DNA of 64,000 nucleotides, from assembly GCA_963772455.1 (NCBI GenBank), contig CAVYXJ010000007.1, forward strand, positions 1-64,000, in the 5' to 3' direction. The position numbers were made by a program, and so were the translations under genes. The stretch's first letter is position 1. Every line of letters starts with the position of its first letter. This document shows positions 1 through 64,000 of the stretch, piece by piece. Origin of the DNA: Candidatus Bathyarchaeota archaeon (GTDB taxonomy: Archaea > Thermoproteota > Bathyarchaeia > Bathyarchaeales > Bathycorpusculaceae). The notes below the pieces were generated by a model. The model saw only the letters and a list, made by a program, of their open reading frames with translations, was not told the origin of the DNA and did not search any database.

Positions 1-1718
1 TTGATGGAAGATTATCTTTCATCCACAGCATTAACTGATAGTCATCTTTCTCAGGAGTATACATACTATATAGAGTAGCTGCCTCGGATATGTCGTCTGT
101 AAATCTGTAAAAAATAAAAGTTCCGAAAAAAGCAATAAAAACCATCACTATTACACCAAAACTAACTATTTTTTTCTTAGAATTCCTACGAAGCAACCTA
201 TTATTCAATATATTATATATTTTTGGAAAAGCTTCAACGGCAAAAATAGCGATAATGAAAGTTAAACTAAGATAAATAATAGTTGTCAGATGATTTGAAT
301 CTATTACTGTTATAAGAAGTCGACCAAACACAAACGGTAATTTTTGTAGAAGACCATTGTATATCAGAGCACTCAGGAAGTAAGCGCTCAATAAGAGGAC
401 TGCAAAAATGTTGACGATCGGTTGTATGCCTTTCTGCCGCTTTATTATAAGAAAAACTAAAGTTACAACGCTGACTAAAAGTAATCCTAACCAAAAAAAT
501 CTGAGAATAAGGTGAGGACTAATACTAAAAGTATCAGAAAAAATCAGAAGGCTACTTTGACCACTAGGATACACAGGAATTAATCCAGGATAGTTAGAGT
601 AATTATCTGGAATGAAGTCAGGGATTCCCACGTTATGAGCTGGCAAAAAAAAGACTTGACCAAATCTAAATATATACGGTACAAATGGTAAAAGACTAAA
701 ACAAAAGAAAATAGATAAATTTTGAAATTTTGCAGATAAACTCTTAAGATTTGGCAAACTTTGAAGAGTTAATATAATAAATGTTAGTAATAAAACAAAA
801 TAAAATGTAATATGAATGGCAGCTAGAAAACCTGCAAGAACCCCACAGATTATTAATCTAAGCTTGAAGTGATCGGCATCTATTTTTTTAAATAATGTGA
901 ACACAAGGCCTATGGAAACAAAAAAAAGTGGAAGACCTACCAAAAAAGAGTTGCCACCCCAAGTTATGAAAAGTGGATACATTGAAACAATGGCAATTAC
1001 AAAGGTGAATATCAGTCCATAAGGCTTCTCCTTAGACAGTTCTTTTCCCAGGAAATATGCTCCTAAAACAGCTAAAAAATTGAAAAGAGGTGTTAGGTAG
1101 AAAACCGCTTGAGCAGTATCCCAACCGATGAGCAGAGAAGAATAACCAAAGATTACAGAATGCCCTTGTGGAACAGTAACGTCAGCGGGCAGATAAGGGC
1201 TGTAAGTAGAAGGAAGGCTACCATGTTCCAACAGAATTTCTGCTGAAAGAGCATTTTGACTAGGTATCGTGAATTGACCCTAGGACAAAACTTGAAAGAG
1301 AGTTAACTGCAAAATAATATATTAATAAAGCGAATAATAGAACAAACAGTCCTTCTATATTTGGTTTATTAAACAGTTTAGGGGAAGAGAAAAAGTCACG
1401 AAAAGGATGACTACGAAGTGCAACCATTGTTTTCTTAACGGTAATTGAAATTTCGGTCTTATGCAGGAAAATGACAGCAACTAATGAGCCAAAAGAGACT
1501 AAGTACATGGTTAAAGTTTGAAAAAGCCCAAGAGGAACTAATGCTAGTCCAAATATGAGCAAACCGCCAAGATAAAAATTGATCACTAACAACCTAAATA
1601 ACCCTAAATTGCTAAATAATTTGCTATAACGAGCAATAAGATATCTAAAAGGTTCGCCAACAATGAACAAGTTTAGAAGAATAATAAGTAGTTGAGTAAA
1701 CAAGAGGACTTGGTTCAT
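1..1718 (-). CDS. Large polytopic membrane protein of glycosylation locus (GT-C-like); frameshifted, runs off window
   Basis: ORF 1260..1718 is hydrophobic and ends GSIHDT*. Another frame continues SQNALSAEILLEHGSLPSTY...VPQGHSVIF...LGAYFLGKEL, with further hydrophobic segments towards position 1. Adjacent to glycosyltransferases. Confidence 0.55.
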
Positions 1719-2968
1719 ATAATCGCCTTATAGGAGTCAAGCACAATGCTAGCAATATGAGACCAAGTTAGTTTGTTCAACACGTAGTCTTTGCCGTTTT
1801 TTCCAAGTGATTGTCTCAAGTTTTCATCTTGCATTAGTTTTTGCAGAGCCTCTTTTATGCTCTCCGAATCACCTGGCGGTACCAAAATACCTGTTTGTCC
1901 CGTCTTTACAAAAGTTGAAGCGCCTCCAACATCGGTAACTATTACGGGTTTTCCCAAAGCCATTGCCTCTATAGCAACAATTCCAAAAGATTCACAAGTT
2001 GAGGGGCGGACTAGTACATCAGCACACTGATATTTTTCAATAAGGTGATTCTGATCAACATGACCATCAAATTGTATTATTTCAGACAGATCGTATTCTA
2101 AAACCATCTTTTTGAGCATTTTAAAGTAAGAGGGAAAACGCGAATTATCACCAACAATATCAACTGACAAACGCTTGAGTTCCTCTTGAGACATTAAGCT
2201 TAATGCTTTTATTAGAAATTCTATGCCTTTATTAGGATAAAGTGTACCAACAAATAAAATCCTAAATTTCCCATCTTTGACTAATGTTTTGCACTGTGAA
2301 TTTACGGTTAATGAATGCGTGTCTACACCACAAGGAACTATGGTAATTTTATTGGGTGAGACTCCAAATATTGATAGGATATCTAAATCAGCTTCACTCA
2401 CGGCAAACACGCAAGCAGCATCCGCTAAAGAGCGTTTTAAAACAGTTCTTAGAAACAATTGGACAAGAAAACTAGATTTTTTGTAAGTATCGAAGAATTC
2501 AAAAATACCATGAACATGAATCACATACGGTACATTATGTTTAACACAAATTCGAGACATGACATAAGTAGTCTCCAAAAAACCTATTACGTGAAAGTGA
2601 ACAACATCATATTTTGAAAAGCCTTCTTGTAAAAAAGCCATCATCCGAGGCGAAATTATCCTCGCTCTTTCATGAAATGAATAACCTATTCCAAGGTAAG
2701 GAAAACGATAAATCCAAATTCCATCCATTAGCTCTATCTGAGTCAGACGCGCACTTCTGTAAGCTAAAACACGTTTAGGAAGTTTGAATGTGTCATAGTC
2801 AATATTATTTTCGGGAACGGCACAAGACAAAGTGTTGATAGTTGCAACATCGCAATGAACACCTAGATGCGTCAACTCTTTGGCAATATAATACACTGCT
2901 CGTTCGCTTCCACCTTCGGATGGCAAGAAAAAAGGGCAAACATGTAAGATTCTCATTAAACAATACAC
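1715..2968 (-). CDS. Glycosyltransferase family 4 (GT-B)
   Basis: N-terminal GGSER motif, ILFVG, and the GT4 signature ESFGIVAIEAMALGKPVI. Confidence 0.92.
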   Translation of the reverse strand: MYCLMRILHVCPFFLPSEGGSERAVYYIAKELTHLGVHCDVATINTLSCAVPENNIDYDTFKLPKRVLAYRSARLTQIELMDGIWIYRFPYLGIGYSFHERARIISPRMMAFLQEGFSKYDVVHFHVIGFLETTYVMSRICVKHNVPYVIHVHGIFEFFDTYKKSSFLVQLFLRTVLKRSLADAACVFAVSEADLDILSIFGVSPNKITIVPCGVDTHSLTVNSQCKTLVKDGKFRILFVGTLYPNKGIEFLIKALSLMSQEELKRLSVDIVGDNSRFPSYFKMLKKMVLEYDLSEIIQFDGHVDQNHLIEKYQCADVLVRPSTCESFGIVAIEAMALGKPVIVTDVGGASTFVKTGQTGILVPPGDSESIKEALQKLMQDENLRQSLGKNGKDYVLNKLTWSHIASIVLDSYKAII

Positions 2969-2987
2969 TCAGCCAATTGGGAAAAGA

Positions 2988-4461
2988 TCAAGTTCTTTCC
3001 CACCTCTGATCCTTTTCATGTCCACTCAGAGAGTTCAAACCGACAAATGCCATTTTGATATCGCCTACTGACTTCAAAGTAATCAATGATTTAGCCATGA
3101 AAACGGGGGCTTTGTGAATTTTCCAGATTTTTTCACACCAAATCATTGGGTCGTAGGAACATTTTAGCATTGGCTTCCCCATATCGTATTCATCATAGTT
3201 ATATGGATTAATTAGAAACCAATTGTTCTTTAAAGAAGCATAATACAATGGTGTTCCAGGATAAGTTACAATTACGCTTGATTGTAAACAATCCCCAAAT
3301 TTTGCTTTATAGAGCATAAGTTTTTTTGTTATATCATAGGTTCTTTGTACGTCCTTCTCACTTTCCCATGGAAAGCCGGTCATAGTTGTTAATTTCACCC
3401 GCAAACCATGATCCTTAGCATTTTTTACGCCGGCTACAATTTGTTCGATAGTTTCTTTTTTGCTTATTTGTTTTAATGTCTCGTTACTACCTGACTCCAA
3501 ACCAACCTTGAGGAGACGGAAGCCTGTTTTTTTTAGTATTTTACACGTTTCATCATTAAGATTATCAGCCCGAGAGTTGGAAGAAAGATTAACTTCGCCT
3601 ATTAGTCCTCTTTCATGCATTTCTTTGTGAAAATCACATAACCATTTTCGATTATAAATTCCGCCGCTTTCATTGTCATCGAATATTTCCTTGAAATGAT
3701 ATTTCTCAGTCATTTGGGCAATCTCTTCGGCAACATGTTTGGGAGAACGTAATCGTGCTTTCAGAGACCATAAGAGTATGCTGCCAAACACAAAACGCAC
3801 AATTACCAATTCCGCATGGTCCCCCTCCACATCCTCGACCGCTCATCAAATACCCAGAAGGATGGTGGAGGTAGGCTTCTTTGTAGTTAAGCCCAATAAT
3901 TTCCCAATCTATAAAAGGTAGTTTATCTAAATCCTCAATTAACTTTGGAGGCCCACTTTGGCGGATTTTTTCTTCTTCACGATACCATATTCCGCCGATC
4001 AACTCTGTTCCGTTAGTTACATGATTACAAATGCTACGCATAGCGAAGTCATAGTCGCCTGAAGCAACGACATAATCTGTTTGACTTTTCAACATTGACT
4101 CTTCAGGATTCCAAGTGACATGATCGCCGACTAGAACTATTTTTGTATCTAATTGCTTTTTTAGTTCTTCGATATATGCCCAATGCCTATAAATCATAGG
4201 TGTTTTGGTCTCGATCATCGCAATATCGGGCTTGAAACTAAAAAGTGCATTGTTATATTTTTCTAACTTAGTTCGACCAATGATGCCGTCGTGCCAGAAA
4301 ACTTCGTGACCATCTTCCTTTAGCATAGTTGCCGTGTAAGCTGGTACGATTGGAGGCGGAAAACTCTCCATAGTATTCGTAAATTTAAATTGTCTATTCT
4401 GTCCAATTGTAGGAAAACAACCGTCTTTAACTAAAGGCGGGTAGAGAATTGCAACACGCAT
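2988..4461 (-). CDS. B12-binding-domain radical SAM protein (split by one frameshift near 3780)
   Basis: ORF 3706..4461 has the B12-binding N-terminus (LVGDHVT) and GRGC...CAFC. ORF 2988..3830 has RSPKHVAEEI, VGLESGS, GFPWE and YPGTPLY. Confidence 0.85.
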
Positions 4462-4473
4462 ATTAGAGAACTC

Positions 4474-5538
4474 TCACTTTTCCCTAGTAGAATAATTTAA
4501 GGGTTTATAGATTTTGGGATTTAACTTAGCAAAATCAGACCACTTTGTATAACCATTGAGATAATGCAAAATGGGCGAAGGTTGCTTTACGCATAGTTCC
4601 ATTAATTCTTCATCTGATTTTTTTCTAATTTGTTGAACTTCTTTTCTATGAGACCAAATGAGTTTTGAATTGAATAAAAGCCATCCATAAGCCATAATGG
4701 GAGTTGAACCAAATTTTGCTATACTTATAATATCAAGTGCAAAACGTGCTGGTAAATACTTTATTATATTTGTTATTTCATAATTTTTAACCATCATGTA
4801 AATATTATTTTTGTATTTTCGGTACATGGTAATTTTATCTGTCTTGCCGCCGCCTTTATGCCATACTACAGATGATGGAACGCACATCAATCTATAGCCA
4901 TTTAGTCTAATTCTCCACGCTAAATCCAATTCTTCATGGTAAATAATAAAAGACTCATCAAAAAGTCCGATCCGTCTTAGAATATCACAGCGTGTTAAGA
5001 GAACTGAGCCGCCCACGAAAAATGTCTCACATGCCGTTTGATATTGCCCTTTATCTTTTTCCAAAGAATAGAAAATCCTTCCTCGATTAAGAGCATAGCC
5101 AAAAGCATCCATCCACATTCCTGCTGAACCATTATATTCAAATTCTGTTGGTTTCCAGAAGGACAATATTTTTGGTTGGAGTCCGCCAATATCTGGATTA
5201 GATTCCGCAACATCAATCAATTTATTGAGCCATTGAGGATCAAAGATTACATCACAATCGACAAACGCGACGTATTTGCTTACAGGATCAATCGCCCTAA
5301 AGCCTGAGTTCCAAGCCCCTCCAGAGCCGAGATTTTTCTTATTTTCGATAACCTTTATTTTGGGAAATTTCTTTCTGATGAAGGTTGTTGTACCATCTTC
5401 TGATGCATTGTCGCAGAATATGAGCTCGAAATTTGGGTAATCTGTTTTGTATAATGAACGTATTGACTCATCAGCAATTTTTCTTTTTTTGTAATGAGCC
5501 ATGATTATTGAGACTTTAACCATTTTTTTCAGTACCAT
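4474..5538 (-). CDS. Glycosyltransferase family 2
   Basis: DNASEDG, NLGSGGAWN, DCD (DxD), GLFDESF..YHEELDLAWR and VWH motifs. Confidence 0.92.
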   Translation of the reverse strand: MVLKKMVKVSIIMAHYKKRKIADESIRSLYKTDYPNFELIFCDNASEDGTTTFIRKKFPKIKVIENKKNLGSGGAWNSGFRAIDPVSKYVAFVDCDVIFDPQWLNKLIDVAESNPDIGGLQPKILSFWKPTEFEYNGSAGMWMDAFGYALNRGRIFYSLEKDKGQYQTACETFFVGGSVLLTRCDILRRIGLFDESFIIYHEELDLAWRIRLNGYRLMCVPSSVVWHKGGGKTDKITMYRKYKNNIYMMVKNYEITNIIKYLPARFALDIISIAKFGSTPIMAYGWLLFNSKLIWSHRKEVQQIRKKSDEELMELCVKQPSPILHYLNGYTKWSDFAKLNPKIYKPLNYSTREK

Positions 5539-5543
5539 GATTA

Positions 5544-6326
5544 TTATTTCACTTGTTTTTGAGAATATTCTCGTTTGACTAGCCGAAGAGCATGGTACTC
5601 AGAGAGGATAATCTTCGGCATTTTTTTCAAAGAGTAAACTTTACTACCGCCAAATCTTTGTCGATAACTAATTGGAATTTCAACAACTTTTAACTTCTTT
5701 AAAGACATCCTTGCTGTAAATTCAAGCCAAAAGTTATATTTGGAATAAGCAATCTCGGAGGCGATATTATGTGCAGTTTCAACCTTCATTAACCTCATAA
5801 CACTTGTTACGTCCTGACATTTTACTGGAAACATGATTCTTTCGAGAAGCTGTAAACCTTTTGAGAGGATACGACGGTAAGGGGGCTCCTTTCTGGAAAT
5901 TCGCCTTCCCATAACAATATCTGCGGAAGTATCATCCATTGTTTGGAAGACTTTGTAAAAATCATTTGGTTCATATTGACCGTCAGAATCAATTGATATT
6001 ACGTGTGAGTATTTTTCCACGCTTACTTGTAGAAAAGCTTCTTTCATTGCTTTAGGATAGCCTTTTTTTTCTGGAGACATATGAACATAAACTTTTGGAT
6101 ATTTTTTCATTAGTTTTGATAGAATATCTTTTGTGCCATCTTTGCTTCCGTCCTCAAAAATCAAAATATCTACGAATGGTAGGCAATTAGCAACTTTTTT
6201 GTAAAGTTCGTCTATTGTGAGTTCAATCGTATCGACTTCGTTATACACTGGCATGATTATTGCGATGCGTCCTTGAGCTGTAAGATTTGGGGTTTTTGGC
6301 AGTACTAATTCAGAGGTATTTTTCAT
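5544..6326 (-). CDS. Glycosyltransferase family 2, DPM1/polyprenol-phosphate sugar synthase-like
   Basis: MPVYNE, EDGSKDGT, DSDGQY and EIPISYRQRFGGSK motifs. Confidence 0.88.
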   Translation of the reverse strand: MKNTSELVLPKTPNLTAQGRIAIIMPVYNEVDTIELTIDELYKKVANCLPFVDILIFEDGSKDGTKDILSKLMKKYPKVYVHMSPEKKGYPKAMKEAFLQVSVEKYSHVISIDSDGQYEPNDFYKVFQTMDDTSADIVMGRRISRKEPPYRRILSKGLQLLERIMFPVKCQDVTSVMRLMKVETAHNIASEIAYSKYNFWLEFTARMSLKKLKVVEIPISYRQRFGGSKVYSLKKMPKIILSEYHALRLVKREYSQKQVK

Positions 6327-6593
6327 TTTTTCAAGGTCCTGAAAAACATTTTCGATCGCTGAGCACTTTTTCTAGATTCTTTCTTATTTTCAAGATTTCT
6401 TAGAGATGTAATACCGGCTAATAATCCTTTTTAAACATTCTTTGAAAAAACTTTTGTAAAAAAGCAAGAGATCGTTTACATGAATACATCAATTGAATGA
6501 TGCATTGTAAATGTTAAGTTGATTCTTTATTCTATCCATTTAAATGTTGCTTGCTCTTTTAAAGCCAATGTCAAAAATAAAAAAGGTAGAGGT

Positions 6594-7847
6594 TTACCTC
6601 CAAGTTATGATTTGGGCATTTTGTCTTGAATTATCGTAGTAAGATCCAGCTGTGAAGACCGCGTTTGATCCTGATACAAGTCCGAACGCAATTGAATTCG
6701 CTTCTGTCCCTGCCGTTGTAAACCAACTGGTCATTGATACAAGACTTAAACTGACTCCATTCCAGTCTAAAAGTTGAGCATAATCTCGGAAACCGTCATT
6801 TGTTGTTCCTATGGTGAAAATGTCCAAACCAGTACCAGCATTGTATTGACCTATGGCAATAGCATTGATCTGTGTATTTGAGGTGGTGAACCAAGATCTA
6901 TAAGAATTTACGACCATTGTTGCTCCGTCCCAAACAGCTAACTCAGAATTCCAACGAGTACCGTCAAAGAAAGAACCACCAGTTACAAGTTCGTTTCCAG
7001 CAATACCATTAACATTTCCGACGACCAAGGAGTTCAATAGTGTGGATCCAATTGTGCTCCAGAATCTATAGACACTAACAGTCATTGTAGATCCAGTCCA
7101 AACGGCTAACTCAGCATACCTCTGCGAATTGAAGAAAAATGAACTGCCAGTAACCACCTCGTTCAGACCATCATTGTTAACATCACCAACTGTTACAGCA
7201 GTAAGTTGAGTGTCAGAAGCAGTGATCCAGGCTCTAAACGCATTAACAGCAAGTGTGGCTCCATCCAAAACGACTAGTTCTGCATGCCATATTGTACCAT
7301 CAAAAAATGAACCAGCAGTTACAATTTCGTTTCCCGCTACACCATCAACATCACCGATGGCTAATGAACTGATTTGGGTATCTGCCACTGTAAACCAAGA
7401 CTTATAGGCGGTAACGACCATTGTTGCTCCGTTCCAAACAGCTAACTCAACATTCCAACGAGTACCGTCAAAGAAAGAACCACCAGTAACCACCTCGTTC
7501 AGACCATCATTGTTAACATCACCAACTGTTACAGCAGTAAGTTGAGTGTCAGATAAAGTGGTCCACGACCTGTAGGCAATAACAGTCATTGTTGTTGGAT
7601 CCCAAACTACCAATTGAGCATTCCAATGTGTCCCATCGTTGAAATAACCTGCTGTAACCAATTCGTTTTGTCCGTCAGCATTTACATCTCCAATTGCAGA
7701 TGAAGCAATATTGGTGTCACTAAATGTGAACCATGTTTTAGTATTCTGTGAAAGAAGGGCAGATGTTGTGTTGGACATAACTGACATTGTGAGAAATACT
7801 GCAATTGATAGCAGCACTATTATTTTTTGAGTTTTGCTTTTCAACAT
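6594..7847 (-). CDS. Secreted FG-GAP/VCBS-like beta-propeller repeat protein
   Basis: Signal peptide followed by about seven 56-aa repeats with GDVN.DG.NE.VT.G Ca-binding-like loops. Confidence 0.8.
   Translation of the reverse strand: MLKSKTQKIIVLLSIAVFLTMSVMSNTTSALLSQNTKTWFTFSDTNIASSAIGDVNADGQNELVTAGYFNDGTHWNAQLVVWDPTTMTVIAYRSWTTLSDTQLTAVTVGDVNNDGLNEVVTGGSFFDGTRWNVELAVWNGATMVVTAYKSWFTVADTQISSLAIGDVDGVAGNEIVTAGSFFDGTIWHAELVVLDGATLAVNAFRAWITASDTQLTAVTVGDVNNDGLNEVVTGSSFFFNSQRYAELAVWTGSTMTVSVYRFWSTIGSTLLNSLVVGNVNGIAGNELVTGGSFFDGTRWNSELAVWDGATMVVNSYRSWFTTSNTQINAIAIGQYNAGTGLDIFTIGTTNDGFRDYAQLLDWNGVSLSLVSMTSWFTTAGTEANSIAFGLVSGSNAVFTAGSYYDNSRQNAQIITWR
6910..7553. repeat. Near-exact intragenic DNA repeats
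   Basis: 71 bp identical at 7147-7217 and 7483-7553. 74 bp with 3 mismatches at 6910-6983 and 7414-7487. Confidence 0.9.
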
Positions 7848-7921
7848 TTTAGAAAATCTCCTTTTGGTCTATTTGATTTTTAACTATCATTTCGGGATAA
7901 AATTTTTTATGTTTAAAAAGT

Positions 7922-7945
7922 TGTGACTTCAAAGATGAAGTCACA
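7922..7945. promoter_or_regulatory. 24-bp palindromic operator, site 1 (upstream of beta-propeller gene)
   Basis: TGTGACTTC-AAAGAT-GAAGTCACA has perfect arms. On the minus strand TTTTTAAA follows 2 nt later. Confidence 0.7.
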
Positions 7946-7970
7946 AACATATGTGGGTTTATCATGGTAA

Positions 7971-10900
7971 TCATCTTTGGGCGTTTGCAGTGTTTGATGG
8001 TGTAGAGTTGGCGGTCATTGAAGGATATCCAGTTACTGGGATGCCTGTGGCCATGAGGATGCCTACGTTGTTTGATGCTATGATTCTGTAGTAGTATGTT
8101 TGACCTGGGGTACCTGTAGTATCTGTGTAAGATGTGGCTGTTGCTGATGGAGGCGTAATTGTTGTGAAAGTGGTGAATGCTGAAGTTGTAGATTTTTCGA
8201 TGATTAAGCTCGTAGCGTTTAGGGCATTGTTTGTCCAAGCTAATGCGATGCCGCCTGTAACATGATTCGCTGTTAATCCTGTAGGTGCTTCTGGAGGCAT
8301 TACAAAACACATGGGTCGCATCATGTCATTTTCTTCGTGACCCAGTAGGTGGCAATGGTCAACGTATTCCCAGCCGAAGTTTGTCAGTTGATTAGTTACT
8401 GTAACAGGGTTGCCTATTGGATTGATGTTGGTGAAATTCATTGTGGCGCCTTGTGGTTGCGTTGGATCGAGTAGTCTGATGCTGTTTGGAAGCTTGAACG
8501 GATGATTGTTAGGAGCAATTGGTCTTAGTGCCAATATGATATCTTCGAGTGGATTCATTTGCACAGTGTCTTTCCAGCCAAGCTCATTAGGATCAGCAGG
8601 TTTTATAGCTCCGTCCCAGCCGACACGATTTAGAATTTGTACGTTGAACAGATGGAAGTGCTGAGCATGTGTATCTACTCCGTTGTGAGTGAACTTCCAA
8701 AGTTGAGTTCCATCGGTTGCCGATCCAATTGGAATGGCAGCACTAGAGTTACCCATGATTTCGTTTGGCGGATCTATGTAAGCTTGGATAATAGTTGTCT
8801 GAATTGTACCGTTAGTGTTAGGTATTTCATAGGCAAGAATTGCGTTCATTCGCCCATAATCGTTAGTGAAAAGCTCATGAAGTCCTTTGGGAAGCAGAGG
8901 CATAGTTATTGGGACGGTTTGGCCGACTGGAGTAAACGTGTGAGTTGTGTCTTGGATTCCTGCATAAGCGGATATGTCGCTTGGGAAGTTTCCATTGTAG
9001 GCTGCATTGTAGGGTTCTTGTGGACATATGATGGTGTCTTCAGATATACGGAATGCATTAGCTAAAGCTGTTTGTAACGCTGCAAAGGTGGCAGGATTGT
9101 AGTCATTAGGTGGTGCTGTTGAGGAAGCTCCTGCGGCTACGCGAATTTGCATTACGGTTCGGACGTTTGGACCGTAACCTGGGATTGTGTTTGGAGCGCC
9201 GCCTGTTGATGTCTGGTCTCCGTTGTTAGTGAAGTAGTCTAATCGAGGGTCAGAAGCCGGTACTGGAGCTGGTGCATCGTTGTATAAGATAAGGGTCTTG
9301 CCTGCGAAATTGGTGAAATCAATAAGTACGTCAGCTCTTTCAGCTGGTCCTAAGAAGCAAGCTTTCTCTAAGACGTTCAATACTGTTATGCTTCTTCGGT
9401 TGTAGTCGTAGCCTACTGGTCTGTTAGTGATTAATGCTGGAGCAGGTAGGAAACCGCCTTCTGTGCCGATTTGGATGATTGCTGGACCTCTCCGTGCTGG
9501 ATCTGGGAAACCTCCCGCTCTGCTATCTGGTGTTGGATAATCCGCTGGCCAACCACCTGCATTTGCTGGAAGCATACCAACTTCAGTTAAGCCCGTGTAT
9601 ATTGTTGCTGTTGCAGTTGCTGTCGTATTACCTATGCCTCCTGGCGGAGCGATTGTAACTGTGGGTGCTGATGTGTAACCACTACCTACGCTTAAGAGAT
9701 TAATTGCTGTTACTGCCCCGGCTGTCACTGTTGCAGTTGCAACTGCACCTGTTCCTCCTCCACCTGTAAGAGTTACTAACGGAGCAGATGTATACCCACT
9801 TCCTCCACTAGTAATATTGATTGTGTTAATGATGTTAGATACTAAATATAGTTGCAAGTTAACAAATCGATCGTTGCAGGCGTTTAGAACGCGGAACCTA
9901 ACAAGTGTTGGATTTACGTTAAGGAATGGGTAGGCGTTTCCGTTGACGAGTGGTGTATCCATGAATGATTCTGGTGTGCCAGATGGATTAGGAACTCCTG
10001 GAATTACCGGTGGTTCCCATGGTGCGGACGTTGGATTGTAGTATGGATTTGGCACTGTTCCATGTTGCACTGTCCAAGGAGGCCAGAACCATGGGCCATA
10101 ATCCCATCTGCCGCACGGGTTCGCTCCTTCAAATGAATAGGGGTTCTGGTTTGGCATGTAAACGTGGGGGAACCACAAGTCACCTGTGTTAGGTGCTCTG
10201 ACACCGTTGACTAATGGGTTACTTCCCCAGTTCCAAGTGGGATCTTGGGAAGCTATGGTTGTGGCATCTACAAAGGTTTTATCTTGAATAACTAATGGAA
10301 TTCCAATGTCAGGAAGAATTTTTGCTTGAGTTGGATTAGCTCCAGAATTGTTGGTTTGATTTATGAAGTCTTGTTCGACTGCATCAGTTAGCACGTAGCC
10401 CGCTGCTTCTCCAGCGTAAACGTTGAGACGAGTTATACCTAATGCGTGATCATGGTAAAACATTAGTCGAGCGCTTTGCTGGTTGCTGTAGAAAAAGGTT
10501 AATGTTCCCTGAGGTTCGTACTCCGCCATCCATATCGGGGACATTCTTTACTGCAACACCACTCGGGTAGGGAGTACTTTCTGTTGCAGGTGTAGTCCAT
10601 TGATGCGGAGTTCCATCGCTTATCCAGATTGTGTTGCCTCCGTGAAGGTGTAAAGTGGCACGGTTCTGTGTATAATTGCCTCCGCTTGGTCCTTCACCAG
10701 CACCCATATAAGTTGTATCACACGGTATGAAGAGATCTCCTCCAACACCCGTTGGGAGCTTGTTGACAAATTTTATTCGTACTGGACGATCTCTGGTGGC
10801 AACAATTATGGGTCCAAGATAATGAATTGGGGCAAGTGGAACACCCGCAGCATTAACCTGTACATAGCCCCTCAATTTGGTAGGAGGAAGATCTGAATGC

Positions 10901-11783
10901 ATTTTCTCCGTGTATTCTCTTAACTCTATTCTGTAGAAGTCAGATCCAGGGTAAGTTGTTGTATCTGCAACAGCAACTGGTATAAACTGTCCAAGGTTGT
11001 TTGCCCCTGTTGGTCCTAAACCAGGCAAAGAATCCACGAATTTGCGGATTCCACCATTGATAACAAAAGTTCCAGCTTGCTGGTGAATGTTGCTGTTGCA
11101 ACTGCTCCTTTGGCTCTTGGACTTGGGTCCCTTAAAGAAACCGTTGGAGCTGATGTGTATCCGGTTCCCGGACTTGTAAGTGTTAAAGCCACTACAACTC
11201 CGTTCGAAACTCTTGCCGTCGCTGTTGCGCCTGTTCCTCCACCGCCCGTGAGAACAACATATGGAGTAGTATATCCTGAACCGCCACTTGTAACTGAGAA
11301 ACCGCTAAGGGTACCTCCACTTACAGGAGTCCCAGTCACTGTAGGCAGTGGACTGTTAGCGTAATTACCTGTGGTTCCAAAATAGTCAGGTGTACCACCT
11401 GGAGCTGGAACAACAGTTGGAGCAACAACAGCTGCGTTTGGTCGTGCAGCAGCAGCTGCCAATCTCTGGGCAGGTGTTATTTTGCCTTTATAGTTTAAAT
11501 GGATCTTTTCTTTATCAGCCCCGGTTGTAGGAAGTGACTTAGAAACCGCTAAAGCCAATCCAACAACAGCCGCACCGCCTGCCGCAACCTTAACGAAAGT
11601 ACGTCGAGAAATCCTGTCATTTGCGGTGTTTGCGTTATGACGCCCCAACACTTTTTTGGTCGGGGGTTTTTTTTCTTGTGTTAATTCGCGAATTGGGGCA
11701 CCTGCAACTGCAGCGCCCGATTTGAAGAAATTCCTTTTAGACATATCCTTTACTGTGCTATCGGATTCTTTTGGGTTCGACAT
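7971..11783 (-). CDS. Large Tat-exported multicopper oxidase with C-terminal Fn3 domain (OmpB/MofA-like); two frameshifts (~11050, ~10520)
   Basis: Three ORF pieces join into one protein. Tat motif SRRTFVK; copper motifs [27 protein letters not shown]; Fn3 motif APTGLTA...W...YTD...YYYRI. Confidence 0.88.
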
Positions 11784-11833
11784 GAAAAGTATCCTCTTTT
11801 AATACCATTCTAATCAACATCCTTTTTAAAATA

Positions 11834-11857
11834 TGTGACTGTATCAGTACAGCCACA
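11834..11857. promoter_or_regulatory. 24-bp palindromic operator, site 2 (upstream of large MCO)
   Basis: TGTGACTGT-ATCAGT-ACAGCCACA, followed on the minus strand by TATTTTAAAA. Confidence 0.75.
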
Positions 11858-12006
11858 ACTTGCTTAAGGCATCAGATATACGATATGCAATTAAAAAGCA
11901 TCAAGGATTAATGAATTAGTTCTATCGAGTTGCGAATAAAACTTCAAGTTCTGGAATGTCAATTATTAACTTCCAGCATACTTTTATGCAGCTAATTTTT
12001 TGTTGC

Positions 12007-13741
12007 TTATGTTAGAGACAAAATTGCTGTTCCAGCAGCACCTTTGGCTCTTGGACTTGGATCTCTGATGCTGACTGTAGGAGCTGAAGTATAACCGCTT
12101 CCCGGATTAGTAAGTACAAAGCCTAGAATCACACCGTTGGAGACTCTAGCAGTGGCCATAGCGCCTGTCCCGCCACCACCAGTCAGGAGTACAGCAGGAG
12201 TAGTATAGCCACTGCCACCACTCACAAGATTGAAACCTGTGAGTGTTAACGTTGTCGGAGCCAAAATCGTAACTGTTAATGACACGTTATGAATAAATGA
12301 GCCGCTTGAGCCAGTTACGTTAACGTAGTATGTTCCTGCACTAGCTGCATTCGATGCTGTCACTGAAAGTACAGATTGATTTGAACCACCTAACGGAACA
12401 ACAATTGAGGATGGACTAAGTGATGCAGTCCAGCCCGAAGGAGAATTCACAGAAAGAGAAATTCTACCAGAAAAACCATTAATTGATGAAACTGTAATAG
12501 TTGAATTTGTTAAAGATCCATTTTGCGTTATTAAGGGGTGAGGAGAAGTCGAAATTGAAAAGTCAGACCCGATTCCAGTTGTATAGTTCCATATTATTGG
12601 ACTGCCTAAACCTGTGACAAAATCGTAACCTGTAGTCGCCGAGTATGCTCCGTTTGATCCCGATGTAATATCTCTAAAATATGTTGGACCACTCCATTTT
12701 GCGTCTTGGTAGAGGTTATTTCCTGAAACCGAAAGACTAAGGGAATGTATAGCAGCCCATTGAGGTGCAGCAGCGCTTGTTCCACCTACTTGGAACCAGC
12801 CTACTTGACCTTGATAAGCCGTCGTATCGTAGACGGAAAATCCTGATGCAGGGTCAGAATTATATGAGACATCAGGTATTGCACGTTTTCCGTTTGCACC
12901 CGAAACGTTGTAGGTCAATTGATATTGAGGCTCATTTTCATAAATGCTTACTCCGCCGCCACTTCCAGTCCAACCTGTTTCTGAAGCCACAGTTCCATCA
13001 GGATTAAAGTTAAGATGTGTGCCGCCAACGGCAACAACATTTGGTGAGGTTGCAGGATAAATTACTCCTGCCCCATTGTCACCTGTAGCTGCAAAAAAAA
13101 CTTTCCACTAGAACTGCTAAAATAGGAATCAAGGTTGTTTTCGCCCAAGAACTCAGATGTCCCCCAACTCATAGAGACAGCTACAACATCTGGACGATTA
13201 GTCGCATAGTTAATGGCTGCGAAAAGATCTGTTATAGAGTTGCTTTGGGCTTCAACTAATAGTATTGTGGCGTTGGGGGCTATGGCATGAGCCCACTGAA
13301 CATCAAGCGATATTTCCAGTGCCCAATTAGCATCAACGGGTATGTTTGGTCGTCATTTTATGGATTTCTAAATTCGTTGTGGGCAAACCATATTGCATGC
13401 TAAAAACAACGAAGTCATTTTGGACAGTTGGGCAATCGTATGCATCAATGATTGCAATGGTCCCATATCCACCCGTTGAGGGCAAGTTATATGCTCTTCG
13501 AATTTGCATTGGAGATAAACCGGTAGGAGAAACTGTTGCGAGCGAGATTGGGTTTTGGGATGTTCGTTTGAGGGCCAAGTTTATGGTTGTACGCATGAAA
13601 ATAAGTTTGCGCTGAAATCTCATGGTTGGGCTGCGAAGAAGCGACAATTTCTGAACCAGGCAAACAAACAACAAACAAGATTACAAATAGAAAAATGACC
13701 ATGCATATTCGGGCTTCTAATCGATGTTTCACTATTATCAT
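12007..13741 (-). CDS. Secreted S53 (sedolisin/kumamolisin) serine peptidase with C-terminal Ig-like and Gly-rich domains; several frameshifts
   Basis: Catalytic motifs EISLDVQWAH (~13290-13320), ATGDNG, RAIPDVS, GGTSAAAP and GYDFVTGLGSP lie across frames. Signal peptide in ORF 13487..13741. Confidence 0.85.
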
Positions 13742-13855
13742 TCCAAGAAAGTACGGGTAGTTTTCTTCTAAGCCCCTAATTATTAGGTGATTGACTTCTT
13801 TGTAAACTGTTTCCGAGTTTCGGAGGTATTATGCTTTTTTAACGATAAAAGCAAT

Positions 13856-13879
13856 TGTGGTTGTGACATAACAGCCACA
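13856..13879. promoter_or_regulatory. 24-bp palindromic operator, site 3 (upstream of S53 peptidase)
   Basis: TGTGGTTGT-GACATA-ACAGCCACA, with AT-rich TATA-like sequence just downstream on the minus strand. Confidence 0.75.
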
Positions 13880-14054
13880 GCATGGTAAGTATGAAGAGTT
13901 TACTCTGTTATGGGGTATAATTGGTAAAATAGTTTTATGGAAACATCGGAAAAAATTTTCTGAATATCTTAAGTGTAAAAAAATTTTTTAAAAGAGGAGA
14001 TAATAAAGTAAGATCCTTGTTCTTTTTTCATTTTGAGGATTTTAAATGGTTTCT

Positions 14055-14243
14055 AATTTGCTTTGAAATGACCAACTAAAGGCCGCATAATATCGTGTTT
14101 CTTTGTGTTCCAAGGTATAACAATGTGTTAAATATGCTCTATTCGTCCGTACTTCCATTTAACTGAGAAAGACATAGTTGGAATCTTGAAGAATATTTAG
14201 AGAGTAATATTTTAATTAGATTTGTTCTAACAGTTCCTTTCCA
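14055..14243 (-). pseudogene. Decayed multicopper-oxidase C-terminal remnant
   Basis: Minus strand reads WKGTVRTN...RF and YLTHCYTLEHKE/HDIMRPLV across frameshifts. These match the MCO consensus WKDTVxxNP...RF and YVWHCHILEHEExDMMRP. Confidence 0.65.
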
Positions 14244-14428
14244 TTATTCAGTAAGTGTATTGGATGATTTTGAGAATTAGAAAAATCCTGTTTCTTCCTC
14301 TTGTACTAACTGAGAATACGATGAGGTATCTAAAAAGTCAAAATCGATAAAAACTTGATAAATTTATTCATTCTTAAAAAAAGGAAAATAGCGGTTGGCT
14401 TCCGCTTCTTTAAGTTATTTGTGTGCAT

Positions 14429-16437
14429 TTAACCTTGTGGCTTATTGACACCGAAGTAGAACATCATGTCGTTTTCTTCATGTTCTAATATGTGGCAGTG
14501 GCAGACATACAAGTTAGTTCCTGTCGGCGCATCTTCAGGTAGGTCAAATTTGGCGATGATTCTTAGCACTTCTCCAGGATTGGCTTTTGCAGTATCTTTC
14601 CACCCTGTCTCTTCAGGTCCAGGTGGGATTGGCACAGTTGGCACACCATCTTGCAAAAGGAAATTATTAACTGAAGGTCTTGTTGCCTTGGGTCTTCCTG
14701 CCTGCGATCCATGCATTCCAAGCAACTAGGAAAGCCTTTGAATCGAATACCTGACGGTCTACTATCTTGAATTTTACAAGATGCAAATGCATTGGATGCG
14801 CATCTCCAGTGGTGTTAATGAACTGCCAGACGTTTGTTGCTCCGTTGTCTTCAGTAAATAGTGGCGGATTTGGTGGGGCACTTTCCGTGAAATTTTGTCC
14901 GTCTAGGAGGGCTTCTAAGGGTTGACCGGTAAGTGGGATCCATTATTTCTGAGATAACAATTTCTCTCCATTTTGATTTCGCTGGTTTTGTTAGCGGGGG
15001 ATCGATGGGTGGCAATTTTAGACGATTGGGCAATGACGTTGTGATCTTTTCGAACAAGTGGAACAATTTGAACTGCATTATTTCTAAGACCTGTCCGCCT
15101 CTTCCGCCTGGATAAGGAGCCTTAGCATTATTCATTAATGTCAACGTGTTGTGCCAGGCTTTCCTCCATTCCTGTGAAGTCAACGATGGTATCAAATCGT
15201 TCTCCTGGAGCTATAACTAGGCTGGTGAGCTTCGTTGGTTTAGGAAGGAATCCTTGCTCAGACCCTATTACCCATATTGGAAGAGTAGTAGGTGAACTTG
15301 GACCTTGGAACCAGATATTGTAGAATCTAGCTTGAGAACCGTTTAGGAAGCGGAATCTGTACCTTCTTGGTTCTACGTTAAAGAATGGAAATGCTCTCCC
15401 GTTCACTATAGGTGTGTCGCCGAAGTATTCTGGTATCCAGAGGGGATGAACAGTTCCTGGTGTGTTCGGTTGGCGGATATATTGCACCACCTGTTCCACC
15501 TGTCTGGAGGTCAAGAAGTCTGTCCTGTAGTACTATTGGAACCTCGTATGCTCCATTTGGAATTTCACCATCTTTAATGAGTTTGTTCTCACCTGTTGTC
15601 TCTTACGATGTATGCAGCTGCTTGTCCTAGGAATGGGTTGAATCTTGTGATTCCCCATGCATGGTCATGATACCATAGCATTGCCGCTGCTTGGTCGTTT
15701 GGATATTCGTATGTATGGGAACCTGATTTTTTCGGATCAATGTTTTTCCTTCTGGATATGGATTTGCCTGCGTGGATCCTACTGGCGAGAACCAGTCTCT
15801 GGGACCTCCATCGTGTTCAGTAAGTACTTTGCCGCCGTGTAGATGTACACAAACACGGTGTTCATCAGTCCAGCGAGCCAAGGTATTAGCTGGCAATCTA
15901 TGGATCAGTGTGTGCCCATGATGGTATAGTCCATTGGGCTCGACTGGACCAGCTTGATGAATTTGATGAAGTCCAGTTGGAAGTTTGTTTGTCACTTTAA
16001 GTTTCACTGGTCTTCCACTTTGGGCTACAATGGTTGGCCCTAAGTAAATGAAATACGCCAGGTACTGGAGCTGTGGCAAAATAACTTTGTGTATTTGTTG
16101 TAGCTGGCAAGCTTGAGTGAAATTTATGCCCTGTTCCAGGCACTATTGAGATCTCATAATAGTCCATTCCAGGATATTTCGTAGTATTGGGTGTAAGTAC
16201 TGGAGGAATCACCAAAGGATCTACGAATTTGTCAGATCTATCAGCTCGGGGGCACATTTGAGCAGCAGCAAAAATGGTTGAATCTTGGTCAGTTTTCCGT
16301 AAGGGTTTTGGCGTTAGTGTGCCGATTGTTGTCGCTATGGCTGTAGCTCCGGCAGCTATTCCAGCAATTTTTAAGAATCGTCTTCGGGAATTTCTCTCCT
16401 TATCTTGATGACCTATTTTCTCCTTTTCTTTATCCAT
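14429..16437 (-). CDS. Second Tat-exported multicopper oxidase (CotA/bilirubin oxidase-like); multiple frameshifts
   Basis: Tat motif SRRRFLK; VHLHGG; LWYHDHAWG (~15655-15680); YRFRFLNGSQAR; APGERFD; HPMHLHL (~14780-14800); GWKDT; HCHILEHEENDMM. Confidence 0.88.
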
Positions 16438-16499
16438 GCTTCCACTTTCCAAAAAGTATTTATGTTTAAAATAGGAAATCACTCACTTATTTAATATAA

Positions 16500-16523
16500 T
16501 GTGGTTGTCACAGTGAAATCACA
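16500..16523. promoter_or_regulatory. 24-bp palindromic operator, site 4 (upstream of second MCO)
   Basis: TGTGGTTGT-CACAGT-GAAATCACA, followed on the minus strand by TTATATTAAATA. Confidence 0.7.
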
Positions 16524-16567
16524 CTTTTTTACTCTCAGTTTTCTAGAAATAGTCTACAACTTTTCCA

Positions 16568-17214
16568 TTAGTCAATTTTATACGTTTTATCCGCCAATTT
16601 TGCCAAGTTAGAAGCATGAGTTGAAATCAGTATTGTTTTCCCTTCTTCTTTAGATTTTCAAAGAAATCAGTTATTGTCTTTGCAGAAGCTTCATCAACAA
16701 ATGTTAACGGTTCGTCAGCAACAATTATTTTCGGTTCAGTTATTAATGCTCTTGCCACTGCTACCCTCTGCTGCTGTCCTCCTGAGAGTTGTTCGACATT
16801 GAAATATGCACGTTCCGACAATCCCAACTGATTCAACAACTCAAGAGCGGATGCTTTGTATTCTGCTGGATCCACATCATGGCATATTAGCGGAGTCATT
16901 ACGTTTTCCAAAGCATTGAAGTTAGGAAGCAAATTGATGTGTTGAAAAACGAAACCCATGTTTTTTCTTCTAAAGATAGCTTTCCAACCGTCAGAGTAAG
17001 AGGTTACGTCTTCTTTGTCAAACAACACCTTGCCTTTAGTGGGTGTTAACAGTTGTCCTATCATACTCAACAGCGTGGTTTTACCGCATCCGCTGGGTCC
17101 AACTAGCGCCGTTATTGCTCCACTTTCAGCTGTCAAATTGATATCGGTAACCGCTTCAACTTGATGTTTTTTTCCCTGATTATAGATTTTCGTCAAGTTT
17201 ACTACTTCAATCAT
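16568..17214 (-). CDS. ABC transporter ATP-binding protein (LolD/MacB-type); C-terminal frameshift
   Basis: Walker A GPSGCGKT, LSGGQQQR and DEP motifs. The H-loop GKTILISTH lies in the adjacent frame after ~16645. Confidence 0.88.
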
Positions 17215-18437
17215 GCTCGGGCACCTCTCATAGCAATGTCAGGATCAACCGTCGCGTTAAGCCATGAAGGAATTACTGTAGCAAAAAGAAGAGGAACGAT
17301 AGTCACAGCAAAAGTGAAGAGAACAGTTTGAAGGCTAATAAAAACGGGTAATTGAAAACTTGGGTAAATGTTAGCCCATCCCAACATGAAATCTCTAAGG
17401 ACTGGAGCACCAAGAACACTATCGAAAAAAATTCCAATTGTCAATCCTATTGCACCAGCTAATGTCCCAAGCACCAAACTTTCCACTAGCCGAACCTGAA
17501 TCACGTCCGATGTTGAAAATCCAAGAGCCTTAAGAAGCCCAACTTCAAATTTCGATTCATGCCCAACAACAACAGTTTGATTAAACGCGATTATCGCCAC
17601 CGAGATTAAAATGACATACCAAACAATCGAGAAGAAACCTGATTTGTCACCGTAAGTTTTTTCCTGAGCATCAAGAAGAACATCTTTTGTTAACACACGA
17701 CAATTGGCCAACCCACTTATTGCCCGAGCCGCTTCATTAACAAAGCACCTTTTAAATCATCGTCTACTGGAGTAACATAAACCATCAAATCTGTTACTTT
17801 GTCATTCGGTATGTTGAAGAAATCTCGAGCTGCATTGAGGTTCATCAATATCATGTCTGCGTTATAGATGCCGGATTCACTGTTGAAAATTCCAACAACT
17901 GTATACCGCTTGACTTGGTTGGATTCTGATATTATCGACAGTTCAGTTCCAACACTAGCCCCAAGTAATTCAGCAACACCTTTTCCTATAACCACACTCT
18001 CATTCGACTGTGCATCAATAAAACGACCTGACTCTAAAGGGTAAGCAACTGTCAAATCAGGAGCAATCCTACCGTGTTGAGACATGTGCAGAGTTACCCA
18101 AATCGAGACCTACAATCACTATAAGCGTATTTCCTACGTTTCCATATCCCCAAATCCTTTGTGAAACAGTACTGACTCCTGGAGCGCTCCCCATAATGTA
18201 ATTCACGTAACTTGTTGGGATGAGTGTTTGTCTTCCACCTTGTATACCTTGAACGGTTAGGTCAGGAGCATACTTTAAGCTCAAAGCGCCCTCTTTCACA
18301 AGACCATCTGACAAGAATGCAACAGCGGAAAATGTAGAAGCTGCAACAACTAGACATATAAGAATAACTACTGTTCTCAATTTGTATCTTTGAATACAAT
18401 TCAAAGCATAATTCAAAAGATTCTTAAATCGTTTCAT
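17211..18437 (-). CDS. ABC transporter permease, FtsX/MacB/LolE-like; frameshifted into three ORFs
   Basis: N-terminal TM, extracytoplasmic GRF...VVIG...VVGIF segment, and C-terminal EVGLLKALG...E FtsX motif. Confidence 0.85.
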
Positions 18438-18746
18438 TTGCCACCCTCAATCACAGTAAAGTTGGTTGCCATTGGGAAACTAATGAAAGGAACACCCATC
18501 GAAAAATAGTTGCAGTAACCACCTGGCACATCATAGAGTCCAGTGCAAAGAACCTCAACGCCTGGGTTCCTCGCTGCAGGACTAAGATTTCCAACCGCTA
18601 CACTCGGCAAACCCACAATGTAACGTAAGAGAGTCGGCATTGTTTTCTTTCGTTGACCAAGAAATTTCGCTTACGACACAGGAAACAAAAACAAACGTAA
18701 GCAAGATTGCAATTGCATAAATTAATACTCTTGACGTCATTTTCAT
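18434..18746 (-). CDS. Small membrane-anchored hypothetical protein (frameshifted)
   Basis: Purine-rich SD-like sequence, then ATG and a hydrophobic N-terminus (MKMTSRVLIYAIAILL) joining ORF 18434..18640. Stop overlaps the permease start. Confidence 0.5.
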
Positions 18747-18762
18747 CTGCTTCCTCTTATGC

Positions 18763-19247
18763 TTATTTGATAATTAAAAGTACCCTCGTACCCATTTTCT
18801 GTTGGTGATAAAAAGGAAATTTCATTTCCATAAGTCAAATTGATAAGACATTCCTAGTTTTGGTGGTGGAGGCTTTACCAAGTCAAAACCTGAAAAAGTA
18901 ACGGTTGTTGATTCAATATCGGATCACTCGGTGTAGCATCAAATGTTTCGACAAGTATGCCATTGCAGTACATAGACAAAGTTCCCTGATTTTTGCCAAT
19001 CTTGAAACTTCAAGTCGACAACAAGTATTGCTGGATCATAAGTTGTATAATTAAATCGTGAACTTGCTCTTTGACCCGACTGAAGCGTCACAGTTTCTTG
19101 AGCATAATTCTCTTTGATTGAAAACTCCGATTTGACCATTTTGACCTGAACTTGAAAGGTAAGGGGTGATTCCAACAAAAACAGCAATCAACACAATTGC
19201 TACAACTACGCCGCAATTTCTACTACAAAGAGTTTCTTAAGGTTCAC
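18763..19247 (-). CDS. Hypothetical exported protein (frameshifted)
   Basis: Hydrophobic N-terminus near 19247 plus ORF 18939..19187. Fills the operon gap. Confidence 0.4.
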
Positions 19248-19269
19248 AAGATAAAACTCCAGTTAGATC

Positions 19270-20116
19270 TTAAAATCGATCTCGACTGAATTTGAAATAA
19301 TAGAAATCTGCTTTCACATTAAACATTGCTAAAAGCATCCCCACCCAATCTGCAATAACAATAAGAACTGTACCAATAACTGCTAAAATTATACAAACAA
19401 GCATGACTTTTCGCATTAATGACGGAATTTCTTTTTGAACACCTGGCATTTTATTTGAAGATCTCCGAAACAGAAAACTCCAAATTACTAATGCAGCTGA
19501 AACGGAGTATGCGGCAATAACGCCCCAAAGTAGAGGATACTGATATGTTATGAAGCAGAATGGGCAACCGACATTAAATAATCCAGGCGCAGTACTCGAG
19601 TAAACAACCATGCAGCAGGGAACAACCAGCGGTTTTAGTCCGCCAAAAAAAGCGATGTCCAACAAGGCATCAATGAATAAAAGCGGCAAGAGTAAAACAA
19701 AGCCTCGTGAGAGTGAAGTCATCATTGTAGAACCTTTTAGTTTTCGGTTCATTATATCATAGAAAAGCCAGCCACCAAAGGCAAACATGGTGAACAATTT
19801 CAAACCCAAGTCTGCCCAAGACCAAGGTGCTCCTGCTTGGAAAACACCAAATTCACACATTGCACCAGGAACAGAAGGAATTAATGATACGACGGTGATC
19901 CAGAATAGAGGAATTGCAAGAAATTCTAGTCCCAAGAGTCATCCAACCAACAGTTGAGACTAAGTAAAAATCTTTTTCCAATTCATAACGTTGGTCGGCA
20001 GATGCACCTTTGATGCCCTCTTCTACTTTGTATGCTTTCAATGCGGCAAAGCAACCTACAGCTAATGCGAAGAGAGCTATGGCTAAATCGACTGCTACAT
20101 ACAGGTTTACAATCAT
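19270..20116 (-). CDS. Cys-motif polytopic membrane protein (frameshift ~19925)
   Basis: ORFs 19853..20116 and 19270..19935 join. Several TM helices with PGAMCEFG, VPCC and GCPFC motifs. Confidence 0.7.
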
Positions 20117-20151
20117 CCATTATTTCTCCTTGTTCTCTGATTTTAATAGAC

Positions 20152-21795
20152 TTATGTGCTTTTCAGTTTCTTAAATGCAAAGATTGAGCCTGCTATTATG
20201 ACAACTCCAACAACCAAAGCCAGCATAAGCATTAGCGAGGTAGGTGCCGCAGTTGTATCTGCTTGGGCATACCAAGTACTTATTGCATCATTTACCAACT
20301 TGACCTGTGTAGTTGAGGGTAATGCGTAATGTTGTTCTGGTGAAGTGTATTGAGAGAATCCGTTGGCGAGGAGGTTGTCGGCTGCTGTTTGGTTATATGC
20401 TGCTCGAGCTGTAACGCAGCTTCCTCCACGCAGGTATATCGCAGTAGATGGACTAACTGTTACTGTTGCTCCATAGTTTGAGGAATCAACGGTTATTGGG
20501 TATGATGGTCCGTACCAGTCACAGTAAGTTTCAATATGTAACGTTTCATAGTCGTTGATAAGCTGCATGGCGCACATGAAGCATTCAACATAATGGATCT
20601 TTCCGGCTCCATCGGTTACTATATACCGTGTTTGAGATTCGGGGGTCACATCCATGCCGCATGCCTCGCATTCTAGAATTTCTCCAGTTATTGCTGTCGG
20701 CGCTGGCGAGTATGTTGGCGTGGCGGTTGGAGAAGTAGATGGAGATTTTGATGGGGACACAGAAGGCGAAATACTCGGAGTTGGAGAGGGAGTCGGTGAT
20801 GGAGTTGGGGTTGGAGAAGGCAATCCTACCCCATTGATAAGTGCTGCTTGAGCTACTCCTAGTCTGGTCGGGTTTGCATTTGCGGTATCGTTGCTTAAGG
20901 TTGAGAGCCATTTTGAGGTGCCGTTGTTTGGCAGCGCAAGCAAATCATCTGCAGCTGAAGAATTGTACACTATTCTGTTCTTAGTGCATCCTCCAGCGGT
21001 TATAATCAGAGCATCTGGCGGATTGACTGTGACATCAGTGCCGTTGTTTTTGGCTATTATTGATATAGGATAGCTTGGTCCGTAATAGTCACAGAAAGCA
21101 GTAATGTTAAGATCGTTATAGGTCCTCTGCAATCTTAGAGCGCAAACCGGGCAACATGCGATATGCAAAGTACCCGTAGCGTCAAAAATTTTGAACCGCG
21201 CTTGACCAGTTACATCCACTGACATTCCGCATTGCTCACAAGCAGAAGTTGCGCCTCCACCATACTGTAATACTGCCTGGGCGATCCCAATTCGGTTCGC
21301 GTTAGGGAGAACTGTAGCGTTAGTCATTGGGGAGAGCCACTGTGAGGCCCCATTATTTGGAGGCGAAAGCAGAGCATCAGCAGCAGCTGCATTGAAAACT
21401 AACCTGTTTTTTGCGCATCCACCGCCAAGAATTATTACCGCAGTCGGGGGATTTACAGTCAGAGCACTACCACTTTGCTTGGCGTTTATCGTTATGGGGT
21501 AGGTTGGTCCGTTATAGTCGCAAAAAGAAGTGATTGTGAGTTCTCCATACGTCTTAACCAGCTTGAGAGCACAAACTGGGCAACACGCAACATGCTGACC
21601 TCCGGAAGGATCCGTAATTCTGAATCGGGCTTGACCAGTTGCATCAACAGCCATCCCGCATGAGTCACATGGTTTTGTGTCCATTTGGCCATATGTTAAG
21701 GTGGCTAATCCGGAAATAAGCAAAGCTGAAATAATTACAATGTTAACTACAATTTTTGATTTTTGTGAAATCATATGGAAAATCCCTTGCCCCAT
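20152..21795 (-). CDS. Membrane-anchored surface protein with three NosL/TRASH-like Cys-rich domains (putative copper chaperone)
   Basis: Signal peptide; three copies of CxxCGM...C(C/F)xxC...CD(Y/W)xGP...GxC; Pro/Ser/Thr linker; C-terminal TM helix. Confidence 0.7.
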   Translation of the reverse strand: MGQGIFHMISQKSKIVVNIVIISALLISGLATLTYGQMDTKPCDSCGMAVDATGQARFRITDPSGGQHVACCPVCALKLVKTYGELTITSFCDYNGPTYPITINAKQSGSALTVNPPTAVIILGGGCAKNRLVFNAAAADALLSPPNNGASQWLSPMTNATVLPNANRIGIAQAVLQYGGGATSACEQCGMSVDVTGQARFKIFDATGTLHIACCPVCALRLQRTYNDLNITAFCDYYGPSYPISIIAKNNGTDVTVNPPDALIITAGGCTKNRIVYNSSAADDLLALPNNGTSKWLSTLSNDTANANPTRLGVAQAALINGVGLPSPTPTPSPTPSPTPSISPSVSPSKSPSTSPTATPTYSPAPTAITGEILECEACGMDVTPESQTRYIVTDGAGKIHYVECFMCAMQLINDYETLHIETYCDWYGPSYPITVDSSNYGATVTVSPSTAIYLRGGSCVTARAAYNQTAADNLLANGFSQYTSPEQHYALPSTTQVKLVNDAISTWYAQADTTAAPTSLMLMLALVVGVVIIAGSIFAFKKLKST

Positions 21796-21822
21796 AATTA
21801 CCGCTTGCTTCTTTTGAAAGTT

Positions 21823-21846
21823 TGTGGTAGTGCAGTAACAACCACA
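21823..21846. promoter_or_regulatory. 24-bp palindromic operator, site 5 (upstream of NosL-like/ABC operon)
   Basis: TGTGGTAGT-GCAGTA-ACAACCACA. Confidence 0.75.
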
Positions 21847-21965
21847 AATTATGACGCTGTCAACATAAAAAGCTTATGAAAAAAAGAAAAGATCTAATGA
21901 AACATCCAATTTACCAACGCTGAAACTTGAATCAAAATCCGAAACAGAAAAAATTTTCCTAAAAA

Positions 21966-22904
21966 TTACACAAGATAATGTTTACAGTTCGGACAGTAAT
22001 GCAGATTCGCCTCAATTGTAGAACGACAATACTTACAAGTTGAAGTAGGAGTTGGAACAGCGAACCATTTGGATAACAAAGATTGAGAGTTGCCGTTGCC
22101 AATTCTTTTTTCAAATATCTTGCCTGCGAATATGCTGATTTCAATCAATGAAAGAAGCGCTAAGAACAAGTAAAGGTCACCTATGGGTGTTGCACCTGGC
22201 GAGATTAACATAGCTACGATTATGAGTCCAGCCCAAATGTACTTTCTTTGCTTAGTAACTGTTTTTGTGTGCAATACCCCGAACTTAACTAAGAGCACGA
22301 AGAACGCTGGGATCGTGAAGAGGATTCCGCTTATTATGACTGTGAAAAATACTGTGCTGTAAAAATCCATTATCGGGAAGATTTCCATTGCATTTACCGC
22401 ATTATAGAATGGAATGAACCCTTGAATGAACGATGGAGCCAAGAAGAAGAAACCAAAGAAGGCGCCTAAAACAAAGAGTGCAGATACAACTGTGACGAAG
22501 GGAAATACCGCGTGTTTTTCATGCGGATACAAAGCTGGATCGATGAATTTGTAGGCTTCATATGCAAAAATCGGCAACGTTATTCCGACTGCAAACATAA
22601 CAGCCGCATATGCGTATAGAGTAATGGGATCAGACATAGAGCTTGCAAACAACTGCACTCCCTGCGGCAAAAACATGTTACCAATATAAACTAAAAGCAC
22701 GGACATCAACGGTTTATAATTCTCAGTAGTTGCAAAGAAGTCACTGTTGCCAGGAAGAACTAGCATAACAAACAACGAAACAACAAAAACAGCCAGCACA
22801 ATCTTCATACGTTTTATGAATTCGGTAACGTGTCCCCAGAATCCTTCAAAGAAGCTCTGTCCGTCAGGCATGTCAATGACTCTCAAATTCTTTTTTAGCT
22901 TCAA
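21966..22904 (-). CDS. tatC: Twin-arginine translocase subunit TatC with C-terminal zinc ribbon
   Basis: FWGHVTEFIKRM N-terminus, FIDPALYPHEK, six TM helices, ISPGATP. Tail CKYC...CPNC. Confidence 0.92.
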   Translation of the reverse strand: MKLKKNLRVIDMPDGQSFFEGFWGHVTEFIKRMKIVLAVFVVSLFVMLVLPGNSDFFATTENYKPLMSVLLVYIGNMFLPQGVQLFASSMSDPITLYAYAAVMFAVGITLPIFAYEAYKFIDPALYPHEKHAVFPFVTVVSALFVLGAFFGFFFLAPSFIQGFIPFYNAVNAMEIFPIMDFYSTVFFTVIISGILFTIPAFFVLLVKFGVLHTKTVTKQRKYIWAGLIIVAMLISPGATPIGDLYLFLALLSLIEISIFAGKIFEKRIGNGNSQSLLSKWFAVPTPTSTCKYCRSTIEANLHYCPNCKHYLV

Positions 22905-23040
22905 CTATTTTTTTTGTCAAGTTAGATGTGGAAGGGGAAGACAGAATCCTCTCGAGTTTTTTGCACTGAGTTAGTGAAAAAATTCTTAGGGAATCAAATG
23001 TCTTATTTTGCCAAGAAAGAATAAAGGCTGAAGTAGCCAT

Positions 23041-23379
23041 TTATTCGGCGCCTAAAATTTTTACTTTCACGGATATTTCTTCGGATAGTTGCTCTCTTGT
23101 TTTACCTTCAGTAGGTATACCTAGTTTTTGAGCTGTTTCAAGCAGCATTTCATCTTTAGTTTTGATAGCTGTTGGTTGAGTAGCAGGTGCGGCTTGCGGA
23201 GCTGGCGTAGGAGTGTTTTCAGTTGTTAAAGCGGCAGTATTGAATTCTTTTGATGCTTTGCTGAATTCGCCTTTGGCTTGTCCTAATGCACGGGCAAACT
23301 GTGGAATCTTTGCTGGACCCCACATGATAATAACGATTGCAACTACACCGATGATGATCCATTCCCATCCTTCGAGCAT
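23041..23379 (-). CDS. tatA: Twin-arginine translocase subunit TatA
   Basis: EWIII...WGPAKIPQFARALGQAKGEF TM plus amphipathic helix signature. Confidence 0.92.
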   Translation of the reverse strand: MLEGWEWIIIGVVAIVIIMWGPAKIPQFARALGQAKGEFSKASKEFNTAALTTENTPTPAPQAAPATQPTAIKTKDEMLLETAQKLGIPTEGKTREQLSEEISVKVKILGAE

Positions 23380-23443
23380 TTATAAAATTCTCCTGGATAT
23401 TTCTTTATTTTAACTAATGGTGAGTTGTTTTCTTAAATAGATT

Positions 23444-23467
23444 TGCTGTTGTATCATAGCAACCACA
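23444..23467. promoter_or_regulatory. 24-bp palindromic operator, site 6 (upstream of tatA)
   Basis: TGCTGTTGT-ATCATA-GCAACCACA, followed on the minus strand by TATTTAAG. Confidence 0.65.
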
Positions 23468-23638
23468 ACCGCTTGCTTGGTTAGCAGAAAATCCAAAAAA
23501 ATCTAATGATAACTATTCTGGGCGAAATACTAAGTAAGTAGATAAATATACGCTTACGTTACTGTGTGAAATAATAATCAAAACTTCCCCTTAACAATAA
23601 AAGAAGTCTAAACTATTTAGAACACTGGAGCAAGTTAA

Positions 23639-24853
23639 ATGAAGTATTTACTCGTTGTCGGAGACGGCATGGCAGACTACCCCGTGCCAGAACTGGGAAA
23701 TAAGACCCCGCTTCAAGCAGCTTATAAGCCAAACATGGATTCTATAGCTGCAAAAGGCAGAAGCGGCTTAATCAAGACTGTTCCAGCCGAATTAACTCCA
23801 GGATCCGACGCAGCAATATGTTCAGTACTGGGATACGACCCAACAAAATATTGTACTGGAAGAGGACCATTGGAGGCGCCTTCAAGAGGCATAAAACTTG
23901 CAGAAGATGACGCAGCCTACCGATGCAACTTAATAACTGAAAAAGATGGGGCGATCCTTGATTATTCTTCCGGGCACATAACAACTGAAGAAGCATCACA
24001 GTTAATTGCAGCTCTCCGAAAAGCTTTTGAAAAACCTGGCGAAATCGAGTTCTTTGCAGGTTTAGATTATAGACACTTTTTGATCCTGCGCAACTTTCCA
24101 TATCCTGAACTTATCCTATGCACTCCACCCCATGACGCCAGGGGAATTGCGGTTTCTGATGTTTTACCAAAAGCTAAATCGCCTCAAGCTGAAAAACCTT
24201 CACAGTTACTTAGGGATCTAATTGAAGGCTCTAGAGACGTCCTGCGTTCTCACCCAGTTAACATCGCACGGGAAAAAGCCGGCAAACACCCTGGAAATCT
24301 GATTTGGCCTTGGGGCGGTGGCAAAAAACCCTCAATGCCAACCCTCAAAGAAAAGTACGGCATAAAGTCCGCAGTCATATCAGCAGTTGATTTGGTGAAG
24401 GGGATTGGAACTTACGCTGGCATGGAAATCATTAATGTTCAGGGCGCCACAGGCTTAGATAACACGAATTATGAAGGCAAAGCCGACGCAGCACTAAAAG
24501 CACTAAAGACCAATGACTTGGTTTTTGTGCACGTTGAAGCCCCAGATGAAGCCGGACATTGCAGAGACTACAACTTAAAAGTGAAAACGATTGAGGATTT
24601 AGATAAACGGTTGCTAGGCAGAATCCTCAACGGCTTAAGTGAGCCATATGCAATCGCAATCCTTCCAGACCATCCAACCCCCATCAAAACTGGCACACAC
24701 TCAAGAGAACCAGTACCTTTCTCGATTGCGTCGCCGAATTTGAAGCCAGATGGGATTAAGAAATTCGACGAGTTCTCAGCCAAAAATGGCGCCTATGGCT
24801 TAATTGAGAATGATTTTCTTGTTTCACTTCTGCTCAAATCAGGCAAGCCCTAA
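23639..24853 (+). CDS. apgM: Cofactor-independent phosphoglycerate mutase (archaeal ApgM family)
   Basis: GDGMAD, TPLQAA, PGSD, GRGPLEA, HVEAPDEAGH, PDHPTP and H..EPVP motifs. Confidence 0.92.
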   Translation: MKYLLVVGDGMADYPVPELGNKTPLQAAYKPNMDSIAAKGRSGLIKTVPAELTPGSDAAICSVLGYDPTKYCTGRGPLEAPSRGIKLAEDDAAYRCNLITEKDGAILDYSSGHITTEEASQLIAALRKAFEKPGEIEFFAGLDYRHFLILRNFPYPELILCTPPHDARGIAVSDVLPKAKSPQAEKPSQLLRDLIEGSRDVLRSHPVNIAREKAGKHPGNLIWPWGGGKKPSMPTLKEKYGIKSAVISAVDLVKGIGTYAGMEIINVQGATGLDNTNYEGKADAALKALKTNDLVFVHVEAPDEAGHCRDYNLKVKTIEDLDKRLLGRILNGLSEPYAIAILPDHPTPIKTGTHSREPVPFSIASPNLKPDGIKKFDEFSAKNGAYGLIENDFLVSLLLKSGKP

Positions 24854-24872
24854 AAAATTTTTTGAAAAAACC

Positions 24873-25178
24873 CTATGTTTCCAAGCTTTCTTGTTTTGAC
24901 TCGAGATCTTTTATTCGCTTGTTTATCGCAGTTTTGATTTCAGGGTCACCTTCGTTGTGCTTAGCATCTAATAAGAGATTTTTTGCCATATAGAGGCTTT
25001 TTTCTCCGAAAAGTTTAGCGAATTTGCTAGACCTTTTTTCCAGCACACGAAAGTATCGGGGTAGGACACAAACGAAGTTTAAGGGATATCGTTTGCTTTT
25101 GTCTAGGTCGACGACTACTAGTTGGATGCGTTTAATTTGTTGGGTGCCACTTTTAATCGCGTAGAGTTTTAGGTTCAT
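24873..25178 (-). CDS. Hypothetical protein
   Basis: 101-aa ORF with an upstream GTGAGG SD-like sequence. Confidence 0.65.
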   Translation of the reverse strand: MNLKLYAIKSGTQQIKRIQLVVVDLDKSKRYPLNFVCVLPRYFRVLEKRSSKFAKLFGEKSLYMAKNLLLDAKHNEGDPEIKTAINKRIKDLESKQESLET

Positions 25179-25429
25179 TTCCTCACCCGCAAATAACTTG
25201 CAAAATTTGTATCAATTAAAAACTTAACTTTCTGTTATAATTTACTTTAACTTCTACAACATATTAAACTTTGCCAAAAATAAAAAGTCCTATCACTGTT
25301 TTAGTTTTAGAAAATTGCGTCTTGGAACCCCTTCACTGAAAGCCTTCCGTTAAATAATCTAACGAAAAATGCTTTGCCTGTGCTAAAGAGTTAAAATAAC
25401 GTTTTACCGTAACTTAAAAGCAGAATAAA

Positions 25430-28321
25430 ATGCAAATTGATAATTCCAATTCTGTCTTTGAACTACTCGCAAAACCAATACGCAAATCCTTAGCAGAGCT
25501 CGGCTTCTCCTCACCCACGATGCCGCAAACAATGGCTTTCCCCCCTATTTTGGAAGGCAAAAACGTGCTTTTGATTGCTCCTACTGGCACCGGAAAAACT
25601 GAGGCAGTTCTTTTGCCAATTTTCTCAAAACTGGTTGAAAAGAAAAACCAAGATCACAAAGGTATACAAATCATTTACATTACGCCTCTTAGAGCGCTTA
25701 ACCGTGACATGATTAAGCGGTTGACTTTTTGGAGCCAGCAACTTGACATAACTATTGAGGTTCGCCATGGCGATACCGAAATGAAGATTCGCAGAAAACA
25801 AGCTCTCAAACCACCACAGATGCTTGTCACCACTCCTGAAACTCTTCAAGCGATACTTCCCGGCACAAAGATGCGTGGACATTTAAAAAACGTTGAATAT
25901 GTTATTGTGGATGAAGTTCATGATTTAGCTTCGAGCAAACGAGGAGCACAACTATCCATCGCGCTCGAACGCTTACAAATAGTTACGGGCAAGGAATTTC
26001 AAAGAATCGGCCTGTCAGCAACAATTGGCAACCCAGAGGAAGTCGCCAAGTACCTTGCAGGGACACGTAGAAAAATCATCATCATTCCAGCTTCAGCAGA
26101 AAAGAGATACCTCTATAGTGTTGAAAACCCTTCGCCCATTGAGAAAGATTTTGAATTAGCTGGAAAACTTGATACTTCACCTGAAGCTGCTTCGAGAATT
26201 CGCCGAATACTTGAGTTAGTCGATTTACATCATTCTACACTCATATTTGTTAATAGCCGCACAATGGCAGAAGTTTTGGGTCATAAATTTGCTCAAATCA
26301 ATCGAGAAGATATAGCCGTTCACCATGGCTCGATTTCTAAAGAGGAAAGAATAGCCATTGAAGATTGCTTCAAAAATGGGCAGCTTAAAGCCATAATTTG
26401 CACAAGTACACTTGAGCTGGGCATTGATATTGGACAGGTAGATTTAGTAATTCAGTATATGTCACCTCGGCAAGTTAACAGCCTTATCCAAAGAGTGGGG
26501 AGAAGTGGTCATAGTTTAGGCGGAGAATCTGAAGGAATAATAATCACAGTTTACCCCGACGATGCCCTCGAATCTTTGGCAGCTATAAAGAACGCCAAAG
26601 CAAACCTCATTGAACAGGTCCCAATGCATGAAGGCGCACTGGATGTTTTGGCGCATCAAATAGCCGGTTTACTTATGGATCAACAGGAAATAGGCCTTAC
26701 AGAACTAACACGCATCATCAATAGGTCCTACCTTTACAGAAAAATGGGAAAAAAAGAGTTGTTGGATCTAATACACTTTTTAGAAAGCCTCAACCAATTA
26801 AGATTCAACGAAGACGAAGAAGTTTTGAGCAAAACACACAAAACCCGCATTTACTACTACAGCAACCTATCCATGATTCCCGACGAACGCAGATATCCAG
26901 TCATAAACGTAATCAACGACCGCAAAATCGGCACTTTAGGCGACGAATTTATGGCTCTTCACGCCAGAGTAGGCTTAAACTTCATTATGAAAGGCAAGGT
27001 CTGGCGAATCGTTCAAATCGAAGAAGAAATTGGGACAGTCCATGTCATACCCTCTGAGGATCCTTTTGCGTCTGTACCAGGGTGGGATGGAGAAATTTTG
27101 CCAGTGCCTTTTGATATTGCTCAGAAAACAGGACAAAACAGAAAAAGAATTGCTGAGGTTATCAAAAAAACTGGTGATATTGGTGTTGCTGCAGAGGTTT
27201 TGGCGAAAGAATTAGGTTCAGACAAAGACAGTATGTTAAACGCAATTAGCGAAATTGACGAGCAAATAAAACAGAATGCACCCTTACCAACCGAAGACCA
27301 CATCGTTATTGAACTATATGACCGATACATTGTGGTACACGCCTGTTTTGGAGAGTTAGTCAACAAGACTTTGGGCGGAATCTTTGATAGCATTCTCTCC
27401 GAAACGGAAGTTATCACTGGATGGTGGACAGATGGCTACCGAATCCTCATTGAAGCACCAAGAAAACTAAACAAACAAGAAATTTCACAGTTACCACAAA
27501 CGCTTTTTGGCTTAAATAATGAGAAAGTTGATTTTGCTTTCAAGAAGTATTTGGAAGCAAAGTTTCCTTTTGGTTATAAAATGAAGTCTGTGGCTGAACG
27601 TTTCGGTGTATTACCTCGGGGAAAAACCATGAGTCACCAAAGACAAGCTGAGCTTAAAGCGCACTTTGAAAATACTCCAGTTTACCGTGAAACAATTCGA
27701 GAAGCATTAATGGAGAAAATTGATCTAGAAAAAGCAAAACAAATCATGCATGATGTGAAAGAAGGCAAAATAAAAGTAACAACCTACCAAAGCTACGACA
27801 AACCAACACCACTTGCATTCTACATATTATCCAAATTTGCTGATGTAACCGAGATGATGGCTCCAGAAAAAGTCATAGTAAACAACATCGACAAACTTAA
27901 AATGGCAATAGATGCACGTGAAACAACTTTGCTTTGCATGAAATGTGGCGAGTCGAAAATTCATGAAAAAATAAAGGATCTGCCTGACCAACCAAAATGC
28001 GGCAATTGTGGTTCGGAACTGCTTGCTCCGCTTTATCGTTCCCAAGACAAAACGCATCTTTGCGATGCTCTAATAAGGAGACGTGAAGGCAAAGAGTTAA
28101 CGCCTGAAGAATTAAAAGAACTCAGCCAAGCCCGCAGAAAAGCAGATTTGATTTTAAGCTACGGGAAACAGGCCGTTCGCGCATTGCAGGTTAAAGGTAT
28201 CGGCCCCGAAACAGCGTCGCGGATTCTGGGAAAAATGCAACCCGACGAAGACAAATTCTACATGGACCTACTCAAAGCGAAGGTACTGTATTTGCGGACA
28301 AGAGAATACTGGGAAAAATAG
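25430..28321 (+). CDS. lhr: Lhr-family DEAD/DEAH-box helicase with C-terminal Zn finger and HhH
   Basis: APTGTGKT, PLRALNRD, DEVH, SAT, HHGS, TSTLELGID and QRVGRSGH motifs; CMKC...CGNC; GIGPETA. Confidence 0.9.
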   Translation: MQIDNSNSVFELLAKPIRKSLAELGFSSPTMPQTMAFPPILEGKNVLLIAPTGTGKTEAVLLPIFSKLVEKKNQDHKGIQIIYITPLRALNRDMIKRLTFWSQQLDITIEVRHGDTEMKIRRKQALKPPQMLVTTPETLQAILPGTKMRGHLKNVEYVIVDEVHDLASSKRGAQLSIALERLQIVTGKEFQRIGLSATIGNPEEVAKYLAGTRRKIIIIPASAEKRYLYSVENPSPIEKDFELAGKLDTSPEAASRIRRILELVDLHHSTLIFVNSRTMAEVLGHKFAQINREDIAVHHGSISKEERIAIEDCFKNGQLKAIICTSTLELGIDIGQVDLVIQYMSPRQVNSLIQRVGRSGHSLGGESEGIIITVYPDDALESLAAIKNAKANLIEQVPMHEGALDVLAHQIAGLLMDQQEIGLTELTRIINRSYLYRKMGKKELLDLIHFLESLNQLRFNEDEEVLSKTHKTRIYYYSNLSMIPDERRYPVINVINDRKIGTLGDEFMALHARVGLNFIMKGKVWRIVQIEEEIGTVHVIPSEDPFASVPGWDGEILPVPFDIAQKTGQNRKRIAEVIKKTGDIGVAAEVLAKELGSDKDSMLNAISEIDEQIKQNAPLPTEDHIVIELYDRYIVVHACFGELVNKTLGGIFDSILSETEVITGWWTDGYRILIEAPRKLNKQEISQLPQTLFGLNNEKVDFAFKKYLEAKFPFGYKMKSVAERFGVLPRGKTMSHQRQAELKAHFENTPVYRETIREALMEKIDLEKAKQIMHDVKEGKIKVTTYQSYDKPTPLAFYILSKFADVTEMMAPEKVIVNNIDKLKMAIDARETTLLCMKCGESKIHEKIKDLPDQPKCGNCGSELLAPLYRSQDKTHLCDALIRRREGKELTPEELKELSQARRKADLILSYGKQAVRALQVKGIGPETASRILGKMQPDEDKFYMDLLKAKVLYLRTREYWEK

Positions 28322-28328
28322 AGACCTT

Positions 28329-28475
28329 TCAGACCAAGTAATTATGCCTTTCTCTAATTTCTTCATCAAGCAACTCCTTAATATTCACCGATTTCTTTAG
28401 TTTTGGAGATGCAGTAGTTGCGAAGTATTCTGCATAACTGCCGTTTGTTTGATTTTTTTCTTTCTTTTTTGGCAT
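28329..28475 (-). CDS. Small 48-aa hypothetical protein (below the ORF-track cut-off)
   Basis: GAGGTGA SD directly upstream of ATG. Translates as MPKKKEKNQTNGSYAEYFATTASPKLKKSVNIKELLDEEIRERHNYLV*. Confidence 0.5.
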   Translation of the reverse strand: MPKKKEKNQTNGSYAEYFATTASPKLKKSVNIKELLDEEIRERHNYLV

Positions 28476-28644
28476 CAATTATCACCTCAGCATTAAGTTT
28501 TTAATTATTTATTTTTTTCATGAATTAGTCTAAAGAAAACTTCTTACAATAGCAACATATGTTTTACATGGTTTTAAATGTAAATTAGCTTAAGTTCGGC
28601 TTAATCTTAATTAAAGTGAATTTCATCGACGCCAGAGTTTTGTT

Positions 28645-30666
28645 TTACCGTTTTCGATAGACAGAAACGGCAATAATTACTACGCCAGCCATTGCTATTA
28701 CAACTCCCAAAGTTACACAGTTCAACGAACCACTGGATATCGACGTTTCTGCTGCGTTTGAACTCAAGTTTATCGCAACAATGTGCGTGCTATGATGATA
28801 GTTAAAAGATAGAAGCCACGAGTAACCTGTAGAAGCAACATCAAAGTTTACTGGTTTTCCGTCAAGAAAAACGTTTAGATCTGAGATATCTGCAATTATG
28901 CCTTTCGAAATATACACGTTTATGTACCCTGTTGATCCGTCGGGTCCAGTAAGACTAAAGCTCAATTGTTTACTTGTTGGGTCAAAAGAGAACGCTGCAA
29001 CGGTAGAGTTTGTTTGAATGGAGATGGGGTTTGGCTGTGAGTCGGAGTTGGCTGGTTCGAAGTTGACTATTGTGCTTATTGGCAGATACGTTATGTTTCC
29101 TGGGTAATCAGCTTTCAAAAGAAAATTCCCAGTTGAGGGAGGCATCCAAGTTACAAGAAAATCTCCAAAGGCGCCAGTGTCAACTGATGTGATTTGATTC
29201 CAAGAGCTTCCACCATCAGCGCTATACGAAAAAGATACAGGTTGACCCGACAAAGGCCAGCCTGCATCACTCAAGTTACCTGTAATATCAAATTTGGATA
29301 CGCCATCAGCTGTATAGTTTCTGCAGAAAACAAAAAGTTGAGGAATATCCGAATGCTCTGGTCCAGGTCCCCCGCCGATCGGCAGGACCCTTTCGTTGGA
29401 CGTGACAGTTAACGTTGATTTCAACGACTCAAAGATGGCGCCTTTTGCATCCGTAATTCTAACGTGGATATAATTTGTCATGTTAACTGTTGGCATAAAC
29501 GTCCAAGAATTTGTACCAAAAGAAGAATTAAAGATAGATTCCAAGCGGTCATCAACGTACCATTGATAAGTGTAGGGAGCTGCATTTCCCGTTATGGTTG
29601 CGGTAAAAGTTACTGATTGGCCTGCAATCACCGTTCTTGAAAGGGGCGATATGGTGATCGGACTTTTTCCTGTCCAGTAGTAGCCAGCGTAATAGGCTGT
29701 TTTGTTGACAAAGCCTGATGCTGAACCAATAAGCAGAGCCCATTGATTATTACCTGTTACATTGTAAGCTATTGTGGGCGTGTTTGGCCATGGTGGCAGA
29801 TTATCAATTCCATAGATTAATGACAAATCAGCAGTCCAACTATTTCCAGTCCATTTAAAGCATTCAACACTGCCATGCATTGGGCCACCACTAGCTAATC
29901 CAACAAAAAGAACCGTGCTGCCTTCAAAGCCTTGAGTAACATAAGGAACAGGAAAGAGACCGCTTGGACTAACCGCCTCATTGTTGGGTAAACCGTTTAC
30001 TAAATTGTTTTGGGCTCTCCAAGCGGTACCGTTCCATTCAAACCCCAGATAACCCTTATTGTCATAGTTATCAACAATTAAATCCCATTTGCCGTCGCCA
30101 AGCAAGTTATAGACCAATGTGGCAAAATTATTTCCGCCCCCTTCCTCATTAAAATTAGGTAAACCGTTAATTAATTTAGAATTCTCCACCCACTGTGAAC
30201 CCCGCCAAGAATAACCTATCCAACCGCGCCCTTCCATGGGTTCTAGCCTCGACGAATAAGAATTTCCAGCGATTATCATGTCAAAAGTGCCCTCACCAAC
30301 CACGTTGAAGCCAACAGTGGGGTCATTTCCATTTGCGTATGCTATCAACCCTTTCGCAATTGCGTTGTCGCTCACCCATTGTGAGCCATCCCAAACATAC
30401 CCAGTGAATGGGAATTCATTGACGGTCCAACCATTGCCAGGACCGATTATTAGGCTCCATCGACCATCACCCTTAAGGTTGTAAACAAAGCATTGACAGT
30501 TCTCGCTTATCCGCCCAAGCGATGGCAAACCTTTGGTAAGATTTGAATCTTCTTGCCAGCCGACAGATTGTGCGTTGACAGCAATGCTAGAATTAGTCAA
30601 TGCTGATGCCAAACTTATGCACAATAAAGAGCAAAGCATAGCGGTCAATATTTTAGTGGGGACCAA
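28645..30666 (-). CDS. Secreted, membrane-anchored surface protein with Trp/Gly repeats and Ig-like domains
   Basis: Signal peptide, about five repeats of GYxWxGxxW...L..GLP, Ig-like PYTYQWY segment, C-terminal TM. Confidence 0.8.
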   Translation of the reverse strand: MVPTKILTAMLCSLLCISLASALTNSSIAVNAQSVGWQEDSNLTKGLPSLGRISENCQCFVYNLKGDGRWSLIIGPGNGWTVNEFPFTGYVWDGSQWVSDNAIAKGLIAYANGNDPTVGFNVVGEGTFDMIIAGNSYSSRLEPMEGRGWIGYSWRGSQWVENSKLINGLPNFNEEGGGNNFATLVYNLLGDGKWDLIVDNYDNKGYLGFEWNGTAWRAQNNLVNGLPNNEAVSPSGLFPVPYVTQGFEGSTVLFVGLASGGPMHGSVECFKWTGNSWTADLSLIYGIDNLPPWPNTPTIAYNVTGNNQWALLIGSASGFVNKTAYYAGYYWTGKSPITISPLSRTVIAGQSVTFTATITGNAAPYTYQWYVDDRLESIFNSSFGTNSWTFMPTVNMTNYIHVRITDAKGAIFESLKSTLTVTSNERVLPIGGGPGPEHSDIPQLFVFCRNYTADGVSKFDITGNLSDAGWPLSGQPVSFSYSADGGSSWNQITSVDTGAFGDFLVTWMPPSTGNFLLKADYPGNITYLPISTIVNFEPANSDSQPNPISIQTNSTVAAFSFDPTSKQLSFSLTGPDGSTGYINVYISKGIIADISDLNVFLDGKPVNFDVASTGYSWLLSFNYHHSTHIVAINLSSNAAETSISSGSLNCVTLGVVIAMAGVVIIAVSVYRKR

Positions 30667-30796
30667 ACAGTTTCCTCGTTCTTAAGCGCATGAAGGTATA
30701 GTCTGCTTTTAAGTTTGTTGGCAAATAAAATCTTTAGACCTCGCTTGTTTTAAATGATTTTAAGGTTTAATAGGCGTTTTTTGTTCTTGGATTACG

Positions 30797-32083
30797 TTGA
30801 TTGCAGTGGCGGATCAGAAAAAAAGGGTGCTTAAGTGTTCTATTGGTTTGTGGAGTGCCGTTGCCATAAACGTTGGCGCAATCATAGGCGGCGGAATCTT
30901 CGTTGTTACAGGTATTGTGGCTGGTTATGCTGGCTCAGCACTAGTCATCTCAATGATAATCGCTGGTGTCATCGCTTTCATCACTGCCTGGAGTTTTGCC
31001 AAGTTAACCGCTTGGCAACCCGTTGAAGGCGGTGTCTATGAATATGGGCGTCAACTCGTTTCGCCTTACGCGGGATTTTTGGCTGGTTGGATGTGGATAA
31101 TCGCCAACACTTTCGTTGGCGCCGCAGTTTCTCTTGGCTTTGCCTACTATTTGACCTCGGCTTTCCCAGGTTTACCCACCGGTATAGTCGCAGCTGTTTT
31201 GTGCTTATCATTCACAGCTCTAAATTTGGTCGGCGCCAAAGAGTCAGCAAACGTAAACAACGTTTTGGTTGCCGTCAAACTTGCGGTACTGGCTTTTTTT
31301 GTCGCCTTCGGCGTCTTACATGTGAACACTGGCAATTTTGTCCCGTTTGAGCCCCTTTCAAACGGTGTGCTGTATGGATCGTTTTTCATCTTTTTTGCTT
31401 ACGGCGGATTCGCAAGGGTGTCGGTGATAGCGGAAGAAGTTAAAGATGCCAAACAAAATGTGCCTCGGGCGCTTCTGTTGTCCTTGGGAATTTCTATAGT
31501 TGTTTATGTTTTAGTTGGGTTAATCGCGGTGGGATTGCTGGGCCCTGAAGGTCTTGCAGCTTCGCCTTCACCTTTGAGCGCAGCAATCGGCATAACTGGC
31601 AATTCGTTAGCCGTTCAAATCGTATCCATTGGAGGTTTAGTGGCAACGGCAAGCGTCTTGCTAACGGCGATTTTTGGAGTTTCACGAATGGCTTATTCCA
31701 TGGCGCGACGCAAAGATTTACCCTCTGCGCTATCTCGTTTGCACCACAAGTTCTTGACACCTTACTATGCAATTCTCGCCACGGGGATTTTAATGGCGAC
31801 TTTGGTTTTGTTTGTAGATTTGAAAAGCGTTGTAGCGGTTAGCACATTTGCACTCCTTTTCAATTATTGTATAACTAACATCTCAGCCTTCAAGCTAAAG
31901 AATGGGCGAAAGCTTGTGCGGTTTATACCTCTACTTGGTTTAGCAACTTGCATTTTGTTGTTAGCGTTTATCCTGTTTGCCACTCCTGAAGCATGGCTGG
32001 TGGGCGTTGTTTTCTTGGTTGCAGGAACAATTTACTACTACGCACAAAGAAAGGTCAAGGACAAAGATGAGAAATTGAATTAG
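30797..32083 (+). CDS. APC-family amino acid permease
   Basis: IIGGGIF, EGGVYEY, FFAYGGF...AEEVKD and P.AL motifs; about 12 TM helices. Confidence 0.92.
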   Translation: MIAVADQKKRVLKCSIGLWSAVAINVGAIIGGGIFVVTGIVAGYAGSALVISMIIAGVIAFITAWSFAKLTAWQPVEGGVYEYGRQLVSPYAGFLAGWMWIIANTFVGAAVSLGFAYYLTSAFPGLPTGIVAAVLCLSFTALNLVGAKESANVNNVLVAVKLAVLAFFVAFGVLHVNTGNFVPFEPLSNGVLYGSFFIFFAYGGFARVSVIAEEVKDAKQNVPRALLLSLGISIVVYVLVGLIAVGLLGPEGLAASPSPLSAAIGITGNSLAVQIVSIGGLVATASVLLTAIFGVSRMAYSMARRKDLPSALSRLHHKFLTPYYAILATGILMATLVLFVDLKSVVAVSTFALLFNYCITNISAFKLKNGRKLVRFIPLLGLATCILLLAFILFATPEAWLVGVVFLVAGTIYYYAQRKVKDKDEKLN

Positions 32084-32134
32084 GGTGCGATAAAGATTTA
32101 AAGTTAAAATAGGGTTACGTGACAGGAAAAAGCG

Positions 32135-32854
32135 ATGCCTATTAAAGCAGTCTTATTTGACATGTTCGATACACTCATGCTAATTGAAAAAAATCATGAG
32201 TTCTACAGTCCTTCCCTTATTCGAATGTACAATTATCTGCACAAAAACGGCGTTGAGGTTCCCTTCGATAAATTTAATGAAGTGTACATCAAGGTTCGTG
32301 ATGCACTTTATGTTGAGGCGGATTTAAATTGGGAAGAACCTCACTTTAATGTTCGCGTTTCAAAGACACTCAAAAACTTAGGCTATGATTATAACGTCTC
32401 AAGTCCCATCGTAACTGAAGCTACTTACGAGTTTTGCGAAGAATTCATAAAGTATGTAAGAATAGATCAGAACGCCAAGGTAATGCTTGAGCAATTATTT
32501 GGGAAATACAAATTAGGAATCGTTTCCAATTTTGCAATTCCTGAATGTGTTCTTAAACTCCTTAAAACTGAGGGTTTGGATGGGTTATTTAATGCGATAG
32601 TGGTTTCTGGAGCAGTTAACAAGCGCAAACCAAGCCCAGAAATCTTTAAAGGCGCTTTGAAAATGCTCGGTGTATCTGCATCTGAAACAGTATTTGTCGG
32701 CGACACTATCGATGCAGACGTTGAAGGTCCAAAAGCAATCGGCATGAAAGTAATTTACATAGAACGGCGTGAACAAAAGAAATCTGAGAAGTTTTGCCCT
32801 GACCAGACAATTAAGAGCCTAAACGATTTACCTTTAGCGCTTGAGCGTTGCTGA
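32135..32854 (+). CDS. HAD-superfamily hydrolase
   Basis: DMFDTL motif I, SN, KP and GD...D motifs. Confidence 0.9.
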   Translation: MPIKAVLFDMFDTLMLIEKNHEFYSPSLIRMYNYLHKNGVEVPFDKFNEVYIKVRDALYVEADLNWEEPHFNVRVSKTLKNLGYDYNVSSPIVTEATYEFCEEFIKYVRIDQNAKVMLEQLFGKYKLGIVSNFAIPECVLKLLKTEGLDGLFNAIVVSGAVNKRKPSPEIFKGALKMLGVSASETVFVGDTIDADVEGPKAIGMKVIYIERREQKKSEKFCPDQTIKSLNDLPLALERC

Positions 32855-33030
32855 AATATCCAATTCACTAAATTAATTCTAAGAAAAAAAACTATTTTTA
32901 CACCACCGCGGGTTTTTTAATTCCCGTGTTACTTTAGAAATTCTATTCCTTTTTCCAACCACATATAACTCTTCTAAAAAACAGAAAAACTTTATTTCCA
33001 AAGACACGAAAAGACAAAATGTGAAATAAC

Positions 33031-33528
33031 ATGTTGATTGGTGCAATTTCGGATTCGCATGATAATTTACCGCAAGTAGAAAAAGCTGTTCAAACTTTAA
33101 ACAATCAGAAAGTTGGTTTAGTGCTTCATGCCGGCGACTATGTATCTGGATTTGTAATTCCAAAATTTGAGGCTTTAAACTGCAAATTAATCGGTGTTTT
33201 TGGCAACAATGATGGTGACCATGAACTTTTAAAGAAACGTTTTGGCGAGACAAATAACTGTACAATCCACGACCGATTCACCACAGTGACTATAAAAGGC
33301 TACAGAATTGCCTTGCTCCATGGAAACGAAACTGAATTATTAAACGCTATAATCGACAGTGGATCCTTTGACGCAATAATTCATGGGCACTCACACAATT
33401 TGAGCATTGAGCGAAAAGGCAAAACATTATCAATAAACCCAGGGGAACTGTGCGGATACTTAACAACAAGATCCACCTTAGCTATTTTGGACACAGAAGA
33501 AAATGAAGCAATAATAATCGAATTATAA
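33031..33528 (+). CDS. Metallophosphoesterase, YfcE/MJ0936 family
   Basis: SDSH, HAGD, GNND, HG, HGHSH and NPG motifs. Confidence 0.92.
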   Translation: MLIGAISDSHDNLPQVEKAVQTLNNQKVGLVLHAGDYVSGFVIPKFEALNCKLIGVFGNNDGDHELLKKRFGETNNCTIHDRFTTVTIKGYRIALLHGNETELLNAIIDSGSFDAIIHGHSHNLSIERKGKTLSINPGELCGYLTTRSTLAILDTEENEAIIIEL

Positions 33529-33752
33529 TTCCTCTGCCAAAAGGCTATTTATACCAAAAAACCTACTTTCAACAATTTCAATGGTTCATTATCCATTGAG
33601 AACCAATTAAGCATCCTTTTTGTGTAAACATGCGTAGTAAACCCAATGCTCCCCTAAGAGAAAGTTGCATTCTTTTAGGCGATTACCTATAAATCAAGTC
33701 AACCGTTTGTGTCTTTTCGCTTACTGCCAAACACAAAGGAATTGAAGACATA

Positions 33753-34514
33753 TTGGACCAAAACACAAACAATGAACCTCCAGAATTTATTAAAGCAGCT
33801 ATGAAACTCAAAAATGCCGTAGCCTACGAAAGCACAGGTAAATATGAAAGCGCACTTATGTCCCTTGAAGAAGCTCTAGTTATCCAACCAAACTACATTG
33901 ACGCTTGGATCATAAAAGGAGTAATTTATGGCAAACTAGGCAAGTATAGTGAAGCAATCAAAAGCTATGACAGAATAATAGGAATTGATTCGAATTTTGC
34001 AGATGCTTACCGACTTAAAGCAGCTACATTTACCGCATTGAATCAGAATGAGAAAGCCGTTGAATGCTTCTCAAAAGCCGTAGAGTTGGACCCTGCAAAC
34101 TTGGAGTATAGATTAAGTTTAGCTATCGCTCTTCAAAGACTCAAAAAGTATGAAGATGCACTCAAATGCTATGAAGAAGCGAAAAAACAAAGACCAACCG
34201 ACTCCAGATTCGACTACTACATTGGACTTATGTGGGGAAACCTGGCAGATTACCAAAAAGCGCTAGTTTCTTTTGAGCAAGCATTGCGACTTAACCCTGA
34301 TTTCACTGATGCACTACTTGGAAAAGGAATAATGCTTGCAAGGCTTAACAGAAAAGAAGAAGCAAAAGAATGCGCCGACAAACTATTAGAAAAAAAAGGA
34401 ACACAAGAAAAACAACAGACCATGATATCTCAATCTGAAAATGAATCCATTCGTAATGAATTTAACGCTGCCCAAAAAAGGTTCAAAACCAAATACTCTT
34501 CAAATTCAAGTTAA
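33753..34514 (+). CDS. Tetratricopeptide repeat protein
   Basis: About six 34-aa TPR repeats. Confidence 0.9.
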   Translation: MDQNTNNEPPEFIKAAMKLKNAVAYESTGKYESALMSLEEALVIQPNYIDAWIIKGVIYGKLGKYSEAIKSYDRIIGIDSNFADAYRLKAATFTALNQNEKAVECFSKAVELDPANLEYRLSLAIALQRLKKYEDALKCYEEAKKQRPTDSRFDYYIGLMWGNLADYQKALVSFEQALRLNPDFTDALLGKGIMLARLNRKEEAKECADKLLEKKGTQEKQQTMISQSENESIRNEFNAAQKRFKTKYSSNSS

Positions 34515-34542
34515 TTGAAAACGCTAAACAAACCGACCTAAT

Positions 34543-35481
34543 CTATTGGAGGCCTTTATTGTAAGGCTCTCTTAGCAAGTTGGCTTTAACAAATATCTGT
34601 TTTAGTTCCTCATCGTTCGCTCCTTTGCGAATTGGCGTCAAAATATCAGTTAGATTGTCATTTCTCATCAGGCAGGGCTTAAGTTTGCCATCGCTTGTAA
34701 CGCGAAGTCGAGTGCAATGCATGCAGAAATCAGTATTTTCTATAGGTTTTACAACTTCAACAGTCGCATTTGGCAAATGGTAAATTAGACGGTTGTGCAT
34801 CTGGGGGCGTCTTTCGATTGAGATGGCTTTTTCTCGTAGCATATCTTCTTGTTCGTCGAGGCTTCGGTGGTGTTCGTTGTAGTATTTATCGCCGACGTTT
34901 ACAGGGTCAAGCTCGATAAGTTGTAACACTACGCCTGTTTTTCCCGCGTACTCTATTAAGTCTGGCACGTCACCAACGTTAACGTCTTTTAGAATAACCA
35001 TGTTAAGCTTAACTGGACAAAAACCAGCTTCAATAGCAGCTTTAACACCCTCCAATGCAGCTTCTAATTTTCCACCAGTCAACTTATGATAAGTATCTGG
35101 GTTAAGCGAAGGTAAACTAATATTTACACGCTTGAGCCCGCAGTCACGTAGCTTCTTGGCCATGCCATCTCCAAGCAACAACCCATTAGTTGTCAATGAT
35201 AGATCCTTTAAACCTGAAACCGCACCTATACCCGAAACGATTTCCGGCAGGTCCTTGCGCATGAGCGGTTCCCCGCCAGTCAACTTCACCCGCGAAATGC
35301 CTAAACCGATCGCTATTTTGGCAATATGAACAATTTCTTCAACCGACATTAACTCTGCTGAACGATTTGCCCGTTGCACTTCGCCCTCTCTGTGACAATA
35401 AGCACAGCGATTGTTACATCGTTGGGTAATTGAAATTCGCAGGTTAAGCAGTGGTCGACCACAATTGTCCATTAAATTCAT
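34543..35481 (-). CDS. moaA: GTP 3',8-cyclase
   Basis: LRISITQRCNNRCAYC, TGGEP and FCMHCTRLRVTSDGKLKPCL motifs. Confidence 0.95.
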   Translation of the reverse strand: MNLMDNCGRPLLNLRISITQRCNNRCAYCHREGEVQRANRSAELMSVEEIVHIAKIAIGLGISRVKLTGGEPLMRKDLPEIVSGIGAVSGLKDLSLTTNGLLLGDGMAKKLRDCGLKRVNISLPSLNPDTYHKLTGGKLEAALEGVKAAIEAGFCPVKLNMVILKDVNVGDVPDLIEYAGKTGVVLQLIELDPVNVGDKYYNEHHRSLDEQEDMLREKAISIERRPQMHNRLIYHLPNATVEVVKPIENTDFCMHCTRLRVTSDGKLKPCLMRNDNLTDILTPIRKGANDEELKQIFVKANLLREPYNKGLQ

Positions 35482-35483
35482 CG

Positions 35484-36017
35484 TTATTCACGTGCGTGCT
35501 TAACGATGTGAGAAGCCTCGGGCAAAATAAGCATTTCGAGAGCAGTCTTCACAGCGTCAGGTGAACCTGGAATGCAAAAGAACACACGACCTTTAGCAAC
35601 CCCAGCTACCGCACGGGATAGAACCGCAGCTGAACCTACATGGTCAAAGCTTATTCTGCGGAAAAACTCGCCGAATCCCGGCAACGTTTTCTCAAGGAAC
35701 GGTGTCACCGTCTCAATTGTGATGTCGGTAGGGGTAATGCCTGTACCTCCTGAAAAGATGACTACATCCAAATTTTCCAAGCCCAACCCAAACATCGCTG
35801 CATCTTGAATCATAGTTTCATCGTCAGCGATAATCTTTTTAAAAAGGACCTTCTGACCTGCTTTCTCAATCAATTCCACTAACAGATCGCCACCTATGTC
35901 GCTGACTTCTTTTTCACCGGCTTCAATTTTGTTGTAGCGTGAAGTGCTGCAAATAAAAACTCCGAAATTCAATGTTTTAGGGGCTTTTAATTTATGTGAT
36001 TTAGAACTTTCGCTCAT
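35484..36017 (-). CDS. moaB: Molybdopterin adenylyltransferase, MoaB/MogA family
   Basis: GGTGITPTDIT, LPGFGE, LSRAVAG and PGSP motifs. Confidence 0.92.
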   Translation of the reverse strand: MSESSKSHKLKAPKTLNFGVFICSTSRYNKIEAGEKEVSDIGGDLLVELIEKAGQKVLFKKIIADDETMIQDAAMFGLGLENLDVVIFSGGTGITPTDITIETVTPFLEKTLPGFGEFFRRISFDHVGSAAVLSRAVAGVAKGRVFFCIPGSPDAVKTALEMLILPEASHIVKHARE

Positions 36018-36020
36018 TGA

Positions 36021-36482
36021 TTATGCCTGCTTATATTTTTTAACTACGTGAATATTTTCAATTGCCGTCGAAGGATACTGACCTCCGGCATCTTTTTCAT
36101 ATTGTTTGGTCATGTCCCAAACAGTCAGCAATGCCATGGAAACAGCGGTTAATGCTTCCATCTCAACACCAGTCTGGGCTCTGGTTTTAACCGTAGCTGA
36201 AGCTGTTACTGTGTGTTCATCCTCTACTTTCACTTCTACTTCAACATTAGTTAACGGCAATGGATGACAAAGGGGAATCAAATCGCTAGTTCTTTTAGCC
36301 GCCAATACACCTGCAATCTTTGCCGTATAGAGAGGGTCACCTTTAGCTATTTTTCCATCCTGAACCAAACGAATCGTCTCTGTCTTCAACTTTATCGAGC
36401 CAGTCGCGGTTGCTTCTCTAAAGACCTCCGCTTTGCGTGAAACATCAACCATAGCCAATTTTAAATCAACTCTATTTATCAT
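36021..36482 (-). CDS. moaC: Cyclic pyranopterin monophosphate synthase
   Basis: MVDVS.K, LIPLCHPL, TGVEMEALT and WDMTK motifs. Confidence 0.95.
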   Translation of the reverse strand: MINRVDLKLAMVDVSRKAEVFREATATGSIKLKTETIRLVQDGKIAKGDPLYTAKIAGVLAAKRTSDLIPLCHPLPLTNVEVEVKVEDEHTVTASATVKTRAQTGVEMEALTAVSMALLTVWDMTKQYEKDAGGQYPSTAIENIHVVKKYKQA

Positions 36483-36738
36483 GTTCCCAAGCGTCTATTA
36501 GGTTTTGCACTGCTTTAGCCTTTACTGAGCCTTCATTAAACCTATACATTCGAACTCGACCATATTTGTACTCGCGTAAAATTCCTTCAGACTCAAGAAC
36601 CTTTAAGTGGCCAGAGGTCGAGGCAAAATTGAGTTTTAAGCGCCTAGCAACGTCGGAGACGTTAAGTTGTCCCAGTTGGTAGATGAGTTTTAGGATTTTC
36701 ATTCGGGATTTCGAAGAGAAGACTTCTTCCAGCTCCAT
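36472..36738 (-). CDS. ArsR-like winged-helix protein
   Basis: SRMKILKL...LNVSDVAR...HLKVLE..GIL wHTH pattern. Confidence 0.85.
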   Translation of the reverse strand: MELEEVFSSKSRMKILKLIYQLGQLNVSDVARRLKLNFASTSGHLKVLESEGILREYKYGRVRMYRFNEGSVKAKAVQNLIDAWEHDK

Positions 36739-36739
36739 G

Positions 36740-37930
36740 CTAAGCCCGTCCTTTTTCTGCTTGCAAACTCGCAGATAATTCCTTCTCTAATTCACCTGCA
36801 GGTATGGCTGGCAGGGAAATCCTTGTTGTTCGTCCACGCGTCTCTGCTGTTGTAACCTCAGTTTTTAAAATACCAAGCTTCGAGAGATACTGTGCGTAAT
36901 TCCAAATTTGGGTGTGACCGTTGGGTTTCTCATCGAATTCTTCGCAGGCAACCGCGTAGTCTTTTTCAGTTTCAGATAAAGAAACGTAAGCCTGCTCGTT
37001 TTCCTTGAAGAAACGTGCGACTGCAAGCAGGAACAATTTTTCATGCAGACCCAGAGAAGCCAGCTCGCTTCGACGTAAACTAGGAATAATACTTGAAACC
37101 GCTATCCGCACAAATTCTGGTCCCACACAACCGGCATCTTCAGCATCTGCGTATTTGCCCGATCGCCACAACAACTCAATCCCAAACCTAGCGTTCCCTG
37201 TTTCAGAGAAAGCCAACTCCGAAATCAAATCAACAACATCCTCAGGCACTGTGCCAAGTTCGAAAGCCATTGCAACGCGGTCATTTAGGATGTCAACAAG
37301 CTGAGATTTGCCATACCGATCTAAACAAATGATGCTGCGTTGCAGAGTGCTTCTGGCGCTCTCATCAAGCTGCTCAATCGCTTTCAAGTCACGCATAATA
37401 AAAATAAACGATAACCGCTGGGGTTTGCCTTGCCGCATCTCCTGCAACCGCGTCAATTTGTAAACAGCATCTGAACCTTCCTTCTCAATTAAAGCATCAA
37501 ACTCGTCAAGAGTAAGAATCATTTGTGCGTTTTCTTCATCCAAAACCTGCATCAATGTTCCAAGGATTTCTTCAGAGCCATATCCTCGGGATGGATAGTT
37601 TGGGCGAAAAACAGTGACAGCTCGATGCAAGATTGGCGAGAGACTCCCACGGTACTCGCGGCAATTAACGTGGACATAACGGAATTTCATGCCCCGCTTG
37701 TTGGCTTCGGATGTGATGCTTGAGCCAAAGTGTTGAGCAAGAGCAGTTTTTCCTGTTCCAACATCACCAGTCAAAATGACTCGCTGAGCCATTTTTTCAG
37801 GACACCTCAAGATAAAGTTGAAGAATTCCGATAGGAGTCGATGTTGCGTTTCGCGATGAGGCAACTTGTGTGGAATGTAGTTTATGTCAAGTTTGGATTC
37901 GTCTTTGAAAACGCTTTGTTGCGGAGCCAC
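36740..37930 (-). CDS. cdc6: Orc1/Cdc6 replication initiator family protein
   Basis: YIPHKLPHRE, GDVGTGKT, VNC, LDEFD and GNAR motifs; C-terminal wH with RGRT. Confidence 0.93.
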   Translation of the reverse strand: MAPQQSVFKDESKLDINYIPHKLPHRETQHRLLSEFFNFILRCPEKMAQRVILTGDVGTGKTALAQHFGSSITSEANKRGMKFRYVHVNCREYRGSLSPILHRAVTVFRPNYPSRGYGSEEILGTLMQVLDEENAQMILTLDEFDALIEKEGSDAVYKLTRLQEMRQGKPQRLSFIFIMRDLKAIEQLDESARSTLQRSIICLDRYGKSQLVDILNDRVAMAFELGTVPEDVVDLISELAFSETGNARFGIELLWRSGKYADAEDAGCVGPEFVRIAVSSIIPSLRRSELASLGLHEKLFLLAVARFFKENEQAYVSLSETEKDYAVACEEFDEKPNGHTQIWNYAQYLSKLGILKTEVTTAETRGRTTRISLPAIPAGELEKELSASLQAEKGRA

Positions 37931-38032
37931 TTACATTCCTCAAGATACAGTGTATTGTTTTTTGGGTAATATTATGTTTTAAAACAAAAGCCTAATAAAT
38001 ACATTCAGCAATCTCTATTTTCCGACACCGAA

Positions 38033-38599
38033 ATGATACCAAGATACTTCTTTTTCACTAAAGGAGTTGGCAAACATAAAGAGCAACTCCAATCTTTCGA
38101 ATTAGCCCTGCGAGATGCAGGCATACAAATGTGCAACTTGGTTGCTGTATCAAGCATTGTCCCCCCTGGATGCGAATTACTCACACGGGAAAAAGGCTTA
38201 AAGATGATCCAACCCGGCGAAATCACCTTTGTCGTTATCGCCCGTAACGCAACCAATGAACCCCACAGGCTCGTCGCATCTTCAGTCGGCGTCGCTATTC
38301 CCTCAGGCAAAAACCAATATGGTTACCTCTCAGAACACCACTCCAATGGACAAACCGACGAAACCGCGGGCGACTATGCAGAAGACTTAGCAGCAACCAT
38401 GCTGGCAACAACCATGGGTATTCAATTCGATCCTGAAACTGCATGGGACGAACGCAAACAACTTTTCAAAACCACTGGGCTAATCATCAAAACAGCTAAC
38501 ATAACCCAATCCGCAGCAGGCGACAAAAACGGCTTATGGACCACCACTGTAGCAGCAGCAGTTTTTGTTCCGGCAGAAAACAACAAACTAAAAGAATAA
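38033..38599 (+). CDS. pdaD: Pyruvoyl-dependent arginine decarboxylase
   Basis: [23 protein letters not shown] self-cleavage motif; GYLSEHH; [10 protein letters not shown]. Confidence 0.92.
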
Positions 38600-38822
38600 T
38601 CAAACAAAAGGCAAGGCAATTTTTTCGTAGATCTTGCATATTTTTTGACATTAAGTGATATTGATTTTTTAAAACAATCGTCAGCCATTGAAACGCTTAC
38701 CGTAGAAACTTCTTATCCATCCTCAAGCAATAAGACCAAACGAGGAAGCAAAAATTAGCGAAACCATAGAGTTCCCGAAGAAACTTGTTATATACGGTAA
38801 CTTTGCTGTTGCTCTGTGGATT

Positions 38823-39200
38823 GTGTTAGATATCATAGGTTTTCTTCTGTTTGACATCGTGGCCAGCGTATTATTTCTCTTGGTTGTAGTAATCGGCATT
38901 TATGGCATCCTAAAATTCCTCGGTTGCCTTAGACCCTGTTACAACTGCAAAAAATGCACATTTGGCATGGGCAGAATAGCTGTATTATATTTTGGGAAAC
39001 GAAGCCTCAAAGACTATACAAAAACATATGGTTTACTAGTAGCTATCTTCTTCTACATTCTGTTGGGTCCATTTCCAGCAGCAGTATCATTCTTTTCCTC
39101 TGTTCAATCGTTTACGATTCTAAAAGTTGGGGTTCTTGCTGGACAACTGTTGATTTCAGTTTATAGCGCATTAACTTGGCGAACAATCAACAAATCGTAA
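38823..39200 (+). CDS. Small membrane protein with Cys cluster
   Basis: Three hydrophobic segments and CLRPCYNCKKC. Confidence 0.65.
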   Translation: MLDIIGFLLFDIVASVLFLLVVVIGIYGILKFLGCLRPCYNCKKCTFGMGRIAVLYFGKRSLKDYTKTYGLLVAIFFYILLGPFPAAVSFFSSVQSFTILKVGVLAGQLLISVYSALTWRTINKS

Positions 39201-39216
39201 ACTTTGAATTAAGCCT

Positions 39217-39996
39217 CTATTGGAAGAACTGCTCCAACTTTGAGGTCTCGGTCTTCTTAAGCACTTCAGCACAGACTTTTGGATCCAGCGCCTTATATTC
39301 CAAACCAAGCGTAGCAAGCAACCTTTGGACATCCTTACCCAAACTAGGTGCAACCAACACAGCCCTGACCTCCCTGTTAACTTTAGCTTTGATAGGTTCA
39401 ACATATTTAGCCAACTGAAGGGCAGCCTCTTTGGATGCTGTTTTACGCTTAACTTCCACTATAACGAGTTTGCCGTTTTTATCTTCTCCATAGATATCCA
39501 CAAAGCCAGGCTCAACTTTTTTCTCCCAACTAATCGGCTTAAAGCCTTCTTCAAGAAGTTCAGGTTTAAGAAGAATCGCACGGTGCATATCATCCTCACT
39601 AGCATTTAAGAGAAATTCCCCTGAATCCAGCAGGTTAAGCGAAGAAACCATGAAAACATTGGCGAAGGTCACGCGAACAATTTCACGTGGCTTCTGGCGA
39701 ACTCCATGAACTTCAAGTCCGTCGGACTTGATTTCGACATGGAAGATGCCGCCTGAGGGTTGCCAGTTAACTGGTTCATAACCTACTGGTCGATGGACCA
39801 AGAGTGAGCCGTCGGATTTGATGATAAGGAGACGTTCGCCTTGTTCCAGCGTTGAAGTTGCTCTACCAACGTAGTGCACATGACATGTGCCTGCGACAAC
39901 TAAGGTTCTTCGCTGGGCAAAAGCCTTCTCAATTAGTACTGCGGCTTCTGCTAATGTAGGTTCCGTTAAGACCGCGAGTTTGTTTGGATGTTGCAT
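39217..39996 (-). CDS. nucS: Mismatch-specific endonuclease NucS/EndoMS
   Basis: C.V.Y.GRA.S.L..G.RLLIIK.DGS.LVH, PVNWQP, GFVDI, EVKR and QL.KY motifs. Start placed at MQHPNK (39996) to avoid overlap with the divergent gene. Confidence 0.93.
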   Translation of the reverse strand: MQHPNKLAVLTEPTLAEAAVLIEKAFAQRRTLVVAGTCHVHYVGRATSTLEQGERLLIIKSDGSLLVHRPVGYEPVNWQPSGGIFHVEIKSDGLEVHGVRQKPREIVRVTFANVFMVSSLNLLDSGEFLLNASEDDMHRAILLKPELLEEGFKPISWEKKVEPGFVDIYGEDKNGKLVIVEVKRKTASKEAALQLAKYVEPIKAKVNREVRAVLVAPSLGKDVQRLLATLGLEYKALDPKVCAEVLKKTETSKLEQFFQ

Positions 39997-40058
39997 TCTG
40001 TTTTCGCCAACTATTTTAGGCAGGCATTGGGTACATAAGAATTCTTGAAGGATTAGCA

Positions 40059-40607
40059 TTGGCTGATTGGAAAGATAAGCGCAAAATAATGCAGCGTTAT
40101 GATGTAACGGCTGAAATGTACGATGAGCGCTATGCACAAGAGCAGCAAAGAAAGTACAAAAAAGCCTTGGAAAACGTCTATGTGTCTGGCAAGACAGTTT
40201 TGGATGTTGGTTGTGGTTCAGGATTGTTCTTTAAAGAAGTTGCAACTCAAGCAAGTTTGGTTATAGGCGTTGATGTTTCACTTAAACTGCTTCTTAAAGC
40301 CAAAGAGCAAGGCAGAGCTTTTTCAAACGTTGCAGTTTTGCAGGCCGACGCTGACCACTTGCCATTTAGGGATGGATTGTTTGGAGCTGTTTTTGCTTTT
40401 ACGGTGCTCCAGAATGTGCCCAAACCAGCTCAAACCTTAAAAGAGCTAAAGCGAGTTGTCCAAAAAGGCGAAAAGATTGTGGCGACGGGACTTAAAAAGG
40501 CGTTTCCGCTTAATTCTTTTATCGATTTTCTTGATGATTCAGGTTTGATCGTGACTGCTTTTGTGGATGATGAAGCGATTAATTGTTATATCGCAATTTT
40601 AGTATAG
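40059..40607 (+). CDS. Class I SAM-dependent methyltransferase
   Basis: VLDVGCGSG, GVDVS and ADADHLPF motifs. Confidence 0.9.
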   Translation: MADWKDKRKIMQRYDVTAEMYDERYAQEQQRKYKKALENVYVSGKTVLDVGCGSGLFFKEVATQASLVIGVDVSLKLLLKAKEQGRAFSNVAVLQADADHLPFRDGLFGAVFAFTVLQNVPKPAQTLKELKRVVQKGEKIVATGLKKAFPLNSFIDFLDDSGLIVTAFVDDEAINCYIAILV

Positions 40608-40624
40608 TTATTTCTTCCCAAGCA

Positions 40625-41275
40625 CTAGTTTTCTTCAGGTTCGGTCTCGTCTTGCTCAGGTTTTGGTTCAGCTGCTTCTTCAGTTTGTTTTTCAGCTGAA
40701 AGCAACATATCGATTAAGGCTTTCTGGTCAACCTCTGCTCTCGTTCTCCAATCCAAGAACAATTGTCCCTTCTCATCTTGCATTAGATAGCCATAGCGAA
40801 TATAGCGGTCAAGGTTTAGTCCAATTTTCCAATTCGGCATCTTCTCTCCCAGCATTTTTTCAACATCTTTTCGTGCCGTTTGCCCTTTTTTACTAATGAT
40901 AAAAGAAATAGTTATTGCTAAACCTGCTAAATCGTCAATACGCCAACCCATCAACTTATCCTTAACTACCGAACCAGTGGATAATGCAACAAAGAATCTT
41001 GCTTTATCAAGCTCTTCGATTGTTGGTTTTTCAGGAGTTTTTTCTTCTTCAAAAACTGTTTTTACCTGCAAATCCAGAGGTTTCAGATAATCTTCAAGTA
41101 AATCGAGCACTTTGGGATAATCTGAACCCAACGCCTTACGCAATTCCCAGCCTTTTACACCGGGTTTTTGATGTCGCTTGTAGAAGAGCATCTGGGTTGC
41201 TTTCTTGACTTTGCTGCTGTAGACGCCTTTTTTCTTGCTGCTCAAATTTGTTCTCCTCGTTTCCATTTTTGCCAA
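40625..41275 (-). CDS. Tandem winged-helix KITE-like subunit (ScpB/Nse1/Nse3-like)
   Basis: Third gene of the SMC operon. Two wH-like halves with MAGE/Nse-like patterns (MLFYKRHQKPGVKGWEL...; LDRYIRYGYL...DWRTRAE). Confidence 0.55.
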   Translation of the reverse strand: MAKMETRRTNLSSKKKGVYSSKVKKATQMLFYKRHQKPGVKGWELRKALGSDYPKVLDLLEDYLKPLDLQVKTVFEEEKTPEKPTIEELDKARFFVALSTGSVVKDKLMGWRIDDLAGLAITISFIISKKGQTARKDVEKMLGEKMPNWKIGLNLDRYIRYGYLMQDEKGQLFLDWRTRAEVDQKALIDMLLSAEKQTEEAAEPKPEQDETEPEEN

Positions 41276-42069
41276 TCTTCAACCGATACCGCTAACGCAA
41301 CAGAGGTAGACTGCTCTGTTAATGCTTCTTTGCGGGGTTTATCAAATGGCAGGATGAAGACTGTTTCTTCTAATCGGTCAATCTCCAATGTCGCGTAACC
41401 ATAAGTAATTAAGAAGCTAGTCAAGAATGCGCGTTGCACTGTTTCATCGTATGTGTCTGAGCCGATGAAATTCCAATATGCAATCTTGCCATCTACGCCT
41501 TTTTCAAAAGTTTTGTTTTTCAATTCTTGCCAGTAACATTCCAGTTCCTCAGAAAATTCTTTCTCTCCTAAAACTCGTTGCTTGACAAGTTCACCTCGAC
41601 TAACAGAGCCCATTGCAACTTCTAAGACATCTATGTCTTTCCATCTGTCACCCATAGGAGCCAACGCATTCCAATACAGCAAGCCCTGCGCCAAGCTGTG
41701 AAGGCTAAGTTGCTCAAACTCAATAAGTGGACTCCAAGCACCTAGAAAAACATCAACCATCCCTTGTTTGCTAGTCTGGCGGATTTTCTCTTCCAACAAG
41801 AAAGGATCAGTGTAAAGAGAGTTAGATCTCTGTTTGACCCATTCACTTTGCATCTTTATTACTGAAGCTAAGTGGTGTAAAGCTTCAGCGTCAAGTTTTA
41901 GTTCATCAGGGTTTTCCCAATTCGGAAAATAATCCCTAACTATCTTAATAATTTCGTCAACATTTAATGTGAAGGGTTCAACTGTATGGTTTTCGATGGC
42001 TAAGCACATTTCAATAATGCGTTCCAGCTTTTCTTTTCCTAGCTTCTTATCATGTTTAGTTGTCTGCAT
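41242..42069 (-). CDS. Kleisin-like subunit (ScpA/Nse4-like)
   Basis: Coupled to smc via a TAATG overlap. N-terminal EPFTLNV...LHHLASVIKMQS and C-terminal RAFLTSFLITYGY resemble the ScpA N- and C-terminal domains. Confidence 0.6.
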   Translation of the reverse strand: MQTTKHDKKLGKEKLERIIEMCLAIENHTVEPFTLNVDEIIKIVRDYFPNWENPDELKLDAEALHHLASVIKMQSEWVKQRSNSLYTDPFLLEEKIRQTSKQGMVDVFLGAWSPLIEFEQLSLHSLAQGLLYWNALAPMGDRWKDIDVLEVAMGSVSRGELVKQRVLGEKEFSEELECYWQELKNKTFEKGVDGKIAYWNFIGSDTYDETVQRAFLTSFLITYGYATLEIDRLEETVFILPFDKPRKEALTEQSTSVALAVSVEDWQKWKRGEQI

Positions 42070-43988
42070 TAGACAACCTCACGCACGATTGATTTTCCTT
42101 CGAGGTTCTGAACAGTAATTACATTTGCATCTTTCTGTGCAAATGTAATTTGGCTTGGTGTAATTACGACGTATTGGGCACTCGCGTCTTTAATCATTGC
42201 AACTAAGACTTTGGCTATCATTTCACGGTTTTTTGGATCCATATGAATGTCGTATTCGTCAACTGCACGGAACGGTGAACGTACATGCTGCTGCAAAGCC
42301 AATAAGAAACCCATTGTTGCGGTAGTTCGTTCTCCACCGCTCTGAGTATAAGCATCCAAAGCAACAGGTTTGCTACCCTTGAATCCGACATAAATCTCAA
42401 GCCCCGCAGTCTCTATATCTTGCACGCTTGAAAGTTTCACTTCCCCAGTTGCAAGCGTTTGACCCATAATTTTCTGGTACTCGACATTAACCCGTTCAAG
42501 CAAATTCTCCATAACACTGCGCCAAGACAACATACGAGTTTTAACTTCTTCAAGGGTTTTCTCGCGATTCTCAGCAACCAACTGAGCTTTTTCTTTAAGC
42601 TCTAAATAAAGCTTGGAATAGGATTCATATTGACGCTCTATATCCTCAGAAACGTCAGCTAATGCAGCCAAGTGACCATTAGTTAAGCCGATTTCATCTT
42701 GAATTTCTGCACTACTTTTAAGGACGGCTATTCGATCACCCGAAGGTTGTGCCTTCAGGATTGCCAAGTTAAGGGTCTCTTCAGCTTCCTTAATGGATTT
42801 CTCGATATTCTTCATATCGGCAATTGCGTTTGCCCGCTTAAACTCCAGCAAAGCAAGCTTTACCCGCTTCTCTAAAGCCTCAGCAGTAATTTTATCTGTG
42901 GAATTTTCAAGCTTAATCATTTTTGTTTGGTTCTCTTTAACAAGGTCATTGGATTTGGCGATTTGTTTCTTAGCGGTTTCCAACATTTTTTGGAGGTTTT
43001 CGCTTCTTAGAAGTTTAAGCTGACTTTTAGTTACCATTAAATTCTCTAAAGCTTGAGCTTCAGTTAGAAACTGTTCAATCAAGGATAAAGTAGATTCGTT
43101 CTTTGCAATCTCGCGTTCAAAACTCAAACGTAGATCAAAAACCGATTTAACCTCTCCCTTGAGCGTTTGCTGCTCGGACTGTTGTCCATCCAGCACGCTA
43201 ATAATCATTTGCCGTTCATCTTCTATTTTTCCAAGCGATTGTTGGTTTTTGTTAAAATTCGCCTGTAACCCTTTGATTATAGCTTCCCGACGCTCAACTT
43301 CAGCCCACACCAATTCACGATCTAAAAACCGTCGTTTAAGCTGTAACTGTTTTTTCTCTTGATACTTATCATATTGTTCGTGCCAATAAGCAAGTGTTTG
43401 CTGTGCTTGCTCAAGCAGTTTGCTAACTGACTCTTCTTGGCTAAGAATACGCATAAGTTTGGTTTTGGCTTGCACAACATTTTCTCGAAAAGGCTCAAGC
43501 CCAACAGCAGCTTCCACCATACGAAGTTTTTCTATATTGCTAAGAACGCTAAATTGCTCCACCATGTTTTGGTGCATGATGATAAGCATGTTGTCTGGGT
43601 CAACACCAAATTTACCAAGTAACCGTTCAATATCTTGCTTGCTAGCCACTCGGTTTTCGAGCTCAAAAAAGTATTTTCCGTCCCGACGTAATACTCGAGT
43701 AAGGAATAGTTGGTCTTTGCTGTATTTTGAGACGGGTCGTTTGTTGCCTTGTTTGCTATTGTCTAGAATTAGGGTCACTCTAGCTTGGTCTTTTCCCCAG
43801 CGAATTAAGTCGCTGAGTTTACGGGAACGTTCAGTGTAAGTTTGCCCCAACCCAACAGAGATGGCAAGTAAAAGTGAAGATTTTCCTGCGCCGTTTGGTC
43901 CCCCGATTATGTTCACGCCCTGCTTAAACGGAACTCGGGCGTATTCATAACTCATGAAATTTTCAAGGATAACTTCTTGTATTAACAT
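42069..43988 (-). CDS. Short SMC-family ATPase, SMC5/6-/coalescin-like
   Basis: LENFMSY, GPNGAGKSS, Q-loop, coiled coil, QSGGER and SPFRAVDEYDIHMDPKN. 639 aa. Confidence 0.88.
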   Translation of the reverse strand: MLIQEVILENFMSYEYARVPFKQGVNIIGGPNGAGKSSLLLAISVGLGQTYTERSRKLSDLIRWGKDQARVTLILDNSKQGNKRPVSKYSKDQLFLTRVLRRDGKYFFELENRVASKQDIERLLGKFGVDPDNMLIIMHQNMVEQFSVLSNIEKLRMVEAAVGLEPFRENVVQAKTKLMRILSQEESVSKLLEQAQQTLAYWHEQYDKYQEKKQLQLKRRFLDRELVWAEVERREAIIKGLQANFNKNQQSLGKIEDERQMIISVLDGQQSEQQTLKGEVKSVFDLRLSFEREIAKNESTLSLIEQFLTEAQALENLMVTKSQLKLLRSENLQKMLETAKKQIAKSNDLVKENQTKMIKLENSTDKITAEALEKRVKLALLEFKRANAIADMKNIEKSIKEAEETLNLAILKAQPSGDRIAVLKSSAEIQDEIGLTNGHLAALADVSEDIERQYESYSKLYLELKEKAQLVAENREKTLEEVKTRMLSWRSVMENLLERVNVEYQKIMGQTLATGEVKLSSVQDIETAGLEIYVGFKGSKPVALDAYTQSGGERTTATMGFLLALQQHVRSPFRAVDEYDIHMDPKNREMIAKVLVAMIKDASAQYVVITPSQITFAQKDANVITVQNLEGKSIVREVV

Positions 43989-44321
43989 AAACGTTTCTTT
44001 GCCTCTAACTTTGAAGCGTTCAAACTATTGAAAAGCGTCTTATTAAAACAATACCAGACTAAAATAAGATAACTCCCGCACCTAATCCTCATTATTTCTC
44101 TTTTGTTTACGCTAATTAAGGCTTTCTTTTGACAAGATGTGTCACCAATTAATGGGTTTCAACTCATCATCAATATTCAGCAATCGCAGAATTATAATTA
44201 CAAAAAGATTATCCATGTAAAAGTATGACTGAATCATCCGAACGTTTAGTTTATGCTAAGCGAAAATGACTAAATCTTCCAATCTTAAATACTGCAAAGA
44301 GAAGAGTCGATGGGCAGCTTT

Positions 44322-45806
44322 TCAAGAATTCGTTAAGTAGGTAAGTCTTCCTTCAACTTGTCTTTTCACGTTTTGGTTGTTTCTAATGTATTCTACTAGA
44401 ACATCTTGGGCGGAGGTGGAAACCAGTTTTGCTTTCCCGACTGAAACAAGTTGTTCTTGGGACATGTTTAAGTTGGCTAATGAATTCTTAAAGTGATATC
44501 CCTGCAAACAAACTGTATAGATGCTGTCGTTGGCTAAGTCAGCTCCGTTGACTTTCAGAGATACAAGCTGTTGGAGCACTATATCATAGGTGGCTTTAAC
44601 GCCGCTACTTACTTGGTAGCATTCCCCTTCGCCGTTGAGATTTTCTGGTCGCATAATATGGCTAAAAATAGTTTTTAAAGAAAGCCCACTTACCGAATAT
44701 CTTGAAAGAGAGTCATCGTATGGAAAACATGTACGAAGATCTTTGAGAGTAATTACAGGACCAATTTCTTTAGATCTAATTGATCCACTGCCAATTAAAG
44801 CAACATCGGATTCGGCCCTTTGCGCAAAAGCGTCCGCAAACAAATTGCCTAAGGAAGTTTCTACCTCACGTTTTGGATGCGTCAGAGCAACTGCAAGTTT
44901 CCCCAAAATTGCGTTGTACTTATTATCTACTTCTTCTTGGAAGCGGCGGATGAATTCTTGCAGTTTCAAGTCGGGTTCAGCTAAATTATTGTCTATCGGA
45001 ATTAATCTCCATGCGTAGCCAATAATTGAGTTTGTGTCATCGTCAACCTCAATGTCCAAACGTCCAATATGGTCGGATCCTACTCCTGCTTGGACAATTA
45101 GTATGTTGTTAACTTTGGCGGGTTCATTAAGAATGGTGTGTGAGTGACCGCCAACTATGAGGTCAACACCTGCTTTTGGGCTAATCAGTTTTGCCAACTC
45201 CAAGTCGGAGTCGAAACCGATATGAGTTAAAATGATCGTTAGGTCTATATCGTCGTTTTTGTATGCGTTGCATATTTTTTCGATTTCCTTGCCGGCTTCC
45301 TCCAAACTAACGAAGCTGCTTATTAGTTCATCTTGTTTTATTGAATCCATAACTTTTTCTGTTATTATACCAGTGAAAAGAACGTCAAATCCTGCTTTCT
45401 TAAGGATTAAATGAGATTGCATTAGTCTTTTGTTGTACTGTTTTATGTACAGGTTAGCATTTACTATTGGAAAATTAGCCATTTTCTCAAGAAACAACAA
45501 ATGAGGCAAACCATAATCGAATTCGTGATTACCTAAAGCGACAACGTCGGGTGATAGGTAATTCATTATTTCTATTGTTGAGATTCCCTTGTATTCGGTA
45601 TCAATAAGGGATCCTTGAACCATGTCTCCTGAAATAACGTAGAACACGTTTTCTTCTTCTTGCCTAACTTTGTTGATATAACCCGACAGGAGAGATAAGC
45701 CGCCAATGAGCTTACCCTGGTGTCCTTGAATTTCCGCTAAAAAGTCACCGTGGATGTCGTTGGAGTGAAGGATTGTAAATTTTTTCGTTGCCATAATACA
45801 ACCCAT
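44322..45806 (-). CDS. Bifunctional metallophosphatase/5'-nucleotidase (no obvious signal peptide)
   Basis: LHSNDIHG, GD, LGNHEFD, LTH and GGHSH motifs; C-terminal GNLFADA, GSIR, PY. Confidence 0.92.
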   Translation of the reverse strand: MGCIMATKKFTILHSNDIHGDFLAEIQGHQGKLIGGLSLLSGYINKVRQEEENVFYVISGDMVQGSLIDTEYKGISTIEIMNYLSPDVVALGNHEFDYGLPHLLFLEKMANFPIVNANLYIKQYNKRLMQSHLILKKAGFDVLFTGIITEKVMDSIKQDELISSFVSLEEAGKEIEKICNAYKNDDIDLTIILTHIGFDSDLELAKLISPKAGVDLIVGGHSHTILNEPAKVNNILIVQAGVGSDHIGRLDIEVDDDTNSIIGYAWRLIPIDNNLAEPDLKLQEFIRRFQEEVDNKYNAILGKLAVALTHPKREVETSLGNLFADAFAQRAESDVALIGSGSIRSKEIGPVITLKDLRTCFPYDDSLSRYSVSGLSLKTIFSHIMRPENLNGEGECYQVSSGVKATYDIVLQQLVSLKVNGADLANDSIYTVCLQGYHFKNSLANLNMSQEQLVSVGKAKLVSTSAQDVLVEYIRNNQNVKRQVEGRLTYLTNS

Positions 45807-46008
45807 TTAATAAGAATGTAGAGGTTACAATTATGTTTAGTGTTAATTTTAAAAAAAGAAACTAAATTCTCTTGAAAAACTATATTGACACAAATTTTAA
45901 AGTTAAATTTCAGCTTTTTTCAACCAAGTTAAGAAAAAGCCCTTATTTCAACATAAAAAAAAGAGTTAAAGTTAAAAGACTTTTATTGTGATATGTACAA
46001 AGAGTTAA

Positions 46009-46269
46009 GTGGTTAAACTTATGAAATTCGCAGAAATCGCTATTTTACTAAGAGAAATTGTTGACAGGTGCCCCGGGTTAGATGGAAGTACTATCACTTT
46101 GATTCCTCAGAAAGCTATGTATCCACTTTACAATGGGTACCATATTAACATTAAAGCTAATCTTTCTAAGGAGAGTTTAGGGAACCTACGTAAAATTGTG
46201 GAAGGACACGATTTAGTTATGCAGATTAAGTCTGATGCAGTAATTGTGTATGAAACCAGATCTTCATAA
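46009..46269 (+). CDS. Hypothetical protein
   Basis: 86-aa ORF in intergenic space with an upstream TATA-like sequence. Confidence 0.55.
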   Translation: MVKLMKFAEIAILLREIVDRCPGLDGSTITLIPQKAMYPLYNGYHINIKANLSKESLGNLRKIVEGHDLVMQIKSDAVIVYETRSS

Positions 46270-46483
46270 ATACGTAAGACATTTTTGCAAAACTTAAGAT
46301 TTTTTTATCAGTCCCATTAATTCTTTGAAGAATTAAGCATCAAAAATTTATTATATTTAAAGCACTTCAAAGCCCAAAAATAAAATCTATTTTTTAATGA
46401 TTGAGGGTTTACACTTTAAACAATAAACTTCGTTATTACAAGGCAGCGACGTTTTCATCGCCTAATAGCCAGTTACGGACTGC

Positions 46484-46921
46484 TTAGGTGATGCTGACGT
46501 TCTGAATGTCGAAGTATCGTTTTGCCAAAAAGCGCAAACGTTCGGCGTTCTTGCCGTTTTTACCTATTGCGACGCCCTTATCTTTAGGGTTGACCGTAAT
46601 TACTGCCATCTTTTTGCCATCAGTGCGTTCGGTGACGCGTATTTCGCGTACTGCTGCGGGTTTTAACGCGTTTTTCATGAATGTTGCTGGATCTTCGCTG
46701 TACTCGATGATTTCGTGTTTTTTGCCTGTCATTCGTTCAAGGGTATGAATGTTTCTTCCGCCCTTGCCTATTGCTACTCCGACTTGGCCTGGGTTCACAA
46801 TGAATATTGCTCTTTGCTCGACTTCGTCGACTATGCAGTCTTTTACGCTGGCGCCGCTGATGCTTTCAAATAAGGCAATGTATCGCATTTCGTCGCAGGT
46901 AATTTTTATGCCGGTTGTTAT
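46484..46921 (-). CDS. nusA: Archaeal NusA (two KH domains); probable start upstream of the first ATG
   Basis: AIGKGGRN and AIGKNGKN KH loops. The frame extends to ATA at 46921 after a GGAGG SD. Confidence 0.92.
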   Translation of the reverse strand: MTTGIKITCDEMRYIALFESISGASVKDCIVDEVEQRAIFIVNPGQVGVAIGKGGRNIHTLERMTGKKHEIIEYSEDPATFMKNALKPAAVREIRVTERTDGKKMAVITVNPKDKGVAIGKNGKNAERLRFLAKRYFDIQNVSIT

Positions 46922-46938
46922 TTTTTTTCCTCCATTTT

Positions 46939-47256
46939 TTATTCTTTAATTTGGTTTTCTTCGGTTACTTTGAGAATATCTGAGTCCCCTGTTTCGCGGA
47001 TGCTTAGCGCAGAGATAATGAAGAGTTTCTTGCAGACCTCAGCTAAATCCATTGATCCACCTTTGTAAGTAATGACGGGAACTTTAGAGATTTCTCCATA
47101 GTATTCTATTTGTTCTTTTATGTCTTTGGGACAGTTTGCGGCTAAAACAATCATTTTAGCTTTGCCGGTTTTGGCGTTTTGCAATGCAACATTGGTTCCA
47201 AAGGATACTTTACCTGTTTTCACTGCGGACGCTAACGATTTATCTATGTCTATCAT
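46939..47256 (-). CDS. rpl30e: 50S ribosomal protein L30e
   Basis: AVKTGKV.FG, IVLAANCP and GDSDI motifs; canonical position after rpoA. Confidence 0.95.
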   Translation of the reverse strand: MIDIDKSLASAVKTGKVSFGTNVALQNAKTGKAKMIVLAANCPKDIKEQIEYYGEISKVPVITYKGGSMDLAEVCKKLFIISALSIRETGDSDILKVTEENQIKE

Positions 47257-50200
47257 GCTTCGGTTTTTCCTCCATCTTTTTCTTGACGCTCGAAAGTTGA
47301 CATATACAGTTCAACTAAGCCTGTGCCGATTGGTATTGATTGCCCAACTATAACGTTTTCTGTTACTCCGGCTAAAGGATCACTTTCACCTTTCACGGCT
47401 GCTTCAACAATGTTTGGTACAGTGATTTCGAATGCGGCGCGCGCGAGGACACTTGCTTTTTTGCCGCTGATTCCGTGTCTGCCAATTTGTTGCACATCGC
47501 CTGTTGTTGTCATCATGTCTGCAACGAGCATTACGTGGCGTACATCTACGTCTAAGCCTTGATCTTCCAGAACTCCTTTTGCTTCGTGAACGAGTGCGTT
47601 TCTTGAAGCTTCGACCCCGAGAGTCTTAGCTATTTCGTGGATGTTGTTGGTGGTTGTTCGTGAAGTATCAACACCTATGACTTCAAGGACTTTGGATAGG
47701 TTTGAGCCGTCAGTTCGTATTACCCATTCGCCATTCTCTTCAGTTACTAGGACACGTTTAATGTCTGGAACACCTTTAACTTGGTAACCTGGAACTTTAG
47801 CTAACATGCGTTTGAGTTGCTCAGCTTTCTTTGGTTTAATCTCTACGGTTGTGTCAGTGACGGTTACTGTAGCATTTTGGAGTTCCATTCGTTCTTTTAG
47901 CTCTTCCATAGTAATGGCTCTGTCATCCATCATTTGCTTGTTTAATTCAATGATTATTTCTTCGCGAACTGGATCTTCGTAGATTGCTGAAGCCAAGTTC
48001 TCAACTGAAGTATAGATAATGTTACGTGCAACTTCAACTGCGCCTTCTTTGCTCTTTGCGTGGTCACCTTTGAGGTAGATTGTCATGATTGGTGTTGAGG
48101 GAATTCTGCGTGCATCGACAATTTCGATTAGTCTCGGTAAACCTAAAGTGACGTTTTGTTCTTTGACACCAGCGTAGTGGAAGGTTCTAAGAGTCATCTG
48201 CGTTCCTGGCTCGCCGATTGATTGAGCCGCAACGATACCGACAGCTTCTCCAGGCTCCATAAGAGCACGTTTGTACTGTTCGGCTGTTTGGGTTGCAGCT
48301 TTAGTAACTCCTTTGGCTGTGAGCTTGTTCTTTGCAAAGTTCTGTTTTAGTTGGTTTAGCAGGATAGGTGTTAACTGGTTTTCTACGCCTTTGAGTTGCT
48401 TTTTGATGTGATCTGTGGATGCCATTTCGCCTTTTTCGTCGCCAAGTTTTATCTGGTCGATTAGTCGATTGACGTTAACTGCTTTTCCGTGATCGCTCTT
48501 TGCTGGATCAACACCGTCTTCTCCATACCTGAATTGGATAATGTCTCCAGCAGAGTCACGAACTGTACTGTCATATTCTAAACGAATGTGCTCTAACGCG
48601 TTGATTAAGCGTCTTTGCATGTAACCACTTTGTTGTGTGCGTACGGCTGTGTCGACTAGACCTTCTCTGCCTCCCATTGCGTGGAAGAAGAATTCAATCG
48701 CGTCAAGTCCCGTCTGGTAAGAGTTGTATACGAATCCTCTCGCTCTTGGGCTGGGGTCGCCATCGGGGAAGTGGGGCAGTGCTCTTCCTGCGTAACCTCT
48801 TAGGATACGTTTTCCTCGGACTGATTGTTGCCCAACGCAAGCGGCCATTTGACCGATGTTTAGGCTTGAGCCTCTTGCACCTGCTCTTGTCATGACGATG
48901 CCTGCGTTTTCCAATGTGAAGTCTTCGTCTGCTATTTTGCCTGATTCGTCTCGGGCTACTGCAAGTTCGTGCATTACGTAGATTTCGAATGATTCTTCAA
49001 TAGTTTGTCCTGGCAAACGTGGTAGGGTTCCTTTGCGGAAGTTTTCGATGTGTTCATCAATCTTCTTTTGGATTCGGTCCATTGTTTTTGCCATTCGGTT
49101 GCGAGCTCTTGGCGATAGGACTAGTTGGTCATATGTATAACTGAATCCGCGCATTGAGATGAATTGTTTGAGCAAGTGTGTAACTTTGTTTAGGAATTCT
49201 CTTCCAGCTTGAGTGCCGTAGTCTTTAATGATTCTGTGAAGTAAGCTTTCGGATTGTTCTGAACCTATTGATCGTCTGTCGATTACTCCTGAAACAAGTT
49301 GCCCGTTCTTAACAACTACATAAGCATCGTGTTTGCATTCTTCTTCTTCACATTTTGTACAGCCTTGGCAGATGTTAGCTTTTAGTGAGTAATTGAGTGT
49401 TTTAGGTAGGTATAAACTGAAGATTTGTTTGCCTGACCACATGGGTTCGGGTGTCTTGATTTCTGGTTCTGGCACAGGTCCAACATAGTTTGTCGCAGTA
49501 AGCAACCTATTGACTTGGCTTCTATTCACATAGTTGCCTGTTCTTGTAAAGTAATATGCACTTGTTACGAAGTCTCTGATGGCGCCGATGATTGGTCCGC
49601 CAAATCTTGGTGAGAGGATTTGGTCTTGGACCTGCATTAATAGTAAGCTTTCGGTTCGGGCTTCTTCGCTTTGTGGAACGTGTAGGTTCATTTCGTCTCC
49701 ATCAAAGTCTGCGTTGTATGGTGGACAAACGCAAAGGTGAAGTCTGAAGGTCTTGTATGGCAAAACACGAACGTAATGGGCCATGATGGACATGCGGTGA
49801 AGTGAAGGCTGACGGTTAAAGATAGCAATGTCGCCGTTTTTGAGGTGGCGTTCTACTACGAATCCTAATTCCACTGCTTCTGCAATTTTTGTTCTGTCAA
49901 CTACGAATTCGAGTCTGATACGTTTGCCATCTGGTCTGATGATATAGAGGGCGCCTGGATAATTTTCTGGACCGTTAATGACGAATTTTTTCATTTCTTC
50001 GATGTTCCAAGCAGTTACCTTTTCTGGGATAGATAGTCGCATGGCAACATCTTGTGGAACACCAACTTCGTTTATGTCGAGGTTAGGGTCTGGTGAAATG
50101 ACTGTGCGTGCAGAGAAGTCAACACGTTTGCCTGAGAGATTGCTTCTAAAACGCCCTTCTTTGCCTTTCAACCGTTGCGAGAGAGTTTTTAGGGCTCGTC

Positions 50201-51086
50201 CACTGCGGTGTCGTGCTGGCGGAATACCTGATGCCTCGTTGTTAAAGTATGTTGTAACGTGGTACTGTAAAAGTTCAGATAGGTCTTGGATGATAAGGGT
50301 TGGTGCACCTGCTTCCATGTTTTCTTTCAAACGCTGATTAATGCGAATGATGTCTACAAGTTTGTGAGTTAAGTCATCTTCTGAGCGGATACCTGATTCA
50401 AGTGTGATTGATGGACGCACATAAACTGGTGGAACGGGCAGAACTTGAAGAACCATCCATTCTGGACGGGCAACTTTTGGATTAAAGCCTAAAATTTCTA
50501 AGTCTTCGTCTGAAACACGTTCAAGCCTTTCACGAATCATGCTAGGTGTTAGGGGTTCTGAGCCTGCTTCAGTTTGTTCGATGAACTTTGTTGGTTTCTC
50601 GAAGGTGATTTTGAATTGCGCCGCTGCACAGTAAGGACATTGTTTAGCTTTAATGTCGGTTAGAATTTCTTTGTAAATTTCATCAGGGATAGTTCCCAAG
50701 AGTTCATTGAAGCGTTCAAGTCTTTGTAGTGCTTTTTTAGAACCTTCTTCTGAGAGGAGAATGCGACCGCAAGTTCTGCAAGTTGATTTCAAAAGGTCAA
50801 AAATAATCTTTGTGAATTCAATGTGTACAATTGGTACTGCAAGTTCGATGTGACCGAAGTGTCCTGGACAGCGGATGGCGGTGTTGCCGCATGTTTTGCA
50901 TCTTTGTCTTGGTTCAAGAGTGCCTAATCTTCCATCCATTAATCCGGCTGTAATTGGTGCACCGTCTTCGTCATAAGTGTCTGGAGTTTGGATTTCTACG
51001 ACTGATTGTTTACGGAGGTCTTTTGGTGAGATTAAACCAAATGAGATTTCATCTACTATTTTATGTATTAATTCTTCCTGTGCCAT
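47253..51086 (-). CDS. rpoA1: RNA polymerase largest subunit, fused A'+A'' (Rpo1)
   Basis: CPGHFGH, NADFDGD, TQMTLRTFH and LARAAFE all lie in one 1277-aa frame. Confidence 0.97.
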   Translation of the reverse strand: MAQEELIHKIVDEISFGLISPKDLRKQSVVEIQTPDTYDEDGAPITAGLMDGRLGTLEPRQRCKTCGNTAIRCPGHFGHIELAVPIVHIEFTKIIFDLLKSTCRTCGRILLSEEGSKKALQRLERFNELLGTIPDEIYKEILTDIKAKQCPYCAAAQFKITFEKPTKFIEQTEAGSEPLTPSMIRERLERVSDEDLEILGFNPKVARPEWMVLQVLPVPPVYVRPSITLESGIRSEDDLTHKLVDIIRINQRLKENMEAGAPTLIIQDLSELLQYHVTTYFNNEASGIPPARHRSGRALKTLSQRLKGKEGRFRSNLSGKRVDFSARTVISPDPNLDINEVGVPQDVAMRLSIPEKVTAWNIEEMKKFVINGPENYPGALYIIRPDGKRIRLEFVVDRTKIAEAVELGFVVERHLKNGDIAIFNRQPSLHRMSIMAHYVRVLPYKTFRLHLCVCPPYNADFDGDEMNLHVPQSEEARTESLLLMQVQDQILSPRFGGPIIGAIRDFVTSAYYFTRTGNYVNRSQVNRLLTATNYVGPVPEPEIKTPEPMWSGKQIFSLYLPKTLNYSLKANICQGCTKCEEEECKHDAYVVVKNGQLVSGVIDRRSIGSEQSESLLHRIIKDYGTQAGREFLNKVTHLLKQFISMRGFSYTYDQLVLSPRARNRMAKTMDRIQKKIDEHIENFRKGTLPRLPGQTIEESFEIYVMHELAVARDESGKIADEDFTLENAGIVMTRAGARGSSLNIGQMAACVGQQSVRGKRILRGYAGRALPHFPDGDPSPRARGFVYNSYQTGLDAIEFFFHAMGGREGLVDTAVRTQQSGYMQRRLINALEHIRLEYDSTVRDSAGDIIQFRYGEDGVDPAKSDHGKAVNVNRLIDQIKLGDEKGEMASTDHIKKQLKGVENQLTPILLNQLKQNFAKNKLTAKGVTKAATQTAEQYKRALMEPGEAVGIVAAQSIGEPGTQMTLRTFHYAGVKEQNVTLGLPRLIEIVDARRIPSTPIMTIYLKGDHAKSKEGAVEVARNIIYTSVENLASAIYEDPVREEIIIELNKQMMDDRAITMEELKERMELQNATVTVTDTTVEIKPKKAEQLKRMLAKVPGYQVKGVPDIKRVLVTEENGEWVIRTDGSNLSKVLEVIGVDTSRTTTNNIHEIAKTLGVEASRNALVHEAKGVLEDQGLDVDVRHVMLVADMMTTTGDVQQIGRHGISGKKASVLARAAFEITVPNIVEAAVKGESDPLAGVTENVIVGQSIPIGTGLVELYMSTFERQEKDGGKTEA

Positions 51087-51087
51087 G

Positions 51088-54000
51088 TTATGCCTTCTCC
51101 TTAAGTCTTAATTTTGGTGTGATGCATAAGCTCTGAAGTTCTTGCAACAGAAGCTTAAAAGCGTAAGACACGATAACTGGTGAGATCTTGGCTTTCTCGT
51201 CGCATATCTTGCAGACATAGCGCCTTTGCTTCATGTCGAAGAAAGCGATTTGTCCGCAGTTCTCACAGATGTATAACGTGTATTTGTCCGATTCTTCCAA
51301 TAGCCTATCTCTTAGAAGCATGGCGGCTCCGTGTCCAATAAGGCAGTCTCGTTCCATTTCTCCGAATCTGAGACCACCACCTCTTGCGCGCCCTTCAGTT
51401 GGCTGGCGTGTGAGCATTTGGACTTGACCTCTAGCTCTGGCGTGGATTTTATCTGCAACCATGTGGTGTAGTTTTTGGTAGTAGACTATACCAACGAATA
51501 TATCTGCGATGAATTTTTCGCCTGTCGTGCCGTTGTAGAAAACTTCGCTTCCCGTTTGGCTAAATCCGAGTTTGACTAGATTTTTGCGAACTTCGTCGGG
51601 TCCTTCGTTTGAGAAAGGTGTACCATCTCCTGGTTTGCCTCTTGCGCATGCTGCTTTGCCTGAGAGTGATTCGATGAATTGTCCGATGGTCATTCTTGAG
51701 GGGATTGCGTGTGGATTGATTATTAAGTCTGGCACAATGCCGTCGTCTGTGAATGGTAGGTCTTCTTGCGCAACGATTAAGCCTATAACTCCTTTTTGTC
51801 CATGGCGTGAAGCAAATTTGTCGCCTAGTTCAGGAACTCTTTGATCTCTTACGCGGACTTTAACGAGTTGACTGCCTTCCCCTGACATTGTTACGAATAT
51901 TCCGTCAACTATGCCTGTTTCGGAGGGACGCATGTCTACTGATGTATCGCGCATTGAGGGTCCTTTAACTTCGAATTCTTTGTATTCTTCAAGGAATCTT
52001 GGAGGACTGATTCTTCCGATTAATACGTCTCCACCGACAACTTGAGATTCTAAACTGATTATTCCGTCAGGTTCTAAAAGACGGTAGTATTGTTCTCCTC
52101 TGTAACCTCTTGTGCCTGGTTCTGGAACAGTGAATTTGTCTTTTAAGCCTCCTAGGTATTGGCGGCATTCTGCTTCGTAGATTCGATAGAATGTTGATCT
52201 GGCTAAGCCGCGTTCTATGGATGCTTTGTTGAAGATGATGGCGTCTTCCATGTTGTAGCCTTCGAAGCTGAGCACTGCGACAACGCAGTTTTGTCCAGTG
52301 GGGCGTTGTTTGTATCCCATGACATCCATGTTTTCGGTTTGAACCATAGGAACTTGTGGGTAATGTAGTATGTGTGAGCGTGAATCTACGCGGTGGTGGA
52401 AGTTTGTTCCGTAAACGCCCAGGGCTTGTTTAGCCATTGCGGCTTGGTAAGAGTTTCTTGGTGACTGGTTATGTTCTGGATATGGGATAGTTGATGCGCA
52501 TATTCCAAGGATTGTGTATGTTGCAATTTCCACATGAGTGTTTTCTGGAGCTATTGCGTCGAAAGTTAAGGAGATGAAAGCGTTTTCTTCTTCTTCAGCA
52601 TCTAAATATTCAACTAAACCGTTTTTGATGACGTCTTCCCATGTCCATTCGCCCAGACCGATCTTTTCAAAATGTTTGGACCCGAGTTTTGAAACACCGT
52701 TTTCAACGATTATGAGAGGGCGTCTGACTCTGCCTTCGTCGCAGTTTGCATGGACTTCTTCTGTTTCAGTTTGGGCTTTAGAGAAGTAAGTTACGTTAAC
52801 TTCTGTTGAGATTTCGCCTGCTCTTCGTTTCTGGCGGAACGATTGCACCATGTCCTTTGGGTTATTACAATAACCAATAATGTTGCCGTCGACGAAAACT
52901 TTGGCACCTGAAATACGTAGCTCAATTGTGGCTTCTGATGCTGGTACTGTGCCCATTTCAAAGAGCAGCTGCTTTATTTTATCTGGATTTACGCCAACAG
53001 CGATGGAGGCTGATAATGCGAGGTTTTTAACAAGACCGCAGTTGGAGCCTTCAGGTGTTTCGTTAGGGCATAAGCGTCCCCAGTGGGTTGGGTGTAAGTC
53101 TCGGGCTTCGAAGTTGGGTTGGCTTCTGCTAAGTGGCGATTGGAGCCTGCGTAGGTGGCTTAGTGTTGAGATGTAATTTGTTCGGTCAAGGAGTTGTGTA
53201 ATGCCGACTCTGCCTCGTCCCCAGTTGCCAGTTGCTAATGCGTGTTGGAATCTTTCGGTGATTATACCTGGGCGCACGGCGGCTGAGACAGTAATGATTG
53301 GTCCTTTAACGCCGATGCGTTCAAGTTGGTATTTTATGTCTCTAGTTAAGTTTCTAAATGAGACACGGAAGAGGTCTGCTAACAATGGACCACCGAGTCT
53401 TAGTCGTTTATTCTTGAAGTGGTCTTTGTCGTCAGGTTGTCTTCTTCCTGTTTTTAGTTGGATTACGCGGTATGCCATTTCGCCAAGGAAAATGGCTTTT
53501 TCTTTGCGGTTTTTGTCGCTTCTTCCAAGGTGTGGAAGGAAGTTTTTGTCTAGCGCGGTTTCTGCTTTTTGAAGGCGGTATTCTTCGACTTGTCCGTGGG
53601 CAACGCGGTTGCCTATGAATAATATGGCGTCGGCTGGTGTGTCTACACCGATGGCTTTTTCGAATGATGCTGATAGTTGGCTTTGGGTGTCGCTGTCGAG
53701 GGAAACGGATTCTGCAATGTCTTTATCTTTTTCCAGGGTCAAGGCGCGCATGATAACGACGAAGGGAATTTCTGTTGGAACTCCTGGCATTGTTACGTAG
53801 ATTGCATCATCTGATTTTAGTTTAAGTTCGATTCTTGCTCGGAATCCGACTGTTGTTGAGAAGATTTTTGCTTGATAAACCGGCGATGTGCCTTTCTCAT
53901 CTATGTCAACAATAACGCGGTTTGGTGCCAAGTCCTCCATAGCAACTATGACACGTTCGCTGCCGTTCACAACAAAGTATCCGCCTGGATCATCTGGATC

Positions 54001-54453
54001 TTCTCCTGCTGCAATGAGTTCTTCTTTGCTGAGTTGACTAAGGAAGCAAAGTTTGCTCTTTAGCATAACAGGGATATTCCCAATGTAAACAAGCTCTGTG
54101 TCTTGTTCTCTACCGTCAACAACGGGAGTCATTTCGAGCGCAATTGGAGCCGAATAAGCTAAGTTGCGTAATCTGGCTTCCATTGGATAAATTTCATGTT
54201 TTGTTCCATCCACTTCAGTGGCATAGGGACCTGTAATTCTGGATTGAGGGTCAATTACCCATATTTGCCCAAGTTTAACTTTGTAGGGACTTTCTGGAAC
54301 TTCAATGGGGATTTCTGCTACTTCATCCACGACTTCTTGAAGTCCGTGGTCAATAAATTCATTATAACTATCAAGATGCTGGGTTACTAGTCCTTTCTCG
54401 TTGAAGAAAGTTTTCAAAAGATAATGGATATCTTCTTTTTGTGGATTAGTCAA
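51088..54453 (-). CDS. rpoB: RNA polymerase subunit B (unsplit Rpo2)
   Basis: GDKFASRHGQKG, RFGEMERD and C-terminal Zn finger. Confidence 0.97.
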   Translation of the reverse strand: MTNPQKEDIHYLLKTFFNEKGLVTQHLDSYNEFIDHGLQEVVDEVAEIPIEVPESPYKVKLGQIWVIDPQSRITGPYATEVDGTKHEIYPMEARLRNLAYSAPIALEMTPVVDGREQDTELVYIGNIPVMLKSKLCFLSQLSKEELIAAGEDPDDPGGYFVVNGSERVIVAMEDLAPNRVIVDIDEKGTSPVYQAKIFSTTVGFRARIELKLKSDDAIYVTMPGVPTEIPFVVIMRALTLEKDKDIAESVSLDSDTQSQLSASFEKAIGVDTPADAILFIGNRVAHGQVEEYRLQKAETALDKNFLPHLGRSDKNRKEKAIFLGEMAYRVIQLKTGRRQPDDKDHFKNKRLRLGGPLLADLFRVSFRNLTRDIKYQLERIGVKGPIITVSAAVRPGIITERFQHALATGNWGRGRVGITQLLDRTNYISTLSHLRRLQSPLSRSQPNFEARDLHPTHWGRLCPNETPEGSNCGLVKNLALSASIAVGVNPDKIKQLLFEMGTVPASEATIELRISGAKVFVDGNIIGYCNNPKDMVQSFRQKRRAGEISTEVNVTYFSKAQTETEEVHANCDEGRVRRPLIIVENGVSKLGSKHFEKIGLGEWTWEDVIKNGLVEYLDAEEEENAFISLTFDAIAPENTHVEIATYTILGICASTIPYPEHNQSPRNSYQAAMAKQALGVYGTNFHHRVDSRSHILHYPQVPMVQTENMDVMGYKQRPTGQNCVVAVLSFEGYNMEDAIIFNKASIERGLARSTFYRIYEAECRQYLGGLKDKFTVPEPGTRGYRGEQYYRLLEPDGIISLESQVVGGDVLIGRISPPRFLEEYKEFEVKGPSMRDTSVDMRPSETGIVDGIFVTMSGEGSQLVKVRVRDQRVPELGDKFASRHGQKGVIGLIVAQEDLPFTDDGIVPDLIINPHAIPSRMTIGQFIESLSGKAACARGKPGDGTPFSNEGPDEVRKNLVKLGFSQTGSEVFYNGTTGEKFIADIFVGIVYYQKLHHMVADKIHARARGQVQMLTRQPTEGRARGGGLRFGEMERDCLIGHGAAMLLRDRLLEESDKYTLYICENCGQIAFFDMKQRRYVCKICDEKAKISPVIVSYAFKLLLQELQSLCITPKLRLKEKA

Positions 54454-54758
54454 GTTTTCAGTTCTCCCATAAATTTAAGATATAATAATGATTGTGAGTT
54501 TTTGTTAAGCGTGTTTTCACTTTTTCATTTCCTCCGATGCTGGATTGATCCAACTCGAAAAAGGGTTCAGCTAACTTTTCTAAGAGCACAAACACAAGCC
54601 GCGATGCTCGCATATAAACTTTTTTGTACCTCTTGAGTCTAAACTGATTATTTGTTAAACAATAATAAAGCAGTAAAATAAAAAAACTTTACTATCTTCC
54701 GTTTGAATAAATTTTGGAAACTTTGGAACTATAGAGAATGCAGAGACAAAGATGAAAT

Positions 54759-55073
54759 CTAATATCTCGCGATTTTGTAACGAGTTCTACCCATTTGACG
54801 CTGCCGTTTCTCTTGAGCCTCGGTCAATTGAGTTTTACCCGTCTTGACCTCGTAAGTTGTGGGTTCACCAACTTTGTTTCCAAAAAAATCCCGTTTTTGA
54901 ACAACAAAATCTCCATCTTTACGAGTCTTTTGACAATCGTTTCCCATCATTGTTTGATCAAATGCAAAGCGGTCTTTTGCAAGGTTGCCTTTGGCGCGGT
55001 TGCTAGAAAGATTAAATCTTTTTGAAACATTTCCCAGATTTATCGGGTCGTCCTTTAAAGTTCTTTTTACCAT
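54759..55073 (-). CDS. Small PD-(D/E)xK nuclease-like protein
   Basis: GDFVV...YEVKTG..QLTEAQ resembles a VRR-NUC/Hjc-like catalytic pattern. Confidence 0.5.
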   Translation of the reverse strand: MVKRTLKDDPINLGNVSKRFNLSSNRAKGNLAKDRFAFDQTMMGNDCQKTRKDGDFVVQKRDFFGNKVGEPTTYEVKTGKTQLTEAQEKRQRQMGRTRYKIARY

Positions 55074-55133
55074 ACAGAACCTTAGTTTGAAAATACAACG
55101 AGATATTATTTCAACGTTTAGTAAAAAAAAACA

Positions 55134-56027
55134 TCAGTTATTCTTGCGTTTAATTATTTTGATAATTGCTTCTTTTGCGAGATTTTCGGTCTTTTCAGTA
55201 ATAACAGGAAGCAGGTTTAGGTCGGTTTCATATCCTATACTGTTCCTTTCGTTTTGAATTGCTATTTTTGTTGTTGTTCCTGAACCTAAGAATGGATCAA
55301 GTACAAGTTCGCGTTTCACGCTAAACATTCGGATTAGTCTGTGTGCGATTTCTTCAGGATAAGCAGCGGTTCTACGCTCTAAATCGTTTGTTGTCTGTCG
55401 CGTACCTTTGAGTGACCAGATTTGGCTGAACCATTCATCACGTTCTTTTTTGGTGAAAATGCTTTCATATCGTAAAGCATCTTTTGGTGGGAATTTTCGG
55501 AGTTTTCCCTTCCTAAATAACAAAATAAACTCGCAATCAATTGTAATATAAGCGTTTGGTGGAAGGAAACCTGAGCCCAAAAAAGCGCCTTTACCCTTGT
55601 ACATTGGCTTGTTAGTGGGTTTTTTCCAAAGGATATAGGGTAAAGTGGTGAAGCCGATTTTTTCGCACATCTCTGTGATTCGGGAGTGGTTGGGATAGAG
55701 CTGGAATTTGCCGTTTATAGTTCGGGTGGCGTCTCCAATGTTTATGCATGCAATGCCGCCGTCGACTAGGACCCGGTAGGTTTCAGCCCAAACCTTGGCT
55801 AAATAAGCATGCATTGCGGTATAGATTTGATGCACAACATCCTCCTCGCTGATTGCAGCCAATTCACCGAATAATTCTGCAATTCTTGGATCAGCGTTGC
55901 AAAATAGTTCGTCCCACATTGATATCATGGGGTAAGGCGGCGAAGTCACCATTAACTGGACACTTCTGTCCTCAAGTTCACTCATTCGCTGGCTGTTGCC
56001 AAAGATAATTGTATGCTGAGTCTGCAT
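55134..56027 (-). CDS. Site-specific DNA methyltransferase, N4-C/N6-A, beta class
   Basis: TSPPY (motif IV) at the N-terminus and VLDPFLGSGTT (motif I) at the C-terminus. Confidence 0.92.
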   Translation of the reverse strand: MQTQHTIIFGNSQRMSELEDRSVQLMVTSPPYPMISMWDELFCNADPRIAELFGELAAISEEDVVHQIYTAMHAYLAKVWAETYRVLVDGGIACINIGDATRTINGKFQLYPNHSRITEMCEKIGFTTLPYILWKKPTNKPMYKGKGAFLGSGFLPPNAYITIDCEFILLFRKGKLRKFPPKDALRYESIFTKKERDEWFSQIWSLKGTRQTTNDLERRTAAYPEEIAHRLIRMFSVKRELVLDPFLGSGTTTKIAIQNERNSIGYETDLNLLPVITEKTENLAKEAIIKIIKRKNN

Positions 56028-56143
56028 TGCTTCTATGTATCATCGATTGGTGCTTTTACTTTTGCGGTAATATGAATCCAAAGAGAATCCGTTATCACCT
56101 GTTTTCGAAGCAGTTTTTATAAGATAATTTAAATCCGTTACTA

Positions 56144-56815
56144 TTGATGAAAATACCTTATCAGCGAATAATTTACCATCTACCACTTAAAGAACTCAAC
56201 GAAGATGCCGCAATACTTTTAGGACTTCATGCTGGTGACGGATGGCTTTCAGATAAATGGGGAATAAGTTGTGGTCTAAATGATGAAGAAATGCTTGCAA
56301 AAATAATTGAACTTGTTAGAAACGTCTTAGGAGTTGAACCAAACACACCTGTTAATTGTCCTTCAGGTAAAGCTGTGATGATTAGGAGTGGTCAACCTCA
56401 GGCGTTAGAGTTCTTTCGAAATTATGGTTTCCCACAGGGGAGAAAAGCGGGAAAGGTTACTATCCCAAAACAAATCCTTGAATCGAGTGATGAAAGAATA
56501 CATAGAGCTTTTTTATGCGGCCTATTCAGTACAGATGGATGCTTTAGTTTTCAAATAAACCGGGGACCGAGAGTTGAAATCCAAGTTAAAAGCAAAGATC
56601 TCAGAGATGGGTTCACAAATTTAGCTGATAAATTAGAATTCAAATTCCGAACATATGAGTATATGCCACCTAACGGTAAAAATAAATCGCCTCTACACGT
56701 CGCATATACAACTCGGTCGCAACAGGTAATTCGTTGGATGGAGAAGATAGGGTCGATTAAAGATGCGCATAAAATAAGGTATAACAAGTGGAAAATGTTA
56801 AATGACCGAAGTTAA
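56144..56815 (+). CDS. Free-standing two-motif LAGLIDADG homing-endonuclease-family protein
   Basis: LLGLHAGDG and FLCGLFSTDG motifs about 100 aa apart. No intein or intron host flanks. TTTATAA box about 25 nt upstream. Confidence 0.85.
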   Translation: MMKIPYQRIIYHLPLKELNEDAAILLGLHAGDGWLSDKWGISCGLNDEEMLAKIIELVRNVLGVEPNTPVNCPSGKAVMIRSGQPQALEFFRNYGFPQGRKAGKVTIPKQILESSDERIHRAFLCGLFSTDGCFSFQINRGPRVEIQVKSKDLRDGFTNLADKLEFKFRTYEYMPPNGKNKSPLHVAYTTRSQQVIRWMEKIGSIKDAHKIRYNKWKMLNDRS

Positions 56816-56835
56816 TTGTTTTTAGCGGTTATTAT

Positions 56836-56986
56836 GCTACGGTAACCAAGCTAGGTCAAAGGTGAAAGAATACGCATTTTGCGTGTTCCACTAAGGACTC
56901 AAGATCTCGACGCTTTGACTCAAGCGCCCAAATGGGAAATCCTTTCCCTCAGGGGTTCGCAGGTTCAAATCCTGCCCGTAGCACCA
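56836..56986 (+). tRNA. tRNA-Leu(CAA) with two introns (56867-56894 at 28/29; 56904-56938 at 37/38) and encoded CCA
   Basis: Acceptor stem GCTACGG/CCGTAGC; D arm ACC...GGT; anticodon stem AAGGA/TCCTT with loop CTCAAGA after splicing; long variable arm; GGTTCAAATCC T arm; BHB-type junctions. Confidence 0.92.
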
Positions 56987-57046
56987 CAAAAAATTTGTAC
57001 TTTTAGAGAAAATTATATACTCCAAAACTTGTAGTATAAGTTTAAT

Positions 57047-57298
57047 TTGGTGACTTGGTTGGTCAGGATAGTTTTCACAGAAGATGAAAGGAGAAACCTC
57101 AAAGTCATAGCTTTGGAACTCTTGGAAATCCGCAAGCTCGTCGTAGAACTTACTGAAACATTGGTAAACGCAAACGACAAAAAACTAATGAAGATGCTTA
57201 ATGGAAGCCAAGATGATCTCAAAGAAAACAAAGTAGATACCTACAAAGAAACTTTGGAAAGACAAATAGACATAGCGGAAAAAGAATTTCGCTCATAG
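57047..57298 (+). CDS. Hypothetical helical protein
   Basis: 83-aa ORF just downstream of the tRNA. Confidence 0.55.
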   Translation: MVTWLVRIVFTEDERRNLKVIALELLEIRKLVVELTETLVNANDKKLMKMLNGSQDDLKENKVDTYKETLERQIDIAEKEFRS

Positions 57299-57490
57299 AC
57301 GATTCATGATCTTTTTTGATAATTCGCAAGCTCTAATCTTGCCCTCATCACGAACCAAATCCTTCGTTCTTATGGAAAGAGATAATACATAGCGTCAATG
57401 AGTATGTTAAGAATACAAATAAGCTGTTTCTCTAGTTGTCAAAACTACGTTTTACGCTTAATTGCAATCTAAAAAATAGGAGAATACACT

Positions 57491-57688
57491 ATGCAGAAAA
57501 TGATCGCATCGATGACTTTAACTTGCCCTCAATGCAACAAGAAATTCGAGTTCGACGCAGTGGGAGAGAACGAGTTCGTTCCTTGCCCTATATGCGGAAC
57601 CAACTTCTTTATAGCTAAAAAAGGCAATAAGTTAATCCTTGAAAGCTTCGAGCAAACCCTGTCTGAAGAATTAGCAATTCTGGTTTAA
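57491..57688 (+). CDS. Small zinc-ribbon protein (LysW-like fold, no EDWGE tail)
   Basis: CPQC...CPICG; AGGAG SD upstream. Confidence 0.7.
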   Translation: MQKMIASMTLTCPQCNKKFEFDAVGENEFVPCPICGTNFFIAKKGNKLILESFEQTLSEELAILV

Positions 57689-57818
57689 CCAAGATAGCCA
57701 GCTCGGACTAATTTTTTTTTCGATTTTTTTACTTTAACTGACATATTCTTATACGCGGAGCTCTTCAAAACAAAATCCAAATAACCATGCCAACATTATC
57801 CAGTAAGAGGTAGATGCC

Positions 57819-59603
57819 TTGACGGCTAATAATAATGTAACATGGGACTTAACGGAACTTTTCCCAAGCATAACTGACCCCAAAATTGACCAAGCCATTG
57901 CAGAGGTCACAGTAACGGCAAACGAGTTTGAGAAGACTTACCGTTGTAAAATAGCTAGCTTATCATCAGAGGGTCTACTTATGTGCTTACGCGATCTTGA
58001 GGCGTTTGAATTAAAAATTAGCGATTTAACCCTTTATTCTAGCCTTTCATTTGCGATGGACATGACTCAACCCCAGGCGCAGGCATTAAACGACAAGATA
58101 GACAAACTCTCAGCAAACATCAGCAAACAACTCGCGTTTTATTCGCTAGAACTGGGCACATTGGTTAAAACCAACCCTCAAATAATCAAAGAACCAACCC
58201 TTTTCAATTATAGACATACTCTTGAGCGCGTCCAACGCAGAGTAGAACACCAACTCTCTGAAGTGGAAGAACAACTTATCATCGAGAAGGATCAATTTGG
58301 CGTTTATGCTTGGGAGGAATTGCAGAGCAAATGGCTTAACACTCGCCTTTTTGAAGTTGTGGTTTTAGGAGAGAAAAAAACTCTGAGCTACGGAGAAGCT
58401 AACGGTTTGTTACCGCATCATGACCGAGCAACACGGGAATCAGCTAACCGCTCAATCTATGGGTTGCTGGGTAAGGATGGCGAATTGTTCTCGGCAGCAC
58501 TGCGTAATATCTGCAACGATTGGGTAAGTGTGTCTAAACGCAGAAAATATGCTTCACCCATGGAATCTAGTTTTATTAGCAACGACACTGAGAAAGGAAT
58601 CATTGGCAATTTGCTTAAAACCGTCGAAGCAGGCGTAGTAAGTTATCGGCGCTACCTTAAGCTTAAAGCAAAACTCATGAGCTTGCCAGTTTTAGGCAAC
58701 CACGATATCATGGCTTCACTTCCCAAGATGCCAGAATTCAAATTCACGTTCCAACAAGCAGAAGATCTCATTTCCAAAGCCTATGGTCGATTTGATCCCC
58801 AATACGCTGCAGCGGTCAAAGAAATGTTCCAAAAGCACCGTATAGACGCCCAACCAAGATTCGGCAAACGAAACGGCGCCTTCTGTGCAGGCTTCTATAA
58901 AGGCAAATCGGCTTACATCTTGCAAAGTTTCAACGGTACGCTCACAGACGTTTTCACATTAGCTCATGAACTTGGGCACGCCACTCACGACTGGTATGCC
59001 TCGAGAAATCAAACAATGCTCAACATGCACGTTCCGTCCATTGTAGCAGAGACGGCTTCAATTTTTGGTGAGTTGTTACTAACTGATCTGCTTTTGGATG
59101 AAGCAAAATCTGATGAAGAACGCAAAGCACTGCTATGTCTTGTTTTGGATGAGGCAGGTATGACAACGTTCCAAGTTACTGCAAGAGTTTGGTTTGAACA
59201 AGCACTCTACGAGTCCATTGAACGGGGCGAATTCTTGGATTACAAAACCATTTGTAGCCACTGGACTAATAGCCGAGACCGCGTTTTCGGCGATGCAGTC
59301 ACATGGTTCCCAGAAATGCAGGCTGAGTGGACAATGAAACCCCACTACTTCATGGCTAACTACCGATTCTACAATTACCCCTATGTCTACGCCCAAATGT
59401 TCGTTTATTCACTTTATGAGCGGTATTTAGATGAAGGCAAAGCTTTCGTTCCCAAGTTGGTGAAAGTGTTGTCTGCAGGTGGAAGCATGTCCCCAAAAGA
59501 AATCGGTGAAGTCGTCGGCTTGAACGTTGCCGATCCAAACTTCTGGATGGATGGCTTAAAAGTGTTCGATCGCTTAATATGTGACCTCGAAAAAATCATC
59601 TAA
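57819..59603 (+). CDS. pepF: Oligoendopeptidase F (M3B)
   Basis: WDL N-terminus, GKRNGAFC, TLAHELGHATH, AETAS and HYF..FYNYPY motifs. Confidence 0.93.
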   Translation: MTANNNVTWDLTELFPSITDPKIDQAIAEVTVTANEFEKTYRCKIASLSSEGLLMCLRDLEAFELKISDLTLYSSLSFAMDMTQPQAQALNDKIDKLSANISKQLAFYSLELGTLVKTNPQIIKEPTLFNYRHTLERVQRRVEHQLSEVEEQLIIEKDQFGVYAWEELQSKWLNTRLFEVVVLGEKKTLSYGEANGLLPHHDRATRESANRSIYGLLGKDGELFSAALRNICNDWVSVSKRRKYASPMESSFISNDTEKGIIGNLLKTVEAGVVSYRRYLKLKAKLMSLPVLGNHDIMASLPKMPEFKFTFQQAEDLISKAYGRFDPQYAAAVKEMFQKHRIDAQPRFGKRNGAFCAGFYKGKSAYILQSFNGTLTDVFTLAHELGHATHDWYASRNQTMLNMHVPSIVAETASIFGELLLTDLLLDEAKSDEERKALLCLVLDEAGMTTFQVTARVWFEQALYESIERGEFLDYKTICSHWTNSRDRVFGDAVTWFPEMQAEWTMKPHYFMANYRFYNYPYVYAQMFVYSLYERYLDEGKAFVPKLVKVLSAGGSMSPKEIGEVVGLNVADPNFWMDGLKVFDRLICDLEKII

Positions 59604-60409
59604 AAACCAAGAAGTGCTAATACAATCAATACAATTCCAAGAACAAAAGTGTAGATAGCAAAATAATGAAACCTCTTGGTTAATACTAGCTTTTTCACTA
59701 AAACTATTGCTAAGTAACCTGCTACCATTGCAAATACCAAACCCGCCAAAAGGTTTAATGCACTAACTCCTACACCTTGAGAAAAACTTCCACGTTGCAA
59801 GTAAGCTTCAACTGCTAAGTCGCCTATTATGGCAGGAATCGAAAGTAAAAATGAAAACTTAAAAACAATTTCTCTTTTAACACCTTGCAGCAACCCGCAA
59901 GATATTGTTGCACCACTTCTGGATAGTCCCGGAAAACTTGCAGCCCCTTGTGCTATACCCATGACAAATGCTTTTCGGTAGGATATTTGAGCTTGTTCTT
60001 CCTTTCCGAATTTAGAGAGAACCAGCAAGGTTGCGCCGATGATAAATGTTATACCTATAACTAGGAAAGTTTGGTAGTTGTCGGCTAGATATTGGTTGTA
60101 AAGAAGCCCGATTATTCCTGTTGGAATGGTTGCAACAATTATGAGTGTGATAAGTCGACCGTATTCTGAGTGAAAATCCCGATGAACCAAAGCAGTTAAA
60201 ACCACTTTGATATCATGCCTAAAATAAAATATTACAACTCCAAGTGTACCAAGATGTAAGAATACGTTGAAGAGTGGGGTTGCTTGAAAGCCCAGAAAAT
60301 TCTCAGTAATTCTCAAATGAGCAGTGCTTGATATCGGAAGCCACTCGGTAAAGCCTTGGATTAAACCGAGGATTATTGTTGTTAATAATTGGTCAAGCAA
60401 CACTATCAC
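59600..60409 (-). CDS. uppP: Undecaprenyl-diphosphate phosphatase (BacA/UppP family)
   Basis: QGFTEWLPISSTAHL, PGLSRSGATI and FSFLLSIPA motifs. Confidence 0.93.
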   Translation of the reverse strand: MIVLLDQLLTTIILGLIQGFTEWLPISSTAHLRITENFLGFQATPLFNVFLHLGTLGVVIFYFRHDIKVVLTALVHRDFHSEYGRLITLIIVATIPTGIIGLLYNQYLADNYQTFLVIGITFIIGATLLVLSKFGKEEQAQISYRKAFVMGIAQGAASFPGLSRSGATISCGLLQGVKREIVFKFSFLLSIPAIIGDLAVEAYLQRGSFSQGVGVSALNLLAGLVFAMVAGYLAIVLVKKLVLTKRFHYFAIYTFVLGIVLIVLALLGF

Positions 60410-60538
60410 ATAAGGGAGATCAATTTACGGTAATGTTGATTTATTGTTTATTAATAGGTTTTGCAAAAGCTGAATCTTGATTGAATAGATGAAAACAAAA
60501 AGTTTTTTGAAAAATATTATTTGGGCAAAACGCCCTAA

Positions 60539-61039
60539 TTACTTCTTTTCTTCTGGTTCTTGAAAGAGTTTCTTGATTGCACCGATTCTTGATTTCTGTG
60601 CCAAAACATCGCTAGTAACCACTGTAATGGCTTCTTCTGGACACCATTTGACACATTGTGGTCCATCTGCTTTATCTTTGCACATGTCACAAACATAGAC
60701 CACTTTAGTTTCTGGATGCAACATTATTGCACCGTAATCGCATGCTTCTATGCACCAGCCACAGCCATTACATTTGTCCTTGTCTAATACGATGTTTCCT
60801 GTGTCTTCTGATTGTTTAAGCGCATCTCGTGGACATGCTGCTACACAAGCTGGATCTTCACATAGACGACACGTAACAGCCATGTTAGCCAACTGGTTAA
60901 CCCGGACAACTCTAATGCGAGATTTAAGCGGATTAAAGGCTTTTTCCTTGGTAAATGAGCAAGCATACTCGCAGATTTGGCAACCGACACATTTTTCTGG
61001 ATCAGCAGAAACAAATTTTCTCTCATGCATCTTTACCAT
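60539..61039 (-). CDS. 4Fe-4S dicluster (DmsB/HydN-like) electron-transfer subunit of AOR
   Basis: Four Cys groups: CVGCQICEYAC, CRLCEDPACVAACP, CNGCGWCIEAC, CDMC...CVKWCP. Confidence 0.92.
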   Translation of the reverse strand: MVKMHERKFVSADPEKCVGCQICEYACSFTKEKAFNPLKSRIRVVRVNQLANMAVTCRLCEDPACVAACPRDALKQSEDTGNIVLDKDKCNGCGWCIEACDYGAIMLHPETKVVYVCDMCKDKADGPQCVKWCPEEAITVVTSDVLAQKSRIGAIKKLFQEPEEKK

Positions 61040-61041
61040 TT

Positions 61042-62898
61042 CTATGCCTCTTTTCCTTCTATAATATTTGAAAAATCTTCTAAGCCAAGTTCTTGTAGCT
61101 TAGCTTTAGTGGGTATACCTTCAACATTCCAGCCGCGAGCTTGATAATAATCATCGAGCAACAGGTCAAGTTCCTCTTGTGTTACAACTGAGCCTTTTGC
61201 AGGTCCCTCGTCTGTAATAGGTTGATTGATTACTTTCCATGGGAGAATATCGTCTTTACGGCTTTTGCCTTCGCGGACATTTATGAGTTTGGCAAGAGTG
61301 TTTATTCGTTCTCCTGCAACATTGAGTTCTTCAGGAGTCATCTCATAGCCTGTCACTAAGTTGTAGAGTTTTGACATATCTGCGAGTTCCTTGTAAAGTG
61401 TTCCTTTGGCGTTCTTGCAGATAATTAGTGAATCAATCAATGCGTAAATGTCCTCTGCGTCTTTTACGAGTTTGCCGCGACCTTTTTCAACTTTCAAGCG
61501 GTCAACTTTGCCTTTCAAATCTATGGTATAAGCACCGCTGCGATTATGGTCTGCTCCACGGAATGAAACTGCAGAGCCTAGAGCAGCAGTTTTGAGACAT
61601 CTCAAATCGTATCCTGTCACTTCCAAACCTTTAATATGCATGGCAAGCCGACTTGAGTTTCTGCCTATCTTTTCTGCAGCTACTTTTACGCCGTCAGCGA
61701 GCATGTCTCCAATACCTTCGCGTTTACCGATTTTTTCAATAAGGTTGATTAATGCATCTGCGTTGCCGAAGTGAGCGTCTAATCCACCAAGGTCTTCGTG
61801 GGTCAATATTCCTTTTTCATGGCAGTCCATTACGAAACTGACAGTTACTCCTGCGCTTGTTGCGTCAAGTCCATAGAAATTGCAGAGTTCAGCTGCTTTG
61901 ATTATTGCATCTAGTTTGTCTACGCCGCAGTTAGGTCCTAGCGCCCAAATATTATCGTATTCCATTCGCGTCATTGTGCCTTTGTATGGTCCTTCACGGA
62001 TAACTGCTTCATGTTCGCATCTCATAGCGCAAGAGTTACAGGCGATTATTTTCGAAATGTAACGCTCATTTAAAGTCTCTGCGCTGACTTTTTCAGCGTT
62101 CTCGAAATGTGCGTTATTGAAGTTGCGTGTCGGCAAACAGAAAAGTGCGTTTTGAATCATTATGTTTTCGGATGTACCAAGAGTGCGGTATTTTTGTGCT
62201 GCTGGCCCTTTCATGCGTTCATGAAATTCTTTAACCATATTCATGAATTCGTCTGGTTTCGCAACAACTATGTCATGGGTGCCCCTTACTGCGATGGCTT
62301 TAAGGTTTTTGCTTCCCATTACAGCGCCAAGACCTGTTCTACCTGCTGCTCTGGTTTTCTCGTTTATAATACATGCGATTTTAGATAATTTTTCGCCTGC
62401 TAAACCAATAGATGCTACGCGAACATAAAAGTCACCGATTTCATTCTTTATGGCATCTTCAGTTTCGCCTGGTGACTTACCCCAAATTTGGGATGCATCA
62501 AGTAACTGGATTGATTCATCGTCAATCCAAAGGTAAACTGGTTTCTCTGCTTTGCCCATTAAAACTACCGCGTCGTATCCTGCACGTTTTAGTTCGGCTC
62601 CAAAAGTACCGTGGCTTACGGCTTCTCCGACACCATTTGTTTCAGGTGATTTAGATATGAATGTATGTCCGTTTCCACCTGTTGGAAACATTGTTCCTGA
62701 AACTGGTCCGTCAGCAAGGATGAGGGGGTTTTCAGAGGTAAGTGGGTCAACACCTGCTTTTGAGTTAGACAGATAAAGTTTCATTCCAAGACCGATGCCA
62801 CCTATGTATTTTTTGGCATCTTCTTCGCTCAGTTTTTCTGTGCGAGTTTTGCCTGTGGCTAAATCAACATATAAGATTGTTCCCGAGTAACCTAGCAA
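61042..62898 (-). CDS. aor: Tungsten-containing aldehyde:ferredoxin oxidoreductase family protein
   Basis: KSP, AGRTGLGAVMGSKNLKAI, CNSCAMRC, DSLIIC and YYQARGW..EG.P motifs. Confidence 0.93.
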   Translation of the reverse strand: MLGYSGTILYVDLATGKTRTEKLSEEDAKKYIGGIGLGMKLYLSNSKAGVDPLTSENPLILADGPVSGTMFPTGGNGHTFISKSPETNGVGEAVSHGTFGAELKRAGYDAVVLMGKAEKPVYLWIDDESIQLLDASQIWGKSPGETEDAIKNEIGDFYVRVASIGLAGEKLSKIACIINEKTRAAGRTGLGAVMGSKNLKAIAVRGTHDIVVAKPDEFMNMVKEFHERMKGPAAQKYRTLGTSENIMIQNALFCLPTRNFNNAHFENAEKVSAETLNERYISKIIACNSCAMRCEHEAVIREGPYKGTMTRMEYDNIWALGPNCGVDKLDAIIKAAELCNFYGLDATSAGVTVSFVMDCHEKGILTHEDLGGLDAHFGNADALINLIEKIGKREGIGDMLADGVKVAAEKIGRNSSRLAMHIKGLEVTGYDLRCLKTAALGSAVSFRGADHNRSGAYTIDLKGKVDRLKVEKGRGKLVKDAEDIYALIDSLIICKNAKGTLYKELADMSKLYNLVTGYEMTPEELNVAGERINTLAKLINVREGKSRKDDILPWKVINQPITDEGPAKGSVVTQEELDLLLDDYYQARGWNVEGIPTKAKLQELGLEDFSNIIEGKEA

Positions 62899-63122
62899 CC
62901 TTGTTCCTCCAAGAGTTGAAATATTTAGTGCTGTTGAACAATATATTAAGTTAATGGGTTCTCAGTTTGTTTTTCGACGGGTCTCAAAGCAATTGTGACG
63001 CCGTCATGCACAACCTAACACATCGTTAATGCGGTGTTTTCTAAGGCAAAAATCCGTTTAAACTTAGAAAAGAAATATCAGAACGTAAACACAATCACTA
63101 AATCCGGAGTAGAATCAAAGAC

Positions 63123-63410
63123 ATGCAAATTAAAGTCCACTACATCGGCTTAATAAAATCCTTCACAAACACAAGCCAAGACGAATTCGAGCTATCAAAT
63201 GGTTCTCTACTTTCGGAACTGCTTGACAAAATCGCCCAAGACTTCGGCAAACAATTCATACAAGAAGTCTACGATCCAATCAAGAAGGAGATGAAAGCTT
63301 CTTTTGTTGTGATGGTCAACGGCGTTTTAATGGACCAACTTGAAGGCATAAACACCCCCCTCAAAGACCGCGACAACATCATTTTAATGTCGCTCGTGAC
63401 GGGCGGCTAA
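63123..63410 (+). CDS. MoaD/ThiS (SAMP-like) sulfur carrier
   Basis: Beta-grasp pattern VMVNG...L.D.D with C-terminal GG; divergent from aor. Confidence 0.9.
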   Translation: MQIKVHYIGLIKSFTNTSQDEFELSNGSLLSELLDKIAQDFGKQFIQEVYDPIKKEMKASFVVMVNGVLMDQLEGINTPLKDRDNIILMSLVTGG

Positions 63411-63459
63411 ATTGCCAAGCATACAACTTAAAAGCGCACACAAGCATATTTTTCGATAG

Positions 63460-63786
63460 ATGAAAATAACACACAAAAGCAAATGGCTCTTTTATTCAGG
63501 GTTCTTCACAATCATCTATGGCTTTTTTATTATTCTAGCATTACTTCTTCGGATTAATTGGTTGAGTCCTATTCTGGTTCTTCTTTTTGCTTCCGGTATT
63601 GCGATACCAATTTACTTTAGACATCATTATCGGCGCTCAAACAAAGCAGAAAAAAACAGGATGATTAACCAAAAAGCCCTCAACAGCTACTATTACAACC
63701 GGTGGTACACCCCAGCTGACTCAACTGAACTAGATTATCAAATTGAAAAAATCAAGAAAAGAAGAAGCCAATTAAGTAAGCTCTAA
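63460..63786 (+). CDS. Small two-TM hypothetical protein
   Basis: Two hydrophobic helices followed by a basic tail. Confidence 0.6.
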   Translation: MKITHKSKWLFYSGFFTIIYGFFIILALLLRINWLSPILVLLFASGIAIPIYFRHHYRRSNKAEKNRMINQKALNSYYYNRWYTPADSTELDYQIEKIKKRRSQLSKL

Positions 63787-63820
63787 TCAGAAAATCAAAA
63801 TACAAAGAAATAAAAATTAG

Positions 63821-63847
63821 CGCAAAAAGCGCATTTTGATTTTTGCG
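63821..63847. terminator. Possible terminator hairpin between convergent genes
   Basis: CGCAAAAA...TTTTTGCG inverted repeat. Confidence 0.35.
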
Positions 63848-63850
63848 TGT

Positions 63851-64000
63851 TTATTTTGTTTTATTGGCTTCTGCTTCTACTGATTGAAATAGATTCTTAA
63901 CTGCTTTCTGTCTATACTTCTGAGCTAATGTCTCTGCGCTAACGAATGTTAAGGCTTCTTCAGGGCACCATTTGACGCATTGAGGTTCTTTGGTTTCGTT
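63851..64000 (-). CDS. 3' end of a second 4Fe-4S subunit paralog (partial)
   Basis: Reads NETKEPQCVKWCPEEALTFVSAETLAQKYRQKAVKNLFQ...*, similar to the C-terminus of 60539..61039. Confidence 0.85.
   Translation of the reverse strand, partial: NETKEPQCVKWCPEEALTFVSAETLAQKYRQKAVKNLFQSVEAEANKTK

Follow-up and report, generated by a model that had tools for sequence, protein, structure and literature searches.

A conserved and so far undescribed gene module, mem-sm1-sm2-FtsX-ABC, often headed by a TRASH protein gene, forms part of a minus-strand gene island at positions 6594–23467 of the window, i.e., of the 64-kb stretch of bathyarchaeal DNA that we analyzed. We tentatively propose that this module may perform ATP-driven, extracytoplasmic copper handling in the service of exported multicopper oxidases (MCOs), with a logic resembling that of nosDFYL; the identities of the genes, their synteny and conservation and the purifying selection on them are shown, and the metal, the direction of its transfer and the client are what we infer in this proposal. 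The island would be an accessory one in a genus of peat or soil Bathyarchaeia and would comprise three layers: the genome's only TatAC translocase; a conserved extracytoplasmic module of a doubly anchored TRASH (Cys4) protein, mem, sm1/sm2 and a MacB-type ABC transporter; and secreted surface enzymes as a variable cargo, in this case two Tat-signal MCOs, a sedolisin and a propeller protein. The island may reveal how copper is supplied to exported enzymes, although many of its genes are disrupted as assembled.

A preliminary description had listed 17 kb of co-oriented tat, Cys-rich, ABC, MCO, S53 and propeller genes. All genes named there were found in place, and the set was confirmed by Pfam, conservation and PDB matches (Table 1). 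Pfam Cu-oxidase and TAT_signal matches corroborated both Tat-signal MCOs; the assignment to S53 is based on PDB matches of an intact orthologue to sedolisins (E = 2e-10), a Pfam peptidase match not being found for this gene. The TRASH protein scored above the PF24273 cut-off of 27 bits, and the small open reading frames sm1 and sm2 as well as the PGAMC membrane protein gene mem are genuine conserved genes. Of the earlier interpretation, co-occurrence and nos-like logic stood, whereas the NosL assignment, self-containment, a locus-specific operator and the anaerobe premise did not.

Table 1. Genes and palindrome copies of the island (window coordinates)
Feature	Position	Strand	Remarks
Palindrome, degenerate sixth copy	23444..23467	-	Upstream of tatA; followed by TATA-like box ATCTATTTAAG
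tatA	23041..23379	-	112 aa, intact; Pfam TatA_B_E (TatA), 44 bits
tatC	21966..22904	-	312 aa, intact; Pfam TatC, 121.5 bits; C-terminal zinc ribbon
Palindrome	21823..21846		Upstream of TRASH gene; start of TRASH-mem-sm1-sm2-FtsX-ABC unit
TRASH protein (3xTRASH, anchored)	20152..21795	-	547 aa, intact; PF24273 TRASH_HVO_1752_C, 33.5 bits
mem (6-TM, 264 aa)	19270..20116	-	PGAMC, CC and CPFC motifs; conserved gene
sm1, small anchored exported protein	18746..19250	-	167-171 aa in intact orthologues
sm2, small exported protein	18437..18740	-	101-107 aa in orthologues; conserved RNP..C..PGGYC
MacB/FtsX-type permease	17211..18440	-	Pfam FtsX + MacB_PCD (17211-18437); NCBIfam lolCE-like; 421 aa in G001
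ABC ATPase	16546..17214	-	Pfam ABC_tran (16627-17214); 223 aa in G001
Palindrome	16500..16523		Upstream of MCO2; abuts TTATATTAAAT
MCO2, CotA-type three-domain MCO	14429..16482	-	Pfam Cu-oxidase + TAT_signal; Tat signal SRRRFLKIAG
Palindrome	13856..13879		Upstream of S53 gene
Sedolisin (S53)-like secreted peptidase	12007..13741	-	NEW3 domain; C-terminal GGxGYT...RDPSPRA module
Palindrome	11834..11857		Upstream of MCO1; abuts TATTTTAAAAA
MCO1, CotA-type MCO, ~1280 aa	7971..11783	-	Pfam Cu-oxidase + TAT_signal
Palindrome	7922..7945		Upstream of propeller gene
FG-GAP/VCBS beta-propeller	6594..7847	-	417 aa, intact; Sec-type signal; Pfam FG-GAP, 46 bits

Co-occurrence in other genomes had been set as a test, and it was found. 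The core recurs in 17/17 species-level archaeal loci, 15 of which are consistent with a bathyarchaeal origin, and the invariant unit mem-sm1-sm2-FtsX-ABC is complete in 13; of the remaining four, three run into contig ends and one retains only a fragment of mem. Locus L032 shows the order of the window, tatA-tatC-TRASH-mem-sm1-sm2-FtsX-ABC-MCO-MCO-propeller, with every gene intact. As the genes do co-occur elsewhere, the system is not refuted on this ground. The TRASH gene lies directly upstream of the core in 12/17 archaeal loci, tatAC accompanies it in 8/17 and an MCO is found within 10 kb in 8/17, and in four loci nrdR-nrdD-nrdG and an F420_oxidored-like gene take the place of TRASH, Tat and MCO. 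The mem family comprises 204 representative proteins (E ≤ 1e-3). In 80 metagenome loci, where gene orders vary and the family is distant relative to the core, its neighbours were ABC (59), FtsX (50), TRASH (27), sm2 (27) and MCO (8); L119 adds one MCO seen by Pfam only. With tblastn no MCO was detected nearby in 9/17 archaeal and 72/80 metagenome loci, many of them on short contigs. Where MCOs adjoin the core, they do so in separate arrangements, i.e., on the same or opposite strand, upstream or downstream. The cargo likewise varies by species: it includes MCOs, S53, a collagen-like protein and, in G001, an adhesin of 1899 aa. MCO, S53 and propeller count as variable cargo, and the apparatus is neither self-contained nor fixed, contrary to the preliminary description.

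The core genes and MCO1 are under strong purifying selection. dN/dS was 0.03–0.11 for tatA, tatC, TRASH, mem, FtsX and ABC (tatA, 0.087 vs G002) and 0.098 for MCO1 over 848 codons vs L029; it was raised in the MCO2 pieces (0.21–0.64 vs G002).

TatC was found at one place in each of five genomes (G000, G001, G002, G010 and G012), and the cluster tatC is the sole TatC found in G000, the genome of the window. In a crude scan, classic twin-arginine (RR) signals occurred only on MCO1 and MCO2. MCOs of tat-bearing loci (window, L029, L032) carry RR signals, those of loci without tat (L041, L094) Sec signals; G001 has tatAC and the module, yet no RR-signal protein or Tat-signal MCO in its cluster. 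All four copper motifs are carried by MCO1 and, among its pieces, by MCO2. CotA laccases are the closest solved relatives (1gsk; MCO2 orthologue, E = 8e-64; MCO1 orthologue, E = 2e-28), far ahead of CueO, which was also matched (PDB, E = 1e-15; NCBIfam CueO, E = 2e-28). A third MCO of G000, intact and with a Sec signal, lies 210 kb away.

The triple Cys-rich protein had been described as NosL-like. The sequence did not support this identity: profile searches gave no match to Pfam NosL (PF05573). The protein belongs to a TRASH family. Its N-terminus is a signal or TM segment and its C-terminus a TM anchor after a Pro/Ser/Thr linker, and each of its three repeats consists of a CxxCGM...CCxxC (TRASH) motif and a ~100-aa domain. 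PDB relatives were looked for and none found. Pfam TRASH and Pfam MerB each matched 6/15 family members (best MerB E = 5.1e-7).

mem has no Pfam or NCBIfam family, and the wider mem family showed neither a Pfam model nor a specific PDB fold match. C87, C167 and C168 are invariant across 64 sequences and C184 is nearly so; in the 24-sequence alignment A6, C87, C167, C168, C184 and C187 are all invariant. AF2 helices (pLDDT 91.9) and K+R counts (14 in loops 1, 3 and 5 vs 1 in loops 2 and 4) place these five cysteines of the PGAMC, CC and CPFC motifs on the predicted outer side. The mem core has four helices, with a Cys pattern of CxxC plus loop cysteines. Structural matches to CcmF and CcsBA (Z 10–11.8) were no better than those to generic helical bundles, and DsbB and VKOR were absent from the top structural matches, which is weak evidence. 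For the transporter, lolCE and LolD were the best NCBIfam families, the lolCE score of 62.7 bits being far below the equivalog cut-off of 362 bits.

We suggest that the metal would be a thiophilic one, Cu(I) being the most probable, and that the module would handle it on the external side of the membrane; the TRASH protein may serve as its chaperone, and mem may provide a conduit or relay lined with Cys. Cytoplasmic ATP hydrolysis by the MacB-type transporter would move its outer domain and thereby deliver metal into exported apo-oxidases, a logic shared with NosL-NosDFY and N2O reductase. Against this reading, TRASH domains bind several metals, MCOs such as CueO are generally considered to acquire copper unaided, and most module loci show no MCO in their vicinity; nor is it favoured by the four loci with nrd genes, the G001 cluster, the distant Sec-signal MCO of G000, the missing NosL match, the lack of a PDB relative of the TRASH protein, the genome-wide palindrome, the lost H-loop of the ABC ATPase or the raised dN/dS and breaks of MCO2. 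The preliminary description had presumed an anaerobe, a premise that fails for this genus: it is not strictly anaerobic, COX1 (heme-copper oxidase) being present in 9/25 of its genomes, including fragments in G000. A link to copper in G000 is its canonical Cu-type P1B ATPase (567 bits), encoded elsewhere, whose N-terminal CGM...C..C domain is, by eye, of TRASH/YHS type.

A role in defence against copper (or Hg, Ag, Cd) appears rather unlikely, though it accounts for several observations. Here, TRASH protein and mem would capture thiophilic metal at the cell surface, the MacB-type pump would expel it and the MCOs would oxidize Cu(I) to the less toxic Cu(II) in a CueO-like manner. The acronym TRASH refers to the trafficking, resistance and sensing of heavy metals, and vicinal CC pairs in membrane proteins such as that of mem recall MerT and MerF. 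The MerB and CueO matches, the frequent absence of MCOs beside the module and the MntP and P-type ATPase genes in some of its neighbourhoods point in the same direction. However, G000 already possesses the P1B ATPase, the cluster is without a metal-sensing regulator, and CotA laccases are far closer to the MCOs than CueO; moreover, MCO1, with its 1280 aa and additional domains, is a surface-display enzyme that differs from CueO. Also, the palindrome regulon described below comprises surface proteins rather than metal genes.

Six transcription units of the locus carry one 24-bp palindrome, and a TATA-like A/T box adjoins each copy. Searching the 64-kb window for TGTGRYT-N10-ARYCACA with ≤1 mismatch yielded five copies, all in intergenic gaps of the island (chance expectation 0.19; 0/100 shuffles reached five). 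The palindrome ahead of the TRASH gene is kept in L029, L031, L033, L035 and L040, that ahead of the propeller gene in L032. Genome-wide, 18/18 strict sites are intergenic, and the palindrome also precedes genes for InlB-repeat and CARDB surface proteins, a sugar nucleotidyltransferase and a cupin. The proposed shared operator motif is real for the six units but belongs to a genome-wide regulon, so that shared regulation is not specific to the island.

This regulon would also suit independent units that became juxtaposed in a variable envelope island, i.e., a general Tat system, a non-copper MacB-type module, e.g., for thiol-disulfide handling or lipid/peptide export, and assorted surface proteins under envelope control. 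We regard this as improbable. The species-dependent cargo would agree with it, the Cys pattern on the four-helix core of mem could suit a redox function, polyferredoxins of the Fer4_5 (NapH/NosH) type adjoin the module in L060, L065 and L119, and the F420_oxidored-like gene lies upstream in 4 loci. Against this, the TRASH-mem-ABC linkage survives rearranged orders in distant lineages, MCO adjacency recurs in separate arrangements, RR-signal MCOs accompany tatAC in the same loci and, as weak evidence, DsbB and VKOR are missing from the top matches of mem.

As assembled, the genes between 7971 and 20116 (12.1 kb) contain at least 20 frame breaks, which affect mem (a 1-nt insertion near 19923), sm1 (badly fragmented), sm2 (one), FtsX (two), ABC, MCO2 (8 pieces, 7 frame switches), S53 (at least three) and MCO1 (two, at ~11100 and ~10518). 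The ABC ATPase loses its C-terminal 28 residues, including the ILISTHA H-loop, through breaks near 16651 and 16571. The preliminary description had named real frameshifts in a dead locus as a ground against the system. The breaks are indeed there, but orthologues are intact, and consensus errors are likelier than decay. All are indels that can be crossed by frame slips, and alignments of MCO1, S53, FtsX and mem to intact orthologues contained no substitution-derived stop. At 10518/9, 13350, 14703, 14931 and 15743, the length seen in independent contigs restores the frame. Other assemblies break the same cassette at different places (L030, L033, L034, L039, L042), which fits consensus error in a region common to co-occurring populations; the cassette shares 86% identity with that of G002, vs 74–82% in the flanks.

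True decay of the island in this genome, possibly as part of an O2- or copper-linked loss of accessory genes, is doubtful; it concerns state, not function, and hence does not exclude the other readings. In its favour, the breaks crowd into 12.1 kb between long ORFs (963, 1277 and 1121 aa) that are uninterrupted, stop-to-stop ORFs of ≥150 aa cover only 0.55 of bases 10001–20000 vs a genome median of 0.78, and many indels lie outside homopolymers. Stops likewise occur in COX1 (C12:3-1134) and in a P-type ATPase (C12:207-209 kb); MCO2 shows elevated dN/dS and is broken in G002 too. However, judged by the usual ratio of indels to substitutions, neutral decay with ~20 indels should yield several substitution stops, core genes and MCO1 are under strong purifying selection, and the indels are absent from relatives and independent contigs.

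For our proposal of extracytoplasmic copper handling, several known systems offer comparison. With MacB/LolCDE/FtsEX, the type VII mechanotransmitting ABC transporters, the locus permease shares four TM helices, a large outer domain and the FtsX and MacB_PCD matches; unlike them, it is archaeal, works without an outer membrane and without a MacA or TolC partner, and is always paired with the mem family. Three-domain MCOs of the CotA/bilirubin oxidase/CueO group share the copper-binding motifs and the 1gsk match, but not the length of MCO1, its two N-terminal RR motifs, GGxGYT modules, large insertions and C-terminal Fn3-like domain. Archaeal TRASH Cu/Hg proteins and MerB/MerT/MerP resemble the island in the CxxC...CxxxC pattern, MerB-matching relatives and the vicinal CC of a membrane protein. 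Known archaeal TRASH proteins (Sulfolobus CopM/CopT, MerH) are cytoplasmic, whereas the present type is predicted to be displayed outside, with an anchor at either end and one to three repeats plus a ~100-aa domain each; unlike in Mer systems, MerA is missing, and the protein of the window does not contain a full MerB scoring above cut-off. System I cytochrome c maturation (CcmABCDE) is analogous in layout only, i.e., an ABC ATPase/permease, a polytopic membrane protein that handles the cofactor, further small membrane proteins and a periplasmic chaperone with an anchor, with no sequence relation to the island proteins.

PMC13685413 describes that NosL-NosDFY hands Cu(I) to Tat-exported N2O reductase by ATP-driven conformational change, and that clade III nosZ clusters have a MacB-type ABC in place of nosDFYL. 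The island shares with nosDFYL a Tat-exported multi-copper enzyme beside a membrane-anchored Cys/Met chaperone and an ABC transporter working outside the cytoplasm. Of the earlier view, the lack of NosZ and the different ABC class were borne out: the NosZ control profile had no match anywhere, NosD and NosL were likewise lacking from the island by Pfam, and the ABC is of MacB/FtsX rather than ABC-2 type. Further differences to nosDFYL are the extra 6-TM Cys protein, the two small proteins and the CotA-type MCOs as putative clients. An analogy to nos in logic appears reasonable.

At the core of the cluster stands an undescribed membrane protein family, here termed mem, whose member in the window has six transmembrane segments (6-TM) and cysteine motifs. 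The genome holding the window (G000) is assembled into 24 contigs (2.45 Mb). The cluster is transcribed in the order tatA, tatC, the gene of an anchored protein with three Cys repeats (TRASH protein), mem, the genes of two small exported proteins (sm1, sm2), a permease (FtsX), an ABC ATPase, a Tat-signal multicopper oxidase (MCO2), a sedolisin-like peptidase (S53), a second such oxidase (MCO1) and an FG-GAP propeller protein. No tRNA gene lies within the 64-kb window.

Genes of the cluster with the frame switches found in each, and the F420_oxidored-like genes of four related loci
Feature	Coordinates	Strand	Match	Frame switches
tatA	23041-23379	minus	Pfam PF02416, 44.2 bits (cut-off 21)	0
tatC with C-terminal zinc ribbon	21966-22904	minus	Pfam PF00902, 121.5 bits (cut-off 25.1)	0
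TRASH protein, 547 aa, three Cys repeats, C-terminal anchor	20152-21795	minus	PF24273, 33.5 bits (cut-off 27)	0
mem, Cys-motif membrane protein	19270-20116	minus		1
sm1 and sm2, small exported proteins	18437-19250	minus		sm1, at least 2; sm2, 1
MacB/FtsX-type permease	17211-18440	minus	Pfam PF02687, PF12704	2
ABC ATPase	16546-17214	minus	Pfam PF00005	2; H-loop lost
MCO2, Tat-signal multicopper oxidase	14429-16482	minus	Pfam Cu-oxidase	7
Sedolisin-like peptidase (S53)	12007-13741	minus	PDB similarity of intact orthologue	at least 3
MCO1, very large Tat-signal multicopper oxidase	7971-11783	minus	Pfam Cu-oxidase	2
FG-GAP propeller	6594-7847	minus	Pfam FG-GAP	0
Total	7971-20116			at least 20
F420_oxidored-like gene, L036	9260-9838			
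F420_oxidored-like gene, L037	9218-9823			
F420_oxidored-like gene, L038	9221-9829			
F420_oxidored-like gene, L042	6008-6589			

We found mem encoded at 17 species-level loci of the genome collection, with the record titles Candidatus Bathyarchaeota archaeon (15), Thermoproteota archaeon (1) and Candidatus Sulfotelmatobacter (1, an 8-kb contig). The series mem-sm1-sm2-FtsX-ABC was complete at 13 of the 17, truncated by a contig end at three (L030, L035, L037) and represented by a mem fragment alone at one (L043). A TRASH gene immediately preceded mem at 12/17 loci, tatA-tatC lay upstream of TRASH at 8/17, and a multicopper oxidase gene was located within 10 kb, on either strand or side, at 8/17 (L029, L031, L032, L033, L034, L039, L040, L041). 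We therefore conclude that the five core genes are the fixed unit, in most cases joined by TRASH. The preliminary description had proposed a self-contained apparatus; the system is neither self-contained nor fixed, and Tat and the secreted enzymes are frequent yet variable partners. Its expectation that the genes co-occur elsewhere was borne out, since locus L032 repeats the gene order of the window with all genes intact (tatA 106, tatC 302, TRASH 371, mem 254, sm1 167, sm2 101, FtsX 418, ABC 223, MCO 715 and MCO 1278 residues, then the propeller). The relative G001 (L014/L027) has the tat, TRASH and core genes intact and, behind them, genes for S53, a collagen-repeat protein and a 1899-aa adhesin; this cluster contains neither an MCO nor a twin-arginine (RR) signal. 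At four loci (L036, L037, L038, L042) no TRASH gene precedes mem; there, nrdR-nrdD-nrdG and a gene of about 195 residues resembling F420_oxidored/NADP-oxidoreductases stand before the core, with a palindrome (see below) between the latter gene and mem.

Neither Pfam nor NCBIfam holds a family for mem. A word-indexed search returned 229 proteins, the best 120 of which were all at least 69% identical and unnamed, and an exhaustive HMMER search collected 204 representative proteins at E ≤ 1e-3 (40 at 1e-10), mostly 320-345 residues long and 25-35% identical. In an alignment of 64 sequences C87, G90, C167 and C168 were invariant and G84, A85, M86 and C184 nearly so; longer forms carry HHCP(F/Y)C. 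The AF2 model computed from this alignment was confident, with six helices and a pLDDT of 91.9; that from 12 close sequences was unusable (pLDDT 43). Loop 1 has 5 lysines plus arginines, loop 3 has 4 and loop 5 has 5; loop 2 has none and loop 4 a single one. Following the positive-inside rule, all five conserved cysteines, of which loop 2 carries one and loop 4 the other four, should face outward in the model. Foldseek found nothing in the PDB at E ≤ 0.001 for this model, VIA-align in its wide setting only generic helical bundles (best Z 13.3, in the uninformative range for helical proteins), and the ESM Atlas yielded a best score of 0.83, i.e., a lead only. The predicted FtsX-mem complex reached a median of 0.26 against a mark of 0.32, which speaks neither for nor against binding.

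The assignment of the transporter to the MacB/FtsX class was confirmed, as FtsX domain, MacB core domain and the separate ATPase all match Pfam; the nearest NCBIfam families are LolCDE/MacB, at scores far under their equivalog cut-offs. Among the small proteins, sm2 keeps the motifs RNP..E..C and PGGYC across clades. The conserved features of every module part except the ATPase are thus predicted to point to the outer face, as is expected for MacB-type mechanotransmission systems.

The TRASH protein carries the pattern C-x2-C-x19-23-C-x3-C three times, e.g., C43-x2-C46-x23-C70-x3-C74. Each repeat reads C-x2-C-G-M ... C-C-x2-C and continues into a domain of about 100 residues with another conserved cysteine. 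With a hydrophobic segment at its N-terminus and an anchor finishing in KKLKST at its C-terminus, the protein should have its repeats outside the cell. The commoner form elsewhere has one repeat and about 210 residues. This protein had been called NosL-like, a designation that its sequence does not support: PF05573 was found neither in the protein (E ≤ 0.01), nor in one repeat (E ≤ 10), nor in the whole G000 genome, and a profile search of the PDB retrieved no NosL chain. Sequence and profile searches of the PDB gave nothing relevant, and the ESM Atlas no usable match to the repeat. A NosZ search (PF18764) had no match in G000, with the control also silent in every genome; the Pfam results for the cluster contain no NosZ-like ORF. 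Within the TRASH family (n = 15), Pfam MerB matched six members (best E 5.1e-7) and Pfam TRASH likewise six; the title of one cited reference suggests that NosL and MerB may be alike. The locus might alternatively be a surface defence system against copper or mercury, equipped with CueO-like oxidases. For bulk copper efflux the module is not needed, because a canonical Cu-type P1B ATPase is encoded elsewhere in G000 (C7:446331-448439, 567 bits to TIGR01511). By eye, the N-terminus of this ATPase (CGMDV...YYFCSQQC) is of TRASH/YHS type.

The oxidases match PF07731, PF00394 and PF07732, and all four copper motifs (HxHG, WYHDH, HxxHxH, HCHxxxHxxxxM) are present in the window pieces as well as in intact orthologues. 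The closest structural relative is CotA (PDB 1gsk; E 8e-64 for the MCO2 and 2e-28 for the MCO1 orthologue), and by these sequence criteria the enzymes are CotA/bilirubin-oxidase-like. Their reading frames are unbroken in L029 and L032; the intact MCO1 of L029 has 1280 residues and is 92% identical over 856 residues. No peptidase family in Pfam or NCBIfam matched S53. Its intact orthologue resembles the sedolisins 1ga1 and 6m9c (E 2e-10, residues 197-376) and contains EISLD and GGTSAGSP, which we read against the catalytic ExxxD and GTSxxxP. A module of about 75 residues recurs on three unrelated secreted proteins, i.e., at the S53 C-terminus (12010-12260), twice in MCO1 (11080-11310 and 9640-9830) and at the C-terminus of the 1899-aa adhesin (L014:3388-3640). 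It has no Pfam family and may be a surface-anchoring or sorting domain.

A Tat translocase had been proposed, and the TatA_B_E and TatC matches both exceed the curated cut-offs; against NCBIfam TatC-Arch, TatC scored E 5e-32, under the equivalog cut-off. TatC of the cassette type, i.e., of the unit of tat, TRASH, core and cargo genes, ends in a CxxC...CxxC zinc ribbon (window 21966-22060; L014:17255-17350) that matches Pfam Zn_ribbon_15 or DZR_2 below cut-off. In G000, G001, G002, G010 and G012 the cassette copy is the single TatC place of the genome. TatC is patchy, occurring in 12/41 relatives and in 11/25 genomes of the genus (G000 counted); G003, G014 and G040, which are single-contig genomes, gave no TatC. 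Other TatC-bearing members of the genus encode divergent copies, 29-34% identical in five and 59% in G015, with no cassette alongside.

Tat signals on the oxidases likewise stood up: PF10518 matches MCO1 at 25.7 bits (cut-off 22.7) and MCO2 at 18.6 bits, below cut-off. A crude regular-expression scan of the G000 ORFs gave 12 matches, with a classic twin-arginine look only in MCO1 and MCO2. Oxidases from the tat-less loci L041 and L094 have Sec-type signals, as has a third, intact oxidase of G000 (679 aa, C7:234229-236268); tat genes and RR-signal oxidases are recurrent neighbours. In MCO1 orthologues, tandem RR motifs are spaced by about 45 residues (L029:15784-16050, L032:16647-16900, L039 MCO1). 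The second motif belongs to a complete Tat signal; a good hydrophobic region is missing from the first, which reads KR in the window (11500-11783). Tat in G000 looks dedicated to MCO1 and MCO2. The cluster of G001, with tatAC and no RR signal, makes this an incomplete story.

The intergenic gaps of the cluster share a palindrome, TGTGRYT-N10-ARYCACA. With at most one mismatch, it occurs five times in the 64-kb window, always in these gaps; the chance expectation is 0.19, and 0/100 shuffles reached five copies. A sixth, degenerate copy lies upstream of tatA (23444-23467), where the cluster ends. Downstream of each copy come an A/T-rich, TATA-like box within a few bases and, at 17-114 nt, the first start codon. 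From this placement we deduce six transcription units: tatA(-tatC), TRASH to ABC, MCO2, S53, MCO1 and propeller. In other species the palindrome is conserved in position and precedes TRASH (L029, L031, L033, L035, L040), mem (L036, L038, L039, L042), MCO genes (L029, L041), S53 (L031) and the propeller gene (L032). Genome-wide, the loose pattern has 40 sites in G000 and the strict pattern TGT[GT]RYTG-N8-CARY[AC]ACA 18, all intergenic (e.g., C9:195576, C11:56315, C11:86221, C12:180920); a reversed-sequence control gave 0. Genes behind the other sites encode InlB-repeat and CARDB surface proteins, a sugar nucleotidyltransferase, a cupin and a small Lrp/AsnC-like protein. The operator motif noticed earlier is hence common to the gaps of the cluster but not private to it, and we read the palindrome as the putative operator of an envelope-type regulon. 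Its position just upstream of the TATA box would suggest an activator or BRE-proximal factor. Two copies score terminator-like; we rejected terminator hairpins as the main reading, as the arms keep their sequence at unrelated loci, the divergent promoter region of tatA contains a copy and 18/18 strict copies are intergenic. A sigma-70 scan, a model irrelevant to archaea, found 33 promoters against 35.8 expected, i.e., shuffle level.

With a common envelope regulon, the cluster might be no more than a redox or export module lying next to surface-protein genes. The wider mem family bears on this. We gathered 80 metagenome loci with a five-sequence mem alignment (A4) and searched them by tblastn with archaeal queries, many loci being shorter than 3 kb. 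An ABC ATPase was found at 59, FtsX at 50, TRASH and sm2 at 27 each, sm1 at 13, an MCO at eight and tat genes at two. Pfam confirmed MacB_PCD/FtsX and ABC_tran among 139 neighbouring ORFs of 15 loci, and MCO neighbours at L062, L094 and L119. Gene orders differ among clades (TRASH-sm2-FtsX-ABC-mem; mem divergent from ABC-FtsX; ABC-FtsX-sm2 divergent from TRASH-mem), and linkage that survives such rearrangement argues for a functional unit. Neighbours are of bacterial (TonB receptor, BacA) and archaeal (DUF2117) type. Fer4_5 (NapH/NosH-type) polyferredoxins adjoin distant modules (L060:10486-11412, L065:2678-3526, L119:8319-9263), a hint that electrons may be supplied to the outer face.

The mem family is uncommon and scattered in the class (9/301 evenly drawn genomes, 7/107 genera). 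Compared with G002 (L013, L133), the cassette (14330-23479) is 86.2% identical in DNA and the 20-kb flank (23533-45878) 74-82%; the GC content is 0.42-0.46 in the cassette and about 0.40 in the genome. These figures suggest that the cassette was recently exchanged within the genus.

Eight of the cluster genes are broken in this assembly. The breaks were counted from stop-to-stop pieces and by tblastn, using intact orthologues as queries. As neighbouring pieces overlap, a frame slip suffices to cross each break, and the alignments of MCO1, S53, FtsX and mem to intact orthologues contain no stops. Relative to G002 the breaks are mostly single-base indels, many outside homopolymers. A peat metagenome DNA run, in which 7% of the words occur, gave 42 contig records on the region, two at least 99% and 13 95-99% alike; no RNA run with the sequence was found. 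These contigs differ by one base at 10518/10519, 13350, 14703, 14931 and 15743, which are independently found break points; the remaining breaks, which the contigs may or may not cover, are not among the recorded differences. Ratios of dN/dS were 0.03-0.11 for tatA, tatC, TRASH, mem, FtsX and ABC, indicating purifying selection, 0.098 for an 848-codon MCO1 piece and 0.21-0.64 for MCO2 pieces; a control on the flanking helicase, with only 192 codons aligned, was set aside. ORF coverage at 10-20 kb is 0.55 (genome median 0.78, 5th percentile 0.52), and this stretch is unusual, not unique, in the assembly. Other broken stretches of G000 are C12:207282-209001, C12:215000-235000 and C10:405000-420000, including a P-type ATPase with about eight stops and ORF coverage down to 0.18-0.33; local assembly quality or accessory-region decay is therefore not confined to the cluster. 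The cassette looks whole by tblastn in L027, L028, L029, L031, L032, L036, L038 and L041, and is broken at other places than in the window in L030, L033, L034, L039 and L042. The high cassette identity to G002 fits recent exchange and would favour consensus errors from mixed populations. Real decay of the island in this strain is unlikely, its likelihood being highest for MCO2.

Bathyarchaeia had been regarded as strict anaerobes, a premise that fails for this genus: subunit I of heme-copper oxidase (COX1) occurs in 9/25 of its genomes (G000, G001, G010, G012, G014, G015, G016, G022, G023) and in 0/16 genomes from the remaining genera of its order. Of the five genomes that carry the cassette, four have it (G000, G001, G010, G012). 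The G000 copy consists of fragments with stops at a contig end (C12:3-1134), and cytochrome bd was not found in this genome. In G015, TatC and COX1 lie 7 kb apart, and in G012 an MCO adjoins COX1. As the genus is not strictly anaerobic, O2-dependent oxidases are less paradoxical here. Accessory genes that depend on oxygen and copper (MCOs, heme-copper oxidase, Tat) are hence present in one Bathyarchaeia genus; they qualify the strict-anaerobe view of the class and bear on its proposed role in lignin/phenolic turnover in peat. In the literature accessible to us we found no account of aerobic Bathyarchaeia, and mentions of MCOs and Bathyarchaeia were brief.

The usual assumption is that multicopper oxidases acquire their copper without help. 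To our knowledge, metal acquisition of exported copper enzymes beyond N2O reductase and cytochrome oxidase is largely unknown. The conserved module, in which a mechanotransmitting ABC transporter is combined with a surface-displayed Cys4 protein and a new family of Cys-lined membrane proteins, is encoded next to Tat genes and Tat-signal oxidases and is thus a testable candidate for assisted metallation or surface Cu(I) management. The study also defines a membrane protein family of 204 representative clusters without a Pfam model, and proposes a 24-bp palindrome as operator of an envelope regulon in archaea. We found neither the TRASH, Cys-membrane-protein and MacB module nor this Bathyarchaeia cluster described in the literature; subscription papers and supplements may differ.

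For assisted metallation, the ligand of the module would be Cu(I), the TRASH protein may act as copper chaperone and mem as a Cys-lined relay or conduit, and mechanical work of the MacB-type ABC transporter would hand the metal to Tat-exported apo-oxidases. In its broadest form, a proposal that we regard, taken jointly, as tentative and rather doubtful, mem (6-TM, outward PGAMC, CC and (HH)CPFC motifs, no Pfam model), an obligatory MacB-type ABC transporter, displayed TRASH and small Cys proteins may constitute a new, widespread ATP-driven machine that inserts copper into extracytoplasmic enzymes or keeps it as Cu(I) for them. Clients would be MCOs, possibly also clade III N2O reductases or CuA oxidases, in Archaea and Bacteria of anoxic/micro-oxic sediments and peat. 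Metallation of exported oxidases would then be assisted, not spontaneous.

The most likely function, by analogy with NosL-NosDFY, would be assisted metal transfer to exported MCOs. According to PMC13685413, NosL gives Cu(I) to NosD, with ATP binding and hydrolysis switching the partners, and a MacB-type ABC transporter replaces nosDFYL in clade III nosZ clusters; PMC13477213 places transporter genes near clade III nosZ. Compared with the nos accessory system, the locus would be alike in working, and it is not a member.

Follow-up and report, generated by a model that had tools for sequence, protein, structure and literature searches.

The window is the whole 64,000-nucleotide stretch of Bathyarchaeia DNA that was analysed. 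In the part of it considered here, a series of minus-strand genes is interspersed with six 24-bp palindromic sites, each next to a TATA-like run, as follows.

6594..7847, minus strand: FG-GAP beta-propeller protein, 417 aa (Pfam FG-GAP, E 3.6e-12)
7912..7919, minus strand: TATA-like TTTTTAAA, starting 2 nt past site 1
7922..7945, no strand assigned: site 1, TGTGACTTC-AAAGAT-GAAGTCACA; 18.1 bits with the refined matrix described below, as for all sites
7971..11783, minus strand: MCO1, large Tat-signal multicopper oxidase (Pfam TAT_signal, Cu-oxidase_2)
11823..11833, minus strand: TATA-like TATTTTAAAAA, directly adjoining site 2
11834..11857, no strand assigned: site 2, TGTGACTGT-ATCAGT-ACAGCCACA; 28.5 bits
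12007..13741, minus strand: protein of unknown function, gene in ORF pieces (Pfam NPCBM_assoc only)
13845..13851, minus strand: TATA-like CTTTTAT, starting 4 nt past site 3
13856..13879, no strand assigned: site 3, TGTGGTTGT-GACATA-ACAGCCACA; 28.6 bits
14429..16482, minus strand: MCO2, second multicopper oxidase, in five ORF pieces
16488..16499, minus strand: TATA-like TTATATTAAATA, directly adjoining site 4
16500..16523, no strand assigned: site 4, TGTGGTTGT-CACAGT-GAAATCACA; 23.1 bits
16627..20116, minus strand: unknown ORFs, then a MacB/FtsX-type ABC exporter (Pfam ABC_tran, FtsX, MacB_PCD)
20152..21795, minus strand: TRASH-domain protein, 547 aa (Pfam TRASH_HVO_1752_C)
21812..21819, minus strand: weak TATA-like TTTCAAAA, next to site 5
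21823..21846, no strand assigned: site 5, TGTGGTAGT-GCAGTA-ACAACCACA; 24.9 bits
21966-22904, minus strand: tatC (Pfam TatC; NCBIfam TatC-Arch below the curated cut-off)
23041-23379, minus strand: tatA (Pfam TatA_B_E; NCBIfam tatAE below the curated cut-off)
23432..23440, minus strand: TATA-like CTATTTAAG, starting 3 nt past site 6
23444..23467, no strand assigned: site 6, TGCTGTTGT-ATCATA-GCAACCACA; 21.6 bits

The first gene past site 1, with an ORF start 74 nt from the site, encodes the beta-propeller protein; behind it on this strand come glycosyltransferase and B12-radical-SAM genes. MCO1 lies in three ORF pieces (11016-11783, 10450-11037 and 7971-10544) and gave weak, PhsA/CueO-like NCBIfam matches, and its orthologues are single frames of 1278 aa (G001) and 1270 aa (G012). 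The product of 12007..13741 has a domain in common with the N-terminus of MCO1. It had been labelled S53, but Pfam returned NPCBM_assoc alone both for the window piece and for the intact 567-aa orthologue in G012. In MCO2, the Pfam domains Cu-oxidase, Cu-oxidase_2 and Cu-oxidase_3 fall on separate pieces. The gene behind site 5 had been called NosL-like and was assigned by Pfam to a TRASH-domain protein instead. Because its ATG lies 27 nt past site 5, its transcript is probably leaderless or nearly so. It probably forms one operon with the genes at 16627..20116, where the exporter permease is in pieces and no family was found for the other ORFs. Pfam detected no regulator gene among the window ORFs submitted (those of at least 80-90 aa, minus a few overlapping longer ORFs), in agreement with the original statement on this locus.

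All six sites were read in place with the 9-6-9 geometry first described, at a frequency far from chance. Likewise as proposed, all are intergenic and precede a minus-strand ORF, whose start is 17-181 nt away, with a TATA-like run beginning 0-4 nt past the palindrome on the minus-strand side; the run at site 5 is indeed weak. Orthologous loci conserve the string AACTTTCAAAAG at this box, and at the TATA of site 6 three relatives share AATCTATTTAAGAA without change. Site 6 itself reads TGCTGTTGTATCATAGCAACCACA, its left half being off-consensus at positions 3-4. The pattern TGTG-N16-CACA has five exact matches in the window (7922, 11834, 13856, 16500 and 21823), against 1.02 expected, and none of 100 shuffles contained five or more.

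For a genome-wide search, a first matrix was built from the 12 half-sites of the six window sites and used with a cut-off of at least 18 bits and spacers of 0-14 nt. The 6-nt spacer gave 41 sites, compared with 0-7 for each other spacer, and six first-order Markov genomes contained 0-4 sites at the same cut-off. The dyad consensus from the 41 sites is TGTKRYTGY-N6-RCARYMACA in 9-6-9 geometry, with weak TT/AA flanks. Iteration of the matrix yielded 70 sites of at least 14 bits, and 7-8 when the spacer was shifted by -2, -1 or +1; with the refined matrix, about 61 sites of at least 15 bits were found in the 2.45-Mb genome. On a crude ORF map covering 83% of the genome, 36 of the 41 sites were intergenic, while intergenic DNA makes up 17%. 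By context, 16 of the 61 sites are divergent, 33 tandem and 6 convergent, with 5 inside called ORFs and 1 at a contig end. The window sites had been taken to define a regulon; they do not, being six of these. They do form the densest cluster in the genome (6 sites in 15.5 kb, with 0.40 expected per 16 kb; Poisson P of six or more approximately 4e-6). No further site of at least 15 bits occurs between 24 and 64 kb of the window, where none had been seen by eye, and the next sites on the contig (C7) are at 183528, 353744 and 400432. A full-text literature search returned no description of the dyad motif.

A palindrome in this setting could be a nucleic-acid hairpin, for instance one that terminates the upstream gene or serves as a structural element in RNA or DNA. 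Each window site does also lie downstream of another minus-strand gene. Of the 61 sites, site 1 alone is a perfect 9-bp palindrome; its stem has TTTTT behind it and lies 26 nt past the stop codon of MCO1. Pairing is not selected, however. Across the 61 sites, the degenerate positions 4, 5, 6 and 9 are complementary between the halves in 22, 29, 32 and 26 cases, respectively, where independence predicts 27.0, 30.4, 27.6 and 29.0, and 54 sites have two to five mismatches in nine pairs. The base-pair covariation of an intrinsic terminator or structured hairpin was thus not found. Specific letters are conserved rather than pairs, the divergent sites lie where no transcript ends, and the spacing from dyad to TATA is fixed. 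We consider a hairpin extremely improbable; because the two halves vary independently, the element reads as a protein-binding dyad.

To place the dyad relative to the core promoter, we used the general promoter model of this genome, with the BRE/TATA consensus C-r-a-A-A-n-n-Y-T-T-W-W-A. The best TATA hexamer started at offset 4 for 16 of 57 sites and within offsets 1-6 for 30, compared with approximately 1.7 and 11 for random intergenic points put through identical steps and scaled to the same number; under the genome's promoter matrix, the other 27 sites had no best-scoring hexamer at offsets 1-6. The order of palindrome, 3-5-nt gap and TATA recurs in five genus relatives and also in G128 and G235, two distant genomes. 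Since a TATA-like box typically follows the dyad after 4 nt, the proximal end of the dyad would lie on the BRE, the positions of TATA, BRE and TSS being those predicted by promoter models of this genome. A look for RNA runs that contain the locus found none. Promoters of the regulon were not clearly weaker than general promoters (median core scores 4.7 vs 6.2), in a comparison that favours the latter, for which the best of 65 positions was taken.

An element fused to BRE/TATA at a fixed distance might also be a promoter-specificity element, similar to an extended BRE, that is read by a TFB or TBP paralogue in a sigma-factor-like role. This genome has 4-5 TFB genes, and one TFB paralogue (C21:55257-56231) is 650 nt from a weak site. 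The dyad, however, has two-fold symmetry over 24 bp, with distal and proximal halves equally conserved, and a single, asymmetric helix-turn-helix of TFB that reads 6-7 bp would not be expected to select such symmetry. Furthermore, in TFB gene counts covering five genomes, two TFB genes were present in motif-positive G008 and G017 and also in motif-negative G006 and G018. A TFB or TBP paralogue as the reader of the dyad is unlikely.

At orthologous promoters, sites stay while the spacer drifts. Upstream of the TRASH gene, a site of at least 22 bits was found at the place of site 5 in 10 of 14 orthologous loci (0.25% of random windows reach even 15 bits). Site 6 is kept before tatAC in three of four close orthologues (G002, G010 and G012), and of two MCO1 orthologues one has the full site 2 (G012) and the other a half-site (G001). 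An 89-aa gene retains its site in all 13 orthologues from the same taxonomic family. Within the genus, 22 of 24 genomes contain the exact pattern, with 1-18 copies each; a reversed control pattern was absent from all 41 genomes covered by the same search. Across the class the exact pattern is patchy (20 of 301 genomes), but G128, from another family, has 37 copies; in other classes of the phylum it occurred in 1 of 336 genomes. The orthologous genes that bear sites across families are those for the TRASH protein, DUF1428, GYD and the 89-aa family, and the TRASH-type protein of G128, which also has a site, is 36-40% identical to that of the window.

This retention by unrelated genes across families bears on another reading, in which the dyads either were left by a repeated or mobile element or are the sites preferred by an abundant chromatin protein without a gene-specific regulatory role. 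A few site regions are duplicated (C3 10485/C18 18723/C19 33102; C12 180920/C23 18318; C5 34742/C15 1090), and Sso10a-type HTH_45 genes are numerous and sometimes adjoin sites. At most sites, on the other hand, flanks and spacers are unrelated, the sites keep a single offset from TATA, and G017, which has four exact sites, gave no match to the HTH_45 query. We judge this reading very unlikely.

We favour, with a probability of roughly 0.8, the reading that the dyad is the site of a homodimeric, sequence-specific transcription factor, likeliest a winged-helix protein, at about 60 promoters of this soil Bathyarchaeia genome. A dimeric factor at the edge of BRE/TATA had been suggested at the outset, and it fits the symmetry, the strict 6-nt spacing, the independent half-sites, the intergenic bias, the fixed TATA offset and the conservation at orthologous promoters. 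We infer protein binding, the direction of regulation and the signal from the sequences. Transcription-factor candidates, including several winged-helix proteins, were judged by presence/absence and synteny only; they failed or had no specific phyletic pattern, and none was convincing. Only 4 of 24 genus genomes have a close orthologue of the TrmB-like gene that lies nearest to sites. Several TrmB-family genes lie inside site-rich islands.

Archaeal activators such as Ptr2 (Methanocaldococcus), TFB-RF1 (Pyrococcus) and GvpE (haloarchaea) bind directly upstream of BRE/TATA, and whether SurR and TrmBL1/Tgr of the Thermococcales activate or repress depends on where their site lies relative to BRE/TATA. 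The dyad resembles sites of the first group in that a dimer-binding site at a constrained distance adjoins or overlaps the BRE, with a presumed action on TBP/TFB recruitment; it differs in sequence and in the use of one geometry at about 60 promoters, and activation is presumptive here. With SurR and TrmBL1 it shares palindromic sites near the core promoter and the character of a global redox or metabolic regulon, but their sites, GTTn3AAC and TATCAC-N5-GTGATA (the TGM of TrmB/TrmBL1), do not match the 9-6-9 TGTGAYTGY dyad. MsvR, RosR and OxsR are winged-helix dimers that act near promoters and control catalase, SOD and redox-repair genes; the target genes are similar, but these regulators belong to other lineages and their motifs differ.

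The outer letters TGTGA...TCACA and the two-fold symmetry also recall bacterial CRP/FNR sites (TGTGA-N6-TCACA). The inner TGY/RCA pair is equally conserved, however, and the host, an archaeon, uses BRE/TATA promoters. The conserved blocks have 9-6-9 geometry, and TGTGA and TCACA are therefore 14 nt apart, compared with 6 in CRP/FNR sites. The 5-6-5 geometry was not found (the motif had not been recognised as CRP at the outset either); spacer 6 was the sole one enriched among the 9-mer spacings scanned, true CRP geometry corresponding to an impossible 9-mer spacer of -2 outside that scan.

With its proximal end approximately 4 nt from the YTTWWA TATA box, the site would be part of the promoter. 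The last A of the dyad and the flanking AA would therefore fall on the 'AAA' of the BRE, and the bound dimer would thus touch DNA that is read by TFB and might act at the step of TBP/TFB recruitment. Activation, in which TFB is recruited or stabilized from a fixed upstream position, is slightly favoured over repression by occlusion of the BRE. A stress-responsive factor would switch the whole gene set together, and the same factor would drive an accessory module of secreted multicopper oxidases, the TRASH protein with its ABC exporter, and Tat genes, whose products would export the oxidases. A dimer site fused to the BRE at many promoters would be a clean natural system for communication between a regulator and TFB.

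Bathyarchaeia are abundant and almost uncultured, and we know of no published work on transcription regulation in them. The dyad offers a regulon defined by sequence (about 60 promoters here, 37 exact sites in distant G128) that would join oxygen/ROS defence, desiccation-type proteins and secreted copper oxidases. It could help to recognise a coordinated stress response in metatranscriptomes, to catch the regulator culture-free by DNA affinity or DAP-seq, and to study the adaptation of archaea descended from anaerobes to oxic, drying soils.

In this genome, genes behind sites encode catalase, CsbD, KGG/LEA-like proteins, Hsp20, MsrA, two DUF1428 proteins, GYD, cupin and SRPBCC proteins, stand-alone RAM proteins and C2H2 mini-proteins, in addition to the multicopper oxidases, TRASH protein and tatAC of the window. 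KGG/LEA-like proteins recur behind sites in genus relatives (11 members in 6 genomes), and in distant genomes Fe/Mn SOD, ferritin, an AhpD-like CMD protein, glyoxalase, Hsp20, cupredoxin and a YHS/TRASH protein are site-linked. Judged by this shared gene content, the regulon is a general, oxidative and desiccation stress response, although part of the 'stress' label falls on the annotated minority because many of the ORFs behind sites are short and have no known family. The multicopper oxidases, TRASH protein and tatAC are an accessory branch present in few relatives. The regulon is not centred on copper, its common theme being oxidative, desiccation and general stress, though the regulator may still sense copper, one of the two signals suggested at the outset.

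Tentatively, and with the odds rather against all its parts holding together, soil and peat Bathyarchaeia could have in this regulon an archaeal equivalent of the general stress response known from bacteria. A single master factor would act through the BRE-fused dyad, in each genome at 60 to well over 100 promoters, driving genes that include a bacterial-type KatE-like catalase, CsbD, KGG proteins and DUF1428, and the patchy spread of the system among lineages that encounter oxygen or drying would reflect either transfer or recurrent loss. The gene most consistently linked to a site encodes a protein of 85-98 aa with no recognizable fold. Always site-linked, this hallmark protein may be the autoregulated regulator or an obligatory partner; if so, it would be a new kind of DNA-binding or TFB-contacting protein. 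The sigma-B and sigma-S regulons are functional analogues in that they share catalase with a DJ-1 domain, CsbD, KGG (YciG-type) and Hsp20 proteins, but control here would use a dimeric factor at a BRE-proximal dyad and not an alternative sigma factor. The catalase of this genome is large, and OsmC and Usp genes lie nearby.

The 24-bp palindrome, two 9-bp halves around a 6-nt spacer, was located in the window with the pattern TGTG-N16-CACA. There are five matches (7922, 11834, 13856, 16500 and 21823), against a chance expectation of about 1.0, and 100 dinucleotide-preserving shuffles of the window never gave as many. A sixth copy, at 23444, deviates slightly from the pattern. Read in place against the ORF map, all six sites are intergenic and each lies 5' of a minus-strand ORF, with a T/A-rich, TATA-like box starting 0–4 nt past the palindrome on the gene side, much as originally noted. 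The genes behind the sites are as follows.

7922 (site 1), minus-strand FG-GAP propeller gene, first gene of a glycosyltransferase cluster
11834 (site 2), minus-strand gene for MCO1, a very large Tat-signal multicopper oxidase
13856 (site 3), minus-strand gene for a protein without assigned function
16500 (site 4), minus-strand gene for a second multicopper oxidase
21823 (site 5), minus-strand gene for a TRASH-domain protein, followed by a MacB-type ABC exporter
23444 (site 6), minus-strand tatA and tatC

The label S53, given before to the gene behind site 3, was not confirmed. The right 40 kb of the window holds no further site of at least 15 bits, in agreement with inspection by eye, and the earlier statement that the locus lacks a regulator gene also held: a Pfam search of the window ORFs of at least 80–90 aa, minus a few overlapping longer ORFs, found no transcription factor.

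The six copies had been taken to define a regulon; they proved to be a small part of it. A matrix built from the 12 half-sites of the window sites was run on the whole genome, G000 (2.45 Mb in 24 contigs, roughly 40% G+C, rated 92% complete), in which the window makes up the first 64 kb of contig C7. It found 41 sites of at least 18 bits at the 6-nt spacing and 0–7 at each of the other spacings from 0 to 14, while six first-order Markov genomes gave 0–4 such sites. Thirty-six of the 41 are intergenic, in a genome of which 83% falls under ORFs on a crude map. With an iterated matrix there were 70 sites of at least 14 bits, and spacer shifts of -2, -1 and +1 gave 7–8. A refined matrix yielded 61 sites of at least 15 bits, among which the window sites are six, forming the densest cluster of the genome; lesser clusters lie on contigs C12, C5 and C21.

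The consensus of these sites is TGTKRYTGY-N6-RCARYMACA, with weak TT on the 5' side and weak AA on the 3' side. At its four degenerate positions the halves are complementary in 22, 29, 32 and 26 of the 61 sites, and independence predicts 27.0, 30.4, 27.6 and 29.0. Only one of the 61 is a perfect 9-bp palindrome, most having 2–4 mismatches, and 16 separate divergent genes, a setting in which no transcript terminates. A reading of the palindrome as a hairpin fails because letters rather than pairs are conserved, the two halves vary independently and those 16 sites lie between divergent genes; judged by these sequence features, the dyad would be a protein-binding element.

Its place relative to the core promoter was analysed with a general promoter model obtained by expectation-maximization on 962 upstream regions of G000. 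The general core promoter, C-r-a-A-A-n-n-Y-T-T-W-W-A, is of the usual archaeal type. For 16 of 57 sites the distance from the dyad to the start of the best TATA hexamer is exactly 4 nt (about 1.7 at random intergenic points, scaled), and for 30 of 57 it is 1–6 nt (about 11). At 4 nt, the AAA conserved in the BRE coincides with the dyad's final A and the AA that flanks it, and the dyad is thus predicted to be part of the promoter itself. ORF starts are mostly 44–73 nt 3' of the dyad. At about nine sites TATA-like words flank the dyad on each side, and these sites may serve promoters in both directions.

In predicted positions the dyad would span roughly -57 to -34 and overlap the BRE by about three bases. 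Archaeal factors that bind just 5' of the BRE tend to activate through recruitment of TFB/TBP, and repression is the more usual effect of those placed over the BRE/TATA or start site. The position of the dyad is unusually constant among unrelated promoters and between families; such constancy fits a fixed protein–protein contact, while a repressor needs only some overlap, and we therefore lean towards a putative dyad-binding factor that activates (about 55:45). Repression, with the monomer proximal to the promoter occluding the BRE, is nevertheless a fully viable explanation of the same geometry. By core promoter score the regulon promoters show no clear weakness relative to other genes, in a comparison that is itself biased. 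A search for RNA runs covering the locus found none. The signal to which the putative factor would respond is suggested by gene content to be oxidative or drying stress.

Conservation of the sites was followed at orthologous promoters. Among orthologues of the TRASH gene (43–88% protein identity), a site of at least 22 bits is found in the same place at 10 of 14 loci, against a background in which 0.25% of random windows score at least 15 bits. It lies directly 5' of AACTTTCAAAAG or a similar box, with varying spacers; the right half is decayed at two loci, the spacer is 5 nt long at one, and at two the matrix detects no site. Upstream of tatA, the site and an identical AATCTATTTAAGAA box are kept in three of four close tatC orthologues. 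For MCO1 there were two orthologues, one of which keeps the full site and the other the proximal half only. An archaeal TRASH gene with a perfect-scoring dyad and TATA upstream was also met on an 8-kb contig (L044) filed under an acidobacterial MAG (Candidatus Sulfotelmatobacter); the contig is probably mis-binned.

To describe the taxonomic range, an exact degenerate pattern was used that has 11 copies in G000. Within the genus of G000, 22 of 24 genomes carry 1–18 copies each, and among 16 genomes taken from the order's other families one had a match; the reversed control pattern had no match in the 41 genomes searched. In a sample of the class, 20 of 301 genomes carry the pattern (11 of 14 from the genus of G000, 3 of 6 from another genus in its family and, elsewhere, isolated genomes). 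In other classes of the phylum one genome of 336 had matches, two in number. The distribution is patchy and tracks larger genomes in these samples. Two genomes of other families stand out: G128 carries 37 exact sites, spread over 33 contigs and exceeding the G000 count more than threefold, and G235 has seven, six of them inside one 9-kb island (C5:21762-31804, L157). The same architecture, the palindrome followed by a 4-nt gap and TATA, is found in both.

The genes behind the sites do not centre on copper, a possible signal suggested originally along with redox; their common theme is defence against oxygen and ROS, together with drying, and not copper as such. Directly behind sites in G000 are genes for a large catalase with a DJ-1 domain, CsbD, a KGG/LEA-like protein, Hsp20, MsrA, two DUF1428 proteins, GYD, cupin, SRPBCC, PhnB-like and F420-oxidoreductase proteins, stand-alone RAM-domain proteins, three C2H2 mini-proteins and many short ORFs without a known family; Usp, OsmC, MscL, nitroreductase and flavodoxin genes are near sites. 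Across the five relatives examined within the genus, the most recurrent target is the KGG/LEA-like gene (11 members in six genomes), often in tandem with a site for each copy, and other targets are a 404-aa GT1 glycosyltransferase (four genomes), RAM/GYD-like proteins and small membrane proteins. In G128 the targets include DUF1428, Hsp20, a bacterial-PH-domain protein, an AhpD-like CMD protein, glyoxalase, tautomerase, cupredoxin and a YHS/TRASH mini-protein. The island of G235 encodes an Fe/Mn superoxide dismutase, ferritin, GYD, photolyase and a TrmB-MEDS regulator, and one site there ends 23 nt 5' of the TrmB-MEDS start codon. Orthologous genes with sites in more than one family include those of the TRASH protein, DUF1428, GYD and an 89-aa family. 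MCO1 was found in 3 of 25 genomes of the genus and tatC of this type in 6 of 25; the copper oxidases and Tat genes are accessory to the regulon.

The DUF1428 proteins of G000 (C12:30872-31198 and 51732-52058) are 75–79% identical to the copy in G128 (L129). Among 61 genomes, one per genus, the family was found only in G000, with 60 other genera of the taxonomic family lacking it. This similarity across families, together with the absence from 60 genera, suggests recent transfer. DUF1428 also matches E. coli among the control genomes.

By its distribution, the motif's most faithful companion is the 89-aa family, proteins of 85–98 aa with the core FQVLLLDN..VEVQE..VDF..VKEHL.NGGSVFITSK and basic tails (in G000, C11:81511-81777, L015:3087-3353; further loci L174-L192). 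In the class sample, 16 of 20 genomes with the motif and 0 of 281 without it have a match at E <= 5e-8; 40 of the latter, 33 from a single taxonomic family, have weaker ones. In all 13 orthologues from the same taxonomic family the ORF start has a site no more than about 90 nt away; in G182 the site falls inside an over-long ORF call. A site is also present 5' of two of four paralogues in G128 and one of two in G040, and of none of four homologues in motif-negative genomes. The protein has no Pfam family and no sequence match in the PDB. Its AlphaFold model, of modest confidence (mean pLDDT 68.6), has a beta-beta-alpha-beta core with basic tails; searches with this fold gave no Foldseek match at E <= 0.001 and no significant VIA-align match (best Z 4.2). 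The family may simply be a core target of the regulon, and we consider it rather unlikely that it is an autoregulated regulator or cofactor, the two taken jointly.

For winged-helix genes close to sites, the phyletic pattern was compared with that of the motif, and no gene matched it as a common regulator should. An HTH_45 (Sso10a-type) gene at C11:23076 lies 178 nt from a site; it was rejected, having 65–68% identical orthologues in motif-free families and no match in motif-positive G017, with paralogue sites at -202 and -500, off the canonical position. Canonical sites in G005, G019 and G128 directly precede HTH_45 genes; these are different paralogues (28% identical) without a close G000 orthologue, and are targets, not the common regulator. 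The TrmB-like gene at C12:198020 always lies inside site-rich islands (G000, G002, G003, G013 and G019) and, of the genes in G000, best matches the TrmB-MEDS gene from the stress island in G235. In the genus, just 4 of 24 genomes have a close orthologue; its role would be no more than that of a local regulon member. Small CxC...HxxxH proteins, of which three paralogues stand behind sites, form a family confined to the genus; they were rejected too, not being found in motif-rich G003, G008, G013, G017 and G019. A 314-aa Cys-rich double winged-helix protein adjoining a KGG gene had a promising pattern on eight genomes; as a specific regulator it was dismissed on finding 56–61% identical orthologues in motif-negative genera. 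An extra TFB paralogue was considered as well; TFB gene number does not follow the motif in the five genomes examined.

Several features of these regulator families were recorded in passing. At L013 (C11:22547-23381) an HTH_45 gene and a roughly 90-aa CxC...HxxxH gene form a divergent pair with the dyad between them in G000; such pairs have expanded to at most 15–16 copies per genome, the small protein being found in this genus only. TrmB-family regulators of the genus carry varied sensor modules, namely CBS, MEDS and response-regulator receiver (L158, L161, L162, L163 and L157:3282-4697). With one protein query, most genomes of the genus have 7–19 TrmB matches and motif-poor ones 0–2, an exception being G024 with 14 matches and a single exact site. 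G000 has four clear and one weak match to TFB (C7:95790, C7:466294, C19:8865 and C21:55638 are listed), and the four relatives examined have two each.

The regulon is of a familiar kind, a transcription-factor regulon marked by a promoter-proximal dyad. A literature search on the dyad motif and on promoter regulation in the class Bathyarchaeia found nothing in result listings and abstract openings, and within that coverage the motif, the regulon and its lineage appear to be new.

Several genes in the window are split into overlapping ORF pieces: the multicopper oxidases with the neighbouring unassigned gene (7971-16482), an FtsX/MacB permease (17211-18437) and a B12-radical-SAM gene (2988-4461). 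Relatives have intact orthologues, those of MCO1 in two relatives being single frames of 1278 and 1270 aa. Short-read peat metagenome contigs (90–99% alike, low depth) differ from the window by single-base indels at 10518/10519, 13350, 14703, 14931 and 15743, all five within broken genes and the first at the overlap of two ORF pieces. Given the intact orthologues and these indels, the frame breaks are probably assembly errors rather than pseudogenes.

A search for the archaeal AmoA family gave no match, and the control genomes gave no match either. By Pfam, the right half of the window holds archaeal housekeeping genes, including those for RNA polymerase subunits, Orc1/Cdc6, NucS and aldehyde ferredoxin oxidoreductase, and molybdenum-cofactor genes. 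Rpb1, the largest RNA polymerase subunit, is a single unsplit ORF of 1277 aa (47253-51086) with domains 1–5. A LAGLIDADG ORF adjoins a DNA methylase gene at 55134-56815, and the Orc1/Cdc6 gene at 36740-37930 may mark a replication origin.

Follow-up and report, generated by a model that had tools for sequence, protein, structure and literature searches.

In a 64,000-nucleotide stretch of a Candidatus Bathyarchaeota archaeon contig (the window), a free-standing LAGLIDADG homing endonuclease gene lies immediately upstream of a tRNA-Leu(CAA) gene that is interrupted by two introns, one of them non-canonical. Comparison of this locus with its relatives makes it probable, in our judgement, that the enzyme's substrate is tRNA-Leu DNA free of interruptions and that its gene is invariably accompanied by a resistant tRNA allele, which would make the pair a natural element resembling cleave-and-rescue. 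The question addressed is how archaeal tRNA genes gain and keep short non-canonical introns. The locus offers a concrete and testable mechanism, in which a homing endonuclease would target the tRNA gene and the intron would be the immunity determinant riding along in repair. A literature search, with subscription journals and supplements outside its reach, returned no publication on LAGLIDADG genes adjoining tRNA genes in archaea and none on Bathyarchaeota tRNA introns in connection with a homing endonuclease. The endonuclease gene and its motifs are located as follows.

56147..56815, plus strand: predicted free-standing, single-chain LAGLIDADG homing endonuclease gene, 222 aa, with an alternative TTG start at 56144
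56216..56242, plus strand: LAGLIDADG motif 1, LLGLHAGDG, catalytic-position Asp codon at 56237-56239, invariant in 26 of 26 family members
56510..56539, plus strand: LAGLIDADG motif 2, FLCGLFSTDG, catalytic-position Asp codon at 56534-56536, Asp in 25 of 26 family members and Glu in 1 of 26

The intact open reading frame at 56144..56815 on the plus strand opens with TTG. The ATG at 56147 is the likely start, and the 222-aa product read from it is identical to database protein P0001. The product matches Pfam LAGLIDADG_3 (PF14528) with an E value of 6.9e-12, which passes the curated cut-off, and its gene is present in a single copy in the source genome. An alignment of 26 family members demonstrated that the first-motif Asp is retained in all 26 and that the second-motif residue is acidic in all 26. 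AlphaFold modelling (pLDDT 91.1, pTM 0.89) followed by a Foldseek search resolved two tandem alpha-beta-beta-alpha-beta-beta-alpha domains forming a DNA-binding saddle. The top Foldseek matches were homing endonucleases, including the VMA intein endonuclease 7qsu (E 3.6e-12) and PI-SceI, with target-normalised TM scores of 0.72 for I-Tsp061I and 0.71-0.73 for I-DmoI. Some relatives of the endonuclease carry an N-terminal extension of about 40-75 residues. An Rfam gathering search of the window returned no family at threshold, group I introns included, and a group I intron reading is rejected. The first-pass annotation had described a two-motif LAGLIDADG frame outside any intein or intron, with an Asp at the catalytic position of both motifs. 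The intact frame, the Pfam and fold matches, the lack of an intron family and the two Asp codons confirm this description, and the frame probably encodes a selfish LAGLIDADG homing endonuclease that is active or was recently so.

Upstream of the gene lie a candidate promoter, a pair of short repeats and a methylase gene.

56118..56125, plus strand: TATA-like box TTTATAAG, a presumptive promoter element for the endonuclease gene, 22 nt upstream of its ATG
56086..56094, plus strand: direct repeat AATCCGTTA, copy 1, 9 bp
56132..56140, plus strand: direct repeat AATCCGTTA, copy 2, 9 bp
55134..56027, minus strand: N6/N4 DNA methylase gene (Pfam N6_N4_Mtase, E 5e-38)

The endonuclease gene is free-standing in that it has its own start and stop, and its promoter is predicted from the conserved TATA-like box. 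All four endonuclease-bearing loci of the genus share a TTTATAA core with a TTTGAA-like motif in front of it, and the earlier claim that the gene has a TATA box of its own is thus supported by conservation of TTTATAAG, with its function predicted. The distance of 22 nt between this box and the ATG suggests a leaderless or short-leader mRNA. The direct repeats said to flank the box are indeed present at 56086 and 56132, with no further copies in the window, and two or more copies per 64 kb arose in 11 of 100 shuffles. They are absent from the other three endonuclease-bearing loci (G026, G075 and G126), and on the ground of this lack of conservation we reject them as element ends or a target-site duplication.

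The methylase and endonuclease genes stand head to head, 116-119 bp apart, an arrangement that would suit a LAGLIDADG-type restriction-modification pair in which the endonuclease is the restriction partner of the divergent methylase. We give this reading almost no credence and reject it, since the two genes occur independently of one another. The methylase (at least 67% identity) adjoins tRNA-Leu(CAA) in 18 of 30 genus loci, 15 of which have no endonuclease gene, and homologues of the endonuclease in other lineages (L005-L008) have no methylase neighbour. In endonuclease-less relatives the spacer is intact and the methylase start lies about 93-97 bp from the tRNA. Judged by this gene order, the methylase is a resident neighbour and the presumptive left homology flank, outside the mobile unit, and its presence beside the tRNA is incidental.

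The tRNA gene itself is divided as follows.

56836..56986, plus strand: tRNA-Leu(CAA) gene with two introns, from comparison with 30 genus loci and ARAGORN on sliced exons
56836..56866, plus strand: tRNA exon 1, with acceptor, D arm, position 26 and the first two anticodon-stem bases
56867..56894, plus strand: intron 1, non-canonical, 28 nt, a presence/absence polymorphism in otherwise identical genes
56895..56903, plus strand: tRNA exon 2, with the remaining anticodon stem 5' strand and the loop to position 37, including anticodon CAA
56904..56938, plus strand: intron 2, canonical (37/38), 35 nt, in 30 of 30 genus loci examined, whether or not the endonuclease gene is there
56939..56986, plus strand: tRNA exon 3, with the anticodon stem 3' strand, long variable arm, T arm, acceptor and encoded CCA
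56790..56806, plus strand: A/T-rich stretch in the last endonuclease codons (KWKMLND), 30-46 nt before the tRNA

Neither ARAGORN nor Rfam called a tRNA in the window, and the gene was therefore defined by comparison with relatives; the practical warning is that genes of this kind escape tRNA finders. Set beside 30 genus loci, the tRNA gene is identical but for two insertions. When both insertions (28 and 35 nt) are removed, ARAGORN calls a tRNA-Leu(CAA) of 88 nt including CCA, and the resulting sequence has a cloverleaf, a long variable arm and the anticodon CAA. With intron 1 alone removed, ARAGORN places a 35-nt intron at the site of intron 2 but misnames the anticodon. The acceptor stem of the tRNA covaries across species. 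The spacer between the endonuclease stop codon (56813-56815) and the first tRNA base (56836) measures 20 nt, and the initial description of a doubly intron-interrupted tRNA 20 bp downstream of the LAGLIDADG gene was accurate. This is the only tRNA-Leu(CAA) gene of the genome, which is 92% complete, and cutting it would therefore be costly. The endonuclease-bearing genome G026 likewise has one matching tRNA-Leu(CAA) copy, which is intron-bearing.

The dinucleotide AA is repeated at both junctions of intron 1, which allows a leftward shift of its boundaries by as much as 2 nt and places the intron between positions 26/27 and 28/29. A consensus fold of 11 intron 1 sequences consists of a 3-nt bulge, a 4-bp helix, a 3x3 loop and an 8-bp hairpin, and compensatory changes occur in four of the hairpin pairs. 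The 3x3 internal loop takes the place of the second 3-nt bulge, so that the predicted structure would be a relaxed form of the bulge-helix-bulge and intron 1 a putative intron of that type.

The A/T-rich stretch at 56790-56806 may serve as the tRNA's own promoter. It is near-identical among the four endonuclease-bearing loci, including those in which the gene is otherwise decayed, and by eye its distance from the tRNA equals that of the TATA-like box in loci that lack the endonuclease gene. A MAFFT alignment did not pair the stretch with that box and preferred another pairing. The RNA data comprised nine runs, in which only 5-7% of the sampled words occurred, and among the four compared with the window (X2, X3, X7 and X8) the only matches were two X7 contigs (56893-56986 and 56934-56986). 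One of these contigs fits an intron-1-less allele at its 5' end and is unlike the window at its 3' end; it therefore derives from another organism and is uninformative on splicing or expression here. A search of the window for a remnant tRNA-Leu piece recovered only chance 10-12-mers.

Within the genus, the endonuclease gene was found in 4 of 120 genomes as a rare insertion between the methylase gene and the tRNA, and two of the four copies (G075 and G126) are pseudogenes with frameshifts or stops. A class-wide sample gave endonuclease matches in 5 of 401 genomes, all in one family, with internal stops in two of the five. Intron 1 could be typed by pattern in 106 of the 120 genus genomes; it is present in 26 and absent in 80, at a site that is otherwise identical over 22 bp. 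All four endonuclease-bearing genomes carry the intron, a co-occurrence with a chance of C(26,4)/C(106,4) = 0.003 if relatedness is ignored, and 22 of the 26 intron-bearing genomes have no endonuclease gene. These patterns were placed on an rpoB DNA tree of 86 genomes, which is a local tree and not a species tree because rpoB is only about 2.4 kb from the tRNA. Intron 1 requires 16 changes on this tree, 14 of them being forced by well-supported branches, and gains are indistinguishable from losses because the tree is unrooted. The endonuclease gene occupies four separate tips. At three of them the sister genome has neither the gene nor the intron (G000 with G138, G075 with G079 and G126 with G010; SH-aLRT 95-100). 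The sister of the fourth (G003, beside G026) has the intron and not the gene, which indicates that the intron can persist, and perhaps spread, alone. A paired test over these four pairs, three in the same direction and one with no difference, is underpowered (sign test p 0.25).

The extent of the difference between allele types was read from a BLASTN comparison of the window with G138, the closest genome on the rpoB tree, in which the flanks at 53897-56069 and 56893-59603 align at 84-85% and the DNA between them is exchanged.

56070..56892, plus strand: stretch replaced by 82 bp in G138, holding the endonuclease gene, tRNA exon 1 and intron 1

Intron 1 turns over rapidly and co-occurs with the endonuclease gene. 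The correlation with non-canonical introns that the first-pass annotation proposed as a check is seen in one direction, every endonuclease allele having the intron, and not in the other, most intron-bearing genomes being without the gene.

The same distribution bears on whether the protein could be a domesticated LAGLIDADG factor, as had been raised at the outset. Its role would then be that of a maturase-like helper in splicing intron 1, or that of a DNA-binding, WhiA-like protein regulating the tRNA gene. The Foldseek search also matched bI3 maturase and WhiA, and the gene is invariably beside a tRNA, as such a role would have it. Yet the gene accompanies only 4 of the 26 intron-bearing genus genomes (4 of 120 overall), two of its four copies are pseudogenes, and the catalytic acidic residues, which WhiA is not known to have, are conserved family-wide. 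A domesticated DNA-binding or RNA-maturation factor is therefore very improbable, and the selfish endonuclease is the reading that we carry forward.

Results from a wider sample extended the association with tRNA genes to other Bathyarchaeia. The sample comprised 85 loci (5 genome loci and the best 80 of 155 metagenome loci) with 86 near-full-length copies of the endonuclease, three of which lack their 3' end. A tRNA-Leu gene or fragment abuts all 83 evaluable copies from the 5 genome and best 80 of 155 metagenome loci, and the refuting outcome named in the first-pass annotation, homologues with no tRNA association, was thus not obtained. Among the 86 copies from these loci, a complete tRNA lies 2-114 nt downstream in 60 (46 Leu(CAA), 13 Leu(TAA) and 1 doubtful), a divergent tRNA-Leu(CAA) lies 104-135 nt upstream in 12, and the remaining 11, read by eye, all have a tRNA-Leu that abuts the copy, overlaps it or is interrupted. 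In at least 13 loci (L006, L007, L047, L049, L050, L053, L056, L057, L058, L060, L061, L062 and L068) a cassette of 1.7-4.4 kb, containing the endonuclease gene and its own tRNA, is situated between the 5' and 3' pieces of another tRNA-Leu(CAA); the pieces were paired by eye through their complementary acceptor halves. The 5' piece usually stops within positions 26-33, and the 3' piece usually begins at about 29-31. The breaks thus cluster at positions 26-33, the site of intron 1 in the window. They also scatter from the D loop to position 33 with no single site, and later decay may be behind part of this scatter.

Cassettes of this kind could instead be moved by an integrase or recombinase that uses tRNA genes as attachment sites, with the LAGLIDADG gene as a passenger or remnant. 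Such a history would agree with the targeting of tRNA genes by archaeal integrative elements, with the recombinase-bearing 1.8-kb element beside a tRNA-Thr fragment that PMC3293823 reports from Caldiarchaeum, and with the variable cargo of the cassettes. It fits poorly with the composition of the insertions: the LAGLIDADG gene and the tRNA are the sole parts common to all cassettes, the open reading frames of the two cassettes scanned (L050 and L053) include no recombinase family, the resident tRNA is split and not duplicated as an attachment-site repeat, and the inserted DNA in the window is the endonuclease gene alone. We regard transport by an integrase as quite unlikely and retain the endonuclease as the presumptive agent of movement.

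Two classes of the endonuclease, of 58-70% and 41-46% identity, differ in the tRNAs with which they are associated. In the 58-70% class the linked tRNA has one anticodon-stem sequence and the interrupted tRNAs have another, and in the 41-46% class this pairing of linked and interrupted types is reversed. Thirteen of the 14 copies of the 41-46% class abut the broken 5' part of the tRNA belonging to the 58-70% class. In the loci so invaded, the gene of the 58-70% class is truncated in L082 and L098 and has an Asp at an otherwise invariant Gly in L071/L073; in L073 an apparently full-length frame of this class lies 0.9 kb from an intron-less tRNA of its presumed target type. Four linked tRNAs (L054, L057, L059 and L066) have the canonical intron only, and six divergent-class tRNAs have no intron at all. 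In other lineages an intron is seemingly not always the source of protection, which a changed anticodon-stem sequence or replacement of the whole tRNA would provide instead.

The mechanism that we propose would proceed as follows. The DNA target would be the uninterrupted tRNA-Leu(CAA) gene, around the 5' strand of the anticodon stem at about positions 26-33, and the endonuclease gene would be tightly linked to a tRNA-Leu allele that cannot be cut. In this genus the resistant allele would be the resident gene, its predicted cut site broken by the 28-nt bulge-helix-bulge-type intron. When DNA of the element meets a sensitive genome, the enzyme would break that genome's only tRNA-Leu(CAA) gene, and repair from the element-bearing copy would import about 0.8 kb that includes both the endonuclease gene and the intron. 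Decay or loss of the endonuclease gene would follow, and the intron left behind would confer immunity. Other Bathyarchaeia lack the flanking homology, and there a cassette of the endonuclease gene and its resistant tRNA would land in the broken resident gene, whose function the landed tRNA would take over. We infer the cleavage and its exact site, the protection by the intron and the direction of transfer from the arrangement of these loci. The first-pass suggestion that the enzyme cuts intron-less alleles and that the intron gives immunity is favoured in part. The presence of all four endonuclease genes on intron alleles (against 26 of 106 typed genomes overall) and the cassettes at the intron position fit cutting of the uninterrupted allele with intron immunity, and the linkage in all 83 evaluable copies points the same way. 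On the other side stand the 22 intron-bearing genomes without the gene, the sign test and the other putative shields elsewhere. The canonical intron 2, present in every genus allele whether sensitive or not, is a further point against an intron acting as a shield.

The same observations can be read with the endonuclease homing to the spacer or promoter-proximal edge of tRNA-Leu, a safe and conserved landing pad, and with the 28-nt intron as an unrelated polymorphism. The genus insertion is upstream of the tRNA and not inside it, most intron-bearing genomes manage without the endonuclease gene (22 of 26), and the association with the intron is based on four lineages, all of which this account accommodates. 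It leaves unexplained why related cassettes interrupt tRNA-Leu at positions 26-33 and why endonuclease classes pair reciprocally with anticodon-stem types, and it has to contend with four of four independent occurrences on the minority (25%) intron allele, three of them with well-supported sisters lacking both gene and intron. Homing to the edge of the gene is accordingly unlikely in our estimation, and cleavage within the uninterrupted tRNA-Leu gene is the reading that we compare with known systems.

Several characterized systems share parts of this proposal. T4 SegB (PMC2330249) is a GIY-YIG homing endonuclease whose free-standing gene lies within the tRNA gene cluster of phage T4; it cuts tRNA genes and spreads itself and neighbouring tRNA genes into relatives without SegB. 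Both cases have a free-standing endonuclease gene among tRNA genes, and SegB recognises a conserved tRNA-gene sequence. In contrast, SegB is a GIY-YIG phage enzyme directed at a T-arm motif, with no intron or resistant replacement allele involved, whereas the present host is a cellular archaeon in which the target exists once. PMC6083498 and PMC2790892 describe free-standing endonucleases directed at the insertion sites of introns, namely F-CphI with the cyanophage psbA intron and T4 mobE with I-TevIII. As in that collaborative or trans homing, the endonuclease gene here lies outside an ORF-less intron that interrupts the proposed target, and the two would be inherited jointly. Those sources concern self-splicing group I introns in phage protein genes for which cleavage has been shown, while the intron here is a 28-nt archaeal tRNA intron, presumably protein-spliced, and cleavage here is predicted. 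I-DmoI, I-Tsp061I and the VMA intein endonucleases resemble the window's enzyme in fold and motif pattern. They reside inside rRNA introns or inteins and splicing restores their host gene, whereas the window's gene is outside and host function would be kept by the linked resistant tRNA allele.

Disruption of tRNA genes by mobile DNA has been considered before. PMC3293823 presents a mobile-element model for the tRNA-Thr of Caldiarchaeum subterraneum, and Randau and Soll, as quoted in PMC4090602, held that introns protect tRNA genes from integrating elements. In the Caldiarchaeum case, as in the loci described here, an inserted element lies together with a fragment of a tRNA gene and another copy of the tRNA that has more introns, and the proposal of Randau and Soll likewise treats introns as protection of a tRNA gene against mobile DNA. 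In those accounts the element codes for a recombinase and the danger lies in the integration of viruses or plasmids, whereas here a homing endonuclease is the sole common gene and the threat would be cleavage. The logic is also that of the synthetic Cleave and Rescue (ClvR) gene drive, which pairs a nuclease directed against an essential gene with a closely linked form of the gene that the nuclease cannot cleave (PMC6442612). ClvR is engineered from Cas9 and a recoded gene for use in sexual eukaryotes, and the present locus would be a putative natural prokaryotic counterpart.

The genus comes near to a natural experiment, with 80 intron-less genomes against 26 intron-bearing ones and four independent occurrences of the endonuclease. 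More tentatively, and with rather less assurance than we attach to the element itself, we suggest that Bathyarchaeia elements destroy the cell's tRNA-Leu and carry an uncuttable rescue, that rival lineages target each other's rescue, and that this pressure may create, spread and maintain non-canonical introns and anticodon-stem variants. If true, the locus would represent a natural prokaryotic cleave-and-rescue drive and a source of new LAGLIDADG specificities against tRNA genes, and the long search for what drives the gain and turnover of introns in archaeal tRNA genes would lead to homing endonucleases.

The open reading frame upstream of the tRNA, described in the first-pass annotation as a free-standing two-motif LAGLIDADG gene with the catalytic-position aspartate in both motifs, was confirmed as such by database comparison. 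The features of the region are as follows.

55134-56027, divergent from the endonuclease gene: N6/N4 DNA methylase gene
56144-56815, plus strand: endonuclease open reading frame, first codon TTG
56216-56242, plus strand: LAGLIDADG motif 1, LLGLHAGDG, catalytic-position Asp present
56510-56539, plus strand: LAGLIDADG motif 2, FLCGLFSTDG, catalytic-position Asp present
56836-56986: tRNA-Leu(CAA) gene with two insertions
56867-56894: intron 1, 28 nt, non-canonical
56904-56938: intron 2, 35 nt, canonical

The most likely start codon is the ATG at 56147, from which the 222-residue product is identical to the database cluster P0001. This protein matches Pfam LAGLIDADG_3 (E 6.9e-12, over the curated cut-off), and a profile search of the PDB returned archaeal VMA intein endonuclease domains (E 1.6e-13), PI-SceI, I-AniI and one archaeal intron enzyme. 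Its AlphaFold model (pLDDT 91.1) matched the folds of the same homing endonucleases together with I-DmoI, and the non-catalytic relatives WhiA and bI3 maturase also appear among the fold matches. In an alignment of 26 relatives (43-79% identity to the window protein) the catalytic-position residue is Asp in all 26 for motif 1 and, for motif 2, Asp in 25 and Glu in one. Some family members (P0081, P0103, P0111 and P0113; alignment A2, columns 1-80) carry an N-terminal extension of ~40-75 residues that is absent from the window protein, and the motif common to these extensions resembles a helix-turn-helix. The gene is present in a single copy in its own genome.

ARAGORN and Rfam reported zero tRNAs in the 64-kb window. 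Comparison with 30 same-genus loci identified the tRNA-Leu(CAA) gene and its two insertions, and when these were removed ARAGORN called a tRNA-Leu(CAA) of 88 nt including an encoded CCA, in agreement with the doubly intron-interrupted tRNA noted earlier. Its acceptor stem covaries between species, and it is the sole tRNA-Leu(CAA) found in the 2.45-Mb, 92%-complete genome. Intron 2, at the canonical 37/38 position, occurs in every one of the 30 genus loci read. Intron 1 lies in the 5' strand of the anticodon stem, between 26/27 and 28/29, with an ambiguous boundary because AA is repeated at both junctions. The predicted fold of 11 intron 1 sequences consists of a 4-bp outer helix, a 3x3 loop, a 4-bp helix, a 3-nt bulge and an 8-bp hairpin, with compensated changes on both sides preserving four hairpin pairs, and from this consensus intron 1 is predicted to be a relaxed bulge-helix-bulge form. 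The same genome has a tRNA-Leu(TAA) gene in two near-identical copies whose D loop holds an intron of ~30 nt (contig C10, 435039-435158, and C17, 4038-4158) and an intron-containing tRNA-Leu(CAG)-like gene (C5, 12224-12333). ARAGORN missed all three, calling only 45 tRNAs genome-wide.

Family members were detected in four of the 120 genus genomes: the window genome (G000) and G026, whose intact copies are 78% identical, and G075 and G126, whose copies carry frameshifts and stops. Two additional weak matches (28-33% identity) were rejected as other LAGLIDADG genes. The insertion place is the same in all four, between the methylase gene and the tRNA. Typing with a pattern that covers the intron 1 site gave a match in 106 of these 120: an uninterrupted 22-bp sequence in 80 and a 26-29-nt insert in 26. 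All four endonuclease-bearing genomes fall among the 26 intron carriers (random-placement probability 0.003, relatedness ignored). The other 22 carriers are endonuclease-free. Relative to its closest relative on the rpoB tree, G138, the window contains an 823-bp block (56070-56892) where G138 has 82 bp, with flanks 84-85% identical on both sides.

About 2.4 kb separate the rpoB gene from the tRNA, and synteny of the two is kept in most genus genomes. An rpoB DNA tree was built from the 86 genomes with a full-length rpoB match and a typed tRNA, leaving out the intron carriers G090 and G131 and all genomes not matching the typing pattern. All 24 intron-bearing rows fall within one 54-row clade, and the intron undergoes 16 state changes, 14 of them forced by branches with SH-aLRT >=95. 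On the first tree, of 30 rows, the intron changed 8 times against a shuffled-label mean of 8.0, indicating no extra clustering. Four separate tips carry the endonuclease gene. Well-supported sisters without gene or intron were found for three (G000-G138, G075-G079 and G126-G010), while the sister of G026, G003, has the intron and no endonuclease gene. The paired test gives three pairs in the same direction, none opposite and one uninformative (sign test p 0.25, the best that four pairs can give). In seven genomes (G067, G128, G130, G131, G118, G134 and G140) rpoB matched in pieces with internal stops or shifted frames, which may come from misassembly or from inserted elements, inteins for example.

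The order methylase, ~95 bp, tRNA-Leu(CAA) occurs in 18 of the 30 genus loci (methylase identity >=67%). A restriction-modification pair of endonuclease and methylase was considered and rejected, since 15 of these 18 loci lack the endonuclease gene and homologues in other lineages have no adjoining methylase. The genes neighbouring the endonuclease and tRNA are incidental. Two small ORFs 3' of the tRNA, 57047-57298 (83 aa, no Pfam match) and 57491-57688 (a 65-aa zinc-ribbon protein), belong to the resident genome, as 56893-59603 aligns with G138 at 84%. Regarding the proposed promoter, the TATA-like box (TTTATAA, 22 nt upstream of the ATG) is kept in all four endonuclease-bearing loci; the direct repeats AATCCGTTA are present at 56086 and 56132 and missing in the other three.

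Outside the genus, a word-indexed protein search listed 125 relatives, named in their sources as LAGLIDADG or intein endonucleases, with Bathyarchaeia as hosts except for one from Nitrososphaerales. Of 401 species genomes sampled across the class, only 5 matched at E <=1e-20; these belong to a single family, and two have internal stops. Five loci from genome contigs and the best 80 of 155 confirmed metagenome matches were examined, giving 86 near-full-length copies in 85 loci. A complete tRNA lies 2-114 nt downstream on the same strand in 60 copies (46 Leu(CAA), 13 Leu(TAA) and one doubtful), a divergent tRNA-Leu(CAA) lies 104-135 nt upstream in 12, and the contig end was reached in three. The remaining 11, without script assignment, were read by eye: the ORF overlaps or abuts the tRNA in L051, L052, L084 and L111; the L101 tRNA has a variant T loop; the L112 contig ends inside the tRNA; a second cassette interrupts the downstream tRNA in L071, L073 and L082; and L098 and L123 are short contigs of the divergent class. 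From these per-copy assignments, a tRNA-Leu gene or piece adjoins all 83 evaluable copies, and the refuting condition set earlier, no tRNA association among homologues, is not borne out. The doubtful case is a 126-nt tRNA-like gene (L125:2461-2586), 73 nt downstream of a 43%-identical homologue. G044, which belongs to a different family within the order, has an N-terminal endonuclease fragment of 40 residues (L003:1507-1629, 58% identical) about 130 bp away from, and on the strand opposite to, an intron-less tRNA-Leu(CAA) (1763-1848).

At 13 or more loci a cassette of the endonuclease gene plus its complete tRNA, frequently accompanied by further small genes, separates the 5' and 3' pieces of another tRNA-Leu(CAA). 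These pieces have complementary 7-nt acceptor strands, identifying them as halves of one former gene, now 1.7-4.4 kb apart. Read by eye from the sequences, the last base of the 5' piece lies in the D loop in 3 cases and otherwise at position 26 (2-3), 28 (1), 29 (~11), 30 (~6), 31 (~6) or 33 (~6), and 3' pieces mostly start at positions 29-31. The site of the window's intron 1 coincides with this break region. A Pfam scan of the ORFs of two cassettes (L050 and L053) found no recombinase, the content being a MazE/AbrB-like protein, a ribbon-helix-helix protein, an M48 peptidase and unknowns. In cassettes of the 58-70% identity class (first class), a small MazE/AbrB-type gene lies directly upstream of the endonuclease gene, and the variable cargo comprises a ribbon-helix-helix protein, an M48 peptidase and unknown ORFs of 108-320 aa; genes of these kinds stand at L050:1244-1423 and 3924-4865 and at L053:2630-2800. 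Extra tRNA-Leu(CAA) 3' pieces also stand 0.5-1.8 kb from the complete gene in many endonuclease-less genus genomes (for example G065:C1:972317-972365, G076:C1:1330551-1330602 and G064:C6:271473-271543), and G031:C22 has a cluster of five partial copies between 16645 and 22616. These pieces look like scars of past cassette insertions or of integrated elements.

The two endonuclease classes are paired reciprocally with two tRNA types. First-class copies (37) are linked to a tRNA with a D-loop intron of 16-28 nt and an anticodon stem unlike that of the genes their cassettes interrupt. Second-class copies (41-46% identical) are divergently linked to tRNAs of the interrupted type, six intron-less, five with two introns and one with an intron like the window's intron 1. 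Thirteen of 14 second-class copies abut the broken 5' part of a first-class tRNA, the break always falling directly after the first anticodon-stem bases. After such invasion the first-class gene is truncated in L082 and L098, and in the likewise invaded L071 and L073 it has Asp at an otherwise invariant Gly. On a distant 861-kb metagenome contig, a tRNA-Leu(CAA) linked to the divergent class (L082:4518-4632) carries an intron that shares both its type and its site with intron 1 of the window. Introns of same-strand linked tRNAs all lie between positions ~20 and ~42, roughly the stretch that a LAGLIDADG site with its centre near position 30 would cover.

The simplest account is a homing endonuclease predicted to cut close to the anticodon stem in tRNA-Leu genes that lack an interruption. 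Such an enzyme would survive only if linked to an uncuttable tRNA-Leu allele, the shield in this genus being the 28-nt intron. A cut chromosome would be repaired from the element-bearing copy, so that gene and intron would enter together, after which the gene would decay and the intron stay. Elsewhere a stem of different sequence, or further introns, would serve as the shield, and the broken resident gene would be replaced by the endonuclease-tRNA pair. This account extends the tRNA-intron homing in trans suggested earlier, which draws comparative support from the match of cassette break sites to the intron 1 site and from the four-of-four co-occurrence. Against this account stand the 22 of 26 genus carriers without the gene, the scatter of break points from the D loop to position 33, the absence of any non-canonical intron from some linked tRNAs, and L073, which has a seemingly whole gene close to a tRNA expected to be cut.

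Several related systems have been described. T4 SegB, like the window gene a free-standing endonuclease located at tRNA genes, recognises a tRNA motif and spreads neighbouring tRNA genes (PMC2330249), and intron sites are the targets of the trans-acting F-CphI and mobE (PMC6083498, PMC2790892). In Caldiarchaeum a recombinase element was proposed to have split a tRNA-Thr gene, leaving a copy with more introns (PMC3293823). Randau and Soll suggested that introns shield tRNA genes from integration; the same source describes how tRNA introns transpose as unknown (PMC4090602). Every one of the 39 archaeal group I introns on record lies within an rRNA gene (PMC6125680). Synthetic cleave-and-rescue drives follow the same logic as the element proposed here (PMC6442612). 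Our literature search, with subscription journals and supplements outside its scope, yielded no publication that describes a LAGLIDADG gene next to an archaeal tRNA gene. To this background the window contributes a genus-level link of an endonuclease gene with one small intron and rapid turnover of that intron, together with an intron site that coincides with cassette insertion sites and the reciprocal pairing of endonuclease classes with tRNA types.
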